From positions 1 through 34,180 of the forward strand of contig CAYTMT010000002.1 of the NCBI GenBank assembly GCA_964439095.1: a stretch of 34,180 nt of DNA. Direction: 5' to 3'. Shown here piece after piece: positions 1-34,180 of the stretch (the first letter of the stretch is position 1; each line of letters starts with the position of its first letter). A program made the translations under genes and the position numbers. The notes below the pieces were generated by a model, which saw only the letters and a list, made by a program, of their open reading frames with translations, made no database searches and had not been told where the DNA came from. The DNA comes from an uncultured Gammaproteobacteria bacterium. Lineage in GTDB: Bacteria > Patescibacteriota > Patescibacteriia > Magasanikbacterales > GWA2-37-8.

Positions 1-166
1 CTAAAGAAAGAGAAAAACAAGGACTTTTTTATTCACATGATCGGTGGGTGAACTGGGGAAAGAACTGTGTACAAGTAGGGGAGGTGAACTAATTTTGTTT
101 TTTACTGGGGATAACTGGGAAAACCGGTGGATAATGTTCAGGGTTATTTACAGTTTATTCACAGGG
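1..166. promoter_or_regulatory. DnaA-box cluster downstream of dnaA (candidate oriC half, cut by window edge)
   Basis: Non-coding. Four 9-mers lie within 1 mismatch of TTATCCACA/TGTGGATAA: 29-37 ttattcaca, 106-114 tggggataa, 126-134 ggtggataa, 155-163 ttattcaca. A repeated aactggg(g)aaa occurs at 51-61 and 113-123. Confidence 0.6.
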
Positions 167-1576
167 TTATGCACCGTTTACATACAGACGTTGCTTGATA
201 GCCACTAACTCTTCTTTGAGTTTTGCGTCGTTTTCAAGCTCGTTCAAAATTTTAGTATGAGCATGCATTGCTGTGGTGTGATCTCGTCCCCCTAACTCAT
301 CACCAATTGACGGGTAGGACATCTTAAGTTCCTCGCGGAGCAAGTACATAATAATTTGGCGCGGGAAAGAAAGTTTCTTCTCCCGACTTTTTCCCAGCAT
401 GTCCTCAAGAGAAATGCTGTAAAAACTACTTACCACCTCAATTATTTGCCGAGGAGCAAGTGATTTTCGGAAAGAGTGGGGCTCAAGGCTAGAAAGGAGT
501 GTTTTAACAGAATCTACTGTTGGTTCGGTGTTTTTCAACTCATGAAAAACAATAATTTTATTGAGCGCCCCCTCTAGTTCGCGAATATTATTTTGGACAC
601 TGGCCGCAATAAGGCGAATTACCTCTGGGGGAAGAGGGAAATCTTTTTCAGCACTCTTTTTTTCGAGAATGGCGATGCGAGTCTCAAGATCGGGCAAAGA
701 TACATCGGCAATCATTCCCCATTCAAAACGCGATTTTAGGCGGTCTTCAAGGGCGGGGATGGCTTTGGGAGGGCGGTCAGAAGTTAAAACAACCTGTTTG
801 TTGTTTTGGTGTAATTCGTTGAAGGTGTGAAAAAATGATTCTTGGGTGCGGTCTTTGCCGGCAATAAATTGAATGTCGTCAATAAGGAGTACGTCAATAT
901 GGCGGTAGCGGTTTTGGAAGTCTTTGGCCGTACCTTCTTTTACCGAGCTAATAAAGTCGTTAGAGAATTTTTCCGCACTAACGTACATTATATTGGTGTT
1001 CGGGTTTTTTTTAAGAAGCGCGTTACCGATAGCCTGAATAAGGTGGGTTTTCCCCAGTCCTACGCCACCATAAATAAACAAGGGGTTATAGGCAAGACCT
1101 GGACGGTTAGTAACCGCCTGAGCTGCCGCAAATGCGAGTTCGGTTCCCTTACCGACAATGTAATTTTCAAAACCATATTTAGGGTTTATGCTGAAACCAC
1201 CATTACTGCTTGGCTCAAAAGAGGGGGAGGACATTTCGGTGGTAGGGGTAAAGGATTGTGATTCAGACGGTTCGTTTGTTGGGGGCAAGTTAGTTTCCGG
1301 GTTAGAGTCGTGTTCGGCTACGTTTTTTATATTATCAATCTTGTATTCAAGTCGTTTAACCGGTTTTCCAGTAATGCGCTCTAGGGACCGGATAACTTGC
1401 TGGTGGTACTTTTTTTCAATCCAAGCATGGCTAAACATGGTAGGAACACACAAAATTACGATACCTTCTTGAAACGAAACAATGCCGGTGTTTTTAAACC
1501 AAGTAACAAAATTAGCGCGCGAGAGCGAGAGCTCGAGTTCGGCCAGGACCGCTCGCCAGATTTCGTTATTGTTCAT
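167..1576 (-). CDS. dnaA: Chromosomal replication initiator protein DnaA
   Basis: 469 aa. Walker A GGVGLGKTHL, AAA+ core (LLIDDIQF, sensor regions), and a C-terminal DnaA-box-binding helix-turn-helix (GGRDHTTAMHAHTKI). Confidence 0.97.
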   Translation of the reverse strand: MNNNEIWRAVLAELELSLSRANFVTWFKNTGIVSFQEGIVILCVPTMFSHAWIEKKYHQQVIRSLERITGKPVKRLEYKIDNIKNVAEHDSNPETNLPPTNEPSESQSFTPTTEMSSPSFEPSSNGGFSINPKYGFENYIVGKGTELAFAAAQAVTNRPGLAYNPLFIYGGVGLGKTHLIQAIGNALLKKNPNTNIMYVSAEKFSNDFISSVKEGTAKDFQNRYRHIDVLLIDDIQFIAGKDRTQESFFHTFNELHQNNKQVVLTSDRPPKAIPALEDRLKSRFEWGMIADVSLPDLETRIAILEKKSAEKDFPLPPEVIRLIAASVQNNIRELEGALNKIIVFHELKNTEPTVDSVKTLLSSLEPHSFRKSLAPRQIIEVVSSFYSISLEDMLGKSREKKLSFPRQIIMYLLREELKMSYPSIGDELGGRDHTTAMHAHTKILNELENDAKLKEELVAIKQRLYVNGA

Positions 1577-1725
1577 AAATAGAGTTAAAAAAATAGTACT
1601 CTTATACTAACACAGGCAGTTATTTTAGCAAACCATAGACAAAAATTGTATTTTGGGTTATCCTGTGGATAACCTGTGGAAAAGTGGTAGAATTTTAATT
1701 AACCCCTTTATTTTTTAGGGTATTG
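1577..1725. promoter_or_regulatory. AT-rich rpmH-dnaA intergenic region with DnaA boxes (dnaA promoter / second oriC candidate)
   Basis: Perfect box tgtggataa at 1664-1672 and a 1-mismatch box tgtggaaaa at 1675-1683. ttatcc at 1658-1663 forms the inverted arrangement ttatcc-tgt-ggataa. An AT-rich stretch at 1577-1655 could serve as an unwinding element. Confidence 0.6.
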
Positions 1726-1754
1726 TTGACAAAAGATGGGTTTATCTGTATAAT
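1726..1754 (+). promoter_or_regulatory. Consensus sigma70-type promoter for rpmH
   Basis: TTGACA 1726-1731, 17-nt spacer, TATAAT 1749-1754. A second TATAAT lies at 1772-1777, only 5 nt before the ATG. Confidence 0.7.
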
Positions 1755-1782
1755 ACCGATTAACTTATTATTATAATGTATT

Positions 1783-1953
1783 ATGCCGAAGAGAACTTAC
1801 CAGCCTAAAAAAAGAAAGCGCGCAAAAACTCATGGATTTTTGGTTCGTATGAGAACCGCCAAAGGACGTGAAGTGCTAAAACGTCGTCGTGATAAAGGGC
1901 GCAAAAAATTGACTGTTTCGGATGAAAAGAAAGGAAAATTACTTCGAAAATAG
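1783..1953 (+). CDS. rpmH: 50S ribosomal protein L34 (56 aa, below the ORF-track size cutoff)
   Basis: My translation is [56 protein letters not shown], which carries the canonical L34 signature. ATG at 1783, TAG at 1951-1953. Confidence 0.93.
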
Positions 1954-1957
1954 TAAA

Positions 1958-1991
1958 CAAAAAACCCTTCGGAATTGCGAAGGGTTTTTTA
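1958..1991. terminator. Bidirectional intrinsic terminator between convergent rpmH and yidD
   Basis: Stem cccttcg 1965-1971 pairs with cgaaggg 1978-1984, with an A-run upstream and a T-run downstream. Confidence 0.8.
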
Positions 1992-2006
1992 TTCCTCTCC
2001 TTAGCT

Positions 2007-2288
2007 TTATTTTGGTAAATCAACGCCACCTTTGTTTAATGGGTTGCAGCGGAGTATTCGCCAAATTATTTGTACTCCACCCATAAAAATACCATTTTTT
2101 TCTATTACCAATCGGCCATAAGCACTGCAAGACGGATAAAAACGGCAATAGCCATATGGAAAGAAGGTGCGTAGTGGTCCATGATCAGGGGAAAGTGTTT
2201 TTTGGTAGAGTAGAATAAAAATAATCGCCAGCTGACGGGGGAGATAGAAAATAGCAGAGAAGATTTTTTTTAGAAGATTTGTTTTCAC
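2007..2288 (-). CDS. yidD: Membrane protein insertion efficiency factor YidD
   Basis: YQKTLSP...CRFYPSCSAYG...RILRCNPLNKGGVDLP is the YidD/DUF37 signature. The GTG start overlaps the rnpA TGA stop (GTGA). Confidence 0.9.
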   Translation of the reverse strand: MKTNLLKKIFSAIFYLPRQLAIIFILLYQKTLSPDHGPLRTFFPYGYCRFYPSCSAYGRLVIEKNGIFMGGVQIIWRILRCNPLNKGGVDLPK

Positions 2289-2674
2289 AAAACTCCGGCA
2301 GAGGATAATAATAATTCCGTTTCTACTTTAATTTCAGCATATTTTTTGGTAGTTGTGGCGGGGAGGGCAAGCAGTAAAATATAATAGCCTGGTTTTATTC
2401 GTCTTTCTTTTTTAAGGAGACGGATTACTTCGCGTAGGCGTCGGCGGATACGGTTACGCACAACAGCATTTTTGGATATTTTAGTGCCAACAGAAAAGGC
2501 GAACCGTAGCTGTTTTTTGAATGTTTCCGGGTGGGAATTTTTTGGAAAATAGTTTTGAATTTTAGCTAGGTTAAGCACCCTGGCACGTAAAAATGTGCCG
2601 TTTACAAAACGTCCATGGGTGAGCAACAGGCTAAAGTCCCTTTTTTTTGCTAAGCGATGATCATTTTGTGTCAT
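2285..2674 (-). CDS. rnpA: Ribonuclease P protein component
   Basis: 129 aa, basic, with the RNR motif region KNAVVRNRIRRRLREVIR. Confidence 0.92.
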   Translation of the reverse strand: MTQNDHRLAKKRDFSLLLTHGRFVNGTFLRARVLNLAKIQNYFPKNSHPETFKKQLRFAFSVGTKISKNAVVRNRIRRRLREVIRLLKKERRIKPGYYILLLALPATTTKKYAEIKVETELLLSSAGVL

Positions 2675-2924
2675 ACGTATCAGGAAAAATAAAGTTTGGA
2701 TCAGAGATCTCTATTGTTTTGTGCCGAGAGGTGAATCCACGCACAATGGAAACGTGTTGTTTGGCGATATTGAATTCTTTGCTGATAATATTGATTATTG
2801 CTTTGTTAGCCGCTCCATCAATTGGAGGGGTGGTAATTTTTATTTTGAGCGAACCGTTTTTAAAGCCGATAATTTTATTTATAGATGAGCGGGGGGTAAT
2901 ATGGGCAGTGAAAATGGTGGCCAT
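2661..2924 (-). CDS. DUF167 / YggU-family small protein
   Basis: 87 aa. The pattern DGAANKAIINIISKEFNIAKQHVSIVRGFTSRHKTIEI matches the DUF167 (UPF0235) family. It overlaps the rnpA start by 14 nt and lies 3 nt after the nfo stop. Confidence 0.8.
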   Translation of the reverse strand: MATIFTAHITPRSSINKIIGFKNGSLKIKITTPPIDGAANKAIINIISKEFNIAKQHVSIVRGFTSRHKTIEISDPNFIFPDTYDTK

Positions 2925-2927
2925 ATT

Positions 2928-3767
2928 TTAGACGGTGGCGCGAATTTTTTGGAGAATTTTTAGATCTTCAACCACTTTATCGTGTTCAGTTTCAACGTAG
3001 AAATTAAGATTAACCAAACGTTTATCATTGAGGATCGCTTGAAATCCAGCTAACCCGATTTTTCCATCGCCGATATGCTCGTGTCGATCTTTGTTGCCGC
3101 CAAGATCGATTTTAGAGTCGTTGCAATGGAACATTTTTAGTTTATCTAAGCCGATAATATTGTCAAAAGTATCAAAAGTCTGTTGAACTGCTGTTGGGGT
3201 GCGCAAGTCATAACCGCTTCCAAAAGCGTGTTGAGTGTCAAAACAAATTCCGATGGGGTATTTTTTTAATCGAGGATGGTTGAGAATGGTGGAGATTTCT
3301 TCGAAACGAGAGCCGATTACATCGCCTGCGCCTGCAGAAATTTCTAAAAGAAATTCAGTGCTACCCCTATAGCCGTCCAGGGTTTTGGCCAAGCCGAGAA
3401 CAAGTTGTTCAAAACCTTTTTCTTGTCCCAAATCTTTATAGCTACCCGGATGAATCATGAGATAATGAGCGCCAAGAAGTGAAGCGCGTTCGAGTTCTTC
3501 GCGGACAACAGAGACCGATCCTTGGGCAATGCGCGGAGTTCCAGATGCAAAATTGATAAAGTAGGGGGCGTGCACCACCCATTCTTTTTGGTTGGCAATA
3601 TGGCAGTTTTTTTTGAATTCTGAAACGACCTCCGGAGTAAGCTTGGGAGCAGGGCCACCCTGTGGAGATCGGGTAAACATTTGAAACACCTCGCAGCCTA
3701 TCTGCAAAGCGTTTAAAGGGGCATTGAACACGCCACCAGCGATGGAGACATGTGCGCCAAACAACAT
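2928..3767 (-). CDS. nfo: Deoxyribonuclease IV (endonuclease IV, AP endonuclease family 2)
   Basis: 279 aa, full-length TIM-barrel Nfo-like sequence (GAHVSIAGG..., HAPYFINFAS, HPGSY, CFDTQHAF, HCNDSK, DRHEHIGDGKIG). Confidence 0.93.
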   Translation of the reverse strand: MLFGAHVSIAGGVFNAPLNALQIGCEVFQMFTRSPQGGPAPKLTPEVVSEFKKNCHIANQKEWVVHAPYFINFASGTPRIAQGSVSVVREELERASLLGAHYLMIHPGSYKDLGQEKGFEQLVLGLAKTLDGYRGSTEFLLEISAGAGDVIGSRFEEISTILNHPRLKKYPIGICFDTQHAFGSGYDLRTPTAVQQTFDTFDNIIGLDKLKMFHCNDSKIDLGGNKDRHEHIGDGKIGLAGFQAILNDKRLVNLNFYVETEHDKVVEDLKILQKIRATV

Positions 3768-3774
3768 AGGGTTT

Positions 3775-5061
3775 TTACGGTTTTGGATTAACTTGCTCCT
3801 TAAGCCATTCTACCACTTTTCGATTACGAATGGTATTTTCGATAGTAGCCAACACCTCGGGACGTTCCAAGTTTTCATTTACAGTTTGATCGTTTTTGTA
3901 TACTGCTTTAATTTGCTCAATTTCAGCATCCAAATCTTTTTTACTCACAGTGATTTTGTGTTCGGTGGCCAGGTGGTGTGAGACAAGGGCAGCTTTGGCG
4001 CGTTTTTCGGCTTGTTCCGAGAAATCGGCGACAATTTCTTCTTCTGTTTTTTTAACATCTTTGAGGTATTGCTCCATTTCGATGCCGCGACGTTCTAGGT
4101 CGTGTTTAAGTTCGGCAAACATTTTGCGTTTTTCAGTGGCAATAAGCACATCAGGGATAACGCCAAATTTTGTTTTTTCAATAATTTGTTCCAGAATAGC
4201 TGCTTCTAAACGTTGATCTTCCTTGCTTTCTGCTTCATTGGCTAGGTTTTTTGTGAGCAGCTCACGTAGTTTTTCCATATTCTCTAAACGGAGACTTTGG
4301 GCGAAATCATCGTTGAGTTCGGGGTGCTCCAGAGAAAAAACATCCTTAACTTTTATTTTGAAATCAACATTTTTGTTGGCTAAATGTTTTTGGTAATGTT
4401 CCTTGGGAAATTTAAGGGTGAATTCTTTTGTGTCATCTTTTTTGAGTCCAACTAATTGATCGGCAAGGCCAGGAATGTAGTGTGGTTCATTAAGATAAAC
4501 CTGGTGGTTGAGTGTTTGGCCACCATCAACAGGAACATTATCAATAAACATATTAAGATCTACTACCACCTTGTCAGATTCAGTTGCGCCGCCATCCTTA
4601 GCAATTTCTTTGGTCTGCATCTTTTGCAGGTCGGTGAGCATGGCGTCAACATCTTCTTTTTTAATTTCTTTTTTTTCTCGAGCAACAGAAATTGTTTTTA
4701 TATCAGGCAGCGTCACTTCTGGCAAAAGAGCTACAGTAGCGCTAAAAACCAAATCATTGTGGGGGGCAACTTTTTCCAGGTTTATTTCTGGAGATCCAAC
4801 AGTTTTGAGTTTTTCGGCTTGTAAGGTAGTTACAAAGTTTCTTTGAACAATGCCTGGGAGTGCTTCCTCCAATATTCTGCCCTCACCCACTTCTTTTCGT
4901 ACAATTTCGTAGGGGGCTTTTCCAGGGCGGAATCCCTTAATAGCTGCTCGTTCTGAAATGGTGACCGCGGCTTTTTCTAAATCTTTTTGATACTCTGCTG
5001 GAGGGATGGTGATGGTGATTTTGATCTGGGATTTCTCTAGTTTTTGGGTAGTGTGTTGCAT
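3775..5061 (-). CDS. tig: Trigger factor
   Basis: 428 aa. N-terminal ribosome-binding signature GFRPGKAP, overall trigger factor architecture, K/E-rich C-terminal arm. Confidence 0.93.
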   Translation of the reverse strand: MQHTTQKLEKSQIKITITIPPAEYQKDLEKAAVTISERAAIKGFRPGKAPYEIVRKEVGEGRILEEALPGIVQRNFVTTLQAEKLKTVGSPEINLEKVAPHNDLVFSATVALLPEVTLPDIKTISVAREKKEIKKEDVDAMLTDLQKMQTKEIAKDGGATESDKVVVDLNMFIDNVPVDGGQTLNHQVYLNEPHYIPGLADQLVGLKKDDTKEFTLKFPKEHYQKHLANKNVDFKIKVKDVFSLEHPELNDDFAQSLRLENMEKLRELLTKNLANEAESKEDQRLEAAILEQIIEKTKFGVIPDVLIATEKRKMFAELKHDLERRGIEMEQYLKDVKKTEEEIVADFSEQAEKRAKAALVSHHLATEHKITVSKKDLDAEIEQIKAVYKNDQTVNENLERPEVLATIENTIRNRKVVEWLKEQVNPKP

Positions 5062-5124
5062 AGAAGGAAAAATAATAAGTACCGTCAGATTTTAGCGAAT
5101 TTGAAGGAGAAAGTCAATGGAGTG

Positions 5125-5156
5125 AAAATAAAGCGCCTCCCTAGGTTGGGGAGGCG
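5125..5156 (-). terminator. Intrinsic terminator after the 84-aa hypothetical gene
   Basis: Stem cgcctccc 5134-5141 pairs with gggaggcg 5149-5156. On the minus strand it is followed by tttatttt. Confidence 0.75.
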
Positions 5157-5166
5157 ATGGTGAGTG

Positions 5167-5421
5167 TTAGGGTGTTTTCCGATAGAACCGGTAAGACACC
5201 AGGGTGTCCGTCAGTCGGAGTTGTTGAACTCCAAGGTCGTGAAGACGGGATATTAGGTCGGCGATGGAAAAAGCAAGGCTTCTTCCATCGATGTTTTCGG
5301 GAAAGAGAATCGCGTCATCGCTCCCAAAACTAATGGTGATTCCATTACCATCAGTAAGTTTGAAGGTGTTGGTCTTAAAGGTAAAGACCATAATGTAGCC
5401 GGGTTTGATTTTGGAAAGCAT
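5167..5421 (-). CDS. Hypothetical small protein (84 aa, start re-assigned)
   Basis: The ORF-track start at 5511 falls inside the -10 box of the only good promoter. The first in-frame ATG downstream of the predicted TSS is at 5421 (MLSKIKPGYIMVF...). No family recognised. Confidence 0.5.
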   Translation of the reverse strand: MLSKIKPGYIMVFTFKTNTFKLTDGNGITISFGSDDAILFPENIDGRSLAFSIADLISRLHDLGVQQLRLTDTLVSYRFYRKTP

Positions 5422-5509
5422 GACAGGCTCTGGGTGTGTGGTTTTTTGGTGGAAGGGGCGACCTGGCCTCTTGTTTGAGTAGAACTTGCTACTGACTGAG
5501 GTTCTTGTC

Positions 5510-5537
5510 ACTATACATTTTTGGTAAAAAATGTCAA
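5510..5537 (-). promoter_or_regulatory. Sigma70-type promoter (minus strand) for the 84-aa gene
   Basis: On the minus strand: TTGACA (plus coordinates 5532-5537), 16-nt spacer, TATAGT (5510-5515). Confidence 0.6.
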
Positions 5538-5560
5538 TAGTGAGAAGTGGTAGGGGAATA

Positions 5561-5589
5561 AAAAATCCGCCAGACAGGCGGACTTTTTA
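5561..5589 (-). terminator. Intrinsic terminator after hppA
   Basis: Stem tccgcc 5566-5571 pairs with ggcgga 5577-5582, loop agaca. Flanked by an A-run and a T-run, so it may act in both directions. Confidence 0.8.
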
Positions 5590-5607
5590 GCTGTAGACAG
5601 GGAGAAA

Positions 5608-7593
5608 TTATTTGAGAAGTAAACCCACAATAAGGAGTGCAACGATGTTAGCCACCTTAATCATTGGGTTAATGGCTGGGCCTGCAGTGTCTTTGTATGG
5701 ATCACCAACGGTGTCGCCGGTAACTGCGGCTTGGTGAGCAAACGAACCCTTGCCTTCGTAGTTTCCTTTTTCAATATATTTTTTAGCGTTATCCCACGCA
5801 GCGCCACCGGTAGTCATGGAGATAGCTACAAACAGGCCAGTAACAATGGTTCCTACCAAAAGACCGCCGAGCGCCTCAATACCAAGAGTAAACCCAACTA
5901 AAATAGGGGCGGCAATAGGGAGAAGAGAGGGAAGGATCATTTGGGAGATAGCGTCTTTGGTAATAATATCAGCAGCGCGAGAGTAGTCTGGTTTTCCTGT
6001 TCCGGCCATAATTCCTGGAATTTCTCGGAATTGACGGCGAACTTCCTCAACTACTTTTCCAGCAACTTTGCCAACAGATTCCATAAGCATGGCGCCGAAT
6101 AGATAGGGCAACATGCCGCCAATAAATAAGCCGGCTAAAACTTTAGGGTTGTTGATCTGGAAAACAATGCTGGCTGGAAGTTTGTGAGTGAAATCGGCGA
6201 ACAAAACAAGAGCGGCCAAAGCAGCGCTTCCGATTGCGTATCCTTTAGTAACGGCTTTGGTTGTGTTACCAACAGCATCTAGAGGGTCGGTGATGGCGCG
6301 TACTTCTTCGGAAAGCCCGCTCATTTCGGCGATACCACCAGCGTTGTCGGTGATTGGTCCATAGGCATCAATAGTCACGATTATCCCAGCCAAAGAGAGC
6401 ATGGAAACAGCCGCGATAGACACACCGTAGATTCCAGCCAGAGCGTACGAACCCAGCATGGCAGCGACAATGGCAATAATGGGGAGAGCGGTAGACTTCA
6501 TGGAAACAGCCAAGCCGGCGATAATATTGGTTCCATGGCCAGTGGTTGAAGCTTTAGCAATATGTCGCACGGGGGCGTATTCGGTGGAGGTGTAGTAGTC
6601 GGTGAGGAGTACTAAAATAGCAGTGAGTGCTAAACCGATGACCGCGGTAAGGAAAAGGGGGAGAACTGAGATTTGAGGAATGCCGCCCATGAACCAGTAA
6701 GTAGTTGGGTAAAAACCAAGAAGAGCAATGAGCCCTGCTGCAAGAAGGCCTTTGTAGAGCGCGCGCATTACATTTTTATCTTCTCCTAAGCGGATGAATA
6801 GTGTGCCTAGAATGGAAGCGAGAATGGAAATTCCCCCCAAGGCCAATGGGAAAATGACCACTTTTTCATTTCCTGGAAAAAGAAGTGATCCAAGTACCAT
6901 AGCTGCGATAGTAGTGATGGCGTATGTTTCAAATAAATCAGCGGCCATACCTGCGCAGTCACCAACGTTGTCGCCTACATTGTCAGCAATAACGGCTGGA
7001 TTGCGTGGATCGTCTTCGGGGATGCCTTTTTCTACTTTTCCTACCAGGTCAGCGCCGACATCAGCGGCTTTGGTAAAAATACCACCACCGATACGAGCAA
7101 ATACTGAAATTAAACTTCCACCAAACCCAAGGCCAATAAGTGCGGAGATGTCTTTGGTGATAGCGTAAAATCCGGCTACGCCGAGAAGCCCGAGACCAGC
7201 AACGAACAAACCAGTGATTGAGCCACCGCGTACGGCTATAGTGAGGGCGGGCTTGAATCCGCTTTTGGCAGCTTCGGCGGTGCGTACGTTGGCTGAAACA
7301 GAAACATTCATGCCGATAAAACCAGCAAGAGCTGAGAAGAAAGCACCGATTGCAAAACCAAAGGCTGTCATCCAATCAATAGCAAAAGCAAGAATGAAAA
7401 AAATGATGACTGCGACGATGGCGATAGTTTTGTATTGGCGAGTAAGGTACGCCTCAGCCCCTTCTTGAATAGCGCGAGCAATGGCGCGCATACGATCATC
7501 GCCGGCTGGTTGTTTTTTTATCCACCAGATAAGATAACCACCGTATCCAAGCGCAATTAGCGCTGGAAGAATCGCCCAAAGTAGAATTGTCAT
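5608..7593 (-). CDS. hppA: Membrane-bound ion-translocating pyrophosphatase (M-PPase)
   Basis: 661 aa, polytopic. Diagnostic motifs [30 protein letters not shown] and [14 protein letters not shown]. Confidence 0.96.
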
Positions 7594-7678
7594 AGGCCCT
7601 TAGGATAAGGATTAAATATAAAGGCTTGATACGTTGATTTATGAAGTATTTTATGATAAGCTAGCCGAACAGTCAAGT

Positions 7679-9019
7679 ATGAAATACCGCCTTTTATTCC
7701 TTTTTTTGCGTTTTTTGGTCTACACAAAGCGCTTTTTGTGGTTTTTTGGCGCTCGGTTTTCAGCTGCTCTGGTGGCAGTGCTAGGAAAAATACTGCGTCC
7801 TTTTGGCTATGTTAATTATAAAATTGGTTATTTTTTTAAAAAGCACGGTTTTGCAGGGAGTCGTTGGTGGTGGAAAAGAGAAGTACAACAAGTTCTCCTG
7901 TTATCATTTTTAATTCTTATTTCTTTTCCGGAAACAGCTTGGTTTAAACAAAAATCAACTTATGTCCCCGGACAAAAAACCACCATCAATAAATTAGTTG
8001 GTACTGCTGATGATGAGCTTGCTCTAGAGGAATTAGTGGCCAACGAACCAGACGTTCCTTCTCAAACCGAGTCTTGGAACAGTGGTGCGTTGGTAGCTAA
8101 TCCGGGGTTAGGAAGCGCAACCGAAAGGCAAATTTCATTTATTGACGAGGCACAATTTGTTAATAGTCGTAATTTTGCCCTTACCAAACAGGTTGTTTTT
8201 TCAGGAGAAACAACTCCGGCAGTTATTTCACATGATCAGGTAGTGGCATATGAAGTTCGTTCTGGTGACTCGTTGCGTAGTATTGCTCAAGATTTTGGTG
8301 TTAGCGTAGCCACGATTTTGTGGGAAAATAATCTTACCGAGCGATCGACTATTCACCCAGGTGATGTGCTTAGAATTTTGCCAGTATCTGGTATTCAATA
8401 TGTCGTGAAAAAAGGAGATACACTGAAAAAGATTGCTTTACAATATGGAAGCACGGTAGACAGTATTGCAGATGTAAACGATCTGAATGTAAGTGGAATT
8501 AATCTAGTCGCAGGAAAAAGAATAATCATTCCAAATGGAACGCGACAGGTTGTGCAGGTTGCTCAACCAAGCACTCGAGCTCCTGTAATTACCCCTGCAG
8601 TTAATCGAGTGGCTACACCCCCAGCGTCAACCGCCAACCCTTCGGCGTCTGGATTTGTGTGGCCAACCGCAAGCAGAACAGTAACGCAATATTTTAATGT
8701 GAGTCATCATGCAATTGATATTGCCGGGCCATGGCAAACACCAATTTATGCAGCTAAAACAGGCGTGGTAGAAAAAGCGCAATGTGGTTGGAATAGTGGT
8801 TATGGTTGTTATATTATCATTAATCATGGAAACGGGGTGAAAACATTATATGGCCATAACTCTCAATTGTTGGTTTCTCCTGGGGATCAAGTGGAGACAG
8901 GTCAGACAATCGCGTTGATGGGAAATACTGGAAAAGTACGCGGGGTAACGGGTATCCATTCTCATTTTGAAGTACAAATCGACGGGGTGCGTAAAAATCC
9001 GCTGGGGTATGTGAAATAA
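7679..9019 (+). CDS. LysM-domain M23 family metallopeptidase (cell-wall endopeptidase)
   Basis: N-terminal TM region, two LysM repeats (YEVRSGDSLRSIAQDFGVSV..., YVVKKGDTLKKIALQYGSTV...), and a C-terminal M23 core (HHAIDIAG..., GYGCYIIINHGNGVKTLYGH..., HSHFEV). The ATG at 7679 is preferred over the TTG at 7634. Confidence 0.9.
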   Translation: MKYRLLFLFLRFLVYTKRFLWFFGARFSAALVAVLGKILRPFGYVNYKIGYFFKKHGFAGSRWWWKREVQQVLLLSFLILISFPETAWFKQKSTYVPGQKTTINKLVGTADDELALEELVANEPDVPSQTESWNSGALVANPGLGSATERQISFIDEAQFVNSRNFALTKQVVFSGETTPAVISHDQVVAYEVRSGDSLRSIAQDFGVSVATILWENNLTERSTIHPGDVLRILPVSGIQYVVKKGDTLKKIALQYGSTVDSIADVNDLNVSGINLVAGKRIIIPNGTRQVVQVAQPSTRAPVITPAVNRVATPPASTANPSASGFVWPTASRTVTQYFNVSHHAIDIAGPWQTPIYAAKTGVVEKAQCGWNSGYGCYIIINHGNGVKTLYGHNSQLLVSPGDQVETGQTIALMGNTGKVRGVTGIHSHFEVQIDGVRKNPLGYVK

Positions 9020-9030
9020 AGGGGTGGAGC

Positions 9031-9059
9031 TTGAAAAAACTTTGTTCTCATGATACATT
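9031..9059 (+). promoter_or_regulatory. Putative promoter for tRNA-Cys
   Basis: TTGAAA 9031-9036, 17-nt spacer, TACATT 9054-9059. The tRNA starts about 15 nt downstream. Confidence 0.45.
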
Positions 9060-9073
9060 AGTTCCGCTTGGAC

Positions 9074-9145
9074 GGTACCGTAGCCAAGCAGTAAGGCAGA
9101 GGTCTGCAAAACCTCTATGCGTGGGTGCGATTCCCACCGGTACCT
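9074..9145 (+). tRNA. tRNA-Cys (GCA)
   Basis: Hand-folded cloverleaf. Acceptor GGTACCG/CGGTACC, anticodon stem GAGGT/ACCTC with loop CTGCAAA, T stem GTGGG/CCCAC, discriminator U73, A13-A22 mismatch typical of tRNA-Cys. No encoded CCA. T-loop is TGCGATT. Confidence 0.85.
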
Positions 9146-9152
9146 CAAAAAA

Positions 9153-9186
9153 ACAGAGCCCAGAAAATAAAGGCTCTGTTTTATTT
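9153..9186 (+). terminator. Intrinsic terminator after tRNA-Cys
   Basis: Stem acagagcc 9153-9160 pairs with ggctctgt 9172-9179, followed by ttttattt. Confidence 0.75.
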
Positions 9187-9222
9187 GCCGAGCAACCAAA
9201 AAACACGTACAATGTGGGTACT

Positions 9223-11907
9223 ATGAAACGTTTGGTACTATTTGATGGCAATGCCATCATTCATCGGGGTTATCATGCTATTCCTCCGCTTACCACCAAA
9301 GCGGGGGTGATGGTGAACGCGGTGTATGGATTTGCCGCCATGCTACTCAGGGTATGGGCAGAACTAAAACCGGACTATGTGGCGGTGACGTTTGATATGA
9401 AAGGCCCAACGTCCCGTAATGAAAAATTTGTCGACTACAAAGCCACAGGGGTAAAGGCTGATCAAGAATTATACGATCAAATTCCGTTGGTGCATCGGTT
9501 GGTAGAGGCTTTTAATATTCCTATTTTTGAAAAACAAGGATATGAAGCGGATGATGTGATTGGTACTGTAGTGGAACAATTTAAAGATGATCAAGATTTG
9601 GAAACATATATAATCACCGGGGATAAAGACACGCTTCAGTTGGTTACCGATCAGGTAAAAGTATTTGCTTTGCGTAAGGGGATTAATGATACAGTGGTAT
9701 ATGATCGCGCGGAGGTGAACAATCGATTTGGTTTTGGCCCAGAGCATGTGGTGGATTTTAAGGCTTTGGCCGGAGATAGTTCGGACAATATTCCGGGTGT
9801 GCCGGGGGTTGGTGAAAAAACTGCCACAGGGCTCATTCAACAATTTGGTGGTATTGAAAAAATTTACCAAGCAGTGAAAGCGCAGAGCGCCGAGGAGTTG
9901 GGAATGTCTGCCAGTGTTTATAAAAAATTAGTGGATGGAGAGGCGAGCGCGCGGATGAGTTTTGAGTTGGCTACAATTCATCGATCGGTACCAGAAGTGA
10001 ATGTAAAGTTGGCGGATTGTGTGGCGAAAGATTTTGATTTAGAAAAAGTAAAAGCAATTTTTCAGGAGTTTGAATTTTTTTCTTTGCTGAAGCGGGTACC
10101 GGGGCTGGAAGGGGAAATGTCGGGGAAAATGAAAAATAAAAAAACAACAACAAATAAAAAGGCAGCCACTGCTATGGCTCGTGAGGAGGTACAGCCAGTG
10201 ACTGTTGGGTCAATTTCTGAAGCAGAAGAGCTAGTCGTTCGTGTGCGTGGAGAGAAAAAATTTGGCATGTCGCTACTTAATCCACAAGCTGATGTTTTGA
10301 GCAGCGAAGTGCCGGCTGTGGTGTTGGTGGTGCAAGAGGAAGCGTTTCGTATCCCCGATATTCGTTGGTGTGTTTCGTTGTTGGGGTTAGACGAAGTAGA
10401 AATGATAGGACATGATCTTAAAAAAATAATCAAAGCGGCGCATCGTCATGGGGTAAGTGTAAAAAATAAATTGTTTGATGTAATGGTGGCGTCTTATTTG
10501 CTTAATCCAGGAAGTCGCACTCATGATATTCCCAGTATTTTATTTAAATCTTTAGGTAAAACAATCTCTGGAGAAGGTGGGCAAAACAGCTTGTTTGGCG
10601 CAGATGCTGGTAGGGTGGGGGTAGAGCTGCAATTGTTGTTGGCCGCGGCCGAAGGATTGCGCGCCGAGTTAAAAACTAACAACAACGAAGGATTGTTTCA
10701 AAAAATAGAAATGCCAGTACTGTCGGTGTTAGCCAATATGGAACTGAACGGCATGGCAGTGGACAAAGAATTGCTCGATAAATTATCTCATAAGGTAGCC
10801 GAGGATGTGGCCGCGGCTACGGCCACCATATACGCGTTGGCCGGAAAAGAGTTTAATATTTCTTCGCCGCTACAATTGCGCGACATTCTTTTTGATACGC
10901 TTAACATTTCGGTTGAAGGCATAAAAAAAGGCAAAACCGGATTATCTACTGCCTCGGCGGAATTAGAAAAAATGCGCGGCTTGCATCCGATTATCGAAGC
11001 GATTGAAACATATCGCGAATTAACCAAATTACAAAATACGTATATTGATGTTTTGCCAAATTTGATTAATAAAAATACTGGACGTATTCACACTACTTTT
11101 AATCAAACTGTGGCGGCTACTGGCCGGCTTTCCAGCTCCGACCCCAATATGCAAAACATTCCGGTGCGCACCGAATTGGGGCGTGAGATTCGAAAAGCAT
11201 TTATAGCTGAACCGGGAAATATTTTGGTGAGCGCTGATTATTCGCAAATCGAATTGCGTATTGTAGCATCGCTGGCCAAAGACGAAAAAATGATGCAGAT
11301 TTTTGCCGACGGTTTGGATATTCATCGGGCCACGGCCGCGGCCATAAACAATGTACCGCTCGCAGAGGTGACCAAAGAAATGCGTTACGGCGCGAAAGAA
11401 GTTAATTTTGGCGTGCTCTATGGTATGGGTTCGTATGGGTTAAGTTCGCGTACCGGCATTACCCATTGGCAAGCTAAAGAGTTTATTGAAAAATATTTTC
11501 AGGAGTTTAAAGGAGTGAAAAAATATATTGAGGAAACATTGGCGTTTACGCGTCAAGAAGGATTTTGCGAAACATTGTTTGGTCGCCGCCGATATATTCC
11601 CGAACTGGCCAGTAAAAATTTTCAACTCCGCGCCATGGGTGAGCGTATGGCGGTGAATCATCCTATACAGGGTACAGCCGCCGATTTAATGAAAATGGCC
11701 ATGATCGCGGTGGCGAAAAAAATTGAAGGCAATAAAGATGTACGGATGATTTTGCAGGTGCATGATGAATTGGTGTTCGAAGTAACGCGGGGTAAAGAAA
11801 AAGAAGTGGGTGATATGGTAAAAGAAACGATGGAACAGGTGGTAATACTCAATGTGCCGGTTTTGGTGGATGTACATGCGAATGGAAACTGGGGGGAGAT
11901 AAAGTAG
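9223..11907 (+). CDS. polA: DNA polymerase I
   Basis: 894 aa from the ATG at 9223 (MKRLVLFDGNAIIHRGYHA is the 5'-3' exonuclease N-terminus). Polymerase motifs DYSQIELR, RYGAKEVNFGVLYG and QVHDELVFE. The ORF-track start at 9031 would read through tRNA-Cys. Confidence 0.95.
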   Translation: MKRLVLFDGNAIIHRGYHAIPPLTTKAGVMVNAVYGFAAMLLRVWAELKPDYVAVTFDMKGPTSRNEKFVDYKATGVKADQELYDQIPLVHRLVEAFNIPIFEKQGYEADDVIGTVVEQFKDDQDLETYIITGDKDTLQLVTDQVKVFALRKGINDTVVYDRAEVNNRFGFGPEHVVDFKALAGDSSDNIPGVPGVGEKTATGLIQQFGGIEKIYQAVKAQSAEELGMSASVYKKLVDGEASARMSFELATIHRSVPEVNVKLADCVAKDFDLEKVKAIFQEFEFFSLLKRVPGLEGEMSGKMKNKKTTTNKKAATAMAREEVQPVTVGSISEAEELVVRVRGEKKFGMSLLNPQADVLSSEVPAVVLVVQEEAFRIPDIRWCVSLLGLDEVEMIGHDLKKIIKAAHRHGVSVKNKLFDVMVASYLLNPGSRTHDIPSILFKSLGKTISGEGGQNSLFGADAGRVGVELQLLLAAAEGLRAELKTNNNEGLFQKIEMPVLSVLANMELNGMAVDKELLDKLSHKVAEDVAAATATIYALAGKEFNISSPLQLRDILFDTLNISVEGIKKGKTGLSTASAELEKMRGLHPIIEAIETYRELTKLQNTYIDVLPNLINKNTGRIHTTFNQTVAATGRLSSSDPNMQNIPVRTELGREIRKAFIAEPGNILVSADYSQIELRIVASLAKDEKMMQIFADGLDIHRATAAAINNVPLAEVTKEMRYGAKEVNFGVLYGMGSYGLSSRTGITHWQAKEFIEKYFQEFKGVKKYIEETLAFTRQEGFCETLFGRRRYIPELASKNFQLRAMGERMAVNHPIQGTAADLMKMAMIAVAKKIEGNKDVRMILQVHDELVFEVTRGKEKEVGDMVKETMEQVVILNVPVLVDVHANGNWGEIK

Positions 11908-11911
11908 ATGT

Positions 11912-11948
11912 AAATAAAAAACTGCCCCAGTGTTTGGAGCAGTTTTTA
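11912..11948. terminator. Bidirectional terminator between convergent polA and the DoxX gene
   Basis: Imperfect stem actgcccca 11921-11929 pairs with ttggagcagt 11934-11943, flanked by an A-run and a T-run. Confidence 0.6.
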
Positions 11949-11958
11949 GTTTTAGAGC

Positions 11959-12447
11959 TTATTTTTTTTCGCATCCACCACCACAGCAGTCTTCTTTTTT
12001 ATCACAACCTTCTTTGTCACGGCAGGATTCTTTTTCCATACAGCGGGGGCAGCAACCATCCATAAGGCTGAATTTACCGCTTCCAGAAACAGCTAAAGCT
12101 AGTGAATAGGCCAAGAGAGCAAGCGGAGCGAAGGCATCTTTGAAAGATCCTGAGCGGTGAACGGTGAGGAGTGCTACGACCATCACCAGAGACAATAACA
12201 TAGCAGCGTGACGAGCAAGTACGCCCAGAATTACGAGAGCGCCCGCAACAACTTCGGTAATACCAACAAGGTAAACCCAAAATAATGGCATAGGAAAACC
12301 GATAGAGCCAAACCATCCAGCAGTCATTCCGGCTTGGGCAAGCTTACCGTAACCTGCAAAGATGAAAATAGCACCAACTACTAGGCGTGAGACAAGCAAT
12401 GCTCCGTCTTGGATGGATTCATAGCAGTGACGATTTTTTTGACACAT
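11959..12447 (-). CDS. DoxX-family membrane protein with Cys-rich C-terminal tail
   Basis: Four predicted TM helices with a DoxX-like pattern (RLVVGAIFIFAGYGKL...). The tail is GCCPRCMEKESCRDKEGCDKKEDCCGGGCEKK, with 8 Cys in its last ~32 residues. Confidence 0.75.
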   Translation of the reverse strand: MCQKNRHCYESIQDGALLVSRLVVGAIFIFAGYGKLAQAGMTAGWFGSIGFPMPLFWVYLVGITEVVAGALVILGVLARHAAMLLSLVMVVALLTVHRSGSFKDAFAPLALLAYSLALAVSGSGKFSLMDGCCPRCMEKESCRDKEGCDKKEDCCGGGCEKK

Positions 12448-12464
12448 AAAATAAAAAATAAAAA

Positions 12465-13703
12465 TTATTTAGGTGATTGTTTGGCCAGGTGAATTATATA
12501 TCGAAAACCAAAAGTGTGCAATGTCCAGTCGAAAACCACAGACAGTTTACGGCGAAAGCCAGGCATTAAAAGCACGTATACTGTGCGACGAATCCACCAC
12601 ACCAAACGCCCGGAAAGATTAAAAGGACCAAGGGCGGCAATAGCGAACCAGTCACCAATGGGCAAAATCGTTCCATGGTTGTGGTAGACAAAAGGTTGGG
12701 ATGGATAAGTATTGTCCAGTAGTCGGGCAACAGTTTCACCAACGTATATTCCTTCTTGCTCAGCAGTTTGCCCCCATTGTGGAAATGGTTTTTGAGTTTT
12801 GGGGTTGGTGGCGAGGGCAATGTCGCCGACAGCGAATAAGTTTGGAAATTGGGTGTGGCGAAGGTGTTGGTCAACCGGGATACGGTCATTAAGGCACAGC
12901 GCGTCATCCAGGAAGCAATTGGCAATGTTGGCAAAACCAGCGGTCCAAATGGTAATCGTGCTGGCAATTTCGGAGTTATCACCAAGTACAATGCTGGATT
13001 GACGCACTTCTGTTACTCGAGTGTTGGTAATAATTTTAACTTTACCAATTTTTTGGAGACGATCCGTAGCGGTACAGCGGAGAGAGTCAGGAAGTTGAGA
13101 TAAAAGCAGGTTACTCGTTTCAATAAGAGTGATTGAGATTTTCTTCTGAGGATATAGAGCAGCTACGTCATATTCTGCAAAGTGAGCAAATTGTCCTGCA
13201 ACTTCAACGCCTGTTGGTCCGCCGCCAACAATCACTAGGTTAATTGGCTCGGAATTTGTGTTTTCCAGTAGGGCAATGAGTTTGTCGTGGAGTGCTAGTG
13301 CTGCGGGGAGGGTGCGTACATGGTGAGCAAATTGTTCGGCTCCAGGGGTAATGAAATTAGTGCGACTACCCAAGGCAACTGTGCAATAGTCATAAGGAAT
13401 GTCACCGACTGAAGTGGTAACCGTGTTGGTGTTTGGGTTAATATGGAGAACTTGGGCTTGGATAAACTGATGAGGGGTATTGTGAAGCAGCTCTCGGATT
13501 GGCACAGCCACATGACTAGGTTCTATGGAGCCGCTCGCTACCTCGTGGAGCATGGGGGTAAAGGTGAAGTAGTTGTTTTGGTCAATGAGAGTGATTACCG
13601 CCGATGATCTTCGACGGCGTATTTCTTTGTTTAGTTTGCGAAAAGTGGCAATTCCACCCAAACCAGCGCCAAGAATGAGAATGCGTTGTTTTCTTTCGGT
13701 CAT
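12465..13703 (-). CDS. ndh: Type II NADH dehydrogenase-like FAD-dependent pyridine nucleotide-disulfide oxidoreductase
   Basis: 412 aa. Two Rossmann GxGxxG motifs (ILILGAGLGG, VIVGGGPTGVE), the LFAVGDIA motif, and an amphipathic C-terminal membrane-anchor-like segment. Confidence 0.85.
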   Translation of the reverse strand: MTERKQRILILGAGLGGIATFRKLNKEIRRRRSSAVITLIDQNNYFTFTPMLHEVASGSIEPSHVAVPIRELLHNTPHQFIQAQVLHINPNTNTVTTSVGDIPYDYCTVALGSRTNFITPGAEQFAHHVRTLPAALALHDKLIALLENTNSEPINLVIVGGGPTGVEVAGQFAHFAEYDVAALYPQKKISITLIETSNLLLSQLPDSLRCTATDRLQKIGKVKIITNTRVTEVRQSSIVLGDNSEIASTITIWTAGFANIANCFLDDALCLNDRIPVDQHLRHTQFPNLFAVGDIALATNPKTQKPFPQWGQTAEQEGIYVGETVARLLDNTYPSQPFVYHNHGTILPIGDWFAIAALGPFNLSGRLVWWIRRTVYVLLMPGFRRKLSVVFDWTLHTFGFRYIIHLAKQSPK

Positions 13704-13797
13704 ACATGATGGTTAAGAGCACCTTTCATAATAGTGGAGTTGGGCAAAAAACACAACAGTTGTATTTTGGTTTTTTTCCAGTTAGAATGAATACACT

Positions 13798-14763
13798 ATG
13801 ATTATTTTTTTCTATGGTGAGGATACATTCCGCAGCCGCACTCGATTACGAGAGCAGATTAAACGTTTTAAAGATGCGCGGGATCCAGCTGGGTATAATG
13901 TGGTTTTTTTAAATGCAAAGAGCGCGGATATAGATCGAGTGCAGGGAGAGTTGGTGGTGGCTCCTTTTTTGGCAGAAAAAAGGATGGTGGTAATTGATAA
14001 TATTTTGAGTATTTCTGATAAAAAATTATTGGCGGCTTTGATTGAAATGGTGCGAGAAAAAAAAGTACCAGAAAGTACTGTAGCTGTTTTTTGGCAAGGA
14101 GAAACCGTGGGAAAAACCAATGAAGCTAAAGAATTGTTGGAATTATTAAAAAAAGAGAAATATGCCGAAGATTTTACATTACTCCCCCCTCTCCAGATGC
14201 GATCGTGGGTTGCGGCAGAAATTGCAACACAGGGTGGAAAAATTAACGGGAAAGGCCTAGATGCTTTAGTGGCTGTTGGTGGAAGCGATATGTGGTTGTT
14301 AGATGGGATGGTTCGTCAGCTGGTTGCCTTTGCCAACGGGGCAGAGATAACGGCAGCGAATATTTCCTTGTTTGCTCCAGAATCAACGGACGATAACGTG
14401 TTTGCGCTTACCGATGCTTTGGCGGCAGGTAATAGTGCATTAGCCATCCGATTGTTGTCTGAGGAACGTCGGGCAGGCCTGGAAGATGGGTACATTTTCG
14501 CTATGATTGTTCGGCAGTTTCGGATAATTTTGCAATTACGAGCGGCGCTTGAGGAATCAAAACAGGTTTCTAGTGAGGTGTTGGCGAAACGTTTTTCTAT
14601 CCATCCTTTTGTGGTTAAAAAAAGCTTGCCTATAGCCGAGCGTTATTCGCTGGAAGAATTGACGTGTGTTTTTCAAGCGTTGCTGCATATAGATGAACAA
14701 ACAAAAACTGGTCGTGGTGACCAGTCGTTGCTTGTTGATATGTTTACTTTGAGTCGAAGGTAA
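13798..14763 (+). CDS. holA: DNA polymerase III delta subunit
   Basis: 321 aa. N-terminal IFFYGEDTF pattern and overall delta (clamp-loader) length and helical C-terminal domain. TAGAAT at 13783-13788 lies 9 nt before the ATG. Confidence 0.75.
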   Translation: MIIFFYGEDTFRSRTRLREQIKRFKDARDPAGYNVVFLNAKSADIDRVQGELVVAPFLAEKRMVVIDNILSISDKKLLAALIEMVREKKVPESTVAVFWQGETVGKTNEAKELLELLKKEKYAEDFTLLPPLQMRSWVAAEIATQGGKINGKGLDALVAVGGSDMWLLDGMVRQLVAFANGAEITAANISLFAPESTDDNVFALTDALAAGNSALAIRLLSEERRAGLEDGYIFAMIVRQFRIILQLRAALEESKQVSSEVLAKRFSIHPFVVKKSLPIAERYSLEELTCVFQALLHIDEQTKTGRGDQSLLVDMFTLSRR

Positions 14764-14766
14764 CAA

Positions 14767-15027
14767 TTATTTTTTACCTTTGGCGTTTACTTTGCTCATT
14801 AAGCGGGAGAGTTTGCGAGCGGCTGTATTTTTTTTGATAGTATTTTTCTTGGCTGCTTTGTCGAGTGCCTGTTGAGCAGTGCGAACGAGTTTGAGTGCTT
14901 CTTCTTTGCTGGCAGCGGCCAGAGCTTTTTTAATTGCGTCGCGGAAGGCAGTTTTGCGGGCTTTGTTGCGCAAGGTGCGAACTTTGGCTTGGCGCAGGGC
15001 CTTGCGAGCATTGGCTTGATTTGGCAT
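14767..15027 (-). CDS. rpsT: 30S ribosomal protein S20
   Basis: 86 aa, MPNQANARKALRQAKVRTLRNKARKTAFRDAIKK..., a typical S20. Confidence 0.93.
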   Translation of the reverse strand: MPNQANARKALRQAKVRTLRNKARKTAFRDAIKKALAAASKEEALKLVRTAQQALDKAAKKNTIKKNTAARKLSRLMSKVNAKGKK

Positions 15028-15049
15028 ATAGACGAATAAAAGATGTTTT

Positions 15050-15073
15050 AAAAAACCAATTGAGAGCTATTGG
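15050..15073 (-). terminator. Hairpin plus U-tract between rmuC and rpsT (rmuC terminator or rpsT leader element)
   Basis: ccaat 15056-15060 pairs with attgg 15069-15073, and an A6 run at 15050-15055 gives a U-tract on the minus strand. A candidate rpsT promoter lies upstream on the minus strand: TTGACT (15104-15109), 17-nt spacer, TATTCT (15081-15086). Confidence 0.45.
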
Positions 15074-15111
15074 TGAGGATAGAATACCTGAAAAAAAGAG
15101 AAAAGTCAATA

Positions 15112-16194
15112 CTACTCGCCGTTTTCGATATTTGGTCGGTCAATTTGGAGTGGTTCGATCTGTTTTTCTCCTCCGGTGATGCGCATAATGTCTTTATCTA
15201 CCTTGCCCAGTTCTTTGGAGGCGTGGTTGTAGCTGTTGACGGTGGTCTGGAGGTTATTTCCTAGTTTTTTAAAATATTCATCGTAAGCAGCCAGGTGTTT
15301 GCCTAGTTCCTCAATACGTTTACGAATTTCTTTGGCTGATTCTTCAATTTGCAGCGCGCGTAATCCTTGGAGTACGGTTTGAAGATAGGCCAAGAATGAA
15401 GTGGGAGAAACAATGATTACATGGTATTTGCTGGCAGCACGTTGGATAAGGTTTTCATTCACCCCCTCTAGAGCGCCCACCTTGTTAGTGAGCAAGTCGT
15501 AATAAATAGCTTCGTGGGGAATAAACATAAATGCAAAATCCATCGTACCTTCGTGTGGGCGGATGTATTTGGAGGTTTCTAAGATGCGTTCTTTAAGGTC
15601 GTTGATAAAAGTTTTTTCAAATTCTTTTTTGGCTACGTCGTTTTTTTCTTCAATGAGGCGGTTATAGTTTTCTAAGGAAAATTTGGAATCAATAGGAATG
15701 ATTTTGTCTTTAACGAACACTGCCGCGTCTACAATTTCACCATCATTAAAAGTATATTGCATTTGAAAACTGTCAGGGGCGAGGGTGTTTTTGAGTAGTG
15801 TTTCTAAGTAGTATTCACCAAGGATCCCGCGCTGTTTGGGGTTTTTAAGAATGTCCTGCAAGCTTTGGAGCTGGTCGGCAAAAGCCACTACTTGACGGTT
15901 GGTTTCATCGAGTTTGGTGAGCTGGGCAGTAACATCGGTAATAATTTTTACGCTTTGACCGAACTGGGTTTGGAGGGTTTGGTGGAGATTGGTTTGCGAT
16001 TCAGTCATAGCGCGATGTGTTTCGGCGTTTTTTTGGTCCAACTGCCGACCTAAATCTTGGAGTTGTTGTTGGAGCATTAAAAACAAATTTTGATCACCCT
16101 CTTTTGGTTGCTGGTTTTTGATAATTTTTTGGGCAAAATATACCAACGCAATGAGCAGGGTGATAATGAGAATGATAAGAAGCGTTGTTTCCAT
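15112..16194 (-). CDS. rmuC: DNA recombination protein RmuC
   Basis: 360 aa. N-terminal TM helix, long coiled coil, and a C-terminal RmuC nuclease-like domain (IPIDSKF..., DFAFMFIPHEAIY, IIVSPTSFLAYL). Confidence 0.9.
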   Translation of the reverse strand: METTLLIILIITLLIALVYFAQKIIKNQQPKEGDQNLFLMLQQQLQDLGRQLDQKNAETHRAMTESQTNLHQTLQTQFGQSVKIITDVTAQLTKLDETNRQVVAFADQLQSLQDILKNPKQRGILGEYYLETLLKNTLAPDSFQMQYTFNDGEIVDAAVFVKDKIIPIDSKFSLENYNRLIEEKNDVAKKEFEKTFINDLKERILETSKYIRPHEGTMDFAFMFIPHEAIYYDLLTNKVGALEGVNENLIQRAASKYHVIIVSPTSFLAYLQTVLQGLRALQIEESAKEIRKRIEELGKHLAAYDEYFKKLGNNLQTTVNSYNHASKELGKVDKDIMRITGGEKQIEPLQIDRPNIENGE

Positions 16195-16259
16195 AAAAAA
16201 ATTGAGGAATAATAGGGGTATGATAGCGCAAAGAAGTTAGTAGGGCAATATGCGAATTG

Positions 16260-16288
16260 TTGCCAAATGACACGTTTTTCGCTATAGT
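16260..16288 (+). promoter_or_regulatory. Promoter for tRNA-Arg
   Basis: TTGCCA 16260-16265, 17-nt spacer, TATAGT 16283-16288. The tRNA begins at 16301. Confidence 0.6.
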
Positions 16289-16300
16289 GACGGTGCTTTG

Positions 16301-16372
16301 GTCCTCGTAGCTCAACGGATAGAGCAGATCCGTCCTAAGGATAAGATAGGGGTTCAATTCCCTTCGAGGGCA
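16301..16372 (+). tRNA. tRNA-Arg (CCT)
   Basis: Hand-folded. Acceptor GTCCTCG/CGAGGGC (one G-U pair), D arm GCTC-AACGGATA-GAGC, anticodon loop GTCCTAA, T arm AGGGG-TTCAATT-CCCTT, discriminator A. No encoded CCA. Confidence 0.85.
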
Positions 16373-16693
16373 CTTCGTATTGACTGGGTGCTAATAATGT
16401 ATTACAGTAAAAAAACTTGCCCACAATCTCGTGGCTAGTTTAGCTCTTTCCCCTAGCATCTTCGGAGATTTTCCATGCCTACTCCGCTTGATCTGGAGTG
16501 TTCGTTTTTCCTGGTGGCTGTCTACATAACGATGCTCGACGGTTTTACGCTCGTTTTTTTGAAGGAGTTCCTTAAGATTTGGGGAGAAGATGGGTGGCCG
16601 GCGGTCAACAGGAGGAGGTTTCTTTCTCGCCGTTTGAGGCGATCGAACCGCCATTGAGGCACGTTCTTGTTCGGTCAGTCTTTGGCTCGGGCA
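16373..16693. other. Unassigned ~320-nt segment between tRNA-Arg and a strong plus-strand terminator (coding status ambiguous)
   Basis: It contains overlapping opposite-strand ORFs: 16391-16654 minus (87 aa, very basic, low complexity) and 16475-16657 plus (60 aa). Neither resembles a family I recognise. The only clear signal is the plus-strand terminator at 16694-16715. Confidence 0.3.
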
Positions 16694-16715
16694 CCCCTCC
16701 TTCGGGAGGGTTTTT
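16694..16715 (+). terminator. Strong intrinsic terminator (plus strand only)
   Basis: ccctcc 16694-16699, ttcg tetraloop, ggaggg 16704-16709, then T6 at 16710-16715. There is no T-tract on the opposite strand. Confidence 0.85.
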
Positions 16716-16739
16716 TCTTTCTAGGGGTAAAACGAGCAC

Positions 16740-16768
16740 TTGATTTCTTGTAGAAATTCGGTTAGGAT
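16740..16768 (+). promoter_or_regulatory. Promoter for tRNA-Ala
   Basis: TTGATT 16740-16745, 17-nt spacer, TAGGAT 16763-16768. The tRNA begins at 16781. Confidence 0.5.
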
Positions 16769-16780
16769 AGGTGCGTAACT

Positions 16781-16854
16781 GGGCCTATGGTGTAGTGGTA
16801 TGCCGCAGCATTCGCATTGCTGAAGCGGCAGTCCGATTCTGCCTAGGTCCACCA
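16781..16854 (+). tRNA. tRNA-Ala (CGC), CCA encoded
   Basis: Acceptor GGGCCTA/TAGGTCC containing the G3-U70 alanine identity pair, anticodon stem CAGCA/TGCTG with loop TTCGCAT, T arm GGCAG-TCCGATT-CTGCC, discriminator A followed by CCA (16852-16854). The D stem needs G-U pairs. Confidence 0.85.
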
Positions 16855-16904
16855 AATTTGATATCAAAAGAAGTTCCTGCTTCTTTAAAATTAAAATGCT
16901 CGCC

Positions 16905-16933
16905 TTGACAGGCGGGCTCTTTCATGCTATGAT
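16905..16933 (+). promoter_or_regulatory. Near-consensus sigma70 promoter for the 17010 gene
   Basis: TTGACA 16905-16910, 17-nt spacer, TATGAT 16928-16933. The leader has a small hairpin (ctcaca/tgtgag) and an SD GAGGGG at 17001-17006. Confidence 0.7.
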
Positions 16934-17009
16934 ATAGCGTTATTGGAATCATTTTCAATATCCCACTCCACGATGGAATCGCGGTAGTCTCACACCCTGT
17001 GAGGGGTAG

Positions 17010-17354
17010 ATGGTTAAAATTTTCAGCAATCTCCTGGCCTTGTCCATGCTGTTCTTGGTACAAGTTTTTGAAGGCTGCGTCTTAAGCGTGTTGTGGGGAT
17101 GGTTCCTGGTGCCGGTGGGGGTGCAGAGCGTTGGCGTGGTCCGCGCCGTCGGTATTGTGTTGATGGTGCGTTTTATTGCTACGCAGAGGTTGGTTTCTTC
17201 TCAGGAAGAAAAGAAGAAAATCAGCGAGATGATGGAGAACCGCTACGAGAGGCTGGACGAAATCCATGCGATGACGGTGGGTATGGTCGCACAGGCGGTC
17301 CACAAGTCTGTGCTCGCTCTTTTCTTTGGCTGGATCATTCACCTGTTCATGTGA
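17010..17354 (+). CDS. Hypothetical small membrane protein (114 aa, about 3 TM)
   Basis: Chosen over the overlapping frames (17093-17467 plus, 17082-17447 minus) for four reasons: an upstream promoter, an SD, hydrophobic helices, and a terminator 20 nt after the stop. Locally GC-rich. Confidence 0.55.
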   Translation: MVKIFSNLLALSMLFLVQVFEGCVLSVLWGWFLVPVGVQSVGVVRAVGIVLMVRFIATQRLVSSQEEKKKISEMMENRYERLDEIHAMTVGMVAQAVHKSVLALFFGWIIHLFM

Positions 17355-17374
17355 CAGGCGGAGTATCCCCAACA

Positions 17375-17414
17375 AGGCACCTTGCGATTCGTCGTTCGGT
17401 GCCTCTTCTTTTTT
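17375..17414 (+). terminator. Intrinsic terminator
   Basis: aggcacc 17375-17381 pairs with ggtgcct 17398-17404, followed by cttctttttt. Confidence 0.7.
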
Positions 17415-17496
17415 CAAAATACCTTTGTGTACTATGGATAAAAGCATTTTTTAGGAGTATCTTATAGGTAGGTATAATTCCTAATTTGTAGAATTT

Positions 17497-17835
17497 ATGT
17501 ATATTCTAGTGTCTTGGCTTTTGAACGCGGTAGCTGTTATGGTGGCCGCCTATTTAATTCCCTGGGTTCGGGTGGATAATTTTTGGGTGGCATTGGTGGT
17601 GGCTTTGGTTTTAGGAGTGGTAAATATAACACTCAAGCCAATTTTAGTTGTTCTTACGTTACCAATCAACATTCTTACCCTAGGATTATTTACCTTTGTA
17701 ATTAATGCTTTACTTATCATGCTTACCGCTGGTATTGTGCAGGGCTTTGATGTGGGTGGGTTTGGTAGTGCTTTGTTATTTAGTGTTGTTTTAGGGGTAA
17801 TTAATGGTATTTTAGGTGGCTGGAGTAAACGTTAG
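17497..17835 (+). CDS. Phage_holin_4_2 (DUF360/YvlD-like) family 4-TM membrane protein
   Basis: 112 aa. LLNAVAVMVAAYLIPWVRVDNFWVALVVALVLGVVNITLKPILVVLTLPINILTLGLFTFVINALLIMLTAGIV matches the family pattern closely. TATAAT at 17472-17477. Confidence 0.8.
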   Translation: MYILVSWLLNAVAVMVAAYLIPWVRVDNFWVALVVALVLGVVNITLKPILVVLTLPINILTLGLFTFVINALLIMLTAGIVQGFDVGGFGSALLFSVVLGVINGILGGWSKR

Positions 17836-17862
17836 GGTTTGTTTTTACTAGGGCAGCAGGTT

Positions 17863-17898
17863 ACAAAGATGCAACTAAGTTGCGTCTTTGTTGTTTTC
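17863..17898 (+). terminator. Intrinsic terminator
   Basis: 13-bp stem acaaagatgcaac/gttgcgtctttgt (one G-U pair), loop taa, then a T-rich tail. Confidence 0.75.
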
Positions 17899-17901
17899 TC
17901 A

Positions 17902-17930
17902 TTGACAAAATATTCAAATAGTGTTATAAA
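17902..17930 (+). promoter_or_regulatory. Promoter for the 17977 gene
   Basis: TTGACA 17902-17907, 17-nt spacer, TATAAA 17925-17930. Canonical SD AGGAGG at 17966-17971, 5 nt before the ATG. Confidence 0.65.
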
Positions 17931-17976
17931 AAATTTAGACTAACACGTTCTTTCCACCATCCAAGAGGAGGCTAAA

Positions 17977-18624
17977 ATGCCTGGGATTTTTTCCGCTATC
18001 GCCGGTCTGCTGTTTCTTGCTGGTTTTGTGCCGTACATTCGTGCTATTTGGCACGGTGAAACAAAACCAAATAAAGCATCATGGCTTATTTGGACGTTTC
18101 TGGATGCGGTTACTTTGGCTGGTATGTATGCCAAAGGGACCGAGAACGCGCAAATCGTCTGCGCTTTTGTCGGATCGGTGGTGGTTTTGGTGCTAGCGCT
18201 AAAGCATGGGAAGTCCGGCTGGAGTATGCTGGACAAGGCGTCTTTGATTGCCGCTATCACGGGTGTTGTGCTTTGGGCGGCATTTAGCGATCCTGACATC
18301 GGAATTGTGGCGAGCTTGGTAGTAGTAACTGTAGGCTCATTCCCCACCTTCGTTTCCGCCTGGAATGATCCGGGTGCTGAAAACAAGGCAGGGTGGACAC
18401 TGTTCTTTCTGTCCTGTGTATTTGGCGTTATGGCCATAACGGAATGGACATTGGCATCTGCTGCCCAACCCATCGCTTTTTTGTTTACTAACCTGACAAT
18501 GGTGTCTCTCATCTATTGTCGTCCTGGTTTCAACAAAGCCACTCCAACCAGTTTTGTTGGTAGAAAAAAGAGGGCACGTACCGCAAAAAGAGGAAAAGGC
18601 GTAAGCGTAAGTAGAAGTAAGTAG
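17977..18624 (+). CDS. Polytopic membrane protein with internal duplication (PQ-loop/SWEET-like, tentative) and basic tail
   Basis: 215 aa, about 6-7 TM. The repeated motif is VPYIRAIWHGETKPNKASW (residues 18-36) and FPTFVSAWNDPGAENKAGW (residues 122-140). The C-terminal tail is GRKKRARTAKRGKG. Promoter, SD and terminator support the plus strand over the antisense ORF 17940-18512. Confidence 0.65.
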   Translation: MPGIFSAIAGLLFLAGFVPYIRAIWHGETKPNKASWLIWTFLDAVTLAGMYAKGTENAQIVCAFVGSVVVLVLALKHGKSGWSMLDKASLIAAITGVVLWAAFSDPDIGIVASLVVVTVGSFPTFVSAWNDPGAENKAGWTLFFLSCVFGVMAITEWTLASAAQPIAFLFTNLTMVSLIYCRPGFNKATPTSFVGRKKRARTAKRGKGVSVSRSK

Positions 18625-18632
18625 AAAAAGTG

Positions 18633-18671
18633 TGCCGTTAGGGGTTTGCCCATAACGGCATTTGTTTTTTT
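18633..18671 (+). terminator. Intrinsic terminator
   Basis: tgccgtta 18633-18640 pairs with taacggca 18653-18660, followed by tttgtttttt. Confidence 0.75.
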
Positions 18672-18739
18672 GTTCCACAAGGAACTTTCTAGAACAACCT
18701 GTGGACAAAACTGTTAGTAAGTTGTGGGTAAAAGTTATG

Positions 18740-18763
18740 TTTGTATACACTAGTGTATACAAA
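18740..18763. repeat. Perfect 24-bp palindrome
   Basis: tttgtatacactagtgtatacaaa is its own reverse complement (checked base by base). It lies 17 nt beyond the stop of the LAGLIDADG-like gene. Confidence 0.95.
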
Positions 18764-18779
18764 TTTTAGAATTCAAGTA

Positions 18780-19211
18780 TCAGGCTGTTCCACGCGGAAC
18801 TGTAGATATTATGAGTTTTATTTTTTTATCCATGCTTTTTAAGTTAAGCACTTCTTTTTTCCATTTTTTAAATAAGTCCTTTCTTTTTCCATAGAGCCTG
18901 CCATTAAGAGTGGGAAAAAGATTCTTCTTTATTGTTTCTTTACTGCGTATAAGCAAAAGAACATAATTGCGATTGCTGTGGGTGTATCGGTATATTTTTT
19001 CTGTTAATCCTAGTTTTGTTTTTATTAGTTCGATTAGAGGTGCATCGGAGATGTGTGTTTTTATTTGGAAAACAGGTATTTTTGTCTTGTTTTGTTTTAT
19101 CCAAAGAAAAGATCCGCTGGTGGCAATAACTCCAGCGACAAAATCAAGGGAAGGTAGTTTTATTTTTTTATCCATATTTGGGGCATTATTATATGTTTCT
19201 CTGTGAAACAT
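18780..19211 (-). CDS. Free-standing single-motif LAGLIDADG-like homing-endonuclease homologue with a degenerate catalytic motif
   Basis: 143 aa (131 aa if it starts at the ATG at 19175). The motif LDFVAGVIATSGSF (19107-19148) aligns with the LAGLIDADG core G-[FL]-[IF]-[DE]-G-[DE]-G-S-F, but Ala and Ser replace the acidic residues. The downstream beta-rich region and basic C-terminus resemble the I-CreI-type layout. Very AT-rich, with 18/60 G+C counted at 18841-18900. Confidence 0.6.
   Translation of the reverse strand: MFHRETYNNAPNMDKKIKLPSLDFVAGVIATSGSFLWIKQNKTKIPVFQIKTHISDAPLIELIKTKLGLTEKIYRYTHSNRNYVLLLIRSKETIKKNLFPTLNGRLYGKRKDLFKKWKKEVLNLKSMDKKIKLIISTVPRGTA
18814..18833. repeat. 20-bp direct repeat, copy 1 (agttttatttttttatccat)
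   Basis: Identical to 19156-19175. On the coding strand both copies encode MDKKIKL, near the C-terminus and at the N-terminus of the LAGLIDADG-like ORF respectively. Confidence 0.9.
19156..19175. repeat. 20-bp direct repeat, copy 2
   Basis: Identical to 18814-18833, with a 342-bp spacing. Confidence 0.9.
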
Positions 19212-19301
19212 TATAGACTGTAAAAAAACAGACTGTCAAGCCTGTTTTTTTGTGGTAAATAAAAGCACATAGTTACCCACAGTAATTTTTGTTAAATATC
19301 C

Positions 19302-19330
19302 TTGGTGGTGATCGTAGGTTATGGTATACT
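19302..19330 (+). promoter_or_regulatory. Extended -10 promoter at the head of the surface-gene block
   Basis: TTGGTG 19302-19307, 17-nt spacer containing TG at 19322-19323, TATACT 19325-19330. Confidence 0.5.
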
Positions 19331-19363
19331 GTACTTGGATTGAGTAATAATTTTTTTGTTTGT

Positions 19364-21685
19364 ATGTTTAATAACAAACTCGTTCGGCTATTTGATATGG
19401 CGACGTATATTATTTTGTTCATTATCGCAATCACCATTCCATTGTTTGTTGATAAGCACTTGGTAAATGCGTACGTTGTTCCTAAACAATATCTGTTTGC
19501 AGGGTTAATATTAGTGGCGTTGCTTACGGTTGCGGTCAAAACAGTGTTGGCAAAACGAGTTGAGCATGTTCGTTCGGTAATAGACACGCCGATTTTTGTT
19601 GTGTTGGGACTTTCATTATTATCGAGTTTGTTGGCAATAAATACATCAGATAGTTTTTTAGGTAGAAACGATTCTTTTGGGCTTAATTTTATTTTTATTG
19701 CAGTATCGGCTCTGTATTATTTTTTGTTGGTGAATTATGTGCGCACGGTGGGGCGTTGGCAGGCAATGTTGAATGTGCTGGTTGCAGTCGGAGGGGTAAC
19801 AGCAACTTTGTTTGTACTCAAATCCTTGTTTCATTTAGACTTACTTGCCTGGATAGCCCCGGGAATTTGGAATACGGTCGAAAAAATCAATAGCCCGTTT
19901 GGTTTGTGGTTAGTGATCGTGTTTGTGCTTTCCGCAGGACAGCTTATTCGTAAGGATGTTGCTCCAGGAAAAATGCTCCTATCTTTTTTTGTCATGCTTG
20001 TGTCTCTGGTTTCGCTTGTTCAATTGAGTTTCGTTATTTTGTGGTGGCTGTTATTTGCTGGAATTTTACTTCTCCTCCTTTTGGGCGTAATGTTTATTCA
20101 TGAGTCGCGACTAGGCTGGTTGTCGGTGTTGTTTTCGGTGCTTATTCTTACAACAGTATTTATCTTTTTCGGCACACCTAAAACTTTACAGTCAGCAGTT
20201 CCAGTGGAGGTCTCTTTGGGAATTAAACCTTCTTGGAGTGTGGCTGGAAAGGTTTTGTTTTCTGGTATTAAGCCATTTTTTATTGGTAATGGATTGTCTT
20301 CATTTGGTGTTTCGTTTTCTCAATTTCGTCCAGTGGGTTTTAATGCCGACCAGCTCGCCTGGAATCTTCGTTTTAGTCAGCCGCAGAACACCTTTATTGA
20401 ACTCCTGGCTAGTGGTGGGGTAACACTCGCGCTCGCTTTTGTTTTTGTGGTATTACTTCTTCTTGGTCATGCATTCCAAATTTTGTTTAAGCTGCGTTCA
20501 GAAAATGTAATGCAAGGATTGGTTACGCGTTTGGCGGGTATTCCACCACTAGCTATTGAAATTTTTTTGGTGGTAGTAGCGTGGGTGGTAGCAACGATTG
20601 GTATGGCATTTGTGTTCTACGGACCAACGTTATGGATTATGTGGTGGTTACTTCTTGGGCTTACTGTAAGTGGGCTGGCTTTTTTGGATAACGGACTCAC
20701 TTCGGTGCGTGAGTGGGTAGTGGAGGAATCTCCGCAATACAGCTTGTCGTTTTCTTTTTTGTTAATTATTGTGATGGCAGCAGTTGTGCTGAGTGGAATT
20801 TTTGGAGCACGGTTGTATTTGGCAGAAATGGATTACGCTAAGGCGCTTCAGAGTAACGCGCAAGATGCGGAAAGGTTTTTGTTGAGCGCGTTATCTAAGC
20901 GAAGTAATTTTGATTTGTATCATGCGGCGCTCGCTCAGGCCTATCTGGTGGACGCAGTACAGGCCAGTCAAGCAGCGAAGCCTGATGTGCAAGCAATAAA
21001 CACGTTGATGGGAAATGCGGTAAACGAAGCGCGGACCGCAATGGATTTATCGCCACGGTCGGTGATGATTGCAGAGAATTTAGCTACTATGTACGAGAAC
21101 ACAGCAGCGCTTATTCCTGGAGCGCGTGATTGGGCGATAAAAACATTGGAGGAGGCACGAGTGCTTGAATCAACAAATCCAGTATTGCGTTGGCGTTTAG
21201 GTAATAATTATGCGGGGGCTGGAAAATGGGAAGATGCTATCAAAAACTATCAAGCTGCAATTGATCTTAAACAGGATTATGTGGCGGCCTATGTAAGTTT
21301 GGCTGTGGCATATCAGGCTACAAACGATTTAGATAAAGCAGTAGAAACATATCGTATTATTGCTCCGGCCGGGATAAATAATTCTGATTATCTTTTTCAG
21401 TTTGGAAAATTATTGTTTAATCGTAATAAAGGCACTGATCGTGCTGATGCTGAAAAGTTGTGGTTGGAGGCAGTGCGTATTACTCCTAATTTTTCCAACG
21501 CGTTGTATAGCCTTGGTTTGCTCAATGAAACAAAAGGAAATAACACCGAAGCTCTTCGGTATTACTACAAGGTGCGCGATTTAAATCCGGACAATAAAGA
21601 TATTATTACTAAAATTAAAGCGTTGGTGGGAGGAGACAGCGCTCCAACTCCAGCTGTTGCAAAACCAGGAGAAAAAAAACGCTAG
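19364..21685 (+). CDS. O-antigen ligase/polymerase-like (Wzy_C-type) polytopic membrane protein with C-terminal TPR repeats
   Basis: About 12 TM helices followed by a periplasmic-type loop (GNGLSSFGVSFSQFRP). The C-terminal third has TPR repeats (GKWEDAIKNYQAAIDLKQDYVAAYVSLAVAY..., ALYSLGLLNETKGNNTEALRYYYKVRDLNPDN). The ATG at 19364 is preferred because the ORF-track start at 19289 precedes the promoter. Confidence 0.8.
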   Translation: MFNNKLVRLFDMATYIILFIIAITIPLFVDKHLVNAYVVPKQYLFAGLILVALLTVAVKTVLAKRVEHVRSVIDTPIFVVLGLSLLSSLLAINTSDSFLGRNDSFGLNFIFIAVSALYYFLLVNYVRTVGRWQAMLNVLVAVGGVTATLFVLKSLFHLDLLAWIAPGIWNTVEKINSPFGLWLVIVFVLSAGQLIRKDVAPGKMLLSFFVMLVSLVSLVQLSFVILWWLLFAGILLLLLLGVMFIHESRLGWLSVLFSVLILTTVFIFFGTPKTLQSAVPVEVSLGIKPSWSVAGKVLFSGIKPFFIGNGLSSFGVSFSQFRPVGFNADQLAWNLRFSQPQNTFIELLASGGVTLALAFVFVVLLLLGHAFQILFKLRSENVMQGLVTRLAGIPPLAIEIFLVVVAWVVATIGMAFVFYGPTLWIMWWLLLGLTVSGLAFLDNGLTSVREWVVEESPQYSLSFSFLLIIVMAAVVLSGIFGARLYLAEMDYAKALQSNAQDAERFLLSALSKRSNFDLYHAALAQAYLVDAVQASQAAKPDVQAINTLMGNAVNEARTAMDLSPRSVMIAENLATMYENTAALIPGARDWAIKTLEEARVLESTNPVLRWRLGNNYAGAGKWEDAIKNYQAAIDLKQDYVAAYVSLAVAYQATNDLDKAVETYRIIAPAGINNSDYLFQFGKLLFNRNKGTDRADAEKLWLEAVRITPNFSNALYSLGLLNETKGNNTEALRYYYKVRDLNPDNKDIITKIKALVGGDSAPTPAVAKPGEKKR

Positions 21686-21701
21686 TAAATTATTTGGGTG
21701 T

Positions 21702-22328
21702 ATGAAAAAAATATGGGTGTTAGTATTGTTGGTGGTGTGTGGAATTCCGGCGGCAGTATTTGCAGCCATGTCTTCGACGAACTATACAATTTACGCGGAT
21801 AGCGTTGATACTGGTGATGTGTTTGCAGCTGGTGGTGGTTATGAGCTTTCGGGAACGGTAGGCGAATCCCCTGCTGGTTTTTCGACGAGCACCTCGTATG
21901 AGGTGCGTGCTGGATATCAAGCCATGGAGCGCGGTGAGTTGACGGTAAGTTTAGATCCAGAAACGGTATCGCTCGGTACGCTAAACACGTCAACCGTGGC
22001 TAGTGCTTCTGTGATAGCGCGGGTAACTAGCGATGCGGATACTGGTTATTCGCTCTCTGTTGGAGGGGTAAGTAACGCATTGCTTGATTCGGTGGCAGAC
22101 GGAAGTGTAAGTGCGGGTGCAGGAGAGTATGGTATGGCGGTGAGTGGGGCTGATAGTGTGGTTGGTTTGGAAGATGTGGCGGTAGTTTCCAACCAAGTCT
22201 TAGCGGCTTCATCGACAGCAGTAGTTGATAGTGCAACTGTCTTGACGTTTAAGGCTTCGATGAGTGAAGCAACTCCTCCAGGAACTTATAATCAAACAGT
22301 AGTTTTGCAAGTAGTAGCAAATTTTTAA
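21702..22328 (+). CDS. Small secreted beta-rich protein (WxL/SCPU-like surface subunit, tentative)
   Basis: 208 aa from the ATG at 21702. Signal peptide MKKIWVLVLLVVCGIPAAVFA. Duplicated SSTNY/STSTSY strand motifs. The C-terminus PPGTYNQTVVLQVVANF resembles the terminal strand of WxL and spore-coat-U-type subunits. No Trp-x-Leu motif. Confidence 0.7.
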   Translation: MKKIWVLVLLVVCGIPAAVFAAMSSTNYTIYADSVDTGDVFAAGGGYELSGTVGESPAGFSTSTSYEVRAGYQAMERGELTVSLDPETVSLGTLNTSTVASASVIARVTSDADTGYSLSVGGVSNALLDSVADGSVSAGAGEYGMAVSGADSVVGLEDVAVVSNQVLAASSTAVVDSATVLTFKASMSEATPPGTYNQTVVLQVVANF

Positions 22329-22346
22329 TTGCCACAGCAATTTGTC

Positions 22347-23252
22347 ATGTTAAAGGATAACATACAATATAGTTGGTTTTTTAGAGCTTTATTACCAGTA
22401 GCGGTATTATCTTTTTTGGTTTTGGGAGGAGTACAGCGTGTTTTGACGGCTGGTTTTGGGATTAGTCCCCCACGTGGAGTGGTTACTGTGGCACCAGGCG
22501 GGGAAACTGTTATAAGTCAAACTATTAAAAACGATTCCACAAAAACTACTCATTTTCGACTGCAAGTGATGGGTGTTGTCCGTAGTGCAACGGGCGGAAT
22601 TGTATTAGTCTCGGGGCGAGATGTAGCTGAGGCTTGGATAAAAACAGAAAAGAGCGACATGTCTATTGGTCCAGGGAAGGAAGAGAAGGTTCAATATGTT
22701 ATTGCAGTACCAAAACGAGTTTTGCCTGGCTCGCACTATGTGGGTTTGGTAGCGGAAACAGTTCCAGAGGGAGGAGTAAACGAAAGGGCGGTTGGAATTA
22801 CCACGCGCCTCGTTACTATTCTTACTGTTCAAGTTTCAGGTGTTGTGGAAGAGAAAATCTCTCTTGTGAATTGGCAACTGAATGGTGTATGGTGGAACAG
22901 TGTGCGGGCAGTACAATTACGTTTAAAAAATGAAGGAGCAATTGAAGTGCCAATTCGGATACAGTTAATGGGACGCGACTGGTTTCATCATCGACAACAA
23001 TTTACTATCCCTTTTGATCGACAAGTTTTGGTTGGCGAAGAGCGAGATGTTTTGGAAGTAATTAATGTTGCAGGAATGAAAAATACGTTTATTGGGCCGA
23101 CCGCTTTGGAGCTCGTTGTTTCGTATGGTCGTACTGCGCAAGTAATCGTCAGTGCTAGAACGGTCTGGTTTGTGCCTGGTTGGTTGGTTGGGTTAGTGGG
23201 TGCAGTGGTGGTTTTAGGAGGGGTATTTTTATGGCAGAGAAAACGTACTTAG
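22347..23252 (+). CDS. Two-domain beta-sandwich protein with C-terminal TM anchor (DUF916/DUF3324-like architecture, tentative)
   Basis: N-terminal signal or anchor, an Ig/chaperone-like pattern (ISPPRGVVTVAPGGETVISQTIKNDSTKTTHFRLQV), a second beta domain, then TM GWLVGLVGAVVVLGGVFLW and the basic stop-transfer sequence QRKRT. An alternative TTG start at 22329 abuts the upstream stop. Confidence 0.7.
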   Translation: MLKDNIQYSWFFRALLPVAVLSFLVLGGVQRVLTAGFGISPPRGVVTVAPGGETVISQTIKNDSTKTTHFRLQVMGVVRSATGGIVLVSGRDVAEAWIKTEKSDMSIGPGKEEKVQYVIAVPKRVLPGSHYVGLVAETVPEGGVNERAVGITTRLVTILTVQVSGVVEEKISLVNWQLNGVWWNSVRAVQLRLKNEGAIEVPIRIQLMGRDWFHHRQQFTIPFDRQVLVGEERDVLEVINVAGMKNTFIGPTALELVVSYGRTAQVIVSARTVWFVPGWLVGLVGAVVVLGGVFLWQRKRT

Positions 23253-23253
23253 T

Positions 23254-24018
23254 ATGCAGCGTGTTTTGTTAGTATTTTTAATCACAACAGGAACACTGAT
23301 CGGTGTTTTTTCGTGGTTGTCGGCTTCGGCAGAAACCAACTATCAAGGAGTGGTAATAAGTTTAACGGTGCCCAGCTCAACGGCGGGTGCTTATTGTGGT
23401 AATGGTGTTGTTGAAGCAGGAGAAGAATGTGATGGTGGTGGGAGTAACGGCTCATGTCCGGCAAATTGTAGCTCTACATGTGCCCCCAATTCATGTGGTG
23501 ATGGGGCAACATCGGACACAACCAGTGTTTTAATAAAAGCAAAACCAGAGAAACGTTTTTTGGGCGAGTCAGGACAACGCGACAATTTTGGCACGATCAT
23601 TCTGCTATCTTTTTTTGATCCAAATTCTTTGAGTTCTCCCCAAGAGATGGTTTTGGCTACCAATGATCAGGGAGAAGTAATAATAGACAAAAATAACTTG
23701 CCAGATTTAGCACCTTTTTCGGGGTGGTCTGCTACTGTAAAAGGACTATCACATCTGACAAAAAAAATTATCAATGTTGATGTGATTAGAAATCAAAGAA
23801 CGGTATGGGACTTTACTGCTAATAATCAAAATTTTTTATTGGCGGGTGATGTGCAAGCAAGAAAAGATGATGTGGTAGATGTTCAAGATATTTCTGCAAC
23901 GCTCACTGCATTTGGAGCGCAGAAAGATAAAAACGCTGATTTAAACAACGACGGTGTTGTTGATGTGCAAGATATTAGTATTATTCTTCCTAATTTTGGT
24001 AGCATCGGTGATAAATAA
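23254..24018 (+). CDS. Secreted protein with Cys-rich CGNG..EECD repeat and C-terminal dockerin-like tandem Ca-binding repeats
   Basis: Signal peptide. YCGNGVVEAGEECDGGGSNGSCPANCSSTCAPNSCGDG at ~23392-23505 is of the myxococcal-type cysteine-rich repeat kind. DVVDVQDISATLTAFG...DLNNDGVVDVQDISIILPNFGS at ~23845-24010 is a dockerin-type duplicated F-hand pattern. Confidence 0.75.
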   Translation: MQRVLLVFLITTGTLIGVFSWLSASAETNYQGVVISLTVPSSTAGAYCGNGVVEAGEECDGGGSNGSCPANCSSTCAPNSCGDGATSDTTSVLIKAKPEKRFLGESGQRDNFGTIILLSFFDPNSLSSPQEMVLATNDQGEVIIDKNNLPDLAPFSGWSATVKGLSHLTKKIINVDVIRNQRTVWDFTANNQNFLLAGDVQARKDDVVDVQDISATLTAFGAQKDKNADLNNDGVVDVQDISIILPNFGSIGDK

Positions 24019-24024
24019 TTTTTT

Positions 24025-26724
24025 ATGTCTTTTTTTTCAAAACGAGTGGGTGTGGTGGTGGGGGTGTTAAGCGCGGTACTTATTTTTCCGATATCGGTTT
24101 TTGCGGCCGCCTCTTTTGAATTGAGTCCAAGTGGTGGGTCGTTGGTGGCGGGGTGTTCTCAAACCATCAAGGTTATTATGAAAACGGATAGTGTGGTAAA
24201 TGGAGCGCAAGTGTATCTGAATTATAGCGGTTTAGGAAATGCAGATTTATCGATAGAAAAAGGTACTGCTTTTTCTTCGTACGGCGTTTCACCTGAAGTG
24301 TTGCCGAGTAATATGAAAATGCGCTATGGCTATGGTGCGGATGTGATCGGCCAAAATCTCGAATTTGCGAATATTGTTTTTTCTCCGCAGCAGGTTGGTT
24401 CGAATGTGTTGTTAACCATTAATACAACAAACATTAATAATGGGACAAAAATAAGCAAAATTGCCCGCGCTTTGGATGGTCAGAATATTTTAACAAACAC
24501 GATTGATGGGTCCTACACAGTGGTGAGTGGGTATTGCGATTATAATGATCCTGTTTTTGTTTCTTCTACTCCAGCAAAAAACGCTGTCAATTTTCCGGTA
24601 GATAAGGATATTATTTTGGATGTAACTGATACTGGTGGTTCGGGTATCGACGCTAATTCATTTTTGGTAGAGGTAACTCAAGGGGGTAGCACAGTTCCTG
24701 TGCAAGTTTCCTACACCAAGATAGGGTTAAATGATAATCATTATTTGTTTACCGTCCATCCTGTTTCTAATTTAATCCCCCAAGTAAAAGTGACAGTAAA
24801 TGCGAGTGTGAGGGATAGGGCAAATAATTCCGGAAATGAAAATATTACTTTTAACGACCTTACCTGCCAACAACTTGGTTGTGTTGATTCAGGGACCATT
24901 ACTCCTACTTCAACAAGTTCATCAACTTCTTCTGGTGGTGGTACGGGGATTACCCCACAATGTAGTGATCATGAAGATAATGATGGCGACGGACTGATTG
25001 ACTACCCGGCAGATCCAGGCTGCAAGAGTCCGGAGTGGAACAATGAATATGTGGCTGGTGAAGCGCAGAATCCTAACCCTACCACTGGTGGTGGCACCCA
25101 AACCTCTGCTTTGTTGACCGTGGACAATGTGCATTTTTATTTAGCACAAGGATCTATTGAAGCTCATTTAGGGTCTGGTTCAACATTGGAACACCTGCCG
25201 CAGTCATCTTTAAAAATTGCAGTTGATACGAATATTGGTGAAGGGGTAACTGCCGCGAAAGTTATTTTGGGTGAAATGCGACGGGATATGTTTTTTGATA
25301 ATGCCCTTAAAAAATACGCAGTAGAATTATTTACCCCAGAGGGCTCTAGTGTGATTGATGGCACAGTAACCGTAGTTCATGGGAGTATAACTGAGTCAGT
25401 GCCGTTTCATGTTGTGCTATTACCGTTAGGAAAAATTTTTACTAAGACAGTTGTGGGGGGTGAAAAAAATTTAGCTGGAGCGCATGTTTTTCTAGACCAG
25501 CTCACGGGGGCAAATAATTTTGTACCAGTCAAAGAAGCGTTTACCAACGAAAACGGTGAGTATTCTTTTGTGGTCCCAAACGGAGGGTATCGTTTGCGCG
25601 TTCAGACAAGTGGTATCTCAACCGAAGAAACAGCGGGTTTTCGAATTACGAACAATATTGTGAATCGTCCTGTGGGTATTCTTATTCCTCCCAATCCAGA
25701 CGCCTCACTTTCAGAACAAATTCAATATGTAGCTGAGGTTGTGGCACGTCAGAGCGGAAAGACTTTGGGGCGTATCAATGATCCGCAGGTAGAAAAAATA
25801 GTAGGAAACCAGATAGCTCCTTTAGCCGCGGCTACAACCGCTTTGGCAGTTGTTCCTGCGTTGTCGCTTTTGAATCTTCTTTCATATTTGCGCTATCTGT
25901 TCTTACAACCACTCCTTCTCCTGCGTCGTCGGCAACGAAAAGAATGGGGTGTGGTCTATAATACGCTGAACAAGTTACCGGTTGATCTGGCTGTGGTGCG
26001 TTTGATTGAGGTAAGTGGCGGCAAGGTGGTGCAGTCGCGTGTTACCGATCGCGAAGGCCGATTCGCTTTCTTTGTTTCCGTTCCTGGTTTGTATCGAGTT
26101 GAAGTTAATAAAGATCGTTTTATTTTCCCGAGTAAAATTCTTCAGGGAATTTCTGAGGATACCTCATTTTTGGACCTGTATCATGGTGAGCCAATTCATG
26201 TTGATGTAAAAGATACGGTAGTAGCGGTAAATATTCCGCTTGATCCGATGGGTGGGATAGAAAAAACACCAAGCCGTATTATTTGGGATCGTAGTTTTCG
26301 TCAATTTCAAGTAGCTTTATCGCAATTTAGTATTGCTGCCGGAATAATTTCACTTCTTATTACCCCTACTTGGTTTGTAGGAGGGTTGCTCGTATTGCAA
26401 GTTGTTCTGTATGCGCTATTTCGACGGTTAAGTCAACCGAATAAACCAAAAAGCTGGGGCATTGTAAGTGATTTACGTCAAAAAACACCGGTAGAACGAG
26501 TCATTGCTCGGTTGTTCTCGAAGCAATTTGATAAACTTGTGGCCACTGAGGTTACTGACGGCAAAGGACGGTATTCGTTTTTGGCTGGTCCCAGTGATTA
26601 TTATGTTACTTTTGAAAAAAATGGTTATAAAAAAGAAATAGTAGAGGGTGTTCGGGTGAAAGAACACGGTGAAACGGTAAAAAAAGACGTGTCAATACAA
26701 AAAATTGAGGAAGATAAAAAATAG
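24025..26724 (+). CDS. Large envelope protein: cohesin-like N-domain, Ig-like domains, DNDGDG..DPGC motif, CarboxypepD_reg-like domains interleaved with TM segments
   Basis: 899 aa. Signal peptide, then a cohesin-like segment (FELSPSGGSLVAGCSQTIKVIMKTDSVVNGAQVYLNYSG) and SbsA/Big-like repeats. These are followed by an S/T linker, CSDHEDNDGDGLIDYPADPGC, three NGEYSF/EGRFAF/KGRYSF beta-sandwich modules, and hydrophobic segments near 25813-25920 and 26330-26420. Confidence 0.85.
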   Translation: MSFFSKRVGVVVGVLSAVLIFPISVFAAASFELSPSGGSLVAGCSQTIKVIMKTDSVVNGAQVYLNYSGLGNADLSIEKGTAFSSYGVSPEVLPSNMKMRYGYGADVIGQNLEFANIVFSPQQVGSNVLLTINTTNINNGTKISKIARALDGQNILTNTIDGSYTVVSGYCDYNDPVFVSSTPAKNAVNFPVDKDIILDVTDTGGSGIDANSFLVEVTQGGSTVPVQVSYTKIGLNDNHYLFTVHPVSNLIPQVKVTVNASVRDRANNSGNENITFNDLTCQQLGCVDSGTITPTSTSSSTSSGGGTGITPQCSDHEDNDGDGLIDYPADPGCKSPEWNNEYVAGEAQNPNPTTGGGTQTSALLTVDNVHFYLAQGSIEAHLGSGSTLEHLPQSSLKIAVDTNIGEGVTAAKVILGEMRRDMFFDNALKKYAVELFTPEGSSVIDGTVTVVHGSITESVPFHVVLLPLGKIFTKTVVGGEKNLAGAHVFLDQLTGANNFVPVKEAFTNENGEYSFVVPNGGYRLRVQTSGISTEETAGFRITNNIVNRPVGILIPPNPDASLSEQIQYVAEVVARQSGKTLGRINDPQVEKIVGNQIAPLAAATTALAVVPALSLLNLLSYLRYLFLQPLLLLRRRQRKEWGVVYNTLNKLPVDLAVVRLIEVSGGKVVQSRVTDREGRFAFFVSVPGLYRVEVNKDRFIFPSKILQGISEDTSFLDLYHGEPIHVDVKDTVVAVNIPLDPMGGIEKTPSRIIWDRSFRQFQVALSQFSIAAGIISLLITPTWFVGGLLVLQVVLYALFRRLSQPNKPKSWGIVSDLRQKTPVERVIARLFSKQFDKLVATEVTDGKGRYSFLAGPSDYYVTFEKNGYKKEIVEGVRVKEHGETVKKDVSIQKIEEDKK

Positions 26725-26758
26725 TCCACAAAAAACAAGATAAACTTCGCCCTATATG

Positions 26759-26767
26759 TGGTATAAT
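26759..26767 (+). promoter_or_regulatory. Extended -10 element (TGgTATAAT) 7 nt upstream of the giant-ORF ATG
   Basis: TG 26759-26760, TATAAT 26762-26767, ATG 26775-26777. No SD fits in the 7-nt gap. Confidence 0.5.
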
Positions 26768-26774
26768 AAGGTAT

Positions 26775-29700
26775 ATGGAAAAAATTGATCGGCTGTTGAA
26801 AAAGAATCGAAAGAGAACTCGGGCCATTTTAATGTTGGGGCCATTATTTTTCTTTGTGTTTTTGTTTTTTGGGCTCGTAGCCCGTTCTTCTTTTGCTGTA
26901 GCCGCAGCGGTTCCAGACGTTATAACGTATCAAGGTAAATTGTTGCTGAATAATGCTTCGGTAACGACTACTGTCCCAATACAGTTTGTTCTCTATGACA
27001 CTCCCAGCGCTGGAACGATTTTGTATACGGCCAGCGGAACTATAGGGGCTCCAGCAGCAACAGCAGTAACTCCAAATAAAGGCTTATTTAGTGTTGAGTT
27101 AGGTGGAAGTGGAACAAATCCATTAGACGCGGGCGTAGTATTTAAAAATAATAGCTCTGTTTATCTGGAAGTAACGGTAAACGGTGAAACCCTTTCTCCT
27201 CGCAAACGTTTAACGGCTAGTCCGTATGCTTTTAACGCAAAATATTTAGACGGTATTGCCGCCACAAGCACCCCCACTAGCTCAGCATATATTCCAGTAG
27301 CGGATTCTTCTGGTAATTTTAGTTTTAATCGGGTAACTTCAACCGGTTTTGTAGTGTCTGGCACTTCAACCTTGGCTACAACTACTATTTCTAGTTCGAC
27401 TATCGGGGTAGCGAATGTGGGGAATCTCTTTTTGACAAATGCCACCGGCACGAACTTATTTGTTTCCAGTCTTTCTGCGAGTAGTAGTGTTTTTTCCAGT
27501 GTTACGTCGAGCAATTTTTCCGTTACTGGTAATTTAGACATAACCACAGCGGTAATTCTTGGTCTCTCTACCGCGGATCTTTCGGATAGTAGCAGTCTGG
27601 CATATTTGGTTGGTGCAAATACCTTTACTGGTCCAAATACTTTCTCTGGAAATACTACTTTGGCCACTACTACCATTAGTTCTTCTACTATTTTTACTGC
27701 CAATATTAACTCGCTTAATGTTTTGTCTTCCTTGTCGTTGCCTGTTGCCTCAATTCTCGAGGCCTATCTTGCTCCTAATTCTGTTTCTTCCACCACGCTA
27801 AAATCAACAGGAGTAGTGGCTGGCACCTATGGTTCAGCCACACAAACAGCTCAATTTGTGGTGGATGAAGATGGTCGCATCCTTTCAGCCACCAATGTAA
27901 CTATCATTTCTTCATCTACAAGCCCTTCATCATCTTTTGATGGTACCATCGCTGCGGGTGATTTGTCGGGCACCTATCCAAATCCAACCGTGAGTAAAAT
28001 AAATGGCAATACATTGGGTAACACGGCCATTACTGGTGGTAACATTTTAGTGGCCAGCAGCACAGCAGGTTGGACATCGGTAGCGCTGGGGGGTGATGCG
28101 ACGATTGATTCTTCTGGTTTACTTTCCATTACCAACAATACGGTTACGGTGGCCAAGTTAGTAGCAGGTGATTTTTCTAGTAAAATAAATACTGGTACTT
28201 ATTCTATTAATGTTACCGGAACCGCTTCGAATGTAACTGGTGTGGTAGCATTGGCTAATGGTGGAACCAATGCAAACGCTAGTTTCTTCACTACCCCGGG
28301 CGAGTTTATTATCTATGATGGAAGTCGGTTAGTGGGGGCTGGTTTTTCTTCATCTTCGTTTGCTTTGACTAGTCACACACACTCCGCGGCAGATATTACG
28401 GCCGGTATTTTTTCGGGGGTAAGTTATACGTTCGCTAATGATTTGGCAGTATCTGGTTTTTCAACATTCCGTACCACCACCATCAGCTCTTCTTCTATTA
28501 CCACCGCCAATATTAACTCGCTTAATGTTTTTTCTGCCCTCACTCTTCCAGCTGCCTCAATCCTCGAAGCCTATCTCGCTCCTAATTCTGTTTCTTCCAC
28601 CGCGCTTAAATCAACGGGCGTAGCCAGTGGAATCTATGGTTCGGCCACGGAAATTGCTCAGTTTGTGGTTGATGAAGATGGGCGTATTCTTTCGGCCTCT
28701 AATGTTTCTATCGCCGCTTCTGTTACTACCACAGTGACTACTACTCTTGATGGCACCGCCGGCGGTGATTTGTCGGGCACCTATCCGGACCCAACCGTGA
28801 GTAAAATTAATGGTAACACGCTCGGCAATACGGCTACCACCAGTGGACATATTTTGGTAGCGAGTAGTACGGCAGGTTGGACATCGGTAGCGCTCGGTGG
28901 TGACGCAACGATTGACTATAATGGTTTGTTGTCAATTACAAATAATACTATCACCGCGGCCAAGCTAGCAGCTGGTGATTTTTCGAGTAAAATTAATGCG
29001 GGCACATACACAATTAGTGTCACCGGTACAGCCGATAACGTTACCGGCGTGGTAGCTATTGCCAACGGTGGTACAAATGCAAATGCCAGTCATTTTACTA
29101 CTCCGGGTGAGTTTGTAATTTATGATGGCAGCCGGTTGGTTGGATCAGGATTCACATCGTCTTCCTTTTCTTCGGGTGGTAGCCATACCCATCCTGCTTC
29201 GGATATTACCGCCGGTACTTTTGGCGGGTCGAGTTATGTATTTGCTAATGATTTGGCGGTGTTGGGTTCGGCGACTTTTGCTACTGCTACGGTACAGAAT
29301 GCGTTGCAAACCGACTCTGGGTTATTTTTATCGCAAGTTGGTTTGGCTGTTCCTAATTTGTTAACTAACCCTTCTTTTGAAAGTGGTATCACCAACTGGG
29401 GTGATCGACTTGGGTTTTTGGGTGGCAGTACATATTCAGTAACCAGCACTGCTTATAGCGGGTCTTCTGCCTTGCAGTTAGAGGCCAGGCTAGATTTGAG
29501 TGGGTTTTTTGGTGGCCCACCGCTTAAAATCGGCTACTTTTATCACGATACTTCTAATGTAACGCAAAGCGCTAGTAGTACTATTAGTTTTTATGCCCGC
29601 GGTGCAGTTGGTGGCGAACACGCGCGTATTTTGATTGAGCGTGATCCGGGTACTGGGCAAGCTGGTTGTGGTGGTAGTTTAGCTTCGGTTTATAATTTTA

Positions 29701-32700
29701 CCACTGGTGGTTGGGATTGCGTGGATTTACAAACAAGTGTGGCGGCTTTTGCGGTTGCTTCGCCGAATACTCAATCTTTTAGTTTAACTACAAGTTATCA
29801 ACGTTTTAATGCTACCTTTAATCCGGGTGCCTATGGTACGGTGCAAATCTCTATATTAGCCGGTGGTGCCTCGGCCTATAATGATGAAGTAGTTTTGTAT
29901 GATGCATTTAAATTGGAAGCAGGTAGCACTCCGTCATCATTTGATGGTGGTTCATCACCCATGTTCGCTTTAAAAAATAATAACGCAGCGGCGGACTATA
30001 ATTCACAAACATCACTACTATCTGTTCAGGATTCGGCGGCTACTAATTTTTTCCAGATTATGGGTGATGGCCGGGCCAATGTTGGTAGTGCCAGCGTTAC
30101 TGGTTCCATTGCTGTTTTTGGTCGTGGTTCAGAGCAAACAGTGCTGAATGGCTATGGGCAATTATTATCCCGTGGCGCATTTGGCTCTGATGATACGCTG
30201 ACTAGTGCTACTGGATCGCAGTTTATCTGGTATCCAAAGCGGGGTGCATTTAGAGCTGGGTATACTGATACGCTCACCTGGGGAGATAATACAATTGGTA
30301 ATTATTCATTCGCCGCAGGTAACGAAGTTTCCGCGCCCGGTGTTGGTGCGATTGCGTTTGGTAAAAACGTAACAGTAACCGGAGCAAATTCGGTGGCTTT
30401 TAGTGCTAGTTCCACACTTTCCACAGTCGCCAATGATAATATTTTTTCATTGCTTGGGTATAAGGTGGGTATTGGCACGGTTAATCCGGCCACCGCTTTA
30501 GTGGTAGTGGGTACTACCACTCTCGAGAATTTATCAGTAACCGGTTCTACTACGCTTGATAATATTAGCCCAACAGGAATAAATCCGGTGCTAACAGTAA
30601 CTGGTGGTTTAAAGTTGGGGTATGTAGGTTCTGCTGCTCTTGGTACGTTGCGGTGGAGCGGATCGCGATTGGAGTGGTACGATGGTTCTTCGTGGGTAGC
30701 AACATCTTTGCCGGCAGCGACGGATAATGGCACTACACTCCGATATGATGGTGCCGAATGGGTGACGAGTACTTTTTTACGGAATCTTTATAGTAGTTCT
30801 CAAATTAATATTAATAACGCAACCGGCAGTGCGGTATTAGCAGTGCGTGGAAGTGATCTTGAGTTACCTATTGCGGAGTTTTACAATGGACGTAGTGGTT
30901 TTGAAGATGTTCCTGCTATCCTTTCTATTCAACAAGGTGGTGGTGGAAGTGGTTGGGTAGGGATAGGAACAAGTACACTAGATTCAGTATGGGAACCAAA
31001 GTTGTTGGTAAAAAGTGACAGTGGTGCTCTAATGAAGCTCGATGGTGGAGTTGATGGTCTCAGTAACGAAATTTCTCGTACTCTTCTTTTTACTGGTCTT
31101 GGTCGTCTATCATTAGGAACCACTACTGCGGCAACAGTGAATGCCGCGAAGGTGACAATCGTTGGTGAAGGATCCACTGGAGCCACAAATCCATTGCAAG
31201 TGTTGCGTAATGATGGTACATCAAATTTTGTTATCCGTGATGATGGAATGGTTTTTGTTAAAAAAGGAAGTTTGATTGTAAATTCTGATTCCACTGCTTT
31301 GTCTCGTCCGGCGTTGTATGTGACCAGAAAATCAGGCGATATTAGTCAGGTCATTGCGCAGTTTACTGATAACGCCAGTTCAACTTTGGCCAACACCATT
31401 CTTAGTATCAATGCTGGCGGTATCCAAATTAACACTACAACTCTTGATTATTATAGTGTCGCAGGGATTCAAGGTGTTGGCGGAATTTCTATGGTAGATA
31501 GTGGCAGCTCGCCAGGTGTTGCCACCGGACCGCGTTTTTTGTGGAGTGGCAGTAAATTTCGAGTGGGCACATTTAATAGTGAGTTTGGTTTGGGGGCTGA
31601 CACTATCGCCCTTGGCACTGATGCTTATGCCGACCAAATTGAGGCCACTGCTCTCGGCTTGCATGCGTTGGCTACTGGGCGGAGGTCTTTAGTGTTGGGA
31701 AACGGAACTGCCTCTGGTGATTTTTCAACAGCAATTGGTAATGCGGAGTTCGTGTCAGTTGGTCATGATAAAGCGAATAGTTTTAATGTTCCCGAGGCCA
31801 GTGGTTATGGTGCGATTGCCATCGGGAGTGGAAGCATAAGTCAAAACTTTGGTGCCAAGACTCTGGCTGCAGGGACATCGTCACTTGCCATTTTTGGTAT
31901 AGCTTCTGGTACACAGTCGGTGGCGTTGTGGGGTGATGCTTCCGGCGACAATTCAATGGCTTTTGGGCGTTATACTTCTATCACTGCTTCTGGTGCTGTG
32001 GTATTAGGGCGGGGTGTTGATAGTAATAACCCGTTATTAAACACTACCAACAATTCTTTGGCTGTTGGTTTTAATTCTGATGTTCCCACCTTTTTTGTAG
32101 GTGGTGGTTCGGGAGTTGGCACATATGGCCAAGTAGGTATTGGCACCACCAACACTGCGTACACACTCGATGTGCGCGGTACTTTTGGCGCCACCGGTAC
32201 TTCCACTTTAGCCACCACCACCATTACCGCAGTCGCGAGCAGTTTAATACCTACCGAAGATAATGTATTTAGCTTGGGTACGTCGCTCATTCGCTGGAAA
32301 GATTTGTATGTAAGCTCCAGTAGTTTGCATATTGGCGCAGATGGTGCCGAGGGCAGCATTCATTATAATACTGATGACCATTATTTATCATTCAACGCGG
32401 GTAGTGGTATTGCCAGTCAACTGGTGATTGTAAGTAGCACTGGTTTTGTGGGTATTGGTACGACTACGCCTAATGCTGTGCTTACCGTGGGTGGTGGTGC
32501 GTATTTGGATGGCGGCTTGGAAGTAACTGGAAGTGCCACATCAACTGGTGATCAATATGTAGGTGGAAATTTATCAGTGATAGGATTAAGTCATTTTGCA
32601 AACCTTACTTGGGATAGTGCAACGGGCACGAGTGTGTTTCTTTCAAATGCAACGGCCATTGATGCTATGGTGGGAAATTTAACAGTGACGAGCACTCTCG

Positions 32701-34180
32701 ACGTAAGCGCTGCAACTATTACTGGGCTTTCCACTAGCGATTTGTCTGATGCGAATACAATTGCCTATCTAGCGCCCGATCAAACATTTACCGGGCAAAA
32801 CAATTTTACCAATCGAGTAACAATTGCTACGGCCACAGTTTATGCTTTCGAAAGCGATTTATTGGCATCAGAAGATGATCTCTATTCTTTAGGATCTTCC
32901 ACTAATCGTTGGCGCAAAGTATTTGCTAAAACTGGTATATTTGGCACTGCTGGAATGAATGATCCATTAACCATCAGTGAGAGCGGTATCGTGGCCAACG
33001 GTATGATGTCGTTGAGCGTTCAAAATATTGGTGCGGGTGGGGTAACATTGAGTTCAAATGGATCCGCATCTCTTCAGGTGACGGGGAATAATATTTCTTT
33101 GAATGGAGATTTGGCTACGGTGGGTGGAGGGTTAACCGTTGTAAACACTTCAACGCTTGCTACCACTACGATTTCTGGGAACCTGGGAATTGGAACAACC
33201 ACACCGGCATATCGATTGACATTGGATGGCGATGGAGTGATTGTGGCACACGGTGAATTTGGAGTGGGAGCAGACGCACCAGATGGTCCAGGAACGCGGT
33301 TGGTGTGGTTACCGCAGAAAGCGGCCTTTCGGGCTGGAGTAGCGGAAGGTGGACAGTTTGACAATGCAAATATTGGAAATTATTCCACTGCGTTTGGTCT
33401 TAATGTTACTTCGTCTGGGGCGGGAAGTTTTGTGACGGGGGTAGATAATGATGTGACAGGGGACTACTCTTTCGGTACAGGGCGATACAATTCGGTCAGT
33501 GGAATTTATTCAGCTGCGTTTGGTGTGTTTAACACTGTTTCTGGTAGTATTTCAGTGGCATTAGGTTCTGGTAATCATCTAAATAAAGTTTATTCTTATG
33601 TTCTTGGCTCAGCCAATATACTTGACTCTGAGTCGTCTTTTGTGTTGGGGGAAGGCAATATTATAGACGGCCAGCCTTCAGCTACAGTTTTAGGGGTGGG
33701 TAATGTTCTTCATGATGGAGGTGTGGCTATTGGTCATATAAACCAAGTAACATCATCTGGTTTTGCCGCTGGTTATGCTAATAGAGTTGAGGGTAACAAT
33801 TACGCCTTTGGTTATGGAAATGTAATCGGTAACGGAAATGTTTCGTCAACAAATTCAGCCTTTGCTTTTGGAAATAATCTTAATATAACAGGGGGTGGTG
33901 GGTTTGCAATAGGTTCAGGGGTTTCCATTCACGATCTTTTGGTAAACGATATTGCAGATTCACTATTTGTTGGATTTAATTCTAACCTACCAACATTGTT
34001 TGTTGGCCCAAGCAATGGTGTAGGAACATTTGGGAGTGTTGGTATCGGTACGACAAATACTTTGTCAATACTTACGGTAAATGGTGACGTAACTCCGGCA
34101 CTTGATGGGGTTTATAGCTTAGGTACGTCAACCTATAGATGGAAAGATTTATATTTAAGTTCGAGTAGTTTACATATTGG
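26775..34180 (+). CDS. Giant modular surface fibre / adhesin-like protein, 3'-partial (more than 2468 codons, runs off the window)
   Basis: This ORF is not in the ORF track. The in-frame stop TAA at 26715-26717 precedes it, and the first start codon after that stop is the ATG at 26775. I hand-translated the frame whose codon starts are multiples of 3. Codon-by-codon checks over 26998-27060, 27990-28080 and 29340-30360 found no stop. The track lists no frame-matching ORF anywhere in 7.4 kb, as expected for an ORF lacking a stop in the window. N-terminal signal-anchor MEKIDRLLKKNRKRTRAILMLGPLFFFVFLFFGLV, then S/T/G-rich fibre modules. Confidence 0.9.
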   Translation, partial: MEKIDRLLKKNRKRTRAILMLGPLFFFVFLFFGLVARSSFAVAAAVPDVITYQGKLLLNNASVTTTVPIQFVLYDTPSAGTILYTASGTIGAPAATAVTPNKGLFSVELGGSGTNPLDAGVVFKNNSSVYLEVTVNGETLSPRKRLTASPYAFNAKYLDGIAATSTPTSSAYIPVADSSGNFSFNRVTSTGFVVSGTSTLATTTISSSTIGVANVGNLFLTNATGTNLFVSSLSASSSVFSSVTSSNFSVTGNLDITTAVILGLSTADLSDSSSLAYLVGANTFTGPNTFSGNTTLATTTISSSTIFTANINSLNVLSSLSLPVASILEAYLAPNSVSSTTLKSTGVVAGTYGSATQTAQFVVDEDGRILSATNVTIISSSTSPSSSFDGTIAAGDLSGTYPNPTVSKINGNTLGNTAITGGNILVASSTAGWTSVALGGDATIDSSGLLSITNNTVTVAKLVAGDFSSKINTGTYSINVTGTASNVTGVVALANGGTNANASFFTTPGEFIIYDGSRLVGAGFSSSSFALTSHTHSAADITAGIFSGVSYTFANDLAVSGFSTFRTTTISSSSITTANINSLNVFSALTLPAASILEAYLAPNSVSSTALKSTGVASGIYGSATEIAQFVVDEDGRILSASNVSIAASVTTTVTTTLDGTAGGDLSGTYPDPTVSKINGNTLGNTATTSGHILVASSTAGWTSVALGGDATIDYNGLLSITNNTITAAKLAAGDFSSKINAGTYTISVTGTADNVTGVVAIANGGTNANASHFTTPGEFVIYDGSRLVGSGFTSSSFSSGGSHTHPASDITAGTFGGSSYVFANDLAVLGSATFATATVQNALQTDSGLFLSQVGLAVPNLLTNPSFESGITNWGDRLGFLGGSTYSVTSTAYSGSSALQLEARLDLSGFFGGPPLKIGYFYHDTSNVTQSASSTISFYARGAVGGEHARILIERDPGTGQAGCGGSLASVYNFTTGGWDCVDLQTSVAAFAVASPNTQSFSLTTSYQRFNATFNPGAYGTVQISILAGGASAYNDEVVLYDAFKLEAGSTPSSFDGGSSPMFALKNNNAAADYNSQTSLLSVQDSAATNFFQIMGDGRANVGSASVTGSIAVFGRGSEQTVLNGYGQLLSRGAFGSDDTLTSATGSQFIWYPKRGAFRAGYTDTLTWGDNTIGNYSFAAGNEVSAPGVGAIAFGKNVTVTGANSVAFSASSTLSTVANDNIFSLLGYKVGIGTVNPATALVVVGTTTLENLSVTGSTTLDNISPTGINPVLTVTGGLKLGYVGSAALGTLRWSGSRLEWYDGSSWVATSLPAATDNGTTLRYDGAEWVTSTFLRNLYSSSQININNATGSAVLAVRGSDLELPIAEFYNGRSGFEDVPAILSIQQGGGGSGWVGIGTSTLDSVWEPKLLVKSDSGALMKLDGGVDGLSNEISRTLLFTGLGRLSLGTTTAATVNAAKVTIVGEGSTGATNPLQVLRNDGTSNFVIRDDGMVFVKKGSLIVNSDSTALSRPALYVTRKSGDISQVIAQFTDNASSTLANTILSINAGGIQINTTTLDYYSVAGIQGVGGISMVDSGSSPGVATGPRFLWSGSKFRVGTFNSEFGLGADTIALGTDAYADQIEATALGLHALATGRRSLVLGNGTASGDFSTAIGNAEFVSVGHDKANSFNVPEASGYGAIAIGSGSISQNFGAKTLAAGTSSLAIFGIASGTQSVALWGDASGDNSMAFGRYTSITASGAVVLGRGVDSNNPLLNTTNNSLAVGFNSDVPTFFVGGGSGVGTYGQVGIGTTNTAYTLDVRGTFGATGTSTLATTTITAVASSLIPTEDNVFSLGTSLIRWKDLYVSSSSLHIGADGAEGSIHYNTDDHYLSFNAGSGIASQLVIVSSTGFVGIGTTTPNAVLTVGGGAYLDGGLEVTGSATSTGDQYVGGNLSVIGLSHFANLTWDSATGTSVFLSNATAIDAMVGNLTVTSTLDVSAATITGLSTSDLSDANTIAYLAPDQTFTGQNNFTNRVTIATATVYAFESDLLASEDDLYSLGSSTNRWRKVFAKTGIFGTAGMNDPLTISESGIVANGMMSLSVQNIGAGGVTLSSNGSASLQVTGNNISLNGDLATVGGGLTVVNTSTLATTTISGNLGIGTTTPAYRLTLDGDGVIVAHGEFGVGADAPDGPGTRLVWLPQKAAFRAGVAEGGQFDNANIGNYSTAFGLNVTSSGAGSFVTGVDNDVTGDYSFGTGRYNSVSGIYSAAFGVFNTVSGSISVALGSGNHLNKVYSYVLGSANILDSESSFVLGEGNIIDGQPSATVLGVGNVLHDGGVAIGHINQVTSSGFAAGYANRVEGNNYAFGYGNVIGNGNVSSTNSAFAFGNNLNITGGGGFAIGSGVSIHDLLVNDIADSLFVGFNSNLPTLFVGPSNGVGTFGSVGIGTTNTLSILTVNGDVTPALDGVYSLGTSTYRWKDLYLSSSSLHI
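27663..29279 (+). repeat. In-frame tandem duplication inside the giant ORF (copy 1 27663-28469, 807 bp; copy 2 28470-29279, 810 bp)
   Basis: The two 269/270-aa units align end to end (ISSSTIFTANINSLNV...FANDLAVSGFSTF versus ISSSSITTANINSLNV...FANDLAVLGSATF). The anchor gccaatattaac occurs at 27699 and 28506. Each unit contains an S-H-T-H motif (HTH codons at 28374-28382 and 29184-29192). Confidence 0.9.
30213..34180 (+). repeat. Three diverged super-modules inside the giant ORF (starts 30213, 31527, 33291)
   Basis: Each opens with G-x-x-F/L-x-W-x-x-x-x-x-F-R-x-G: GSQFIWYPKRGAFRAG, GPRFLWSGSKFRVG, GTRLVWLPQKAAFRAG. Short G/N/S/A-rich repeats of YadA-head type follow (IGNYSFAAGNEVSA..., GDFSTAIGNAE..., GDYSFGTGRYNSVSG...). 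The last two end with the near-identical junction YSLGTS..RWKDLY.SSSSLHIG at 32259-32336 and 34103-34180, exactly 1845 bp apart. Confidence 0.8.

What the first reader, a model, noticed from the sequence alone, without database searches (positions are those of the whole stretch)
18740..19211. Degenerate single-motif LAGLIDADG-like gene next to a perfect 24-bp palindrome and bracketed by 20-bp direct repeats
The 143-aa ORF has one LAGLIDADG-type motif, which implies a homodimer. The two acidic positions read Ala and Ser (GVIATSGSF instead of G-x-I-D-G-D-G-S-F), so metal-dependent cleavage is probably lost. Seventeen nt past its stop lies a perfect 24-bp palindrome (tttgtatacactagtgtatacaaa). 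Homodimeric LAGLIDADG enzymes such as I-CreI bind ~22-bp pseudo-palindromic sites, so this could be the protein's binding site: a relic homing site, or an operator for a domesticated DNA-binding derivative. The gene body is also bracketed by an exact 20-bp direct repeat (18814-18833 and 19156-19175) encoding MDKKIKL at both ends. That suggests a past tandem duplication or insertion event. The gene is free-standing, not inside an intron or intein, and far more AT-rich than its neighbours.
Basis: partly seen in the sequence, partly recalled or inferred. Interest (0 to 1): 0.65.

Follow-up and report, generated by a model that had tools for sequence, protein, structure and literature searches.

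The report
Inactive LAGLIDADG gene inside parS cluster
A small gene descended from a DNA-cutting "homing endonuclease" has lost its cutting residue yet is kept by selection, wedged between chromosome-segregation (parS) sites in a group of tiny uncultured bacteria; the perfect palindrome beside it belongs to a separate, widespread regulatory motif.

Summary
The ORF is a single-domain LAGLIDADG_1 protein (Pfam above cut-off; AF2 pLDDT 91; TM 0.74 to I-OnuI). The catalytic acid is Ser. The 24-bp palindrome and the 20-nt repeat are both exact.

The gene belongs to a family of at least 180 small Patescibacteria proteins, mostly Magasanikbacteria. At the conserved locus studied it sits in one place: divergent from a TPR membrane-protein gene and bracketed by parS-type palindromes. 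Downstream come the 24-bp palindrome, DnaA boxes, tRNAs and rmuC.

The gene co-diverges with its neighbour (r=0.80) and its carriers form one clade. It has lost the catalytic Glu in 40 of 65 relatives, yet dN/dS is about 0.11. It is therefore a long-resident, selected, non-cleaving derivative, not a recent invader.

The palindrome is not its site:
- It occurs at 151 sites in 120 loci, and only 9 are near this gene.
- It sits at the same syntenic spot in genomes that lack the gene.
- At 37 sites it lies next to an HTH_17 gene, overlapping its promoter where read; 70 sites have a DnaA box within 70 nt.

The best candidate target of the protein is a gene-specific 17-bp "parS+1" palindrome at its own promoter.

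The 20-nt repeat is a strain-specific rearrangement.

The parts
18780..19175 (-). CDS of a single-domain LAGLIDADG_1 protein (131 aa from ATG 19175; stop 18780-18782).
   Evidence: Pfam PF00961 E 4.6e-7, 31.1 bits against a cut-off of 23.1. AF2 pLDDT 90.7 with alpha-beta-beta-alpha-beta-beta-alpha topology. Foldseek best matches I-OnuI, I-SmaMI and I-AniI, TMq 0.74, rmsd about 2 A. 97 and 89 relatives from two profile searches.
19107..19136 (-). LAGLIDADG motif AGVIATSGSF. The catalytic-acid position is Ser20 (AGC, 19116-19118).
   Evidence: In the alignment, 25 of 65 relatives have Glu at this position. The other 40, the window's own Ser included, have S, G, A, T, H, C, I, M or F.
19210..19239 (-). 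Sigma-70-type promoter TTGACA-18-TATAAT of the gene.
   Evidence: 12 of 12 consensus match. A TTGACA-type -35, usually with a -10-like hexamer, stands at the same relative place in most LAG+ loci read.
19194..19210 (-). 17-bp palindrome TGTTTCACAGAGAAACA ('parS+1': the parS arms with one extra central base), at about +1 of the promoter. Candidate operator.
   Evidence: In 1.11 Mb of fetched DNA this pattern (up to 1 mismatch) occurs in 10 LAG+ loci plus one unrelated viral contig. In 9 of them it lies at the gene's promoter; in L129 it is about 270 nt upstream. As RNA it folds to -5.9 kcal/mol, z -4.5.
18786..18801 (.). parS-like 16-mer TGTTCCACGCGGAACT, 2 mismatches to TGTTNCACGTGNAACA. It lies inside the ORF's C-terminal tail (VPRGT).
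   Evidence: It is the only site with up to 2 mismatches in the 34-kb window. Relatives have perfect or near-perfect parS 3-10 nt after the stop codon.
18814..18833 (-). Copy 2 of the 20-nt direct repeat (ATGGATAAAAAAATAAAACT on the gene strand). It encodes MDKKIKL in the non-conserved tail.
   Evidence: Exact repeat. 0 of 1000 simulations reach 20 nt, and relatives lack it. A near-identical strain lacks this tail.
19156..19175 (-). Copy 1 of the 20-nt direct repeat: the start codon plus codons 2-7.
   Evidence: A related strain carries a synonymous G>A at 19157.
18740..18763 (.). Perfect 24-bp palindrome TTTGTATACACTAGTGTATACAAA. It is an instance of a motif widespread in Patescibacteria genomes and is not specific to this gene.
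   Evidence: It is present at the same syntenic site in LAG-minus genomes. It overlaps the promoter of an HTH_17 gene elsewhere.
18700..18731 (-). Two DnaA-box-like 9-mers: TTGTCCACA (18700-18708) and TTACCCACA (18723-18731).
   Evidence: Each has 1 mismatch to TTATCCACA. Relatives have three boxes starting within a few bases of the palindrome.
18671..18686 (.). Second, more degenerate parS-like palindrome TGTTCCACAAGGAACT.
   Evidence: 3 mismatches.

Best explanation
The ORF is a real, selectively maintained, single-domain LAGLIDADG-fold protein that can no longer cut DNA by the canonical mechanism, because the metal-binding Glu/Asp is Ser.

It belongs to a family of small (about 110-160 aa) free-standing proteins of Patescibacteria, chiefly Magasanikbacteria. 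The ancestor was most likely a homodimeric homing endonuclease that settled once inside the origin-proximal parS cluster of the chromosome, between a TPR membrane-protein gene and a module made of parS, the 24-bp palindrome, DnaA boxes and tRNAs. It has been inherited vertically since.

The most likely present activity is sequence-specific, non-cleaving binding of a palindromic DNA site as a homodimer. The best candidate site is the 17-bp 'parS+1' palindrome at +1 of its own promoter, which would give autorepression. The bracketing parS-type 16-mers are a second candidate.

The 24-bp palindrome is not part of this gene's system. It is an operator-like motif of a separate HTH_17 regulator and of DnaA-box clusters.

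Shown: fold, loss of the acid, family, synteny, parS bracketing, co-divergence, purifying selection, and independence of the palindrome from the gene.

Inferred: homodimerisation, DNA binding, the identity of the bound site, and the origin as a homing endonuclease.
For: Fold and family:
- Pfam LAGLIDADG_1 above the gathering cut-off.
- PDB sequence hits to an I-OnuI-like LAGLIDADG endonuclease (4z1x, 4efj = I-GzeII) and to I-AniI.
- AF2 pLDDT 90.7; Foldseek TMq 0.74.
- 71 representative clusters, plus 97 and 89 proteins from two profile searches.

Loss of catalysis with retention of the gene:
- The catalytic position is Glu in only 25 of 65 relatives, yet all are intact ORFs.
- Between relatives that both lack the acid, dN/dS is 0.12 (dS 0.92), 0.11 and 0.11.
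- Between the window and a 94%-identical strain that keeps ATSGSF, dN/dS is 0.105.

Residence and vertical inheritance:
- The same synteny (TPR gene divergent; rmuC, holA and polA on the other side) appears in loci whose proteins are 42-60% identical.
- Pairwise identity of the protein tracks that of the neighbouring TPR protein: r=0.80 over 78 pairs.
- Carriers form one clade of the TPR tree.
- Empty sites show no gene remnants.

parS association:
- In every carrier locus the only parS-like sites lie at the two ends of the gene. They are often perfect TGTTTCACGTGAAACA, 10-25 nt before the ATG and 3-10 nt after the stop.
- All four more distant members sampled also have parS-like sites at the gene. 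Two of them lie next to a UPF0102 gene, a different neighbourhood.
- Many called N- and C-termini are translations of parS: MFHVKH, MVSRET, VSRETT*.

Candidate operator: the 17-mer was found only in carrier loci, almost always at the gene's promoter, apart from one unrelated viral hit, in 1.11 Mb.

Conserved DNA-facing residues: the invariant and near-invariant residues include residues of beta2 (V35, F36, Q37, K39), Y64 on beta3 and R77/R79 just after beta4, while the catalytic position is free to vary.
Against: - No binding or expression data exist. All runs that hold the sequence are DNA metagenomes.
- A 17-bp site with an odd centre is atypical for LAGLIDADG dimers, whose known targets are about 22 bp with a 4-bp centre.
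- The window's own copy has lost the upstream 16-mer parS, and its downstream one is degenerate. A parS-linked role may therefore be eroding in this lineage.
- Loss of the catalytic acid is also the first step of ordinary homing-endonuclease decay.
- 25 of 65 relatives still carry Glu and could be active nucleases.
- The clade and co-divergence evidence rests on 13-20 loci and a neighbour-joining tree with midpoint root.
- ParB was not shown to be encoded in these genomes.
Confidence: 0.55

Rival explanations
1. First reader's reading. The 24-bp palindrome is the protein's own binding site: a relic homing site, or the operator of a domesticated derivative.
For: - The palindrome lies 3' of the gene in all 13 main-clade loci analysed and in one of four more distant loci.
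- A 22-24-bp palindrome is the right size and symmetry for a LAGLIDADG homodimer.
- One relative has a symmetric double change (TGTGTACACTAGTGTACACA), so the dyad is under selection.
- Binding in trans to all palindromes of the genome is not formally excluded.
Against: - Of 151 sites in 120 loci, only 9 are near a family member. 37 are next to an HTH_17 gene and 70 have a DnaA box within 70 nt.
- Where read, the palindrome overlaps the -10/+1 of the HTH_17 gene's promoter.
- The palindrome sits at the same syntenic place in clades that lack the gene. One such genome also has the HTH_17 gene with its palindrome (L022 and L033 are the same MAG).
- The distance to the gene varies from 20 to 211 nt, while DnaA boxes follow the palindrome within a few bases.
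- Two of four more distant members have no palindrome and a third only a degenerate remnant, yet they keep parS-like flanks.
- The gene's own promoter carries a different palindrome.
Confidence: 0.08
2. The gene is a selfish homing endonuclease gene that homes into the parS cluster. The window's copy is a functionless relic in the degeneration phase of the homing cycle.
For: - Free-standing, AT-rich, with its own promoter.
- Tightly bracketed by a conserved palindromic sequence that would make an ideal homing target.
- Related genomes have clean empty sites.
- Glu is retained in 25 of 65 relatives.
- The region is a hot spot with other cargo, such as TrmB genes and other ORFs.
Against: - dN/dS is about 0.11 in acid-less copies, including the window's lineage.
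- All copies found by DNA-level search are intact.
- Identity co-varies with the neighbouring gene, r=0.80, and carriers form one clade.
- No relatives were found in viral contigs or PHROGs.
- A nuclease that cuts parS would also cut the carrier's own parS sites.
Confidence: 0.2
3. The palindrome is only a transcription terminator hairpin shared by the two convergent genes.
For: It lies between two convergent ORFs and can form a 10-11-bp stem with a 4-nt loop, at -8.7 and -10 kcal/mol.
Against: - The stem is AT-rich and there is no U tract on the gene's strand. It is not called by the terminator scan.
- The 215-aa gene has its own GC-rich hairpin at 18633-18660.
- Elsewhere the same motif sits at promoters or 5' ends and next to DnaA boxes.
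Confidence: 0.05

Closest known systems
Homodimeric single-motif LAGLIDADG homing endonucleases (I-CreI, I-MsoI, I-CeuI; in CPR bacteria I-ShaI and I-KazI of rRNA insertions, PMC11270868)
   Same: - One LAGLIDADG domain with the alpha-beta-beta-alpha-beta-beta-alpha fold.
- Expected homodimer recognising palindromic or pseudo-palindromic DNA.
- Found in the same bacterial radiation.
   Different: - Those are about 160-180 aa, intron- or insertion-encoded in rRNA genes, keep the catalytic Asp/Glu and cleave their insertion site.
- This one is 113-131 aa and free-standing in an intergenic parS cluster.
- It lacks the acid, is inherited vertically, and is under purifying selection without the nuclease residue.
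I-OnuI, I-GzeII, I-SmaMI, I-LtrI and I-AniI (monomeric two-domain LAGLIDADG_1 enzymes)
   Same: - Best sequence matches (E 2e-6) and best structural matches (TMq 0.74, rmsd about 2 A).
- Same Pfam family, PF00961.
   Different: - Those are two fused domains of about 250-300 aa, encoded in fungal mitochondrial introns, and catalytically active.
- Here there is a single domain. One family member (P0003, 231 aa) is a tandem two-domain fusion.
WhiA (domesticated LAGLIDADG transcription factor of Gram-positive bacteria, PMC3781837)
   Same: - A bacterial, vertically inherited LAGLIDADG scaffold without catalytic residues that serves as a DNA-binding regulator.
- Its Streptomyces regulon includes chromosome-segregation genes.
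   Different: - WhiA has two LAGLIDADG domains plus a C-terminal HTH domain that contributes DNA binding (own knowledge).
- It is not embedded in a parS cluster.
- No sequence relationship to WhiA was seen here.
LAGLIDADG maturases (bI3, and the dual-function I-AniI)
   Same: A LAGLIDADG fold retained after loss or reduction of nuclease activity, for a nucleic-acid-binding role. bI3 appears among the fold matches.
   Different: Maturases bind their host group I intron RNA. No intron or other structured RNA family is found here; Rfam reports only 3 tRNAs in the window.
Chromosomal parS centromere sites (TGTTNCACGTGNAACA) and DnaA-box clusters near oriC
   Same: - The 16-mers that bracket the gene match the universal parS consensus, perfectly in relatives.
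- They lie about 17 kb from dnaA and next to DnaA-box arrays.
   Different: - A protein-coding gene inserted between parS copies has not, to my knowledge, been described.
- The window's own copies are degenerate (2-3 mismatches, and a 17-mer).
- This is not oriC: GC skew does not switch here, and dnaA has its own boxes.

Membership tests
LAGLIDADG superfamily (Pfam LAGLIDADG_1) | Profile match above the curated cut-off | tested here: met
   PF00961 E 4.6e-7, 31.1 bits against 23.1. Relatives carry PF00961.
LAGLIDADG superfamily (Pfam LAGLIDADG_1) | alpha-beta-beta-alpha-beta-beta-alpha core fold with an N-terminal interface helix | tested here: met
   AF2 pLDDT 90.7; elements H10-20, E21-28, E31-41, H42-55, E61-66, E69-76, H79-90. 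Foldseek TMq 0.74 to I-OnuI. This is a prediction, not an experiment.
Active LAGLIDADG homing endonuclease | Acidic residue (Asp/Glu) at the C-terminal end of the LAGLIDADG helix that binds the catalytic metal | tested here: not met
   AGVIATSGSF: the position is Ser20. 40 of the 65 aligned family members, the window's own copy included, also lack the acid.
Active LAGLIDADG homing endonuclease | Site-specific DNA cleavage | not testable with these tools
   Needs purified protein and substrate DNA.
Mobile homing endonuclease gene | Residence in an intron or intein, or a free-standing position next to a cleavable target, with sporadic distribution and a gene tree incongruent with the host | tested here: not met
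   The gene is free-standing. Empty sites exist but fall in other clades. Identity co-varies with the neighbouring gene, r=0.80. There are no viral relatives. The sample is small.
Homodimeric (I-CreI-type) subclass | Single domain that dimerises on a palindromic target | tested here: inconclusive
   A single domain is shown. Dimerisation and the target were not testable. Palindromic candidates are present at 19194-19210 and 18786-18801.
Chromosomal parS site | Match to TGTTNCACGTGNAACA in an origin-proximal position | tested here: inconclusive
   The window has 2 mismatches at 18786-18801, 3 at 18671-18686, and a 17-mer at 19194-19210. Relatives have 0-1 mismatch. dnaA is 17 kb away.
Chromosomal parS site | A ParB protein encoded by the genome that binds the site | not tested
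   There is no ParB in the window or in the fetched loci (the query was recalled from memory, so this is only a lead). Whole genomes were not available.
Operator of the HTH_17 regulator (the 24-bp palindrome) | The motif overlaps the promoter of the regulator's own gene and recurs at other loci | tested here: met
   Met in related genomes. 37 of 151 sites lie within 150 nt of the HTH_17 gene. In at least 16 loci the start codon follows the palindrome within about 40 nt, and where the upstream sequence was read the palindrome follows TTGACA-17-TAnTTT. PF12728 E 2.9e-7. The regulator gene is not in this 34-kb window. Binding is untested.
WhiA-type domesticated LAGLIDADG regulator | Two degenerate LAGLIDADG domains plus a C-terminal HTH | tested here: not met
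   Single domain of 131 aa; no HTH hit in Pfam.

The most novel reading that the evidence does not exclude
The family is functionally tied to the bacterial centromere. Two versions are open. In the first, it is the first homing-endonuclease lineage that uses the near-universal parS palindrome cluster as its homing site. In the second, which fits the data better, it is a domesticated meganuclease scaffold that binds parS-type palindromes and modulates ParB loading, or the parS / DnaA-box hub, in Patescibacteria. ParB bound at the flanking parS sites would in turn gate its expression.
Probability: 0.22. Interest if true: 0.8.

Novelty: new variant of a known kind. Interest (0 to 1): 0.55.

Why it matters
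LAGLIDADG proteins are known as selfish intron or intein nucleases, as RNA maturases, and, in WhiA, as a two-domain transcription factor.

A minimal single-domain version that has repeatedly lost its catalytic residue, yet is kept by selection for a long evolutionary time, would be a new route of domestication of a homing endonuclease. It always sits between copies of the chromosome's centromere sequence.

It would also be a lead into how chromosome segregation and origin-region organisation work in the uncultured, reduced-genome Patescibacteria. Nothing was found on this in the literature searched here.

The survey also exposes a conserved non-coding hub (parS copies, a 24-bp palindrome, three DnaA boxes, tRNAs) and a candidate HTH_17 regulator with a multi-site palindromic operator. 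Both can be tested directly in vitro.

For genome annotation, many called N- and C-termini of these proteins (MFHVKH, MVSRET, VSRETT*) are translated parS sites and not real protein sequence.

Tried and rejected
- oriC hypothesis for the parS / palindrome / DnaA-box module: rejected. GC skew is positive across the whole window with no switch at 18.7 kb. dnaA at 167-1576 has its own box clusters.
- LexA/SOS-box idea for the palindromes: no support in the literature searched. Dropped.
- Terminator reading of the palindrome: weak hairpin, no U tract, wrong contexts elsewhere.
- Metagenome scans with the window protein and with an invariant 30-mer: nothing found. Close relatives other than those in Logan runs X2-X4 could therefore not be examined.
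- Viral collections: 15 single palindrome hits, no protein relatives, no PHROG match. The locus is not a phage feature.
- Search for gene remnants in empty sites: none, tblastn E > 0.1.
- tblastn with a ParB sequence recalled from memory: no hit in 1.1 Mb of fetched loci. This is uninformative about the genomes as a whole.
- P0056 (1460 aa, 12 matched stretches): an unrelated repeat protein (DUF4097), a spurious hit.
- An HTH-bearing ORF in L026 whose 'YWAEGNK' motif looked LAGLIDADG-like: not confirmed by Pfam.
- Literature on parS plus LAGLIDADG or homing endonucleases, and on the TGTATACA motif: nothing relevant.
Full report
**1. What is in the sequence**

The minus-strand ORF 18780-19211 (143 aa), the perfect 24-bp palindrome at 18740-18763 and the exact 20-nt direct repeat (18814-18833 and 19156-19175) are all present as described.
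- The palindrome is unique in the window even at 3 mismatches, with none expected by chance.
- The repeat is longer than anything seen in 1000 Markov simulations of the region, where the maximum was 16 nt.
- The gene has GC 0.33 against 0.436 for the window.
- A 12/12 consensus promoter (TTGACA-18-TATAAT, 19239-19210, minus strand) overlaps the first ATG, and homologues start at the second. The protein therefore most likely starts at 19175 (131 aa, MDKKIKLPSLDF...).
- Contigs of a wastewater metagenome reproduce 18300-19700 exactly.

**2. The protein**

- Pfam LAGLIDADG_1 matches above its cut-off (E 4.6e-7, 31.1 against 23.1 bits).
- The best solved relatives by sequence are an I-OnuI-like LAGLIDADG endonuclease (4z1x, 4efj = I-GzeII) and I-AniI.
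- An AlphaFold2 model built on 65 homologues has pLDDT 90.7 and the canonical alpha-beta-beta-alpha-beta-beta-alpha order.
- Foldseek puts the model on I-OnuI, I-SmaMI, I-LtrI and I-AniI with TM 0.74 and rmsd about 2 A.
- The motif reads AGVIATSGSF. The position of the metal-binding Asp/Glu is Ser20.

**3. The family**

An exhaustive phmmer search finds 71 representative clusters. Two profile searches find 97 and 89 proteins. Almost all are 110-160 aa, and where named they come from Magasanikbacteria, Sungbacteria and other Patescibacteria.

In an alignment of 65 relatives, only 25 keep Glu at the catalytic position. The other 40, the window's own Ser included, carry S, G, A, T, H, C, I, M or F. 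The invariant and near-invariant residues include residues of beta2 (V35, F36, Q37, K39), Y64 on beta3 and R77/R79 just after beta4, the face that contacts DNA in solved enzymes (the mapping to DNA contacts is by analogy).

One member (P0003) is a tandem two-domain fusion.

**4. Where the gene sits**

In every locus recovered for relatives at 42-60% identity, the gene is divergent from a TPR membrane-protein gene of about 760 aa. On the other side lie rmuC, holA and polA, as in the window.

Read in the gene's direction, the architecture is conserved:
- a TTGACA-type promoter;
- a 17-bp palindrome TGTTTCnCnGAGAAACA at about +1;
- 3 nt later, a 16-bp parS (TGTTNCACGTGNAACA);
- about 10 nt, then the ATG;
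- after the stop, 3-10 nt, then another parS, often the perfect TGTTTCACGTGAAACA;
- a variable 20-211 nt, then the 24-bp palindrome;
- three DnaA boxes that start within a few bases of the palindrome;
- tRNA genes and rmuC.

In each 12-kb locus the only parS-like sites are those at the gene. This also explains many odd called termini of family members, which are translated parS: MFHVKH = ATGTTTCACGTGAAACAT, MVSRET, VSRETT*.

All four more distant members have parS-like sites at the gene, at one or both ends. Two of them lie in a different neighbourhood, next to a UPF0102 gene. One has DnaA boxes and tRNAs right after the stop. Two have no 24-bp palindrome and a third only a degenerate remnant.

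The window's own copy is the eroded version. The upstream 16-mer is gone. The downstream one has 2 mismatches and has been absorbed into the ORF's tail (VPRGTA*). A third copy (18671-18686) has 3 mismatches.

**5. Resident or invader?**

- Pairwise identity of the protein tracks that of the neighbouring TPR protein (r=0.80, 78 pairs).
- In a TPR tree, carriers form one clade. Genomes with the same intergenic module but no gene (L022, L124, L044, L109, L025, L031, L089) fall outside it.
- Those empty sites contain two to four parS copies, the palindrome and the DnaA boxes. They sometimes carry other cargo such as a TrmB gene, but no remnant of the gene.
- All copies found by DNA-level search are intact.
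- dN/dS between pairs that both lack the acid is 0.12 (dS 0.92), 0.11 and 0.11.
- A riverine strain about 94% identical to the window has 8 synonymous and 3 conservative codon changes in the first 65 codons. It keeps ATSGSF. dN/dS is 0.105.
- No relatives occur in viral contigs or PHROGs.

Together this points to one old acquisition, vertical descent, repeated loss of catalysis and continued selection. That is a domesticated, or at least functionally retained, non-cleaving protein. The sample is modest and the tree simple, so this is strong but not conclusive.

**6. The 24-bp palindrome**

These were mostly Magasanikbacteria and other Patescibacteria, and they held 151 sites. The census is as follows:
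- 9 sites lie near a family member;
- 37 sites are within 150 nt of a gene for a conserved HTH_17 protein of about 100-140 aa (PF12728). Where the upstream sequence was read, the palindrome follows TTGACA-17-TAnTTT and is followed within a few bases by the start codon, the classic place of an autorepressor's operator;
- 70 sites have a DnaA-box within 70 nt. My own estimate of the chance expectation is about 3%.

One genome without the LAGLIDADG gene at the syntenic locus has both the palindrome there and the HTH_17 gene with its palindrome elsewhere (L022 and L033). As RNA the palindrome is a weak AT hairpin (-8.7 and -10 kcal/mol) with no U tract on the gene's strand. It is rare in viral contigs.

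The palindrome is thus an independent, ancestral element of the locus. Its symmetric variant in L001 shows selection on the dyad, but for another binder. The HTH_17 gene is not in this window.

**7. What the protein probably binds**

The one DNA element that is specific to carriers is the 17-bp 'parS+1' palindrome at the promoter. In 1.11 Mb of fetched sequence it occurs (up to 1 mismatch) in 10 carrier loci, at the promoter in 9 of them, and once in an unrelated viral contig. In the window it lies at 19194-19210 and overlaps the last base of the -10 box.

I therefore propose autorepression through this site, with the parS-type 16-mers as second candidates. This step is inference. An odd-centred 17-mer is unusual for LAGLIDADG dimers.

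**8. The 20-nt repeat**

No relative has it. Their longest gene-bracketing direct repeats are parS plus flank, 10-15 nt.

A sediment-metagenome strain that is 99% identical over 18850-18974 diverges exactly at 18850 and reads ...KKEVLART*. That gives 113 aa, the normal length for the family. The window's last 21 residues, which contain repeat copy 2 and the absorbed parS, are therefore a recent strain-specific rearrangement. It may be the stub of a tandem duplication, for which the fused two-domain P0003 is a precedent. The mechanism is unresolved.

**9. Not the origin**

GC skew stays positive over the whole window. dnaA (167-1576) has its own DnaA boxes on both sides. The locus is therefore an origin-proximal parS / DnaA-box cluster about 17 kb from dnaA, not oriC.

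**10. Comparison with the known**

CPR LAGLIDADG proteins described so far are active homodimers of about 180 aa, encoded in rRNA insertions (PMC11270868). WhiA is the known bacterial domesticated LAGLIDADG, but it has two domains plus an HTH (PMC3781837; the domain architecture is from my own knowledge). I found no report of a LAGLIDADG gene associated with parS.

I file this as a new variant of a known kind: a member of the LAGLIDADG fold family, not an active homing endonuclease.

Noticed in passing
L033:60-480, L098:2588-2940, L106:2749-3100, L122:4209-4600 and about 25 further loci: A conserved HTH_17 protein of about 100-140 aa (…EMIRVSVSEAARLFGVNSQTIRRAI…YKVNFESLVKWSQ…GIGQFVEKWKIKNPLYSPNPK). 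Where read, its promoter (TTGACA-17-TAnTTT) is overlapped by the 24-bp palindrome. It is probably an autoregulated repressor with a multi-site regulon in Magasanikbacteria.
   Followed up: partly
L010:4960, L018:7676, L042:3722, L043:6711, L087:5456, L111:7173, L116:4372, L126:470: The palindrome directly abuts an array of DnaA boxes (…TATACATTGTGGATAAgTnTGTGGAAAA…TGTGGATAA) at loci other than the parS cluster. In all, 70 of 151 sites have a DnaA-box within 70 nt. This suggests a link between the palindrome's binder and DnaA.
   Followed up: partly
L044:4850-6400 (reverse), L109, L124, L026, L022: Gene-less relatives carry two to four parS copies within a few hundred bases; L044 has three perfect TGTTTCACGTGAAACA within about 300 bp. 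Variable cargo lies between them, so the parS cluster behaves as an insertion hot spot.
   Followed up: partly
L025 (about 4750-4950), L089, L031; also L128:3355-4092: TrmB-family regulator genes occupy the same slot as the LAGLIDADG gene in some genomes and carry parS inside their coding sequence (…IVSRETK… = perfect parS). In L128 the TrmB gene follows the LAGLIDADG gene by 10 nt.
   Followed up: no
P0042 N-terminus; P0003: P0042's called N-terminus contains three MVSRET repeats at 14-codon spacing, meaning three parS sites 42 bp apart upstream of the gene. P0003 (231 aa) is a tandem two-domain fusion of the family (two PF00961 stretches).
   Followed up: partly
window 18850 (strain variant in run X4); window 18981-19463 (run X2): Related strains exist in sediment and river metagenomes. 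One has a different 3' end of the gene from 18850 on (…KKEVLART*). Another differs at 12 sites in the first 195 nt of the CDS, mostly synonymous, and has several indels in the promoter-distal intergenic region at 19265-19300.
   Followed up: partly
window 17010-18624: Three small membrane-protein genes (114 aa; 112 aa Phage_holin_4_2; 215 aa with no Pfam hit) lie between the tRNA-Ala gene and the DnaA boxes. In relatives the tRNAs follow the DnaA boxes directly, so this is an extra insertion in this lineage. The 215-aa ORF ends with a 10-nt tandem GTAAGTAGAA x2 (18607-18626).
   Followed up: no
window 26718-34178: A single open frame of at least 2487 aa runs off the end of the window. This is why ORF listing shows almost no long ORFs there. 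It follows an 899-aa CarboxypepD_reg/SdrD_B surface protein.
   Followed up: no
L026:2623-3279: An ORF of 219 aa with an N-terminal HTH and a 'SLYWAEGNKKDFSF' motif lies next to a tRNA in the same hot spot. It looked LAGLIDADG-like by eye, but Pfam gives only weak HTH hits.
   Followed up: yes
Genome-contig hits L011-L013, L020, L024 and others: Many MAGs labelled 'uncultured Gammaproteobacteria' (TPA assemblies) carry the Magasanikbacteria-type palindrome, DnaA-box and HTH_17 arrangement, with rmuC/holA/polA synteny. The labels are probably wrong.
   Followed up: no

What the first reader, a model, noticed from the sequence alone, without database searches (positions are those of the whole stretch)
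19302..34180. Co-directional surface-appendage gene block: candidate undescribed fibre assembly / attachment system
Six consecutive plus-strand genes are packed tightly. Five follow one another at 1-18 nt gaps, and the sixth comes after a 50-nt gap with its own -10 element. Every product has a signal peptide or TM anchor. In order they are: (1) a Wzy_C-type polytopic protein with TPR repeats; (2) a ~200-aa secreted beta-rich subunit whose C-terminal strand resembles WxL and spore-coat-U-type subunits. Next come (3) a two-domain beta-sandwich protein with a C-terminal TM anchor, the DUF916/DUF3324 layout that accompanies WxL proteins in Firmicute loci, and (4) a Cys-repeat protein ending in dockerin-like repeats. 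Last are (5) an 899-aa multi-pass protein starting with a cohesin-like domain and (6) a fibre protein of more than 2468 aa with a lectin-like module. The window contains no sortase, usher, secretin, type IV pilus ATPase or autotransporter barrel. If these genes act together, the assembly logic would therefore be non-canonical: Sec export, a membrane-anchored scaffold or chaperone, and cohesin-dockerin docking. In a small-genome, probably host-dependent bacterium, such a block is a plausible host or partner-cell attachment apparatus. That functional reading is inference.
Basis: partly seen in the sequence, partly recalled or inferred. Interest (0 to 1): 0.9.

Follow-up and report, generated by a model that had tools for sequence, protein, structure and literature searches.

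The report
Pam-like pilin–chaperone surface fibre cassette
This is a real, strongly conserved gene cassette of tiny host-dependent (CPR) bacteria whose core is a pilus subunit plus a membrane-anchored chaperone, related to the recently described CPR "Pam" pilus, so it is a new variant of a known system, not an undescribed one.

Summary
The six-gene plus-strand block is real: gaps are 16, 18, 1, 6 and 50 nt, and every product has a signal peptide or TM segment. It is far from chance. g1-g2-g3 are contiguous in about 50 GTDB species, mostly Ca. Magasanikbacteria. The order pilin–chaperone–g5–giant fibre recurs in 61 further metagenomic loci.

The g2 family significantly matches NCBIfam PamT and Pam-pilin-C, below curated cut-offs. 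Its model resembles Csu, Fim and CFA/I pilins. g3 is two β-sandwiches plus a C-terminal TM helix. Its best matches are E. faecium WxLIP (DUF916/DUF3324), then chaperone-usher chaperones.

The core is therefore a usher-less, membrane-anchored pilin–chaperone system, like the Pam pilus of Ca. Mycosynbacter amalyticus (bioRxiv 2026). This version is distinct and minimal, with one short pilin.

It also has conserved partners that the preprint text I searched does not mention: g5 (3-TM, transthyretin-like domains) and a giant fibre with a conserved N-module and hypervariable body. g1 is linked mainly in Magasanikbacteria. g4 (dockerin-like) is confined to one clade.

Wzy_C and cohesin assignments are not supported by HMMs. 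Filament formation is inferred, not shown.

The parts
19364..21685 (+). g1: polytopic membrane protein (about 11-12 TM) with a C-terminal TPR domain. It sits immediately upstream of the pilin gene in Magasanikbacteria.
   Evidence: Several Pfam TPR families score above their cut-offs at residues about 600-735. The N-domain has no Pfam hit; Wzy_C hits only 2 of 32 orthologs at E about 1e-3. There is no PDB sequence hit. g1 lies directly upstream of g2 in nearly all 50 GTDB loci at 39-55% identity. In distant loci it is found only 3 times, and downstream.
21702..22328 (+). g2: 208-aa secreted Pam-type pilin-like subunit (signal peptide residues 1-22).
   Evidence: NCBIfam PamT NF058579 scores E 9e-14 (51 bits, cut-off 240). 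Pam_pilin_C NF058581 scores E 9e-7 (29 bits, cut-off 55). All 61 relatives hit PamT. It is the only such gene in the window.
21768..21926 (+). g2 N-terminal extension (residues 23-75: MSSTNYTIYADSVD..GG.Y.L..T.GES..G..TS.YEVRAGYQAM). It holds three S-x-N-Y-x-L-type strand motifs and is the candidate donor-strand or linker region.
   Evidence: This is the most conserved part of the family: 14 of 54 columns are invariant or >=90% conserved, against 19 of 133 in the domain. Yet pLDDT is below 50 in the monomer model. The same motif heads the 300-367-aa two-domain relatives. The donor-strand role is inferred.
21927..22325 (+). g2 C-terminal beta-sandwich (pilin) domain, ending exactly at a conserved ...ANF C-terminus.
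   Evidence: pLDDT exceeds 90 over residues 80-208. The Foldseek list is dominated by chaperone-usher pilins, with E 5e-3 to 0.1 and probability up to 1.0. The conserved C-terminal end is visible in A3 and A8.
22347..23252 (+). g3: membrane-anchored two-domain Ig-like chaperone (WxLIP / PapD-like). An alternative start is TTG 22329. The C-terminal TM helix is encoded at about 23157-23240.
   Evidence: AF2 gives pLDDT 86, two beta-sandwiches and helix 284-306. Foldseek finds WxLIP 9i1y/9i25 at E 1e-13, then CfaA, CsuC, PapD, FimC and Caf1M at 1e-10 to 1e-7. The family profile against PDB sequences hits EfmWxLIP1 at E 7e-7. Relative P0122 reaches the Pfam WxLIP_PGBD cut-off. g3 follows g2 in essentially all loci.
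23254..24018 (+). g4: secreted accessory protein. It has a Cys-rich N-part, a conserved AKPEKR motif and a C-terminal dockerin-like double repeat (encoded at about 23839-24003). It is restricted to one clade.
   Evidence: NCBIfam dockerin_GC scores E 3.9e-5 (23.9 bits, cut-off 29). Pfam Dockerin_1 scores E 0.44. The ortholog alignment shows a conserved D.N.D..VD..D.S x2 tail. g4 is present in only 9 loci. These are exactly the loci whose g5 carries the window-type N-terminal domains.
24025..26724 (+). g5: 899-aa membrane protein. It has a signal peptide, a variable ecto-region (Big_5 plus unassigned domains) and a conserved core encoded at 25465-26721. The core runs transthyretin-like domain, TM, [basic-WG + transthyretin-like domain], TM hairpin, [basic-WG + transthyretin-like domain].
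   Evidence: Pfam CarboxypepD_reg scores 67.5 bits with 3 stretches; SdrD_B scores 41.7 bits. The core is conserved at 36-53% in about 31 GTDB loci. It scores E 1e-110 to 1e-160 in 26 of 29 evaluable distant loci, directly after the chaperone. In L118 it is fused in frame to the chaperone.
26775..34180 (+). g6: giant Ser/Thr-rich fibre protein (more than 2468 aa, cut by the window end).
   Evidence: Translation is. YadA_head scores 35.7 bits with 6 stretches, End_tail_spike 27.6 bits, and CBM_4_9 21.3 bits (below its cut-off). A g6N-bearing giant gene follows the cassette in most GTDB loci and in 18 of 19 evaluable distant loci.
26907..27344 (+). g6 conserved N-terminal module (residues about 45-190: P.IITYQGKLL ... 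LSPRKRITASPYAFNSKYLDG). It is the only part of the giant protein shared between species.
   Evidence: The module is 46-65% identical across loci, while the rest of each protein is unrelated. It has no Pfam or PDB sequence hit. A 35%-identical module heads a 317-aa ORF on an IMG/VR contig, so it is a generic N-terminal module.
27645..29268 (+). Tandem duplication inside g6 (two units of about 807 nt, 72-78% identical).
   Evidence: the repeat finder families D1-D3.

Best explanation
The block encodes a usher-less surface fibre system of a monoderm CPR bacterium (Magasanikbacteria-like). It belongs to the same superfamily as the Pam pilus of Ca. Mycosynbacter amalyticus, the WxL/WxLIP clusters of Firmicutes and chaperone-usher pili.

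Steps that are shown:
- g2 is a Sec-exported, Pam-type pilin-like subunit with a chaperone-usher-pilin-like beta-sandwich.
- g3 is a two-Ig-domain chaperone-like protein held in the membrane by a C-terminal helix.
- g2, g3, g5 and a giant fibre gene form a conserved gene order across many lineages.

Steps that are inferred:
- After export, g3 caps the incomplete fold of g2 by beta-strand complementation at the outer face of the membrane.
- g2 subunits then join head to tail. The highly conserved but intrinsically unstructured N-terminal extension of one subunit would fill the groove of the next, giving a thin, energy-independent filament.
- g5 is the most conserved partner. It has a large ecto-region and two cytoplasmic transthyretin-like domains. 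It would act as the membrane platform or anchor that stands in for the missing usher.
- The giant fibre g6 has a conserved N-module and a hypervariable body with YadA-head and tailspike-like motifs. It would be the host- or partner-binding adhesin displayed by or alongside the filament.
- g1 (polytopic + TPR, distantly O-antigen-ligase-like) may glycosylate or otherwise process the subunits.
- g4 is a clade-specific accessory protein that probably docks by its dockerin-like tail onto the clade-specific N-terminal domains of g5.
For: Pilin:
- NCBIfam PamT and Pam_pilin_C hit the window g2 and 61 of 61 and 38 of 61 relatives respectively, with best E 1.9e-19.
- The AF2 domain has pLDDT >90. The Foldseek list is almost entirely chaperone-usher pilins (CsuE, CsuA/B, FimA, CfaB, PapG pilin domain) plus TasA.
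- The N-extension is the most conserved region yet is disordered in the monomer model, as expected of a strand that folds only in a partner.
- The family ends at a fixed C-terminal aromatic residue.

Chaperone:
- AF2 and Foldseek place g3 closest to WxLIP and then to CfaA, CsuC, PapD, FimC and Caf1M.
- The family profile hits EfmWxLIP1 at E 7e-7.
- The C-terminal TM helix matches PamC/PamD as described in the preprint.

System level:
- g1-g2-g3 are contiguous in about 50 species.
- The order pilin(1-3 copies)-chaperone-g5-giant holds in distant loci: g5 in 26 of 29 and the g6 N-module in 18 of 19 evaluable loci.
- One locus (L118) has an in-frame chaperone-g5 fusion that preserves topology.
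- Related loci carry giant proteins with a C-terminal pilin domain, like tip adhesins (L133, L135).
- The preprint reports a 'tail fibre-like protein' consistently co-located with pam operons, and a density on PamA Ser356 into which the authors docked galactose.
Against: - g2 and all relatives tested fall well below the curated NCBIfam cut-offs (51 vs 240 bits; 29 vs 55 bits). This is a sister family, not a curated Pam member.
- The best model match is to PamT. The preprint describes PamT as a non-donating tip subunit of low abundance.
- The window has only one pilin gene, and no two-domain PamA/PamB-type major pilin.
- No complex or multimer prediction could be run, so polymerisation and the g2-g3 interface are untested.
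- Foldseek E-values for g2 are weak (5e-3 to 0.1).
- g3 also resembles RbmA, though with much lower TM-score. It could therefore be a tether like PamR rather than, or as well as, a chaperone.
- The roles of g5 and g1 rest on synteny alone. g1 is not linked to the cassette outside Magasanikbacteria.
- There are no expression, proteomic or imaging data.
Confidence: 0.6

Rival explanations
1. The block is a static surface-display complex of the WxL/WxLIP type, not a filament. g3 would be a permanent membrane anchor that holds g2 by strand insertion. g2 would be a non-polymerising adaptor or cap, like PamT or a small WxL protein. It would tether or organise the giant adhesin g6 and g5 at the cell surface.
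For: - g3's best sequence and structure matches are WxLIP, ahead of the chaperone-usher chaperones.
- WxL clusters combine a small subunit, a large host-binding protein and one WxLIP (PMC10599100).
- g2's best HMM match is the tip subunit PamT.
- The cassette has only one pilin-like gene.
Against: - g2 has no WxL Pfam hit at E<=0.1, and its only Trp lies in the signal peptide (my reading of the translation).
- Foldseek puts g2 with polymerising chaperone-usher pilins. No WxL chain of 9i25 appears in the top 50.
- g6-type giants carry no detectable g2-like or WxL-like domain.
- The strongly conserved N-extension of g2 suggests a strand-donating role.
- Related loci have 2-3 two-domain pilins, as real pili do.
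Confidence: 0.25
2. One reading: a cellulosome-like scaffold in which the dockerin repeats of g4 plug into a cohesin domain at the start of g5. This docking would be the main principle holding the appendage together.
For: - g4 has a conserved double D.N.D..VD..D.S tail, with a sub-threshold dockerin_GC hit at E 3.9e-5.
- g4 and the window-type N-terminal domains of g5 co-occur perfectly: 9 of 9 loci, against 0 of about 25 others.
Against: - g5 has no cohesin hit in Pfam or in PDB sequences.
- Pfam Dockerin_1 scores only E 0.44.
- g4 is absent from about 40 of 50 related species and from the distant loci, which keep the rest of the cassette.
- The 9 co-occurring loci form one clade (g5 core 49-53% identical, against 36-44% elsewhere). 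The co-occurrence may therefore be a single evolutionary event.
Confidence: 0.07
3. The genes are merely neighbouring, independently acting envelope proteins, for example a glycan-ligase-like protein, assorted adhesins and a membrane protein. They would share no machinery.
For: - There are no experimental data.
- The promoter and terminator scans are uninformative.
- A possible separate -10 element lies before g6.
- The position of g1 varies outside Magasanikbacteria.
Against: - Gene order is conserved across sequence divergence down to about 25-30% identity in more than 100 loci.
- Intergenic gaps are only 0-18 nt.
- One locus carries a chaperone-g5 fusion.
- The pairing of pilin and chaperone homologs matches two known systems.
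Confidence: 0.05

Closest known systems
Pam pilus of Candidate Phyla Radiation bacteria (Ca. Mycosynbacter amalyticus; Troman et al., bioRxiv 10.64898/2026.03.03.709456; NCBIfam NF058579 PamT, NF058581 Pam pilin C-domain)
   Same: - It occurs in a CPR host, and all parts are Sec-exported.
- The pilin C-terminal Ig-like domain is homologous by HMM.
- The PapD/FimC-like two-domain chaperone carries a C-terminal TM helix.
- There is no usher, secretin or ATPase.
- A 'tail fibre-like' giant gene lies nearby.
   Different: - Scores are far below the curated cut-offs.
- There is one short (208-aa) pilin instead of PamA, PamB, PamE and PamT.
- There is one chaperone-like gene instead of PamC, PamD and PamR.
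[quoted passage not shown]
- The conserved partners g5 (3-TM, transthyretin-like domains) and g1 (polytopic + TPR) did not turn up in term searches of the preprint's main text. No ATP-synthase genes are next to the cassette in the window.
- I could not retrieve the M. amalyticus operon to compare it directly.
WxL / WxLIP (DUF916-DUF3324-TM) surface protein clusters of Enterococcus, Lactiplantibacillus and Listeria (PMC10599100; PDB 9i1y, 9i25)
   Same: - g3 shares the two-Ig-domain plus C-terminal TM layout and is detectably homologous to it.
- The cluster logic is the same: a small secreted subunit, a large host-binding protein and one membrane-anchored partner.
- A strand-insertion interaction has been proposed for WxLIP and WxL.
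   Different: - g2 is not a WxL domain: it has no Pfam WxL hit and no W-x-L motifs.
- The window g3 itself is below the Pfam WxLIP_PGBD cut-off (12.8 vs 27.3 bits).
- A peptidoglycan-binding role is untested.
- g5 and g1 are extra components.
Archaic and alternate chaperone-usher pili of Gram-negative bacteria (Csu, with spore-coat-U-type subunits; CFA/I; also Pap/Fim and Caf1)
   Same: The predicted folds of both the subunit and the chaperone resemble these systems. The presumed mechanism is donor-strand complementation and exchange without ATP.
   Different: - There is no outer membrane and no usher.
- The chaperone is membrane-anchored.
- No Pfam PapD or usher hits were found.
- Sequence identity is only 9-20%.
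- The candidate donor region is a long (about 50-aa) N-terminal extension with three strand motifs.
Cohesin-dockerin (cellulosome-type) docking
   Same: g4 ends in a conserved duplicated Ca-binding-like D.N.D..VD..D.S repeat.
   Different: No cohesin was detected in g5. The dockerin signal is below all cut-offs. g4 is confined to one clade.

Membership tests
CPR Pam pilus system | Pilin subunit reaching the NCBIfam Pam_pilin_C (NF058581) domain cut-off of 55 bits | tested here: not met
   The window g2 scores 29.1 bits, E 9e-7. 38 of 61 relatives hit, with best E 1.4e-8. Two-domain relatives score 26-45 bits. The homology is significant but below the cut-off.
CPR Pam pilus system | PamT equivalog (NF058579) cut-off of 240 bits | tested here: not met
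   g2 scores 51.4 bits, E 9e-14. All 61 relatives hit, with best E 1.9e-19, and none comes near 240 bits.
CPR Pam pilus system | PapD/FimC-like two-domain chaperone carrying a C-terminal transmembrane helix | tested here: met
   The AF2 model has pLDDT 86, two beta-sandwiches and helix 284-306. Foldseek hits CfaA, CsuC, PapD, FimC and Caf1M at E 1e-10 to 1e-7.
CPR Pam pilus system | Two-domain major pilins (NTD, linker donor strand, CTD) such as PamA and PamB in the operon | tested here: not met
   Only one 208-aa pilin-like gene exists in the window and in Magasanikbacteria loci. Two-domain relatives of 300-367 aa exist in other lineages.
CPR Pam pilus system | Assembly by donor-strand exchange into a helical filament | not testable with these tools
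   No multimer prediction or experiment was available. The only indirect evidence is the conserved but disordered N-extension.
CPR Pam pilus system | No usher, secretin or ATPase; all components Sec-exported | tested here: met
   All six products have hydrophobic N-terminal segments. No such machinery turned up in the Pfam or NCBIfam scans of the six proteins. The neighbouring genes look like housekeeping genes. SignalP was not run.
WxL / WxLIP cluster | WxLIP protein: DUF916 (PF06030) + DUF3324 + C-terminal TM | tested here: inconclusive
   The window g3 scores PF06030 E 0.12, 12.8 bits, against a cut-off of 27.3. Relative P0122 scores 27.4 bits. The family profile hits EfmWxLIP1 over both domains at E 7e-7. 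WxLIP is the top Foldseek hit at E 1e-13.
WxL / WxLIP cluster | At least two WxL-domain proteins (dual Trp-x-Leu motif) in the cluster | tested here: not met
   No WxL Pfam hit appears in any of the six proteins at E<=0.1. The only Trp in g2 is in its signal peptide (sequence). No 9i25 WxL chain is among the top 50 Foldseek hits of g2.
Classical chaperone-usher pili | Outer-membrane usher plus soluble periplasmic PapD-family chaperone | tested here: not met
   No usher or PapD Pfam hit was found. The chaperone-like protein is membrane-anchored. CPR bacteria are described as lacking an outer membrane in the preprint.
Cohesin-dockerin system | A cohesin domain (PF00963) and a dockerin domain (PF00404 / NF041540), each above its cut-off | tested here: not met
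   Cohesin gives no hit even at E<=10 for g5 residues 1-300. Dockerin_1 scores E 0.44, and dockerin_GC 23.9 bits against a cut-off of 29.
O-antigen ligase / Wzy_C family (g1) | Pfam PF04932 match | tested here: inconclusive
   The window g1 gives no hit at E<=10. 2 of 32 orthologs hit at E about 1e-3. By eye, the motif GNGLSSFG...RFSQPQNTFIELLASGG resembles the Wzy_C loop, but the usual His is absent. That comparison is from memory, not a test.
Sortase-dependent or type IV pili | LPXTG sorting signal with a sortase, or a class III (prepilin) signal peptide with an assembly ATPase | tested here: not met
   g2 ends ...VVANF with no LPXTG, and it starts with a classical signal peptide ending AVFAA|M. 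I saw no sortase or ATPase in the window. In the relative L001, type IV pilus genes lie about 8 kb away as a separate cluster.

The most novel reading that the evidence does not exclude
The four-gene module pilin-chaperone-g5-giant fibre may be a distinct and widespread appendage of CPR bacteria. In this reading a cytoplasmic-membrane protein, g5, replaces the outer-membrane usher as the assembly and anchoring platform. g5 has three TM segments with cytoplasmic transthyretin-like domains, and in one locus it is fused to the chaperone. The filament would present a hypervariable giant adhesin. Through g3, this system would link Firmicute WxL/WxLIP clusters, CPR Pam pili and Gram-negative chaperone-usher pili into one ancient family of strand-complementation machines that predates the outer membrane.
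Probability: 0.3. Interest if true: 0.8.

Novelty: new variant of a known kind. Interest (0 to 1): 0.55.

Why it matters
CPR/Patescibacteria are a large share of bacterial diversity, and all cultivated members live attached to host cells. How they attach is largely unknown. The Pam pilus was recognised only in 2026, in one cultured species, and its assembly without an usher is still a model.

This window shows a simpler sister system: one pilin and one anchored chaperone. It is fixed in a different CPR lineage and is always joined to two further conserved genes, g5 and a hypervariable giant fibre. That yields concrete candidates for two open questions. One is what anchors and organises a donor-strand pilus in a cell without an outer membrane. 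The other is what provides host specificity.

The detectable homology of g3 to Firmicute WxLIP also suggests that the poorly understood WxL clusters of enterococci, lactobacilli and Listeria may work by the same chaperone-subunit principle. The proteins involved are currently labelled 'hypothetical' in public records and fall below the NCBIfam cut-offs, so the system would be missed by routine annotation.

Tried and rejected
- PHROGs scan of g2-g6: no hits.
- PDB sequence searches with family profiles of g2, the g1 N-domain, the g6 N-module and the g5 N-domains: nothing significant. The g5 core gave only marginal prealbumin-fold hits.
- Pfam on the g1 N-domain: no usable hit. I therefore dropped 'Wzy_C' as an assignment and kept it only as a lead.
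- Search for a second pilin-like domain in g4, g5, g6 or the giant proteins of Magasanikbacteria loci (hmmsearch with the g2 profile): none found. The idea that g6 carries a hidden pilin domain is unsupported for the sequenced part and for full-length relatives.
- hhalign of the g5 N-terminal domains against the g3 chaperone family: probability 24%, not significant.
- Promoter and terminator scan: counts no higher than in shuffled sequence, so it says nothing about operon structure.
- NCBIfam scan of the g3 family for a Pam chaperone model: no hit. I do not know whether such a model exists.
- Direct protein search with g3 alone: only 2 hits. A profile search was needed.
- First metagenome scan attempt with a too-diverse alignment failed. 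It was repeated with a tighter one.
- I could not obtain the M. amalyticus pam operon sequences. There is therefore no direct comparison with PamC, PamD, PamR or PamT, and no check for a g5 homolog there.
- Both structure-prediction jobs went to the g2 and g3 monomers. No complexes could be modelled, and g1, g5 and g6N remain without models.

Full report
**1. The observation**

The region holds six co-directional + strand ORFs:

| Gene | Coordinates | Note |
|---|---|---|
| g1 | 19364-21685 | ATG matching the ortholog N-termini; the longest ORF starts at TTG 19289 |
| g2 | 21702-22328 | 208 aa |
| g3 | 22347 or 22329-23252 | ATG or TTG start |
| g4 | 23254-24018 | 254 aa |
| g5 | 24025-26724 | 899 aa |
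| g6 | 26775 to beyond 34180 | 2468 codons, cut by the window end |

The gaps are 16, 18 (0 with the TTG start), 1, 6 and 50 nt. A TGGTATAAT element ends 8 nt before the g6 start. A hydrophobicity scan finds an N-terminal signal-like segment or TM segments in every product.

**2. The block is conserved, so it is not a chance arrangement**

The g2 family has 158 relatives in the word-indexed protein search. They are about 210 aa long and 40-53% identical. The few that carry a source name are 'hypothetical protein' from Patescibacteria or Magasanikbacteria.

A scan of one genome per GTDB species found 50 loci. Most named records are Ca. Magasanikbacteria or Magasanikiibacteriota. Many others carry an 'uncultured Gammaproteobacteria' MAG title, which is probably a mislabel.

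BLAST of the six window proteins against all ORFs of these loci gave the following:
- g1-g2-g3 are contiguous and co-directional in nearly every locus.
- The C-terminal core of g5 (residues 481-899, 36-53% identical) follows in about 31 loci.
- A giant gene follows in about 32 loci. It shares only the N-terminal module of g6 (residues about 45-190, 46-65% identical). Its body is otherwise unrelated and runs 1079-2994 aa.
- g4 occurs in only 9 loci.

Three individual look-ups gave the same picture. They also showed that the upstream RmuC, LAGLIDADG, HolA and PolA context is conserved.

**3. g2 is a pilin-like subunit of the Pam type**

NCBIfam gives two hits for g2. One is CPR_pilus_PamT (NF058579) at E 9e-14 and 51 bits, against a cut-off of 240. 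The other is CPR_Pam_pilin_C (NF058581) at E 9e-7 and 29 bits, against a cut-off of 55. All 61 aligned relatives hit PamT, with best E 1.9e-19. 38 hit the pilin C-domain, and 3 weakly hit a MyfA/PsaA fimbrial model.

These models correspond to the pilus described in bioRxiv 10.64898/2026.03.03.709456. In that work, cryo-EM of filaments from Ca. Mycosynbacter amalyticus identified the pilins PamA and PamB. They assemble by donor-strand exchange. The operon also encodes:
- PamE, and the tip subunit PamT.
- PamC and PamD, which are PapD/FimC-like chaperones with a C-terminal TM helix.
- PamR, a membrane tether.

The system has no usher.

The AF2 model of g2 (61-sequence alignment) has a confident beta-sandwich at residues 80-208, with pLDDT >90. 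Foldseek against the PDB returns weak E-values (5e-3 to 0.1). The list is nonetheless almost exclusively chaperone-usher pilins: CsuE, CsuA/B, FimA, CfaB and the PapG pilin domain, plus the TasA fibre.

Residues 23-75 follow the signal peptide. They carry three S-x-N-Y-x-L-like strand motifs separated by Gly-rich turns. They are the most conserved part of the family: 14 of 54 columns are invariant or nearly so, against 19 of 133 in the domain. Yet they are modelled with pLDDT <50. A donor strand or linker that orders only in a partner subunit would behave this way. That reading is inference.

All family members end at the same position with an aromatic or aliphatic residue.

An exhaustive HMMER search of 1.84 billion representatives found 1863 relatives at E<=1e-3. 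Among them are 300-367-aa proteins with the same N-terminal motif, an inserted domain of about 95 aa, and the pilin domain at the C-terminus. Ten of these were scanned against NCBIfam. All hit the Pam models and none reached a cut-off. This is therefore a sister family of the curated Pam pilins.

**4. g3 is a membrane-anchored chaperone-like protein of the WxLIP type**

g3 evolves fast. A direct search found two proteins, one of them named 'DUF916 domain-containing'. A profile search found 28.

The family profile hits EfmWxLIP1 (PDB 9i25_C, 9i1y_A) at E 7e-7 across both domains. One relative just reaches the Pfam WxLIP_PGBD (formerly DUF916) cut-off. The window protein itself does not.

The AF2 model (pLDDT 86) has an N-terminal hydrophobic helix, two beta-sandwich domains and a C-terminal helix at residues 284-306. 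Foldseek ranks the matches as follows:
- WxLIP first, at E 1e-13.
- Then the chaperone-usher chaperones CfaA, CsuC, PapD, FimC, Caf1M and EcpB, at 1e-10 to 1e-7 and TM-scores 0.36-0.46.
- RbmA matches with much poorer superposition (TM-score 0.26-0.28).

This is the architecture reported for PamC and PamD and for Firmicute WxLIP (PMC10599100). Term searches of the Pam preprint's main text found no mention of WxL or DUF916.

**5. The other genes**

*g5.* It has three CarboxypepD_reg (transthyretin-like) stretches, an SdrD_B match and a sub-threshold Big_5 match.

The topology inferred and the positive-inside rule is:
1. A signal peptide.
2. A large ecto-region.
3. One TM.
4. A cytoplasmic transthyretin-like domain that follows 'RRRQRKEWG'.
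5. A TM hairpin.
6. A second such domain that follows 'PNKPKSWG'.

No cohesin signal was found in Pfam, even at E<=10 for residues 1-300, or in PDB sequences. Its N-domains show no significant relation to g3.

*g1.* It has clear TPR repeats. Its polytopic domain gives no Pfam hit. Only 2 of 32 orthologs touch Wzy_C, at E about 1e-3.

*g4.* It has a conserved dockerin-like double repeat, but it is below every cut-off. It occurs only in the 9 loci whose g5 carries the window-type N-terminal domains. Those loci look like a single clade, so the co-occurrence counts as roughly one event.

*g6.* It has:
- YadA_head repeats (35.7 bits).
- A recurring LGTS..RWKDLY motif that matches End_tail_spike (27.6 bits).
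- A weak CBM_4_9 hit.
- Internal duplications.

Its conserved N-module has no family assignment. The module also occurs on an unrelated 317-aa ORF of an IMG/VR contig, so it is a generic N-terminal module.

**6. The module extends beyond Magasanikbacteria**

A metagenome scan seeded with the two-domain pilin relatives returned 79 loci. I searched their ORFs with HMMs built from my alignments:
- 61 loci have pilin(s) followed by a g3-type chaperone.
- The g5 core follows in 26 of 29 loci with enough sequence, at E 1e-110 to 1e-160. It is the best conserved component.
- A giant gene with the g6 N-module follows in 18 of 19.
- Nine loci have two or three pilin paralogs.
- In L133 and L135 a giant protein carries the pilin domain at its extreme C-terminus (residues 1573-1707 of 1709), like a tip adhesin.
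- In L118 the chaperone and g5 form one 1327-aa ORF. The chaperone TM, a short basic loop and the former g5 signal peptide keep both ectodomains outside. This is a single case and could be an assembly error.
- g1 appears in only 3 of these loci, and downstream.

**7. Interpretation**

The homology of g2 and g3 to a pilin-chaperone pair is well supported. So is the unity of the pilin-chaperone-g5-giant module. The following points are inferred, not shown:
- that g2 polymerises;
- that g3 acts as a transient chaperone and not as a permanent anchor, as WxLIP is proposed to be;
- that g5 is the platform or anchor;
- that g6 is the adhesin;
- that g1 modifies the subunits. The preprint reports extra density on PamA Ser356 with galactose docked into it, which makes a glycosylation role plausible but no more.

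The main rival is a static WxL-like display complex.

**8. Novelty**

The kind of system is known: the Pam pilus preprint, the NCBIfam models, WxL/WxLIP, and chaperone-usher pili. The following appear to be new relative to the preprint text I could read and search:
- the minimal one-pilin form fixed in Magasanikbacteria;
- the conserved g5 partner;
- the coupling to a hypervariable giant fibre. The preprint's 'tail fibre-like protein' may be the same thing, which I could not check;
- the sequence-level link to WxLIP.

I rate it a new variant of a known kind and of moderate interest.

Noticed in passing
L118:8659-12639: A single 1327-aa ORF joins a g3-type chaperone (residues 23-294 plus its TM) to a g5-type protein (core at residues 826-1305). 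The link is a short basic loop followed by what looks like the former g5 signal peptide. It may be a Rosetta-stone fusion linking chaperone and g5, or an assembly or frameshift artefact.
   Followed up: partly
L133:3285-8411 and L135:1-3507: Giant proteins (1709 aa and at least 1169 aa) carry the Pam-like pilin domain at their extreme C-terminus. They sit next to one or two two-domain pilins (about 360-370 aa) and a longer chaperone (418-566 aa). These loci look like more complex, pam-operon-like versions with a tip-adhesin-type subunit, and they lack g5.
   Followed up: partly
window 18780-19239 (- strand): A free-standing 143-aa ORF lies directly upstream of the cassette and diverges from it. 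It is preceded by a perfect 12/12 sigma-70-like promoter match (19239..19210). The syntenic ORF in L001 has a weak LAGLIDADG_1 Pfam label, suggesting a domesticated or mobile homing-endonuclease-like gene at a conserved position.
   Followed up: no
window 26907-27344; L057:5992-6945: The conserved N-terminal module of the giant fibre (..ITYQGKLL...LSPRKRI..PYA..) also heads a short 317-aa ORF on a higher-GC IMG/VR contig at 35% identity. It has no Pfam or PDB assignment. It seems to be a widespread, unnamed N-terminal module of large secreted proteins.
   Followed up: partly
window 27645-29268 and 32265-32335 / 34110-34180: g6 contains a tandem duplication of an approximately 807-nt unit (72-78% identical). 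It also has a repeat spaced 1845 nt apart that ends in the tailspike-like motif LGTS..RWKDLY. This suggests modular growth of the fibre by duplication.
   Followed up: partly
L007, L009, L013, L015 and about 20 further loci: Many GTDB representative MAGs that carry this Magasanikbacteria-type cassette are titled 'uncultured Gammaproteobacteria bacterium' (MAG TPA_asm records). One is titled Candidatus Udaeobacter (L030). These titles are almost certainly wrong or placeholder taxonomy.
   Followed up: no
window 167-1576 (- strand) and whole window: By eye, a DnaA-like ORF lies at the left end. GC skew nevertheless stays positive across the whole 34 kb, with no sign change. If the origin is nearby, it is not inside the window.
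   Followed up: no
window 17940-18624: Two long ORFs overlap on opposite strands: 17940-18512 (-) of 190 aa and 17977-18624 (+) of 215 aa. The + strand product looks like a multi-pass membrane protein. I did not resolve which one is real.
   Followed up: no
L001:17066-20633: In the closest long relative, a type IV pilus gene set (PilM_2, T2SSF, T2SSE/MshEN) lies about 4-8 kb downstream of the cassette on the opposite strand. These organisms therefore carry both filament systems. The window ends before any such region.
   Followed up: no

Follow-up and report, generated by a model that had tools for sequence, protein, structure and literature searches.

The locus analyzed here raises the question of what a gene pair laid out like those of the WxL clusters of lactobacilli and enterococci, a small secreted subunit next to a membrane-anchored partner, is doing in a bacterium that is not a Firmicute. 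A sequence-only reading of the window (the whole stretch of 34,180 nucleotides under analysis) had placed such a pair at 21702-23252, and both open reading frames were found there on the + strand. The first gene (p1) runs from ATG 21702 to a stop codon at 22326-22328 and codes for a secreted protein of 208 aa. The second (p2) begins at TTG 22329 or, more likely, at ATG 22347 and ends at 23252, giving 301-307 aa (the database gene call, P0001, has 301 aa and starts at ATG 22347). All the peptide strings quoted earlier for the first product are present in its translation, including the signal peptide (aa 1-21, MKKIWVLVLLVVCGIPAAVFA), the strand repeats SSTNYTIYAD and STSTSYEVRAGY, and the body strings LTVSLDPETVSLGTLNTSTV, ARVTSDADTGYSLSV and PPGTYNQTVVLQVVANF. 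The non-Firmicute context was borne out as well: the named homologues and the loci belong overwhelmingly to Candidatus Magasanikbacteria / Patescibacteria. Ordinary chromosomal genes (dnaA, tig, the H+-PPase gene, polA, holA and rnpA) are found in the same window. We consider it probable that this pair represents the Pam pilus module of CPR bacteria in a divergent and minimal form, of a Magasanikbacteria type, known here from genes and monomer models.

By sequence comparison, p1 is homologous to the Pam pilins. We used the Pam models of NCBIfam release 20 (NF058578 PamR, NF058579 PamT and NF058581 Pam_pilin_C). The match of p1 to PamT reached 51.4 bits (E=9.1e-14, p1 residues 5-126) against a cut-off of 240 bits, and that to Pam_pilin_C 29.1 bits (E=8.9e-7, confined to profile positions 78-148) against a cut-off of 55 bits. 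The rest of the family behaves in the same way, PamT being matched by 58 of 58 members (best E 1.9e-19, with every score far from the cut-off) and Pam_pilin_C by 41 of them (best E 1.4e-8, all under the cut-off). With scores so far below the curated cut-offs, p1 is therefore no PamT equivalog; the current cut-offs do not name proteins of this type, which are therefore still labelled 'hypothetical'. An intermediate homologue, L069:7278-7970, does pass the Pam_pilin_C cut-off (96.9 vs 55 bits), and BLASTP linked p1 (E=9e-5) to a bona fide PamT, L066:3441-4163, that scored 295.9 against the 240-bit PamT cut-off. More than 158 relatives of p1 are found in the database at 90% clustering, and 1814 clusters at 50% identity and E<=1e-3.

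The predicted structure points in the same direction. In the AF2 monomer, aa 76-208 form a C-terminal Ig-like pilin domain with pLDDT >90, the last strand of which resembles that of pilins and closes with an aromatic residue (GTYNQTVVLQVVANF). The preceding region (aa 22-75), with the conserved strand motifs SSTNYTIYAD, GGGYELSGTVGE and STSYEVRAGYQAM, has a pLDDT of ~50, yet no other part of p1 is as well conserved (0.71 vs 0.59 for the C-terminal domain). Almost all the Foldseek matches of p1 were pilins of the chaperone-usher class (CS20, CsuA/B, FimA, the PapG pilin domain and CfaB), with probabilities of 0.9-0.99 and E-values that were all weak (at least 6e-3); the likeness to CsuA/B, FimA and CfaB (E 8e-3 to 1e-1) is one of fold only. 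A profile of the p1 family found no match among PDB sequences even at E<=10.

Pam pili were described in Candidatus Mycosynbacter amalyticus, a CPR bacterium, where cryo-EM revealed donor-strand assembly, with PamA and PamB as the major pilins that form the filaments, and where the chaperones are PapD-like and TM-anchored (Troman et al., 2026, preprint 10.64898/2026.03.03.709456). The earlier statement that a pairing of this kind is known only in low-GC Gram positives is thus outdated. The same preprint reports Pam pilins chiefly from Saccharimonadia and Microgenomatia; Magasanikbacteria, ABY1 and Paceibacteria do not come up in its main text. [quoted passage not shown] Several features are shared. 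The host is in both cases a single-membrane CPR bacterium (a group without outer membrane; 10.64898/2026.03.03.709456) and there is no usher; p1 is a secreted subunit whose C-terminal Ig-like domain is homologous to Pam_pilin_C/PamT; p2, next to it, is a two-domain PapD-like protein with a C-terminal TM helix by AF2 layout and Foldseek; and a giant fibre-like gene lies near the pair, as a tail-fibre-like gene is co-localised with the pam operon (10.64898/2026.03.03.709456). On the other hand, p1 falls below both curated cut-offs and is a sole, small (208 aa) pilin without PamA/B/E or PamR, the flanking genes are a membrane-TPR gene upstream and the dockerin/CarboxypepD_reg genes p3/p4 downstream, ATP synthase genes are absent from the vicinity of p1-p2, and the lineage is Magasanikbacteria.

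The pair is no product of chance and does not stand by itself. An operon made up of the membrane-TPR gene (up798), p1, p2, p3/p4 and the giant fibre gene is conserved in about 55 Magasanikbacteria genomes, and the order up798-p1-p2-(p3)-p4 recurs across the 55 loci that we fetched. In 54 of them the adjacency of p1 and p2 is kept (the contig of L024 ends just after p1, and two have a contig-end fragment only), with up798 directly upstream of p1 in 53 and p4 downstream of p2 in 36. Gene p3 (23254-24018, + strand) codes for a secreted protein of 254 aa with a dockerin-like C-terminus (NF041540 dockerin_GC, E=3.9e-5); at the mature N-terminus, a single conserved amphipathic strand (ETNYQGVVISLTVP) leads into a linker rich in Cys. 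Gene p4 (24025-26724, + strand) codes for a surface or membrane protein of 899 aa with a signal peptide, the Pfam domains CarboxypepD_reg (1.3e-18), SdrD_B (1.5e-10) and the Ig-like Big_5 (2.7e-4), and internal hydrophobic segments at ~aa 597-619 and 761-802 in a hydrophobic scan. The two are fused in L010, L032, L040, L043, L051, L052 and L054. Of 48 downstream genes, 32 matched a pattern for an N-terminal strand of the type G(N/D)INVQ(F/L/M)TVP with a linker rich in Gly, Pro and Cys behind it. In two cases the match lies inside the signal peptide, and there a similar strand comes immediately after the peptide. We regard p3 as a candidate donor-strand partner or anchor. Last comes a giant Ser/Thr-rich fibre-like ORF (26775-34178, + strand, within a frame open from 26718 to 34178) of at least 2468 aa that leaves the end of the window. 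It has a signal anchor and then a conserved mature N-terminus (VPDVITYQGKLLL), and in 13 of 48 loci the gene that follows p2 directly begins with a homologous N-terminus (APSIITYQGKLL); no Pfam family was found in the giant ORF.

Another reading is that p1 is only the tip or cap, a true PamT orthologue, of a conventional multi-pilin Pam pilus, with the PamA/B/E-like pilins and PamR encoded elsewhere in the genome and the neighbours being unrelated surface proteins. PamT is the best NCBIfam match of every p1 family member and is itself a single-domain subunit (10.64898/2026.03.03.709456), and longer two-part relatives of p1 (300-367 aa) exist, one of them (P0273) labelled Magasanikbacteria. We nevertheless regard a tip as unlikely. 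The PamT score of p1 is about one fifth of the equivalog cut-off, and p1 keeps the very conserved N-terminal strand region that a pure acceptor tip does not need. In the bona fide or intermediate operons L066, L067 and L069 the pilins adjoin the chaperone, while none of the 55 Magasanikbacteria-type loci has a second pilin within 10 kb: hmmsearch with the p1-family profile over six-frame ORFs of the window and of the 55 loci (10 kb on either side) gave exactly one p1-like gene per locus, and the same search detected no two-domain major pilin of the PamA/PamB/PamE type in the operon. Finally, up798 and p3/p4 are conserved together with the pair. PamR (NF058578) was matched neither by p3 or p4 nor by the p2 family. 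We discarded p3 as a PamR candidate after BLASTP of the PamR-like protein of L066 showed no similarity to p3 or to its orthologue in L001. As a separate observation, p3/p4-type downstream proteins are analogous to PamR in layout alone, with an N-terminal strand and then a linker.

The partner p2 is a homologue of the WxLIPs of Firmicutes (DUF916, DUF3324 and a TM helix). The two beta-sandwich-like halves, C-terminal TM helix and basic stop-transfer sequence proposed for it were confirmed by the AF2 model (mean pLDDT 83.5), in which, numbering from TTG 22329, a hydrophobic N-terminal helix (signal or anchor, aa 15-35) precedes beta-sandwich domains at ~43-170 and 177-281, a TM helix at 284-306 and the basic tail WQRKRT. 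Alignment with ten Firmicute WxLIPs by hhalign gave a probability of 99.2% (E=9.6e-20) over 234 columns and both domains, and E=6.6e-20 with a broader p2 family. Searched against the PDB, the p2-family profile found EfmWxLIP1 (E=1.8e-5, or 2.1e-9 with the broader profile). The best Foldseek matches were Enterococcus faecium WxLIP structures, 9i25_C in first place (E=2.7e-12) and 9i1y (E about 3e-12). The prediction that p2 is a DUF916/DUF3324-type protein was accordingly upheld by these profile and structural comparisons, p2 alone remaining below the threshold of PF06030 (DUF916; E=0.12, 12.8 bits, cut-off 27.3), which 38 of 53 p2 orthologues matched (best 6e-8). No member of the p2 family matched PF11797 (DUF3324) in HMMER. 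In NCBIfam the family had no match to a Pam-related model, only weak C-terminal ones to PACE-CTERM and LPXTG anchor models because of its TM tail.

The connection between this WxLIP homology and the Pam pili is provided by L066, whose operon passes the PamT and Pam_pilin_C cut-offs. A homologue of p2 (P0128, L066:5409-6410) occupies the chaperone slot there, with a Pam pilin on one side and a PamR-like gene on the other; p2 matched it by BLASTP with E=4e-12 over 294 aa, and it passes the PF06030 gathering score (34.1 vs 27.3 bits). Judging from these sequences, the chaperones of Pam-type operons are members of the DUF916/WxLIP family. By operon position in L066 and by fold, p2 may be equated with PamC/PamD of M. 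amalyticus. The link between Pam and WxL is apparently unreported, no paper making it having been found in the literature searched.

WxL/WxLIP (Csc) clusters are present in Lactobacillales and Listeria (Siezen, 2006, PMC1534035; Hassan & Williamson, 2022/2023, PMC9772566, PMC10599100), and a strand of the WxLIP completes the WxL beta-sandwich (PMC10599100). The locus resembles them in that p2 is homologous over DUF916, DUF3324 and the TM helix and has a gene for a small secreted subunit immediately upstream, and also in the mechanism proposed, completion of the subunit beta-sandwich by a strand of the TM-anchored partner. It differs in its CPR, non-Firmicute host, in p2 being below the DUF916 threshold and without DUF3324 matches in its family, and in p1, which has neither Trp-x-Leu nor detectable WxL homology and is joined neither by a second, large WxL protein nor by an LPXTG protein. 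Were the locus nonetheless a WxL cluster in the literal sense, one would have to see in p1 a degenerate WxL domain, bound non-covalently to the cell wall and stabilised by p2, in a static complex and not a fibre. This reading has on its side that p2 is truly homologous to the WxLIPs over both of its domains and that the small subunit is encoded directly ahead of the TM-anchored partner, the order seen in 8 of the 10 Firmicute clusters fetched. Relaxed hhalign alignments of p1 and WxL are also collinear (G.LS...S.xLG with G.LSI..AS.xFG, TGYxLS with GWTL, and Y.QtxtLtxs with Y.TTLTWxLS).

However, the statistical tests of p1 against WxL all failed. Its only Trp is in the signal peptide and the mature protein has none, so that neither Trp-x-Leu motif is present, an absence already noted in the sequence-only reading. 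Against 12 small WxL proteins hhalign gave 14% probability over 18 columns at full length, 0.6% when domain-trimmed and 4.9% with a C-terminal-domain profile of 260 sequences. In these runs only the first or the last strand was aligned, and in the cross-controls (p1 vs WxLIP and p2 vs WxL) signal peptides alone. The WxL chain 9i25_A was absent from the top 50 Foldseek matches of p1, and the 58 family members gave only noise in Pfam, with no WxL, SCPU (PF05229) or fimbrial model. As to the earlier proposal for the first product, p1 could not be shown to be a WxL domain, and its likeness to SCPU-type subunits (CsuA/B) is one of fold, 0 of 58 members matching the SCPU model. Besides, the definition of a WxL cluster asks for two or more WxL proteins (a small and a large one) for each WxLIP, usually together with an LPXTG protein (PMC10599100), against one candidate here, and p1 is significantly related to Pam pilins, among which PamA and PamB form filaments by cryo-EM. 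A literal WxL cluster is, all told, rather improbable.

The donor-strand, PapD-like analogy drawn from the sequence fared better. After the WxLIPs, the best Foldseek matches of p2 were the chaperones CfaA, CsuC, YadV, Caf1M, FimC, PapD, FaeE and EcpB (E 1e-10 to 1e-7), in line with the chaperone-usher pilins that dominate the matches of p1. Compared with the classical and archaic chaperone-usher pili (Pap/Fim, CFA/I, Csu), p2 has the fold of the chaperones and p1, with weak E-values, that of the pilins, but p2 is membrane-anchored and not soluble in a periplasm, and there is no outer membrane. No usher-like family was found among the operon genes in Pfam or NCBIfam, and at the sequence level neither p1 nor p2 matched the SCPU and PapD models of these databases. 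Conservation within p2 is highest in its first strand (AFSISP) and in the one behind a variable loop; in our own mapping the two would correspond to A1 and G1, the strands with which PapD-like chaperones bind the pilin. That p2 is no chaperone and serves instead as an adhesin or anchor tethered to the membrane, comparable to PamR/RbmA or to the 'host-binding' role first proposed for WxLIP, with p1 as simply its cargo or ligand, we hold to be very unlikely: RbmA is among its top Foldseek matches (E=1.2e-9) and the 2023 WxLIP paper gives the two domains peptidoglycan-binding and host-binding roles (PMC10599100), but the TM-scores with RbmA (0.27-0.28) are much poorer than with the chaperones (0.38-0.44), no p2 family member matches PamR, a separate PamR-like gene adjoins the p2 homologue in L066, and the best conserved strands map to A1 and G1.

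Returning to the Pam-type module, we can propose how it would work. The p1 protein would be exported by Sec and lose its signal peptide. Its C-terminal Ig-like domain, incomplete alone, would be held by p2, itself tethered to the cytoplasmic membrane by the C-terminal helix. By homology to the WxLIP-WxL and Pam/Pap complexes, p2 would supply p1 with a beta-strand, the likeliest candidate being the conserved RLVTILTVQVSG strand that comes behind the variable loop. This strand would then be swapped for a donor strand. One candidate donor is the N-terminal strand region of another p1, poorly placed by AF2, which would lead to a thin homopolymeric fibre; the other is the mature N-terminal strand of p3/p4 or of the giant fibre protein, which would couple these to p1. 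By analogy with the known systems, the pair would quite likely represent usher-less, chaperone-assisted donor-strand assembly in a single-membrane bacterium. We also considered a TasA/SipW-type or sortase-pilus identity and rejected it, because p1 to p4 and the giant ORF all lack an LPXTG motif, the window carries no sortase gene and no relevant family was matched.

The module would extend the Pam system to another large CPR lineage, the Magasanikbacteria, in a stripped-down form with one small pilin, one chaperone and different partners. To our knowledge, the mechanism of the WxL/Csc clusters has been unclear since 2006. Membership of the Pam-type chaperones in DUF916 would tie a pilus defined by cryo-EM to these clusters in lactobacilli, enterococci and Listeria and, if the link holds, suggests that they work by chaperone-type strand complementation; p1-p2 would then be a simple two-gene system for tests of usher-free donor-strand assembly. 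A more speculative extension, which we put forward as possible though doubtful, is that Pam pili, the WxL/WxLIP (Csc) clusters of Firmicutes and the Magasanikbacteria module are branches of one ancient surface-assembly pathway of single-membrane bacteria, which would rely on a chaperone anchored in the membrane and do without an usher. In this minimal branch the sole PamT-like subunit would serve as a universal 'socket' that either polymerises with itself through its N-terminal strands or captures the 'plug' strands of p3/p4 (G-N-INVQxTVP) and of the fibre protein (IITYQGKLL), which would thereby be mounted on the cell by donor-strand exchange.

The gene upstream of the pair deserves a last comment. 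We placed up798 at 19364-21685 on the + strand, taking the Met start from the orthologue consensus (the mechanical ORF start is TTG 19289). We also tried it as an O-antigen-ligase/Wzy_C-like pilin glycosylase by a reading of the motif GNGLSSFG...SQPQNTFIELLASGG, which no model supports; TPR families were all that came out of Pfam for 18 orthologues and of a profile search in the PDB. A scan of the operon for promoters and terminators gave nothing above the shuffled expectation. The protein is polytopic, with roughly 12 hydrophobic segments and a C-terminal TPR domain. It is the best-conserved gene of the cluster (mean column identity 60%) and probably part of the operon.

At 21702-23252 of the + strand the window carries two tightly packed genes, and both ORFs reported there by the sequence-only reading are present. 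The first (21702-22328, 208 aa) codes for a pilin-like secreted protein, p1. The second, coding for a membrane-anchored chaperone-like partner, p2, starts at TTG 22329 or ATG 22347 (the database gene call), i.e. 1-19 bases past the p1 stop depending on this choice, and ends at 23252. They belong to a + strand run with intergenic gaps of about 50 bases at most, which goes from a polytopic membrane protein with C-terminal TPRs (membrane-TPR gene, about 19364-21685) through p1, p2, p3 (23254-24018) and p4 (24025-26724) to a giant ORF that starts at 26775 and leaves the window, beyond 34178. Our analysis indicates that the p1-p2 pair is a new, minimal variant of a known pilus system, the Pam type described in 2026.

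The p1 product has a typical signal peptide, a region bearing three short strand motifs (SSTNYTIYAD, GGGYELSGTVGE and STSYEVRAGYQAM) and a C-terminal domain of ~130 aa, the last residues being GTYNQTVVLQVVANF. No fitting family was found for it in Pfam, nor a fitting sequence in the PDB. NCBIfam release 20 contains "CPR-type pilus" models that come from a 2026 preprint (10.64898/2026.03.03.709456), and p1 matched two of them, PamT (E=9.1e-14) and Pam_pilin_C (E=8.9e-7), both under the curated cut-offs. Within the aligned p1 family, PamT was matched by 58/58 members and Pam_pilin_C by 41/58. In that preprint the pilins PamA and PamB of Ca. Mycosynbacter amalyticus were solved by cryo-EM and donor-strand assembly was shown; PamC and PamD are PapD/FimC-like chaperones with a C-terminal TM helix, PamT is the tip subunit and PamR an RbmA-like anchor (10.64898/2026.03.03.709456). 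The AF2 model of p1 had a pLDDT above 90 over the C-terminal domain and of ~50 over the N-terminal strand region, which is poorly placed in the model. Conservation across the family is nonetheless highest in this region (0.71 vs. 0.59). Foldseek gave no match to p1 at E<=1e-3; about 40 of its top 50 matches were chaperone-usher pilins, CsuA/B among them. An exhaustive profile search extended the p1 family to 1814 clusters at E<=1e-3, including forms of 300-367 aa with an additional inserted domain. Four of these longer relatives (P0242, P0239, P0216 and P0273) retain the three SxNYx(I/L) strand motifs, the extra domain lying between motifs 2 and 3 or else after motif 3, ahead of the C-terminal domain; this suggests that the family is modular, with a gradation from PamT-like to PamA/B-like pilins.

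For p2, a DUF916/DUF3324-type protein had been proposed, and this was borne out. The single sequence barely touched Pfam DUF916 (PF06030, now named WxLIP_PGBD; E=0.12), and 38 of 53 p2 orthologues matched it, the best at 6e-8. The p2 family profile reached the solved WxLIP1 of E. faecium (9i1y, 9i25) at E=1.8e-5, and a broader CPR p2 alignment did so at E=2.1e-9. Compared by hhalign with WxLIPs aligned from ten Firmicute WxL clusters on plasmids, the p2 family gave 99.2% probability (E=9.6e-20) over 234 columns covering both domains; the outcome with the broader alignment was the same. The AF2 model (pLDDT 83.5) consists of two beta-sandwiches and a C-terminal TM helix, and its best structural match was WxLIP (E about 3e-12), followed by many chaperone-usher chaperones and RbmA. 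Conservation peaks in the first strand (AFSISP), the PGSHY strand and the RLVTILTVQVSG strand, the latter placed after a variable loop of lower confidence in the model.

The link to Pam operons was found by tracing distant p2 homologues to their contigs. In one of them (L066) two proteins are encoded ahead of the p2 homologue P0128: one exceeds the PamT cut-off (295.9 vs. 240 bits), and the other, a pilin of 358 aa, exceeds that of Pam_pilin_C (175 vs. 55). The gene after P0128 codes for a PamR-like protein (195.8 bits against a cut-off of 300). P0128 therefore takes the chaperone position in a bona fide Pam operon. Since it also passes the gathering score of Pfam DUF916 (34.1 vs. 27.3), the chaperone of a Pam-type operon is a member of the DUF916/WxLIP family. 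The alignment of P0128 to p2 extends across 294 residues (E=4e-12), and two more contigs, L069 and L067, have the same pairing with intermediate pilins. This evidence identifies the p1-p2 pair as a divergent member of the Pam-type system. A by-product of the analysis is that Pam chaperones and WxLIPs form a single family; the preprint (10.64898/2026.03.03.709456) makes no mention of WxL or DUF916, and our literature search found no paper tying Pam to either. The idea that such a pairing is confined to Firmicutes is out of date, given the 2026 preprint.

The sequence-only reading had likened p1 to a WxL domain. Aligned to 12 small WxL proteins by hhalign, p1 gave a probability of 14% (0.6% when trimmed, 4.9% with a 260-sequence profile), the mature protein has no Trp, and the WxL chain 9i25_A was absent among its top 50 structural matches. 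With every test failed, the assignment is wrong or at least unproven. A relaxed alignment is collinear, and the likeness that the sequence-only reading saw at the first and last strands is genuine, but statistically it is indistinguishable from chance, so we regard p1 as a counterpart of WxL in function and not as a member of that family.

The donor-strand idea of the same reading is probably right, judging by homology with Pam pili and the WxLIP-WxL pair, and we infer most of the mechanism that follows. At the outer face of the membrane, p2 would hold the incomplete Ig-like domain of p1 and lend it a strand, which would then be swapped for a donor strand. One candidate donor is the N-terminal region of p1 itself, conserved yet poorly placed in the monomer model, which would give a homopolymer. 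The other would be the N-terminal strand of the product of the gene after p2, where a single conserved amphipathic strand, G-N/D-INVQ-F/L/M-TVP, is found just past the signal peptide (ETNYQGVVISLTVP in the window, p3 aa 25-39, 23326-23370). This strand, eight residues of the INVQxTVP type at the mature N-terminus, leads into a linker rich in Gly, Pro or Cys and looks like a donor-strand "plug". A pattern search found it in 32/48 loci, two of these matches falling inside the signal peptide, and about 30 loci have an equivalent of the p3 strand. In L066 the PamR-like protein shares this strand and linker layout (ADQQSGSVLLEGFVKGPPPD), and it has been proposed that the N-terminal strand of PamR plugs into the last pilin (10.64898/2026.03.03.709456). 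The N-terminal strand of the giant fibre gene is likewise conserved but of another sequence, V/I-ITYQGKLL (IITYQGKLL).

The host is a CPR bacterium, and the non-Firmicute context originally noted holds. More than 158 p1 relatives were found in a 90%-clustered database, those with names being "hypothetical protein" of Patescibacteria or Candidatus Magasanikbacteria. A genome scan gave 55 loci whose meaningful labels are nearly all Magasanikbacteria, with one Buchananbacteria; the NCBI taxonomy places the phylum within the Parcubacteria group of Patescibacteria. Many public MAG records with the operon (L001, L004, L008, L010 and others) are titled "uncultured Gammaproteobacteria bacterium" and one (L027) "Candidatus Udaeobacter sp.", titles that look like placeholders or binning errors. 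Gene order (membrane-TPR, p1, p2) hardly varies among the 55 loci, with the membrane-TPR gene upstream in 53, p2 or a fragment of it in 54 and only one p1-like gene per locus. After p2 come p3 and p4, a p3-p4 fusion, or the giant fibre gene directly. Fusions of 1044-1305 aa appear in seven related genomes (L010, L032, L040, L043, L051, L052 and L054), while in the window the two genes are separate (23254-26724).

The C-terminus of p3 is a dockerin-like module (NF041540, E=3.9e-5), and p4 has an acidic double-disulfide repeat and three CarboxypepD_reg domains flanking hydrophobic segments on either side. The giant ORF (26775-34178) is Ser/Thr-rich, codes for at least 2468 aa and matched no Pfam family over the portion within the window. 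The membrane-TPR protein (19364-21685) is the most conserved of the cluster (60% mean column identity), with no family match apart from TPR; the sequence of its GNGLSSFG...SQPQNTFIELLASGG stretch reminded us of O-antigen-ligase/Wzy_C motifs. An unexplained modification on a PamA serine has been reported (10.64898/2026.03.03.709456).

The remainder of the window is ordinary chromosome, with dnaA, rnpA, tig, H+-PPase, polA, holA, rmuC, an M23/LysM peptidase gene and three tRNAs. With dnaA at the left end (167-1576) and a cumulative GC skew climbing almost monotonically over the whole window, the operon lies on the leading strand, some 20 kb away from the probable origin of replication. A free-standing LAGLIDADG endonuclease ORF (18780-19211, - strand) adjoins ~1.9 kb (17082-18762) with only overlapping, family-less ORFs on both strands; Rfam at gathering thresholds had no match in this stretch (16854-19211), which may be a degraded mobile element or what remains of an intron. 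The mechanical polA ORF (TTG 9031) contains a tRNA-Cys (9074-9146) within its 5' end, so the true polA start must be downstream, at ~9151.

Follow-up and report, generated by a model that had tools for sequence, protein, structure and literature searches.

In cellulosomes, scaffoldins carrying a type II X-module–dockerin dyad (XDoc) grip cell-anchored cohesins; the XDocs taken as references here are those of C. thermocellum CipA, with its SLH-anchored cohesins (PDB 2b59, 5k39 and 5g5d), and of A. cellulolyticus ScaA, with the ScaB cohesin (PDB 4u3s and 4wi0). The cohesin fold also occurs outside plant cell-wall degradation – in A. fulgidus (2xdh) and in the GH84/GH33 toxins of C. perfringens (2jh2, 2w1n, 2vo8 and 2ozn) – where enzymes are linked to one another or single proteins of unknown role are concerned. 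A further point of comparison is the Pam pilus of CPR bacteria, considered alongside the WxL/DUF916 (WxLIP) surface-complex operons of Firmicutes; the preprint on these pili, which makes no mention of cohesin or dockerin, puts forward chaperones anchored in the membrane and a terminator with a membrane-tethering role (bioRxiv, doi 10.64898/2026.03.03.709456).

The window (the whole stretch of DNA analysed, 34,180 nucleotides) contains two adjacent genes which, with a probability that we put at about 0.68, encode a cognate, non-cellulosomal cohesin/X-dockerin pair that assembles into a complex on the surface of an uncultured, ultrasmall member of the Patescibacteria (CPR). Since the two genes are strict neighbours in all related genomes examined, a surface tether unrelated to cellulose breakdown appears the most likely role. 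All features discussed below lie on the + strand. The XDoc gene (23254–24018) encodes a protein of 254 residues with a signal peptide; its TAA stop codon (24016–24018) is followed by TTTTTT and then, in the same frame, by the ATG at 24025 of the 899-residue cohesin gene (24025–26724), so that the 6-nt gap noted in the original prediction is exact. The features from which that prediction had been drawn are likewise present: a duplicated Ca-loop pattern in the C-terminal part of the 254-residue protein (DDVVDVQDISATLTAFG, residues 205–221, 23866–23916, and DLNNDGVVDVQDISIILPNFG, residues 229–249, 23938–24000), a cohesin-like strand pattern after the signal segment of the larger one (FELSPSGG...YLNYSG, residues 31–69, 24115–24231) and, further along the latter, two hydrophobic blocks by which it would be embedded in the membrane.

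By hydropathy, the 254-residue protein has no hydrophobic segment besides residues 1–24, which belong to a signal-peptide-like N-terminus (23254–23331, ...SASA/ETN). Beyond this lies a Cys-rich acidic repeat (CGNGVVEAGEECDGG..., 23392–23505) that aligns with the DUF4215 repeats of P0002, P0003 and P0013 and corresponds to one DUF4215/myxo-disulfide-like unit, with six Cys at residues 48–81; Pfam makes no call on it in the window's copy. This repeat is the variable 'cargo' part of the protein and is dispensable, as some homologues consist of signal peptide, X and Doc alone. From AKPEKR onwards, residues ~90–192 (23521–23829) make up an X-module-like beta-sandwich, delineated by AlphaFold2 (AF2) strands at pLDDT 70–88, by HMMER and by its conservation throughout the XDoc family.

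The module that follows (residues 195–252, 23836–24009) resembles a dockerin in its sequence: it consists of a tandem ~22-residue duplication with the pattern of an EF-hand-like Ca loop and a helix. Repeat 2, DLNNDGVVDVQDIS, has the canonical 12-residue loop D-x-N-x-D-G-x-x-D-x-x-D, with Ca-ligand residues at loop positions 1, 3, 5, 9 and 12 (DLNNDGVVDVQD), whereas repeat 1, GDVQARKDDVVDVQDIS, is atypical in its longer loop of 14 residues, carrying D199, D205, D209 and D212; a first Ca loop of more than 12 residues is also seen in the aligned type II chains 4wi0_B and 5k39_B. An 8-mer, VVDVQDIS, is duplicated exactly in the two repeats. Across the XDoc family, conservation reaches 90% or more at the Ca-ligand positions D199, D205, D212, D229, N231, D233 and D240, with the repeat 1 loop degenerate in some lineages (L020 and L021). 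This conservation and the full Asp/Asn ligand pattern in repeat 2 speak against a lack of the Ca-coordinating geometry, which had been named as counting against a dockerin, and the module is predicted to bind Ca. Within proteins, moreover, the two repeats co-vary at variable positions (2.88 versus 1.54 identities out of 4; permutation p ~0.001), a symmetry expected of a two-fold symmetric dockerin.

Similarity to solved XDoc structures spans both X and Doc: phmmer matches residues 143–252 to 4wi0_B (E 1.2e-4) and 4u3s_B (E 2.1e-4), and the XDoc family profile reaches 5k39_B (E 1.3e-7), 4wi0_B (3.5e-7) and 4u3s_B (5.3e-7) in the PDB. The dockerin profile search that had been proposed returned a match to NCBIfam dockerin_GC (E 3.9e-5), but curated cut-offs were missed, both there (23.9 bits against 29) and for Pfam Dockerin_1 (11.2 bits against 22.9), a profile matched by six of the 14 XDoc family members, with a best E of 4e-4. 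AF2 does not fold the dockerin segment confidently (residues 193–254, pLDDT <50), and the best Foldseek matches to this low-confidence XDoc model, all XDoc chains (2b59_B, 4fl4, 5g5d_B, 4wi0_B and 4u3s_B), reach TM 0.26–0.40. As the best matches are X-module+dockerin dyads, we regard the module as type II-like; the dockerin-like character originally proposed for it stands, the type I label does not.

The 899-residue protein also opens with a hydrophobic signal-like segment (residues 1–35 by hydropathy; 24025–24105, ...VFAAA/SFEL), and its cohesin-fold module occupies residues ~28–175 (24106–24549). AF2 models residues 25–180 as an all-beta domain (pLDDT 93.4, pTM 0.87) with the nine-stranded flattened beta-sandwich, or jelly-roll, of cohesins, and the best 20 Foldseek matches in the PDB are without exception cohesins (E 1.2e-6 to 3.8e-4, TM 0.5–0.75, probability 1.00), whereas non-cohesin matches stay below TM 0.5. 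These 20 include several cohesins solved with bound dockerins as well as the non-cellulosomal 2xdh, the best match of all, and C. perfringens modules rank among the top matches; the N-domain thus folds as a cohesin and not as the non-cohesin Ig domain that would have spoken against the prediction. Pfam Cohesin (PF00963) finds no match at E<=1 in the window's protein, whose sequence link to that family is transitive, via relatives. An exhaustive HMMER search gave 23 relatives, and PF00963 is matched by five of 21 cohesin-family members, two of them over the gathering score (P0032 at 30.2 bits and P0037 at 33.0, against 24.1), with the L001 neighbour at 20.6 bits. Searched against the PDB by sequence, the cohesin family profile found nothing. 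A Cys pair in the module, C44 and C171, is conserved in the family. Unlike type II cohesins, the model has neither the typical helix nor the flaps, and type I, type III and archaeal cohesins match it at least as well, which places the Coh and Doc 'types' of this pair outside the textbook classes.

After the cohesin come a Big_5 bacterial Ig-like domain (residues 174–276, 24544–24852, Pfam E 2.7e-4), a Ser/Thr-rich linker enclosing an acidic double-disulfide repeat (residues 312–335, 24958–25029, NCBIfam acid_disulf_rpt E 7.4e-6; Cys 313 and 333) and the CarboxypepD_reg-like beta-sandwich of a predicted extracellular stalk; PF13620 matches the protein in three stretches, best at residues 482–543 (25468–25653, E 1.3e-18). 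The two hydrophobic blocks comprise residues ~597–634 (25813–25926), followed by RRRQRKE, and residues ~761–802 (26305–26430), which probably form a helical hairpin and precede RRLSQPNKPK. Between them lies an SdrD_B/CarboxypepD_reg-like domain (25942–26244; Pfam SdrD_B E 1.5e-10, residues 656–708), and a C-terminal CarboxypepD_reg-like domain (26452–26724; Pfam phage_tail_N and CarboxypepD_reg, residues 838–880) runs up to the stop codon. Across orthologues, conservation of the C-terminal 570 residues is high, at E-values no worse than 1e-150.

An XDoc gene stands immediately upstream of a cohesin gene in 16 of 16 informative loci from Ca. Magasanikbacteria, Peregrinibacteria and other Patescibacteria, 12 of them distinct loci reached via XDoc and four (L013, L020, L021 and L023) found independently via distant cohesin-family members. 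Pairing survives changes of cargo (DUF4215, FN3/Pur_ac_phosph_N, acidic repeats or none) and of anchor (polytopic TM, single C-terminal TM or SLH), as well as loss of the operon context in L001, L020, L021 and L023; the XDoc and cohesin modules alone are common to all pairs. The cohesin partners carry a detectable anchor, with one exception (that of L023 shows no hydrophobic segment at the threshold used), and the XDoc partners only a signal segment. Such conserved adjacency indicates co-function, not necessarily direct binding.

In the window, the pair closes a conserved five-gene operon. Its first gene (19289–21685) encodes a polytopic membrane protein of 798 residues with ~12–14 hydrophobic segments and C-terminal TPR repeats (Pfam, residues 597–779), whose orthologue holds the same position in nine loci. 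Next comes a pilin-like secreted protein (21657–22328; 223 residues as a mechanical ORF, with a likely start at ATG 21702), also conserved in position, which matches NCBIfam CPR_pilus_PamT (E 9.3e-14) and CPR_Pam_pilin_C (E 1.5e-6), as does its orthologue in L003. These E-values are significant, but the scores of 51.4 and 28.4 bits fall far short of the curated equivalog cut-offs of 240 and 55 (NF058579/NF058581), so that the protein is, as judged from these profiles, a distant PamT homologue and not a Pam member; the lineage, too, is different, Magasanikbacteria here against Saccharimonadia or Microgenomatia for Pam. The third gene (22329–23252) specifies a 307-residue WxLIP/DUF916-like protein whose signal segment and C-terminal TM anchor (hydropathy, residues 14–43 and 277–304) give it the architecture of membrane-anchored pilus chaperones; WxLIP_PGBD (Pfam) scores E 0.12 in the window's copy and 7e-6 to 6e-3 in five of five homologues, just below its cut-off, and no NCBIfam Pam family matches the protein. 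[quoted passage not shown] Directly 3' of the pair, an open frame with a signal-like segment (26775–34178) encodes a giant secreted protein of at least 2,468 residues that runs off the window, and giant genes homologous to it come after the operon in L003/L010 and L017/L018; the neighbourhood analysis in the Pam preprint, similarly, notes a large tail-fibre-like gene.

Neither the operon proteins nor the XDoc-family cargoes that were examined showed a GH, CE, PL or CBM domain. An operon free of glycoside hydrolases and CBMs makes the use of the proposed interaction non-cellulosomal, as had been supposed; dockerin-bearing carbohydrate-active enzymes are absent, as is a scaffoldin with a CBM and several cohesins, each protein having a single cohesin except P0016, which has two. 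What is shared with the type II anchor is an X-module-like beta-sandwich with a dockerin-like two-repeat module immediately behind it, closing a predicted secreted protein that is otherwise unanchored, with a partner cohesin on a cell-anchored one – in P0016 even on SLH repeats (SLHx3+PG_binding). What differs, apart from the one-to-one adjacency of the genes and the CPR host, is the anchor itself, here a polytopic membrane protein whose TM blocks have conserved beta-sandwich domains both between and behind them. From the A. fulgidus and C. perfringens systems the locus is set apart by its dedicated two-gene cassette within a pilus-like operon and by the proposed membrane tethering of a small, non-enzymatic protein.

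Taken together, these features suggest the following model. Both proteins would be exported by the Sec pathway, given their signal-like N-termini, and the 899-residue protein would be held in the cytoplasmic membrane by its two hydrophobic blocks, with the cohesin at the far N-terminal tip of an extracellular stalk of ~570 residues built from Big_5, Ser/Thr linker, disulfide repeat and beta-sandwich domains. The anchorless 254-residue protein would then bind this cohesin through its C-terminal X-module and dockerin in a Ca-dependent manner, much as scaffoldin XDocs do, thereby tethering whatever its N-terminus carries – here, one Cys-rich repeat. In this lineage, where a PamT-like pilin and a WxLIP/chaperone-like protein share its operon, the complex probably anchors a surface appendage or forms its base.

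The same neighbours lend themselves to another reading, in which the two proteins serve one surface-appendage pathway with no cohesin–dockerin contact between them. The XDoc protein might, for example, be a fibre or adaptor subunit assembled by donor-strand exchange via the WxLIP/chaperone-like protein, as in Pam or chaperone-usher pili; the 899-residue protein would then act as a platform for assembly, with its cohesin-fold domain no more than an Ig-like spacer or adhesin. The PamT-like pilin and membrane-anchored WxLIP-like protein of the operon, the chaperones and terminator proposed for CPR pili (doi 10.64898/2026.03.03.709456) and the fusion of a pilin-like N-domain to XDoc in L001 all fit this reading, and the TM and intracellular part, as the most conserved region of the 899-residue protein, suggests more than a passive anchor. 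However, the pair persists in L001, L020, L021 and L023, where none of the adjacent genes tested is pilin-like or chaperone-like; no other feature is common to all pairs; and the swapping of TM for SLH anchors with the cohesin kept is what one would expect if the cohesin were a modular binding socket. We therefore consider a contact-free arrangement unlikely, though worth bearing in mind.

Cohesins and matching dockerins of cellulosomal systems are usually not encoded one-to-one, and each module might accordingly have a different partner: the cohesin could bind dockerins on other proteins encoded in the genome, for instance the giant protein, whose C-terminal end falls beyond the window, and the dockerin-like module might recognise something else, for example a glycan, another cohesin or a ligand on host cells. 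The giant surface protein after the operon (here, in L003 and in L017/L018) and the two cohesins beside a single XDoc gene in P0016 would suit such an arrangement. Against it stands the strict one-to-one adjacency in all 16 loci, including L004, L020, L021 and L023, which have no giant gene; pattern scans across GTDB representative genomes and JGI metagenomes, in which each contig gave a single XDoc locus, point the same way, albeit as weak evidence, since the search was motif-limited. On balance, separate partners seem rather improbable. Least credible of all is a chance resemblance, with an Asp-rich tandem motif mimicking a dockerin and a generic beta-sandwich a cohesin: the window's copies do fall under the curated Pfam and NCBIfam cut-offs, and the cohesin profile does draw a blank in the PDB, but the reach of the XDoc profile to solved XDocs (E 1e-7), the 20 best structural matches, cohesins throughout, the family members over the Pfam Cohesin threshold and the conserved Ca-ligand columns make coincidence very hard to believe.

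A broader version of the cognate-pair reading is more speculative and, to our minds, rather doubtful: that the XDoc–cohesin cassette is a portable, previously unrecognised 'plug-and-socket' which fixes surface appendages or adhesins of Patescibacteria to the cell and is a relative of the type II cellulosome anchor. If true, it would represent a new way of anchoring the machinery with which episymbiotic ultrasmall bacteria attach to their hosts, and the cassette would be an ancestor or a transfer product relative to the cellulosomal anchor. Candidate attachments for such a socket are Pam/WxL-like fibres, a pilin-like domain being joined directly to XDoc in Peregrinibacteria, and, possibly, the adjacent giant protein.

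An ORF for a 254-aa protein that ends in an X-module plus dockerin-like dyad (XDoc; 23254-24018, + strand) is followed, in the same frame, by one for an 899-aa protein with a cohesin-like N-terminal domain (24025-26724, +). The junction between them reads TAA-TTTTTT-ATG, and the preceding gene (22329-23252) stops 1 nt ahead of 23254, so that genes are tightly packed here. The original prediction of these two ORFs was borne out in coordinates, strand, 6-nt gap and quoted motifs. Two C-terminal segments of the 254-aa protein – DDVVDVQDISATLTAFG (residues 205-221) and DLNNDGVVDVQDISIILPNFG (residues 229-249) – have the exact 8-mer VVDVQDIS in common.

Both products start with a hydrophobic, signal-peptide-like segment, beyond which the 254-aa protein has no further hydrophobic stretch. 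The 899-aa protein has two more hydrophobic blocks (~597-634 and 761-802), each followed by an Arg/Lys cluster, in agreement with the earlier view that it is embedded in the membrane through its later segments; its C-terminal half is its best-conserved part (E about 1e-160 between orthologues). Behind the first and second membrane blocks, with an Arg/Lys cluster ahead of each, lie CarboxypepD_reg/SdrD_B-like beta-sandwich domains (~640-740 and 810-890), which by the positive-inside rule would be cytoplasmic – an unusual location for such a fold.

The dockerin-like character of the C-terminal duplication in the 254-aa protein stands, given its two repeats and its XDoc matches among PDB sequences: residues 143-252 find the X-module plus dockerin chains 4wi0_B (E 1.2e-4) and 4u3s_B (E 2.1e-4) as well as the XDoc of Clostridium thermocellum CipA (2b59_B, E 7e-3). 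A profile built from seven family members reaches 1.3e-7 for 5k39_B and 3.5e-7 for 4wi0_B, and such a gain in E from single sequence to family profile would be the expected behaviour under true homology. The 254-aa protein stays under the curated cut-offs of Pfam Dockerin_1 (E 0.44) and NCBIfam dockerin_GC (E 3.9e-5), and its probable membership of the dockerin superfamily rests on this profile-level homology. As the match covers both the beta-sandwich and the dockerin, the module appears to be a type II-like XDoc dyad and not a type I dockerin; the latter label, used in the original prediction, was rejected, the best PDB matches being X-module plus dockerin chains.

At the sequence level, the predicted pattern of Asp/Asn calcium ligands is canonical in repeat 2, a loop of 12 residues that has Asp/Asn at positions 1, 3, 5, 9 and 12, and departs from this in repeat 1, whose loop is longer, as it also is in the solved XDocs aligned to it. 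The ligand columns (D199, D205, D212, D229, N231, D233 and D240) show 90% conservation or more. Dockerins have an internal two-fold symmetry, and in a manner that matches it the two repeats of each protein change jointly at their variable positions: these read DVQ/DVQ for the window, NAL/NAL for L001 (a Peregrinibacteria locus), and NGL/NGL and NEL/NEL for L012 and L021, two further related loci; the Magasanikbacteria form is D[IV]L. Repeat identity is 2.88/4 within proteins vs 1.54/4 between them (permutation p about 0.001, eight lineages). Given 14 sequences and the whole 254-aa protein, AlphaFold2 folded the X-module (pLDDT 70-88) and did not fold residues 193-254; XDoc chains head the Foldseek matches of this model, at low TM. 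A homology search with a narrower XDoc alignment returned eight proteins – too few to gauge breadth – including P0045, which combines Pfam Dockerin_1 with CarboxypepD_reg.

The N-terminal domain of the 899-aa protein was recognised by neither Pfam, NCBIfam nor PDB sequence searches, a word-indexed homology search with the domain fragment returned nothing, and a profile search against the PDB likewise gave nothing relevant; fold comparison alone succeeded. With 18 family sequences, AlphaFold2 produced an all-beta model (pLDDT 93.4, pTM 0.87), whose best 20 Foldseek matches in the PDB are all cohesins (E 1e-6 to 4e-4, TM-scores up to 0.75): the non-cellulosomal Archaeoglobus fulgidus cohesin 2xdh, the Ruminococcus flavefaciens ScaC and ScaB cohesins, Clostridium acetobutylicum CohA2, Acetivibrio cellulolyticus cohesins and Clostridium perfringens cohesin-like modules. 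Past these, TM drops below 0.5 and the matches are generic Ig domains. On the strength of the model and its cohesin-only top 20, the fold assignment is therefore secure, and the domain is predicted to be a cohesin, as had been proposed, rather than a non-cohesin Ig domain. Since the model contains no helix, the embellishments seen in classical type II cohesins are absent from it.

Searched exhaustively with HMMER, 1.8 billion representatives yielded 23 relatives of the domain, nearly all of them long proteins that carry it directly behind the signal peptide, and the family has a conserved pair of cysteines (C44, C171). Pfam Cohesin matches five of 21 aligned domains, two of which (in the homologues P0032 and P0037) exceed the gathering score; a cohesin profile thus recognises some relatives and not the window copy, whose predicted superfamily membership rests on its fold. 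Curated thresholds miss cohesin and dockerin modules as divergent as these.

That the two genes work as a couple is best supported by their pairing itself. Starting from XDoc, 12 distinct loci were reached – the window, L001 (identical to L002), L003 (L010), L004 (L005), L006 (L016), L007, L008, L009, L011, L012 (nearly the same as L019), L015 and L017 (nearly the same as L018) – and in all 12 the next same-strand gene starts with this cohesin-like domain. Distant members of the cohesin family led independently to four more – L013 (identical to L014), L020, L021 and L023 – in each of which the directly upstream gene ends in an XDoc module (E 9e-15 to 9e-49). With L022 left out as too short to judge, adjacency is found in 16/16 informative loci, whose named taxa are Patescibacteria, Ca. 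Magasanikbacteria and Ca. Peregrinibacteria; the genes flanking the pair differ in L001, L020, L021 and L023.

The cargo N-terminal to XDoc varies: one Cys-rich repeat in the window, several DUF4215 repeats in L001, FN3/Pur_ac_phosph_N-like domains in the Magasanikbacteria loci and L023, an unrelated region in L013, and none in L020 (209 aa) and L021 (227 aa). The XDoc partners have a signal segment and no anchor; nearly all cohesin partners have a detectable anchor, be it polytopic TM segments or a single C-terminal TM segment (L001), with none in L023 at the hydropathy threshold used. In P0016 (L013, 3231-6386), the closest relative of the window cohesin domain, the anchor is made up of three SLH repeats plus a PG_binding_1 domain, and the cohesin module is present twice. 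Such a layout is that of a cellulosomal anchoring scaffoldin, here in an uncultured bacterium and without CAZyme context.

We put the probability that cohesin and XDoc bind each other directly at roughly two in three. Both proteins would be exported through Sec; the 899-aa protein would be held in the membrane with its cohesin displayed at the tip of a long stalk, and the XDoc protein would dock onto it in a Ca-dependent manner, the complex anchoring a small cargo or, in the window lineage, part of a pilus-like surface structure. The asymmetry of anchors is what one would expect of a cohesin that anchors and a dockerin protein that is tethered. That the two proteins act together without cohesin–dockerin contact is a distinctly weaker candidate; it would share the conserved adjacency with direct binding. 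Somewhat less probable still is that each module has a separate partner, a reading that sits poorly with pairing in every informative locus. A chance resemblance to cohesins and dockerins is very improbable: the sub-threshold profile scores would suit it, the fold matches and the rising family-profile scores would not.

As proposed, the pair would work like the type II XDoc–cohesin anchor of cellulosomes, and it is similar to known non-cellulosomal cohesin and dockerin modules. Unlike a cellulosome, the system lacks CAZymes, a CBM and a multi-cohesin scaffoldin and is therefore not one, in line with the non-cellulosomal use originally proposed; the cellulosome reading was rejected, neither CAZyme nor CBM being present. 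Full-text literature searches returned no description of cohesin–dockerin pairs in surface operons of CPR bacteria, and public records leave the operon proteins unnamed, one homologue being labelled "DUF4215" only. CPR/Patescibacteria depend on attachment to host cells, and how their surface structures are built and anchored is largely unknown. A conserved minimal 1:1 cassette, if true, would extend the high-affinity interaction to a new superphylum, give it a new role in anchoring surface appendages instead of organising enzymes, and provide a functional handle on an operon of publicly unnamed genes. Being very small, such a natural pair would lend itself readily to in vitro tests and might serve as an orthogonal protein-assembly tag.

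An operon of five genes, conserved across nine loci, has the pair as its distal part (genes 4 and 5). Gene 1 (19289-21685) encodes a polytopic membrane protein of 798 aa (about 12-14 TM segments) that carries TPR repeats at its C-terminal end and whose membrane part has no Pfam family; a glycosyltransferase-C- or O-antigen-ligase-like role is a guess. Gene 2 (21657-22328) encodes a 223-aa secreted protein distantly related to PamT, the tip pilin of the CPR pilus system (E 9e-14, far under the cut-off). Its mechanically called ORF overlaps the 3' end of the 798-aa gene; since family alignments begin at Met16, the true start is probably ATG 21702, 16 nt past the upstream stop. The product of gene 3 (307 aa) has a signal segment and a C-terminal TM segment, and its homologues lie near the WxLIP_PGBD/DUF916 threshold.

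A link to an appendage is suggested by P0002 (421 aa; L001, 8001-9263, from a Peregrinibacteria MAG), which joins a pilin-like N-terminus, resembling the 223-aa PamT-like family (E 2e-5), to five DUF4215 repeats and XDoc; the fusion hints that XDoc may tether pilin-like material. According to a 2026 preprint that mentions neither cohesin nor dockerin (doi 10.64898/2026.03.03.709456), the Pam pilus of CPR bacteria comprises pilins that act by donor-strand exchange, PapD-like chaperones anchored in the membrane and a terminator with a membrane-tethering role.

Directly after the pair comes the gene (26775-34178, +) for a giant secreted protein, which runs past the window end and encodes at least 2,468 aa; units of ~250 aa recur in it (e.g. 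'...ILEAYLAPNSVSS...VSKINGNTLGNTA...'), and its sole Pfam signal is a weak endosialidase tail-spike match near the visible end. In L003/L010 and L017/L018, too, the operon is followed by a giant gene, homologous to this one. Promoter and terminator scans gave no excess over shuffled expectation, and the public runs containing the stretch are DNA metagenomes only (wastewater/freshwater).

The window is chromosomal (dnaA, rnpA, trigger factor, H+-PPase, polA, holA, rmuC) and probably lies near the replication origin: dnaA (167-1576, -) and rnpA (2285-2674, -) stand at its start, and cumulative GC skew climbs steadily along it. Rfam found three tRNAs in the window and nothing else. A tRNA-Cys gene (9074-9146) falls within the mechanically called polA ORF (9031-11907), whose 5'-3' exonuclease domain begins only at residue 67; the true start of polA must thus lie downstream of the tRNA. 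A free-standing ORF (142 aa, 18780-19211, -) that resembles LAGLIDADG homing endonucleases sits close upstream of the operon; Rfam found no intron or rRNA context for it, and a perfect 12/12 sigma-70 consensus, TTGACA-18-TATAAT (19239-19210, -), precedes it. A small membrane protein of the Phage_holin_4_2 family (17497-17835, +; E 2e-33) is encoded among short ORFs and tRNAs at 16.3-19.2 kb.

Follow-up and report, generated by a model that had tools for sequence, protein, structure and literature searches.

Our analysis shows that the open reading frame (ORF) running from position 26775 to the last base of the window (i.e., the whole stretch of 34,180 nucleotides analyzed here) is a real gene that is truncated by the window end. 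These 7.4 kb probably form the 5′ part of a gene on the chromosome of an ultrasmall, Magasanikbacteria-like CPR bacterium and encode a Sec-exported chimeric fiber with the design of the Bdellovibrio mosaic adhesive trimer (MAT) fibers and of the tail fiber-like proteins adjacent to the Pam-pilus operons of CPR bacteria. Judging from its architecture and from the CPR lifestyle, the fiber would most likely serve to grip other cells. In a conserved surface-filament operon, the giant gene takes the last place and is the variable member.

In-frame translation of positions 26715-34180 opens with a TAA (26715-26717); the earliest start codon is the ATG at 26775, from which 2468 sense codons and 2 further nt run to the window end. 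No stop occurs in plus-strand frame 0 from this ATG to base 34180, in agreement with the initial annotation, and no ATG, GTG, or TTG lies between the TAA and the ATG. By contrast, stops number 141, 216, 73, 172, and 119 in the five other frames of this 7406-nt region, and by our own arithmetic, using a mean stop rate of ~5.8% per codon, the chance of an open run of 2468 codons is ~e^-148. The frame is coding, since 95 database proteins match it (E values from 9e-153 to 1e-12). It is missing from the ORF list because that list leaves out ORFs running off the source end, as had been presumed. The annotation was also right that this is the largest gene in the window (the second, polA, measures 2877 nt) and that its 3′ end lies outside, the frame being still open at the last base. 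The following features were assigned to the gene, with amino acid (aa) positions referring to its product:

26775..34180, plus strand: giant ORF of at least 2468 codons, cut by the window end (stop-free frame; 95 homologues)
26775..26903, plus strand: likely signal peptide, aa 1-43, with a basic n-region, a 20-aa hydrophobic core, and A41-V42-A43↓A44 (hydropathy; pattern in 63 homologues)
26904..27374, plus strand: N-terminal module, aa 44-200, comprising a predicted Ig-like beta-sandwich (aa 47-146) and the conserved tail YIPxSDSSGNFxF (AlphaFold2, homologues)
27645..28451, plus strand: repeat copy 1, 269 aa, with GDLSGTYPNPTVSKINGNTL, LANGGTNANAS, and HTHxAxDITAG (self-BLAST)
28452..29268, plus strand: repeat copy 2, 269 aa (self-BLAST, DNA self-comparison)
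29352..30029, plus strand: possible CBM4_9-like jelly-roll, aa 860-1085 (Pfam CBM_4_9, E = 4e-4, 21.2 bits, cut-off 25.9)
30072..30554, plus strand: YadA-like head 1, aa 1100-1260, diverged (self-similarity to heads 2 and 3; homologue HSPs; weak Pfam YadA_head)
30555..31571, plus strand: aa 1261-1599 (~340 aa), no detected relatives, with GTLRWSGSRLEWYDGSSW-type motifs (no Pfam match)
31572..32144, plus strand: YadA-like head 2, aa 1600-1790 (Pfam YadA_head, 45.2 bits, cut-off 25; five stretches on the tile)
32238..32339, plus strand: stalk-type motif 1, NVFSLGTSLIRWKDLYVSSSSLHIG (motif scan; 50-58% identity to the paralogous window end)
32853..32954, plus strand: stalk-type motif 2, DLYSLGSSTNRWRKVF (Pfam End_tail_spike positions 106-156, E = 7.7e-5, 23.3 bits, cut-off 25)
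33222..34034, plus strand: YadA-like head 3, aa 2150-2420, a regular beta-roll with a 14-residue period (profile, AlphaFold2, Foldseek)
34083..34178, plus strand: stalk-type motif 3, GVYSLGTSTYRWKDLYLSSSSLHI, cut by the window end (motif scan, tile Pfam)

The product was originally described as beginning with a basic n-region and a hydrophobic signal-anchor. The basic n-region and a single hydrophobic stretch are indeed present, and this stretch is the only source of hydrophobic 19-mers in the giant protein. Across 63 homologues, however, an A/V-x-A↓A pattern precedes a conserved P-x-IITYQGKLL, with Ala at position -6 in 50 and at position -5 in 57 of the 63 sequences and Pro at position -2 in all of them. 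This conservation favors cleavage, which makes a Sec signal peptide more probable here than a signal-anchor.

Immediately downstream, the AlphaFold2 model of aa 47-146 adopts an Ig-like fold with pLDDT above 90, which bears out the proposed N-terminal beta-sandwich. The module starts 78 of the 95 giant homologues (31-64% identity), and its profile matched 303 cluster representatives at E<=1e-30. The bodies that follow it differ among the 78 proteins and include LVIVD propellers, YadA heads, S74, and G2. The additional claim that such a module is typical of fiber N-termini holds within this cellular family only, since tblastn against 50,697 phage genomes gave no match and IMG/VR viral contigs did not yield the module either. 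Foldseek returned generic Ig matches only, and hhalign detected no profile similarity (probability 3%) between the module and the families of two proteins encoded upstream, p223 and p307 (see below).

Ser, Gly, Thr, Ala, and Asn make up 54% of the giant protein, as expected from the initial description of its body, yet the several kb of repeats reported there proved to be diverged modules arranged as a mosaic, in which only one stretch, of 269 aa, is tandemly duplicated. The two copies share 69-83% aa identity by self-BLAST and 72-78% identity in DNA, at a spacing of 807-810 nt. Both contain HxH motifs, and copy 1 aligns with DUF5907-bearing proteins at 28-35%; a PDB search with the repeat unit gave no match. 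The CBM4_9-like assignment of aa 860-1085 is weak: this tile, which holds the only two Cys residues of the giant protein, yielded no homologues in a dedicated search and no PDB match. Homologue coverage is close to zero across aa 1361-1680.

Further analysis showed that the three heads are YadA-type beta-rolls genuinely homologous to the heads of obligate-trimer adhesins. When compared with the PDB, the head 3 profile (A5) matched BpaC (3e-36), CbpF (1e-24), UspA1 (2e-17), a Hep_Hag protein (4e-15), and YadA (7e-11), and it also matched ~50 aa of the Bdellovibrio MAT fiber Bd2133 (PDB 8ond) at E = 9e-5, in the GIGTTTP segment. The monomeric AlphaFold2 model of aa 2170-2290 has pLDDT above 90, and the best Foldseek matches to head 3 are the heads of trimeric adhesins (probability 1.00). 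In addition, a motif scan identified six VGIGT-type motifs; these and SLGTSxxRWKDLY motifs, both of the tail-fiber/MAT-fiber type, recur along the protein. A paralogous copy of stalk-type motif 3 continues as '...HIGADGAEG', and the two extra bases at the window end read 'gg'. The stalk tile had no match in the PDB. All of these matches came from tiles and profiles, as searches with the whole giant protein against Pfam, NCBIfam, PHROGs, and the PDB returned nothing usable.

Complete homologues of 2000-4591 aa are found on contigs of up to 950 kb. The C-termini of the homologues consist of IMC-like domains and low-complexity tails; for instance, homologue P0005 carries Peptidase_S74 and homologue P0041 a Peptidase_G2 IMC, and phmmer found an S74- or G2-type chaperone-like domain in 56 of the 78 homologues that share the N-terminal module. 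No such domain was found within the 2468 aa of the giant protein, whose C-terminus lies beyond the window. A C-terminal transmembrane (TM) segment, an internal TM segment, and an LPxTG motif are absent from all 78. Several paralogues occur per genome, two of them in tandem on JAPLWQ010000001.

The genomic setting is that of a chromosome. The window contains dnaA, rnpA, tig, polA, holA, rmuC, tRNAs, and an H+-PPase gene, and it is chromosomal DNA of Magasanikbacteria-like Patescibacteria (CPR) rather than phage DNA. We located the N-terminal module at 79 loci in reference genomes, most of which are labeled Candidatus Magasanikbacteria, Magasanikiibacteriota, or Patescibacteria. Many TPA genome records with the locus are labeled 'Uncultured Gammaproteobacteria'; we treated these labels as placeholder names because the operon is otherwise found only in records labeled Magasanikbacteria or Patescibacteria. 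The region upstream of the giant gene comprises the following features:

19289..21685, plus strand: p798, polytopic membrane protein with ~11 hydrophobic segments and C-terminal TPR repeats (Pfam TPR, hydropathy)
21657..22328, plus strand: p223, secreted Pam-pilus-like pilin (NCBIfam)
22329..23252, plus strand: p307, WxLIP-like protein with a signal peptide, Ig-like domains, and a C-terminal TM helix (family profile, hydropathy)
23254..24018, plus strand: p254, secreted Cys-rich protein with a dockerin-like C-terminus (NCBIfam dockerin_GC, E = 4e-5, 23.9 bits, cut-off 29)
24025..26724, plus strand: p899, with a signal peptide, Big_5, three CarboxypepD_reg-like domains, and three TM segments (Pfam, hydropathy)
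26759..26767, plus strand: exact TGnTATAAT extended -10, possibly the giant gene's own promoter (read from the sequence; ends 7 nt before the ATG)

The extended -10 was missed by the consensus scan because a -35 match is absent. Among the 59 of 79 loci with enough upstream sequence, p223 and p307, with or without p899, are directly upstream on the same strand in 44, and p899 is the gene directly upstream of the giant gene in 31. The gene for p798 is syntenic upstream in most related loci (42-54% identity), and p254 occurs in only some of them. From one genome to another, the fiber body varies, whereas its N-terminal module and the genes upstream remain conserved. The window's own p899 was not found on record, p254 and p307 are otherwise recorded only on 1-2 kb contigs from other samples, and an exact 59-mer from the window end had no match in genome_contigs or metagenome_contigs. 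According to its cluster record, the window's own p307 lies on a contig of 37,345 bp, and therefore ~3.2 kb lie beyond the window, on a side that the record does not specify.

Comparison of the five upstream operon genes and the giant ORF with NCBIfam revealed p223 as the only Pam-like protein and none of the major pilins PamA, PamB, and PamE, which polymerize through donor-strand exchange. p223 matched CPR_pilus_PamT at E = 9e-14 (51 bits, against a curated equivalog cut-off of 240) and Pam pilin C at E = 1.5e-6 (28 bits, curated cut-off 55), and PamT was matched by 24 of 25 p223-family members (best 4e-18). A Trp-x-Leu motif is absent from p223, whose single Trp sits inside the signal peptide, and no WxL family matched. 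For p307, the gene caller's start is probably 22347, and TM-like hydrophobic stretches span aa 14-36 and 272-290. A homologue search with p307 returned two proteins only. Its family profile matched EfmWxLIP1 in the PDB (E = 7e-4), and Pfam WxLIP_PGBD was matched by 24 of 38 family members (best 6e-7), with the window's own p307 matching weakly (E = 0.12); NCBI names one p307 homologue a DUF916 protein. The Pam system also has a PapD/FimC-like chaperone with a C-terminal TM helix; the p307 family, however, had no match among the Pam models in NCBIfam, which do not necessarily include those of the PamC/PamD chaperones. The membrane part of p798 had no match in the PDB.

Viral origin is one explanation that these data bear on. 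A phage or prophage tail-fiber or tailspike gene residing in the chromosome would account for the weak End_tail_spike match, for the HxH and VGIGT motifs, and for the Peptidase_S74 domains and NCBI titles ('tail fiber domain-containing protein') of some homologues. Nonetheless, this explanation is largely refuted, and we give it almost no weight: the neighbors are housekeeping and surface-protein genes, and genes for phage structural proteins, integrase, or terminase are absent from the vicinity; the product has a Sec signal peptide, which virion fibers do not have; the whole ORF shares with its N-terminal module the absence of tblastn matches in the phage genomes; the module was not seen in IMG/VR viral contigs, and PHROGs yielded no match; and the operon context recurs across dozens of genomes. 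The YadA-type heads, homologous to those of trimeric autotransporter adhesins (TAAs), together with the N-terminal signal peptide, would also fit a classical TAA exported by type Vc secretion. We find this hardly credible, as YadA_anchor (PF03895) or YadA_stalk is present in 0 of 95 homologues according to their precomputed Pfam domains, and the homologues end in IMC-like domains and low-complexity tails instead. Likewise, no YadA-type beta-barrel anchor was seen in the window, in which the gene end is missing, and the 78 homologues have no C-terminal hydrophobic segment. Such an anchor also needs an outer membrane, which Patescibacteria are generally held not to have; this view is established and is also stated in bioRxiv 10.64898/2026.03.03.709456.

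An assembly artefact, in which shorter paralogous fiber genes had been collapsed or joined into a chimera, is conceivable in a family that is modular and paralogous, in which 37 of 79 related genes (47%) end at contig ends and thus do interrupt assemblies, and for a window that ends inside the gene. We consider it quite improbable, as the frame is unbroken for 7.4 kb, GC content is even along it, and complete giant homologues are found on long contigs. Moreover, the window shows no sign of repeat collapse, because the two copies of the duplication are too diverged in DNA and TRF detected no long short-period array. Finally, a secreted, S/T-rich beta protein of a very abundant type could be a structural envelope protein (a component of an S-layer or sheath) rather than a host-binding adhesin, and four p307-family members weakly match a 'putative S-layer protein' model. 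However, a hypervariable body behind a conserved N-terminal module, with several paralogues per genome, is the pattern of receptor binding and not of a lattice, and the heads are of the adhesin type, which makes an envelope role unlikely.

We therefore favor the exported chimeric fiber. We infer that it is trimeric, with three chains forming one fiber that would be tethered at the cell surface by its N-terminal module binding an operon product. The variable heads, the CBM-like domain, and the C-terminal tip would bind surface structures of host or partner cells, and the missing C-terminus, as in most complete homologues, may comprise an S74- or G2-type intramolecular-chaperone-like domain and a low-complexity tail. 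A more specific and rather doubtful proposal is that the fiber is the exchangeable distal 'warhead' of a Magasanikbacteria-specific strand-complementation organelle. Cleavage of the signal peptide would expose the invariant A-x-x-P-x-IITYQGKLL strand or the Ig-like module, which would then be captured, via donor-strand or beta-hairpin complementation, by the Pam-like p223 or the membrane-anchored WxLIP-like p307. If this were true, the Pam pili of CPR bacteria, the WxL clusters of Firmicutes, and the MAT-type fibers of predators would belong to one class of host-capture devices, and swapping the last gene alone would change host range.

Little is known about how CPR/Patescibacteria recognize and hold their hosts, and hardly any of these bacteria have been cultivated. 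For Magasanikbacteria, the gene family identified here is a concrete candidate for a factor that determines host range, as it combines a conserved module of putative attachment role and a conserved operon with a body that varies among genomes. With this locus, the range of Pam-pilus-like and WxLIP-like components now includes the Parcubacteria group. Since 47% of the family genes are cut by contig ends, they are systematically missed by ORF tracks that omit open-ended ORFs, and they represent good targets for long-read finishing.

Among known systems, phage tail fibers and tailspikes equipped with intramolecular chaperones (K1F endosialidase and T5 pb1) share with the giant protein short stalk-type and HxH motifs, and its relatives carry S74/G2 IMC-type domains. 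Unlike them, it has no sequence match in the phage genomes searched and is the Sec-secreted product of a cellular gene outside any virion module. TAAs such as YadA, UspA1, BpaC, and CbpF have, by profile (E down to 3e-36) and by fold, homologous beta-roll repeats in their heads, but the relatives of the giant protein have no YadA anchor or stalk domains and would follow a different logic of export and attachment.

The gene clusters of Firmicutes that encode a small WxL protein, a large WxL protein, and a WxLIP (DUF916-DUF3324-TM helix) (PMC10599100) resemble the present locus in combining a small secreted protein with a DUF916-type Ig-like protein that has a C-terminal TM helix. Indeed, the p307 family displays WxLIP features, namely the EfmWxLIP1 and WxLIP_PGBD matches and this helix. 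A large, variable, and possibly host-binding protein with one conserved module common to its relatives is a further analogy; however, this module is N-terminal and Ig-like here, whereas that of the large WxL protein is the C-terminal WxL domain, and p223 is without the Trp-x-Leu motif.

A tail fiber-like protein is consistently co-localized with pam operons in CPR bacteria (bioRxiv 10.64898/2026.03.03.709456). Our locus, also from a CPR bacterium, shares with these operons a protein apparently homologous to PamT and to the Pam pilin C-domain (p223), a membrane-anchored protein with two Ig-like domains (p307), and an adjoining giant gene of the tail-fiber type. It differs in that p223 scores far under the equivalog cut-offs, no PamA/PamB/PamE-type major pilin and no Pam chaperone-type protein were detected, and p798 and p899 are extra genes not described for pam operons. 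Moreover, its lineage falls within the Parcubacteria group rather than within Saccharimonadia or Microgenomatia.

MAT fibers have a signal peptide, a conserved ~130-aa beta-rich N-domain, and a trimeric chimeric fiber with an S74 or non-S74 end, and their capping-loop consensus is V-G-G/N-pi-x-x-P-x-x-x-L (PMC10769870). The (V/L)GIGTxx(P/T)xxxL motif of the giant protein resembles this consensus but is one residue longer. The giant protein is itself 2-4 times longer than MAT fibers and carries YadA-type beta-roll heads; its gene closes a conserved operon that also encodes a Pam-like pilin and a WxLIP-like protein, and it belongs to a CPR bacterium, generally held to be without an outer membrane. 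Nevertheless, as in Bd2133 and Bd3182 of Bdellovibrio bacteriovorus, a signal peptide is followed by a beta-rich N-domain common to the family (an analogous feature), the long chimeric body is built from phage-tail-fiber-like elements with variable distal parts and many paralogues, the relatives fall into S74-ending and non-S74 subfamilies, and the owner lives on other bacteria.

The giant ORF on the plus strand, which the initial annotation described as opening after the TAA at 26715-26717 and running to the last base of the window, proved to be real. In-frame translation of 26715-34180 yielded 2468 sense codons plus 2 bases without a stop from the earliest possible start, the ATG at 26775. 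No other gene in the window comes close to the ORF in length, and it is missing from the ORF list only because that list omits ORFs running off the end. The other five frames carry 73-216 stops over this stretch, and at their mean stop rate the chance of such a long open run is roughly e^-148. The 3' end lies outside the window, as had been proposed. The final residues read '...SSSSLHI' followed by 'gg', and since this last stalk-type motif is severed while its internal paralogue reads on as '...SSSSLHIGADG', the gene clearly goes on. A cluster record of the window's own protein p307, encoded upstream of the giant ORF, names a 37,345-bp contig, so ~3.2 kb exists beyond the window, on one side or the other.

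Ser, Gly, Thr, Ala, and Asn make up 54% of the giant protein. The expected several kb of repeats were not borne out: Tandem Repeats Finder revealed no long array, and the sole true repeat is a single tandem duplication (period 807-810 nt, 72-78% DNA identity); copies this diverged give no indication of repeat collapse inside the window. An extended -10 element that matches TGnTATAAT exactly (26759-26767) ends 7 nt before the ATG and has no -35 match, which suggests that the gene may be transcribed from a promoter of its own, perhaps as a leaderless or near-leaderless RNA.

The modules of the giant protein (window nt = 26775 + 3(aa-1)) are as follows, with the arrow marking the predicted cleavage site:

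aa 1-43 (+), signal peptide: a basic n-region, then the protein's sole hydrophobic stretch, ending A41-V42-A43↓A44
aa 44-200 (+), conserved N-terminal module (N-module)
aa 291-860 (+), two 269-aa repeats, about 78% identical
aa 860-1085 (+), possible CBM4_9-like domain (Pfam 21 bits, below the cut-off of 25.9)
around aa 1100-1260, 1600-1790, and 2150-2420 (+), YadA-type heads 1, 2, and 3

The N-terminus had been read as a signal-anchor. Among 63 homologues, a pattern A/V-x-A↓A-x-x-P precedes an invariant P-x-IITYQGKLL (Ala at -6 in 50, Ala at -5 in 57, and Pro at -2 in all 63); this matches the signal-peptidase I rule and therefore favors a cleaved Sec signal peptide, as judged from sequence. 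The beta-sandwich predicted to follow was recovered by AlphaFold2 as a seven-stranded Ig-like sandwich at aa 47-146 (pLDDT >90, 35-sequence alignment). In Foldseek searches the N-module resembled only generic Ig-like folds among PDB entries (best E=0.016), and BFVD gave nothing specific. Of the 95 homologues, 78 start with the module (31-64% identity), and the bodies behind it vary, including LVIVD beta-propellers, YadA heads, Peptidase_S74, and Peptidase_G2. Cluster representatives found by an exhaustive profile search numbered 303 at E<=1e-30 and 11,206 at E<=1e-10, the latter count being perhaps too high because of the profile's signal-peptide and S/T-rich columns. The giant protein appears to be exported through Sec and carries an Ig-like N-terminal module that is conserved across its family.

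Both copies of the 269-aa repeat contain the motifs GDLSGTYPxPTVSKINGNTL, (L/I)ANGGTNANAS, and HTHxAxDITAG. Proteins of other lineages that bear DUF5907 align to them at 28-35%. In some phage fibres, HxH motifs are metal sites on the threefold axis. The CBM4_9-like region, which holds the only two cysteines of the protein, returned no homologues in a search, and no relatives of aa 1261-1599 were detectable in homologue alignments or Pfam. Head 2 passed the Pfam YadA_head cut-off (45.2 bits), and a profile built from head 3 and homologue fragments matched the solved trimeric-adhesin heads of BpaC (3e-36), CbpF (1e-24), UspA1 (2e-17), a Hep_Hag protein (4e-15), and YadA (7e-11), as well as the Bdellovibrio fibre Bd2133 (9e-5). 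AlphaFold2 modeled aa 2170-2290 as a regular beta-roll (pLDDT >90), and the best Foldseek matches of the head 3 model were the heads of BpaC, CbpF, AtaA, BoaA, and UspA1. Short motifs recur behind the heads, namely six copies of (V/L)GIGTxx(P/T)xxxL and three of D/NxxYSLG(T/S)SxxRW(K/R), the latter with sub-threshold matches to the end of Pfam End_tail_spike. The body combines modules homologous to obligate-trimer adhesin heads with motifs of the tail-fibre type.

Across the reference-genome loci, 40 of 79 N-module ORFs are complete and 37 are severed at a contig end; this giant-fibre gene family routinely breaks assemblies. Complete ORFs reach at least 1000 aa in 32 of 40 cases (median about 1800, maximum about 3500 aa), and protein searches uncovered relatives of up to 4591 aa. 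Two giant N-module genes (L011 and L035) lie ~2 kb apart on one Magasanikiibacteriota contig (JAPLWQ010000001.1), one of 3332 aa and the other at least 3542 aa long in its locus and, as protein P0024, 4094 aa. Since the conserved operon described below is absent within 10 kb upstream of the first of them, stand-alone giant paralogues exist. No hydrophobic segment, whether internal or at the C-terminus, and no LPxTG motif occurs in any of the 78 N-module homologues. Near the C-terminus, 56 of the 78 carry a domain like the Peptidase_S74 region of protein P0005 or the Peptidase_G2-IMC region of protein P0041; behind it come 136-456 residues, often as an E/T/P/V-rich tail. Neither domain is present within the 2468 aa, so any such domain of the window gene sits downstream.

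Five nearly abutting genes (19289-26724) precede the giant ORF on the same strand, in an order repeated before N-module genes elsewhere:

19289-21685 (+), p798: polytopic membrane protein with C-terminal TPR repeats
21657-22328 (+), p223: secreted protein homologous to Pam pilus proteins of CPR bacteria
22329-23252 (+), p307: signal peptide, Ig-like domains, and a C-terminal TM helix
23254-24018 (+), p254: Cys-rich segment (CGNGVVEAGEECDGGGSNGSCPANCSSTCAPNSC) and a dockerin-like C-terminus (NCBIfam dockerin_GC, E=4e-5, below cut-off)
24025-26724 (+), p899: CarboxypepD_reg-like domains and three further TM segments

The membrane part of p798 had no match in searches that included the PDB. NCBIfam searches matched p223 to CPR_pilus_PamT (E=9e-14) and the Pam pilin C-domain (E=1.5e-6), and 24 and 16 of its 25 relatives, respectively, to the same models, with all scores below the curated cut-offs. 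The p307 family profile matched EfmWxLIP1 (E=7e-4), a WxL-interacting protein of E. faecium with a solved structure; 24 of 38 p307 relatives matched Pfam WxLIP_PGBD, and one relative is an NCBI-named DUF916 protein. No cohesin partner was identified for p254. In the 59 loci whose upstream sequence spans 7 kb or more, p223, p307, and p899 occur in 31, only p223 and p307 in 13, and neither in 15; the cluster is found in the same order in 44. The giant gene is the last and most variable gene of this conserved surface-protein operon.

The window is cellular, not viral. It encodes dnaA, rnpA, an AP endonuclease, trigger factor, H+-pyrophosphatase, an M23/LysM peptidase, polA, NDH-2, holA, rmuC, and three tRNAs. 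Four features are located as follows:

167-1576 (-), dnaA
2285-2674 (-), rnpA
17497-17835 (+), Phage_holin_4_2 family membrane protein (Pfam E=1.9e-33)
18780-19211 (-), free-standing LAGLIDADG homing-endonuclease ORF (Pfam E=4.6e-7)

Given dnaA, rnpA, and a cumulative GC skew that rises monotonically, the window probably adjoins the chromosomal replication origin. The neighborhood of the Phage_holin_4_2 gene is otherwise non-phage. A perfect TTGACA-18-TATAAT promoter-like site (19239-19210) precedes the LAGLIDADG ORF, whose surroundings revealed no rRNA, tRNA, or intron RNA family. A tRNA-Cys (9074-9146) falls inside the mechanically listed polA ORF (9031-11907, TTG start at 9031), whose true start must be downstream of 9031 because the 5'-3' exonuclease domain starts at ORF residue 67. 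The closest giant-protein relatives and the 79 N-module loci are mostly labeled Candidatus Magasanikbacteria, Magasanikiibacteriota, or Patescibacteria, and NCBI taxonomy places Magasanikbacteria as a phylum within the Parcubacteria group of Patescibacteria. Many TPA genome records with this Patescibacteria-type operon, among them L003, L004, and L006, bear the title 'uncultured Gammaproteobacteria bacterium', which looks like a placeholder or mistaken name. Exact copies of p254 and p307 on 1-2 kb contigs from two other public samples (L001, ENA ERZ4216102; L081, Logan SRR12487046) indicate that the same population was sampled elsewhere and assembled poorly there.

These data bear on what the giant ORF could otherwise be. 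We reject a prophage fibre gene, given the genomic context, the signal peptide, the lack of any match to the whole ORF or the N-module in 50,697 phage genomes, and the lack of any N-module relative in a pattern-based scan of IMG/VR viral contigs. A classical trimeric autotransporter is likewise rejected, as no relative has the YadA anchor and the Patescibacteria are generally considered to have no outer membrane. An assembly artefact is unlikely given how diverged the repeats are and that intact long relatives exist, and a structural envelope protein is possible at low probability. We consider it likely, on the combined analyses, that the giant protein is a Sec-exported trimeric chimeric fibre of the Bdellovibrio 'mosaic adhesive trimer' (MAT) design that binds other cells. 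Three chains would form one long fibre, and the N-module may be cell-proximal and bind an operon product, since no relative has another anchor and since the N-module and upstream genes are the constant parts. Binding to another cell's surface would fall to the heads together with the CBM-like domain and the unseen tip, and a C-terminal intramolecular chaperone may aid trimer folding.

Databases already hold large 'tail fiber domain-containing' or hypothetical Patescibacteria proteins, and both the MAT concept and a Pam-associated tail-fibre-like protein have been published. The literature that we searched describes neither a tight, recurrent Magasanikbacteria-like operon of p798, a Pam-like pilin, a WxLIP-like protein, p899, and a variable giant fibre, nor a family-wide N-module with an invariant P-x-IITYQGKLL strand at its predicted mature N-terminus.

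The locus resembles both a Pam operon and a WxL cluster, and it is neither by definition. Pam pili use donor-strand exchange with membrane-anchored PapD-like chaperones; a 'tail fibre-like protein' lies consistently beside pam operons, mainly in Saccharimonadia and Microgenomatia (bioRxiv 10.64898/2026.03.03.709456), whereas the window locus lacks major pilins and no Pam chaperone-type protein was detected there. WxL clusters combine a small protein with a large one that binds the host and with a DUF916-DUF3324-TM protein, the last of which is predicted to place a beta-hairpin within its partner (PMC10599100); in contrast, p223 lacks the Trp-x-Leu motif. It is doubtful, although conceivable, that the P-x-IITYQGKLL strand or the N-module is captured by strand complementation, which, if true, would tie together Pam pili, WxL clusters, and MAT-type fibres. 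The experimentally established MAT design comprises a signal peptide, a conserved ~130-aa N-domain, and a trimeric chimeric fibre with an S74 or non-S74 tip, displayed on the predator surface; one member has been shown to bind glycans (PMC10769870). The layout proposed for the window protein is that same design, with a putative trimer and a predicted C-terminal tip.
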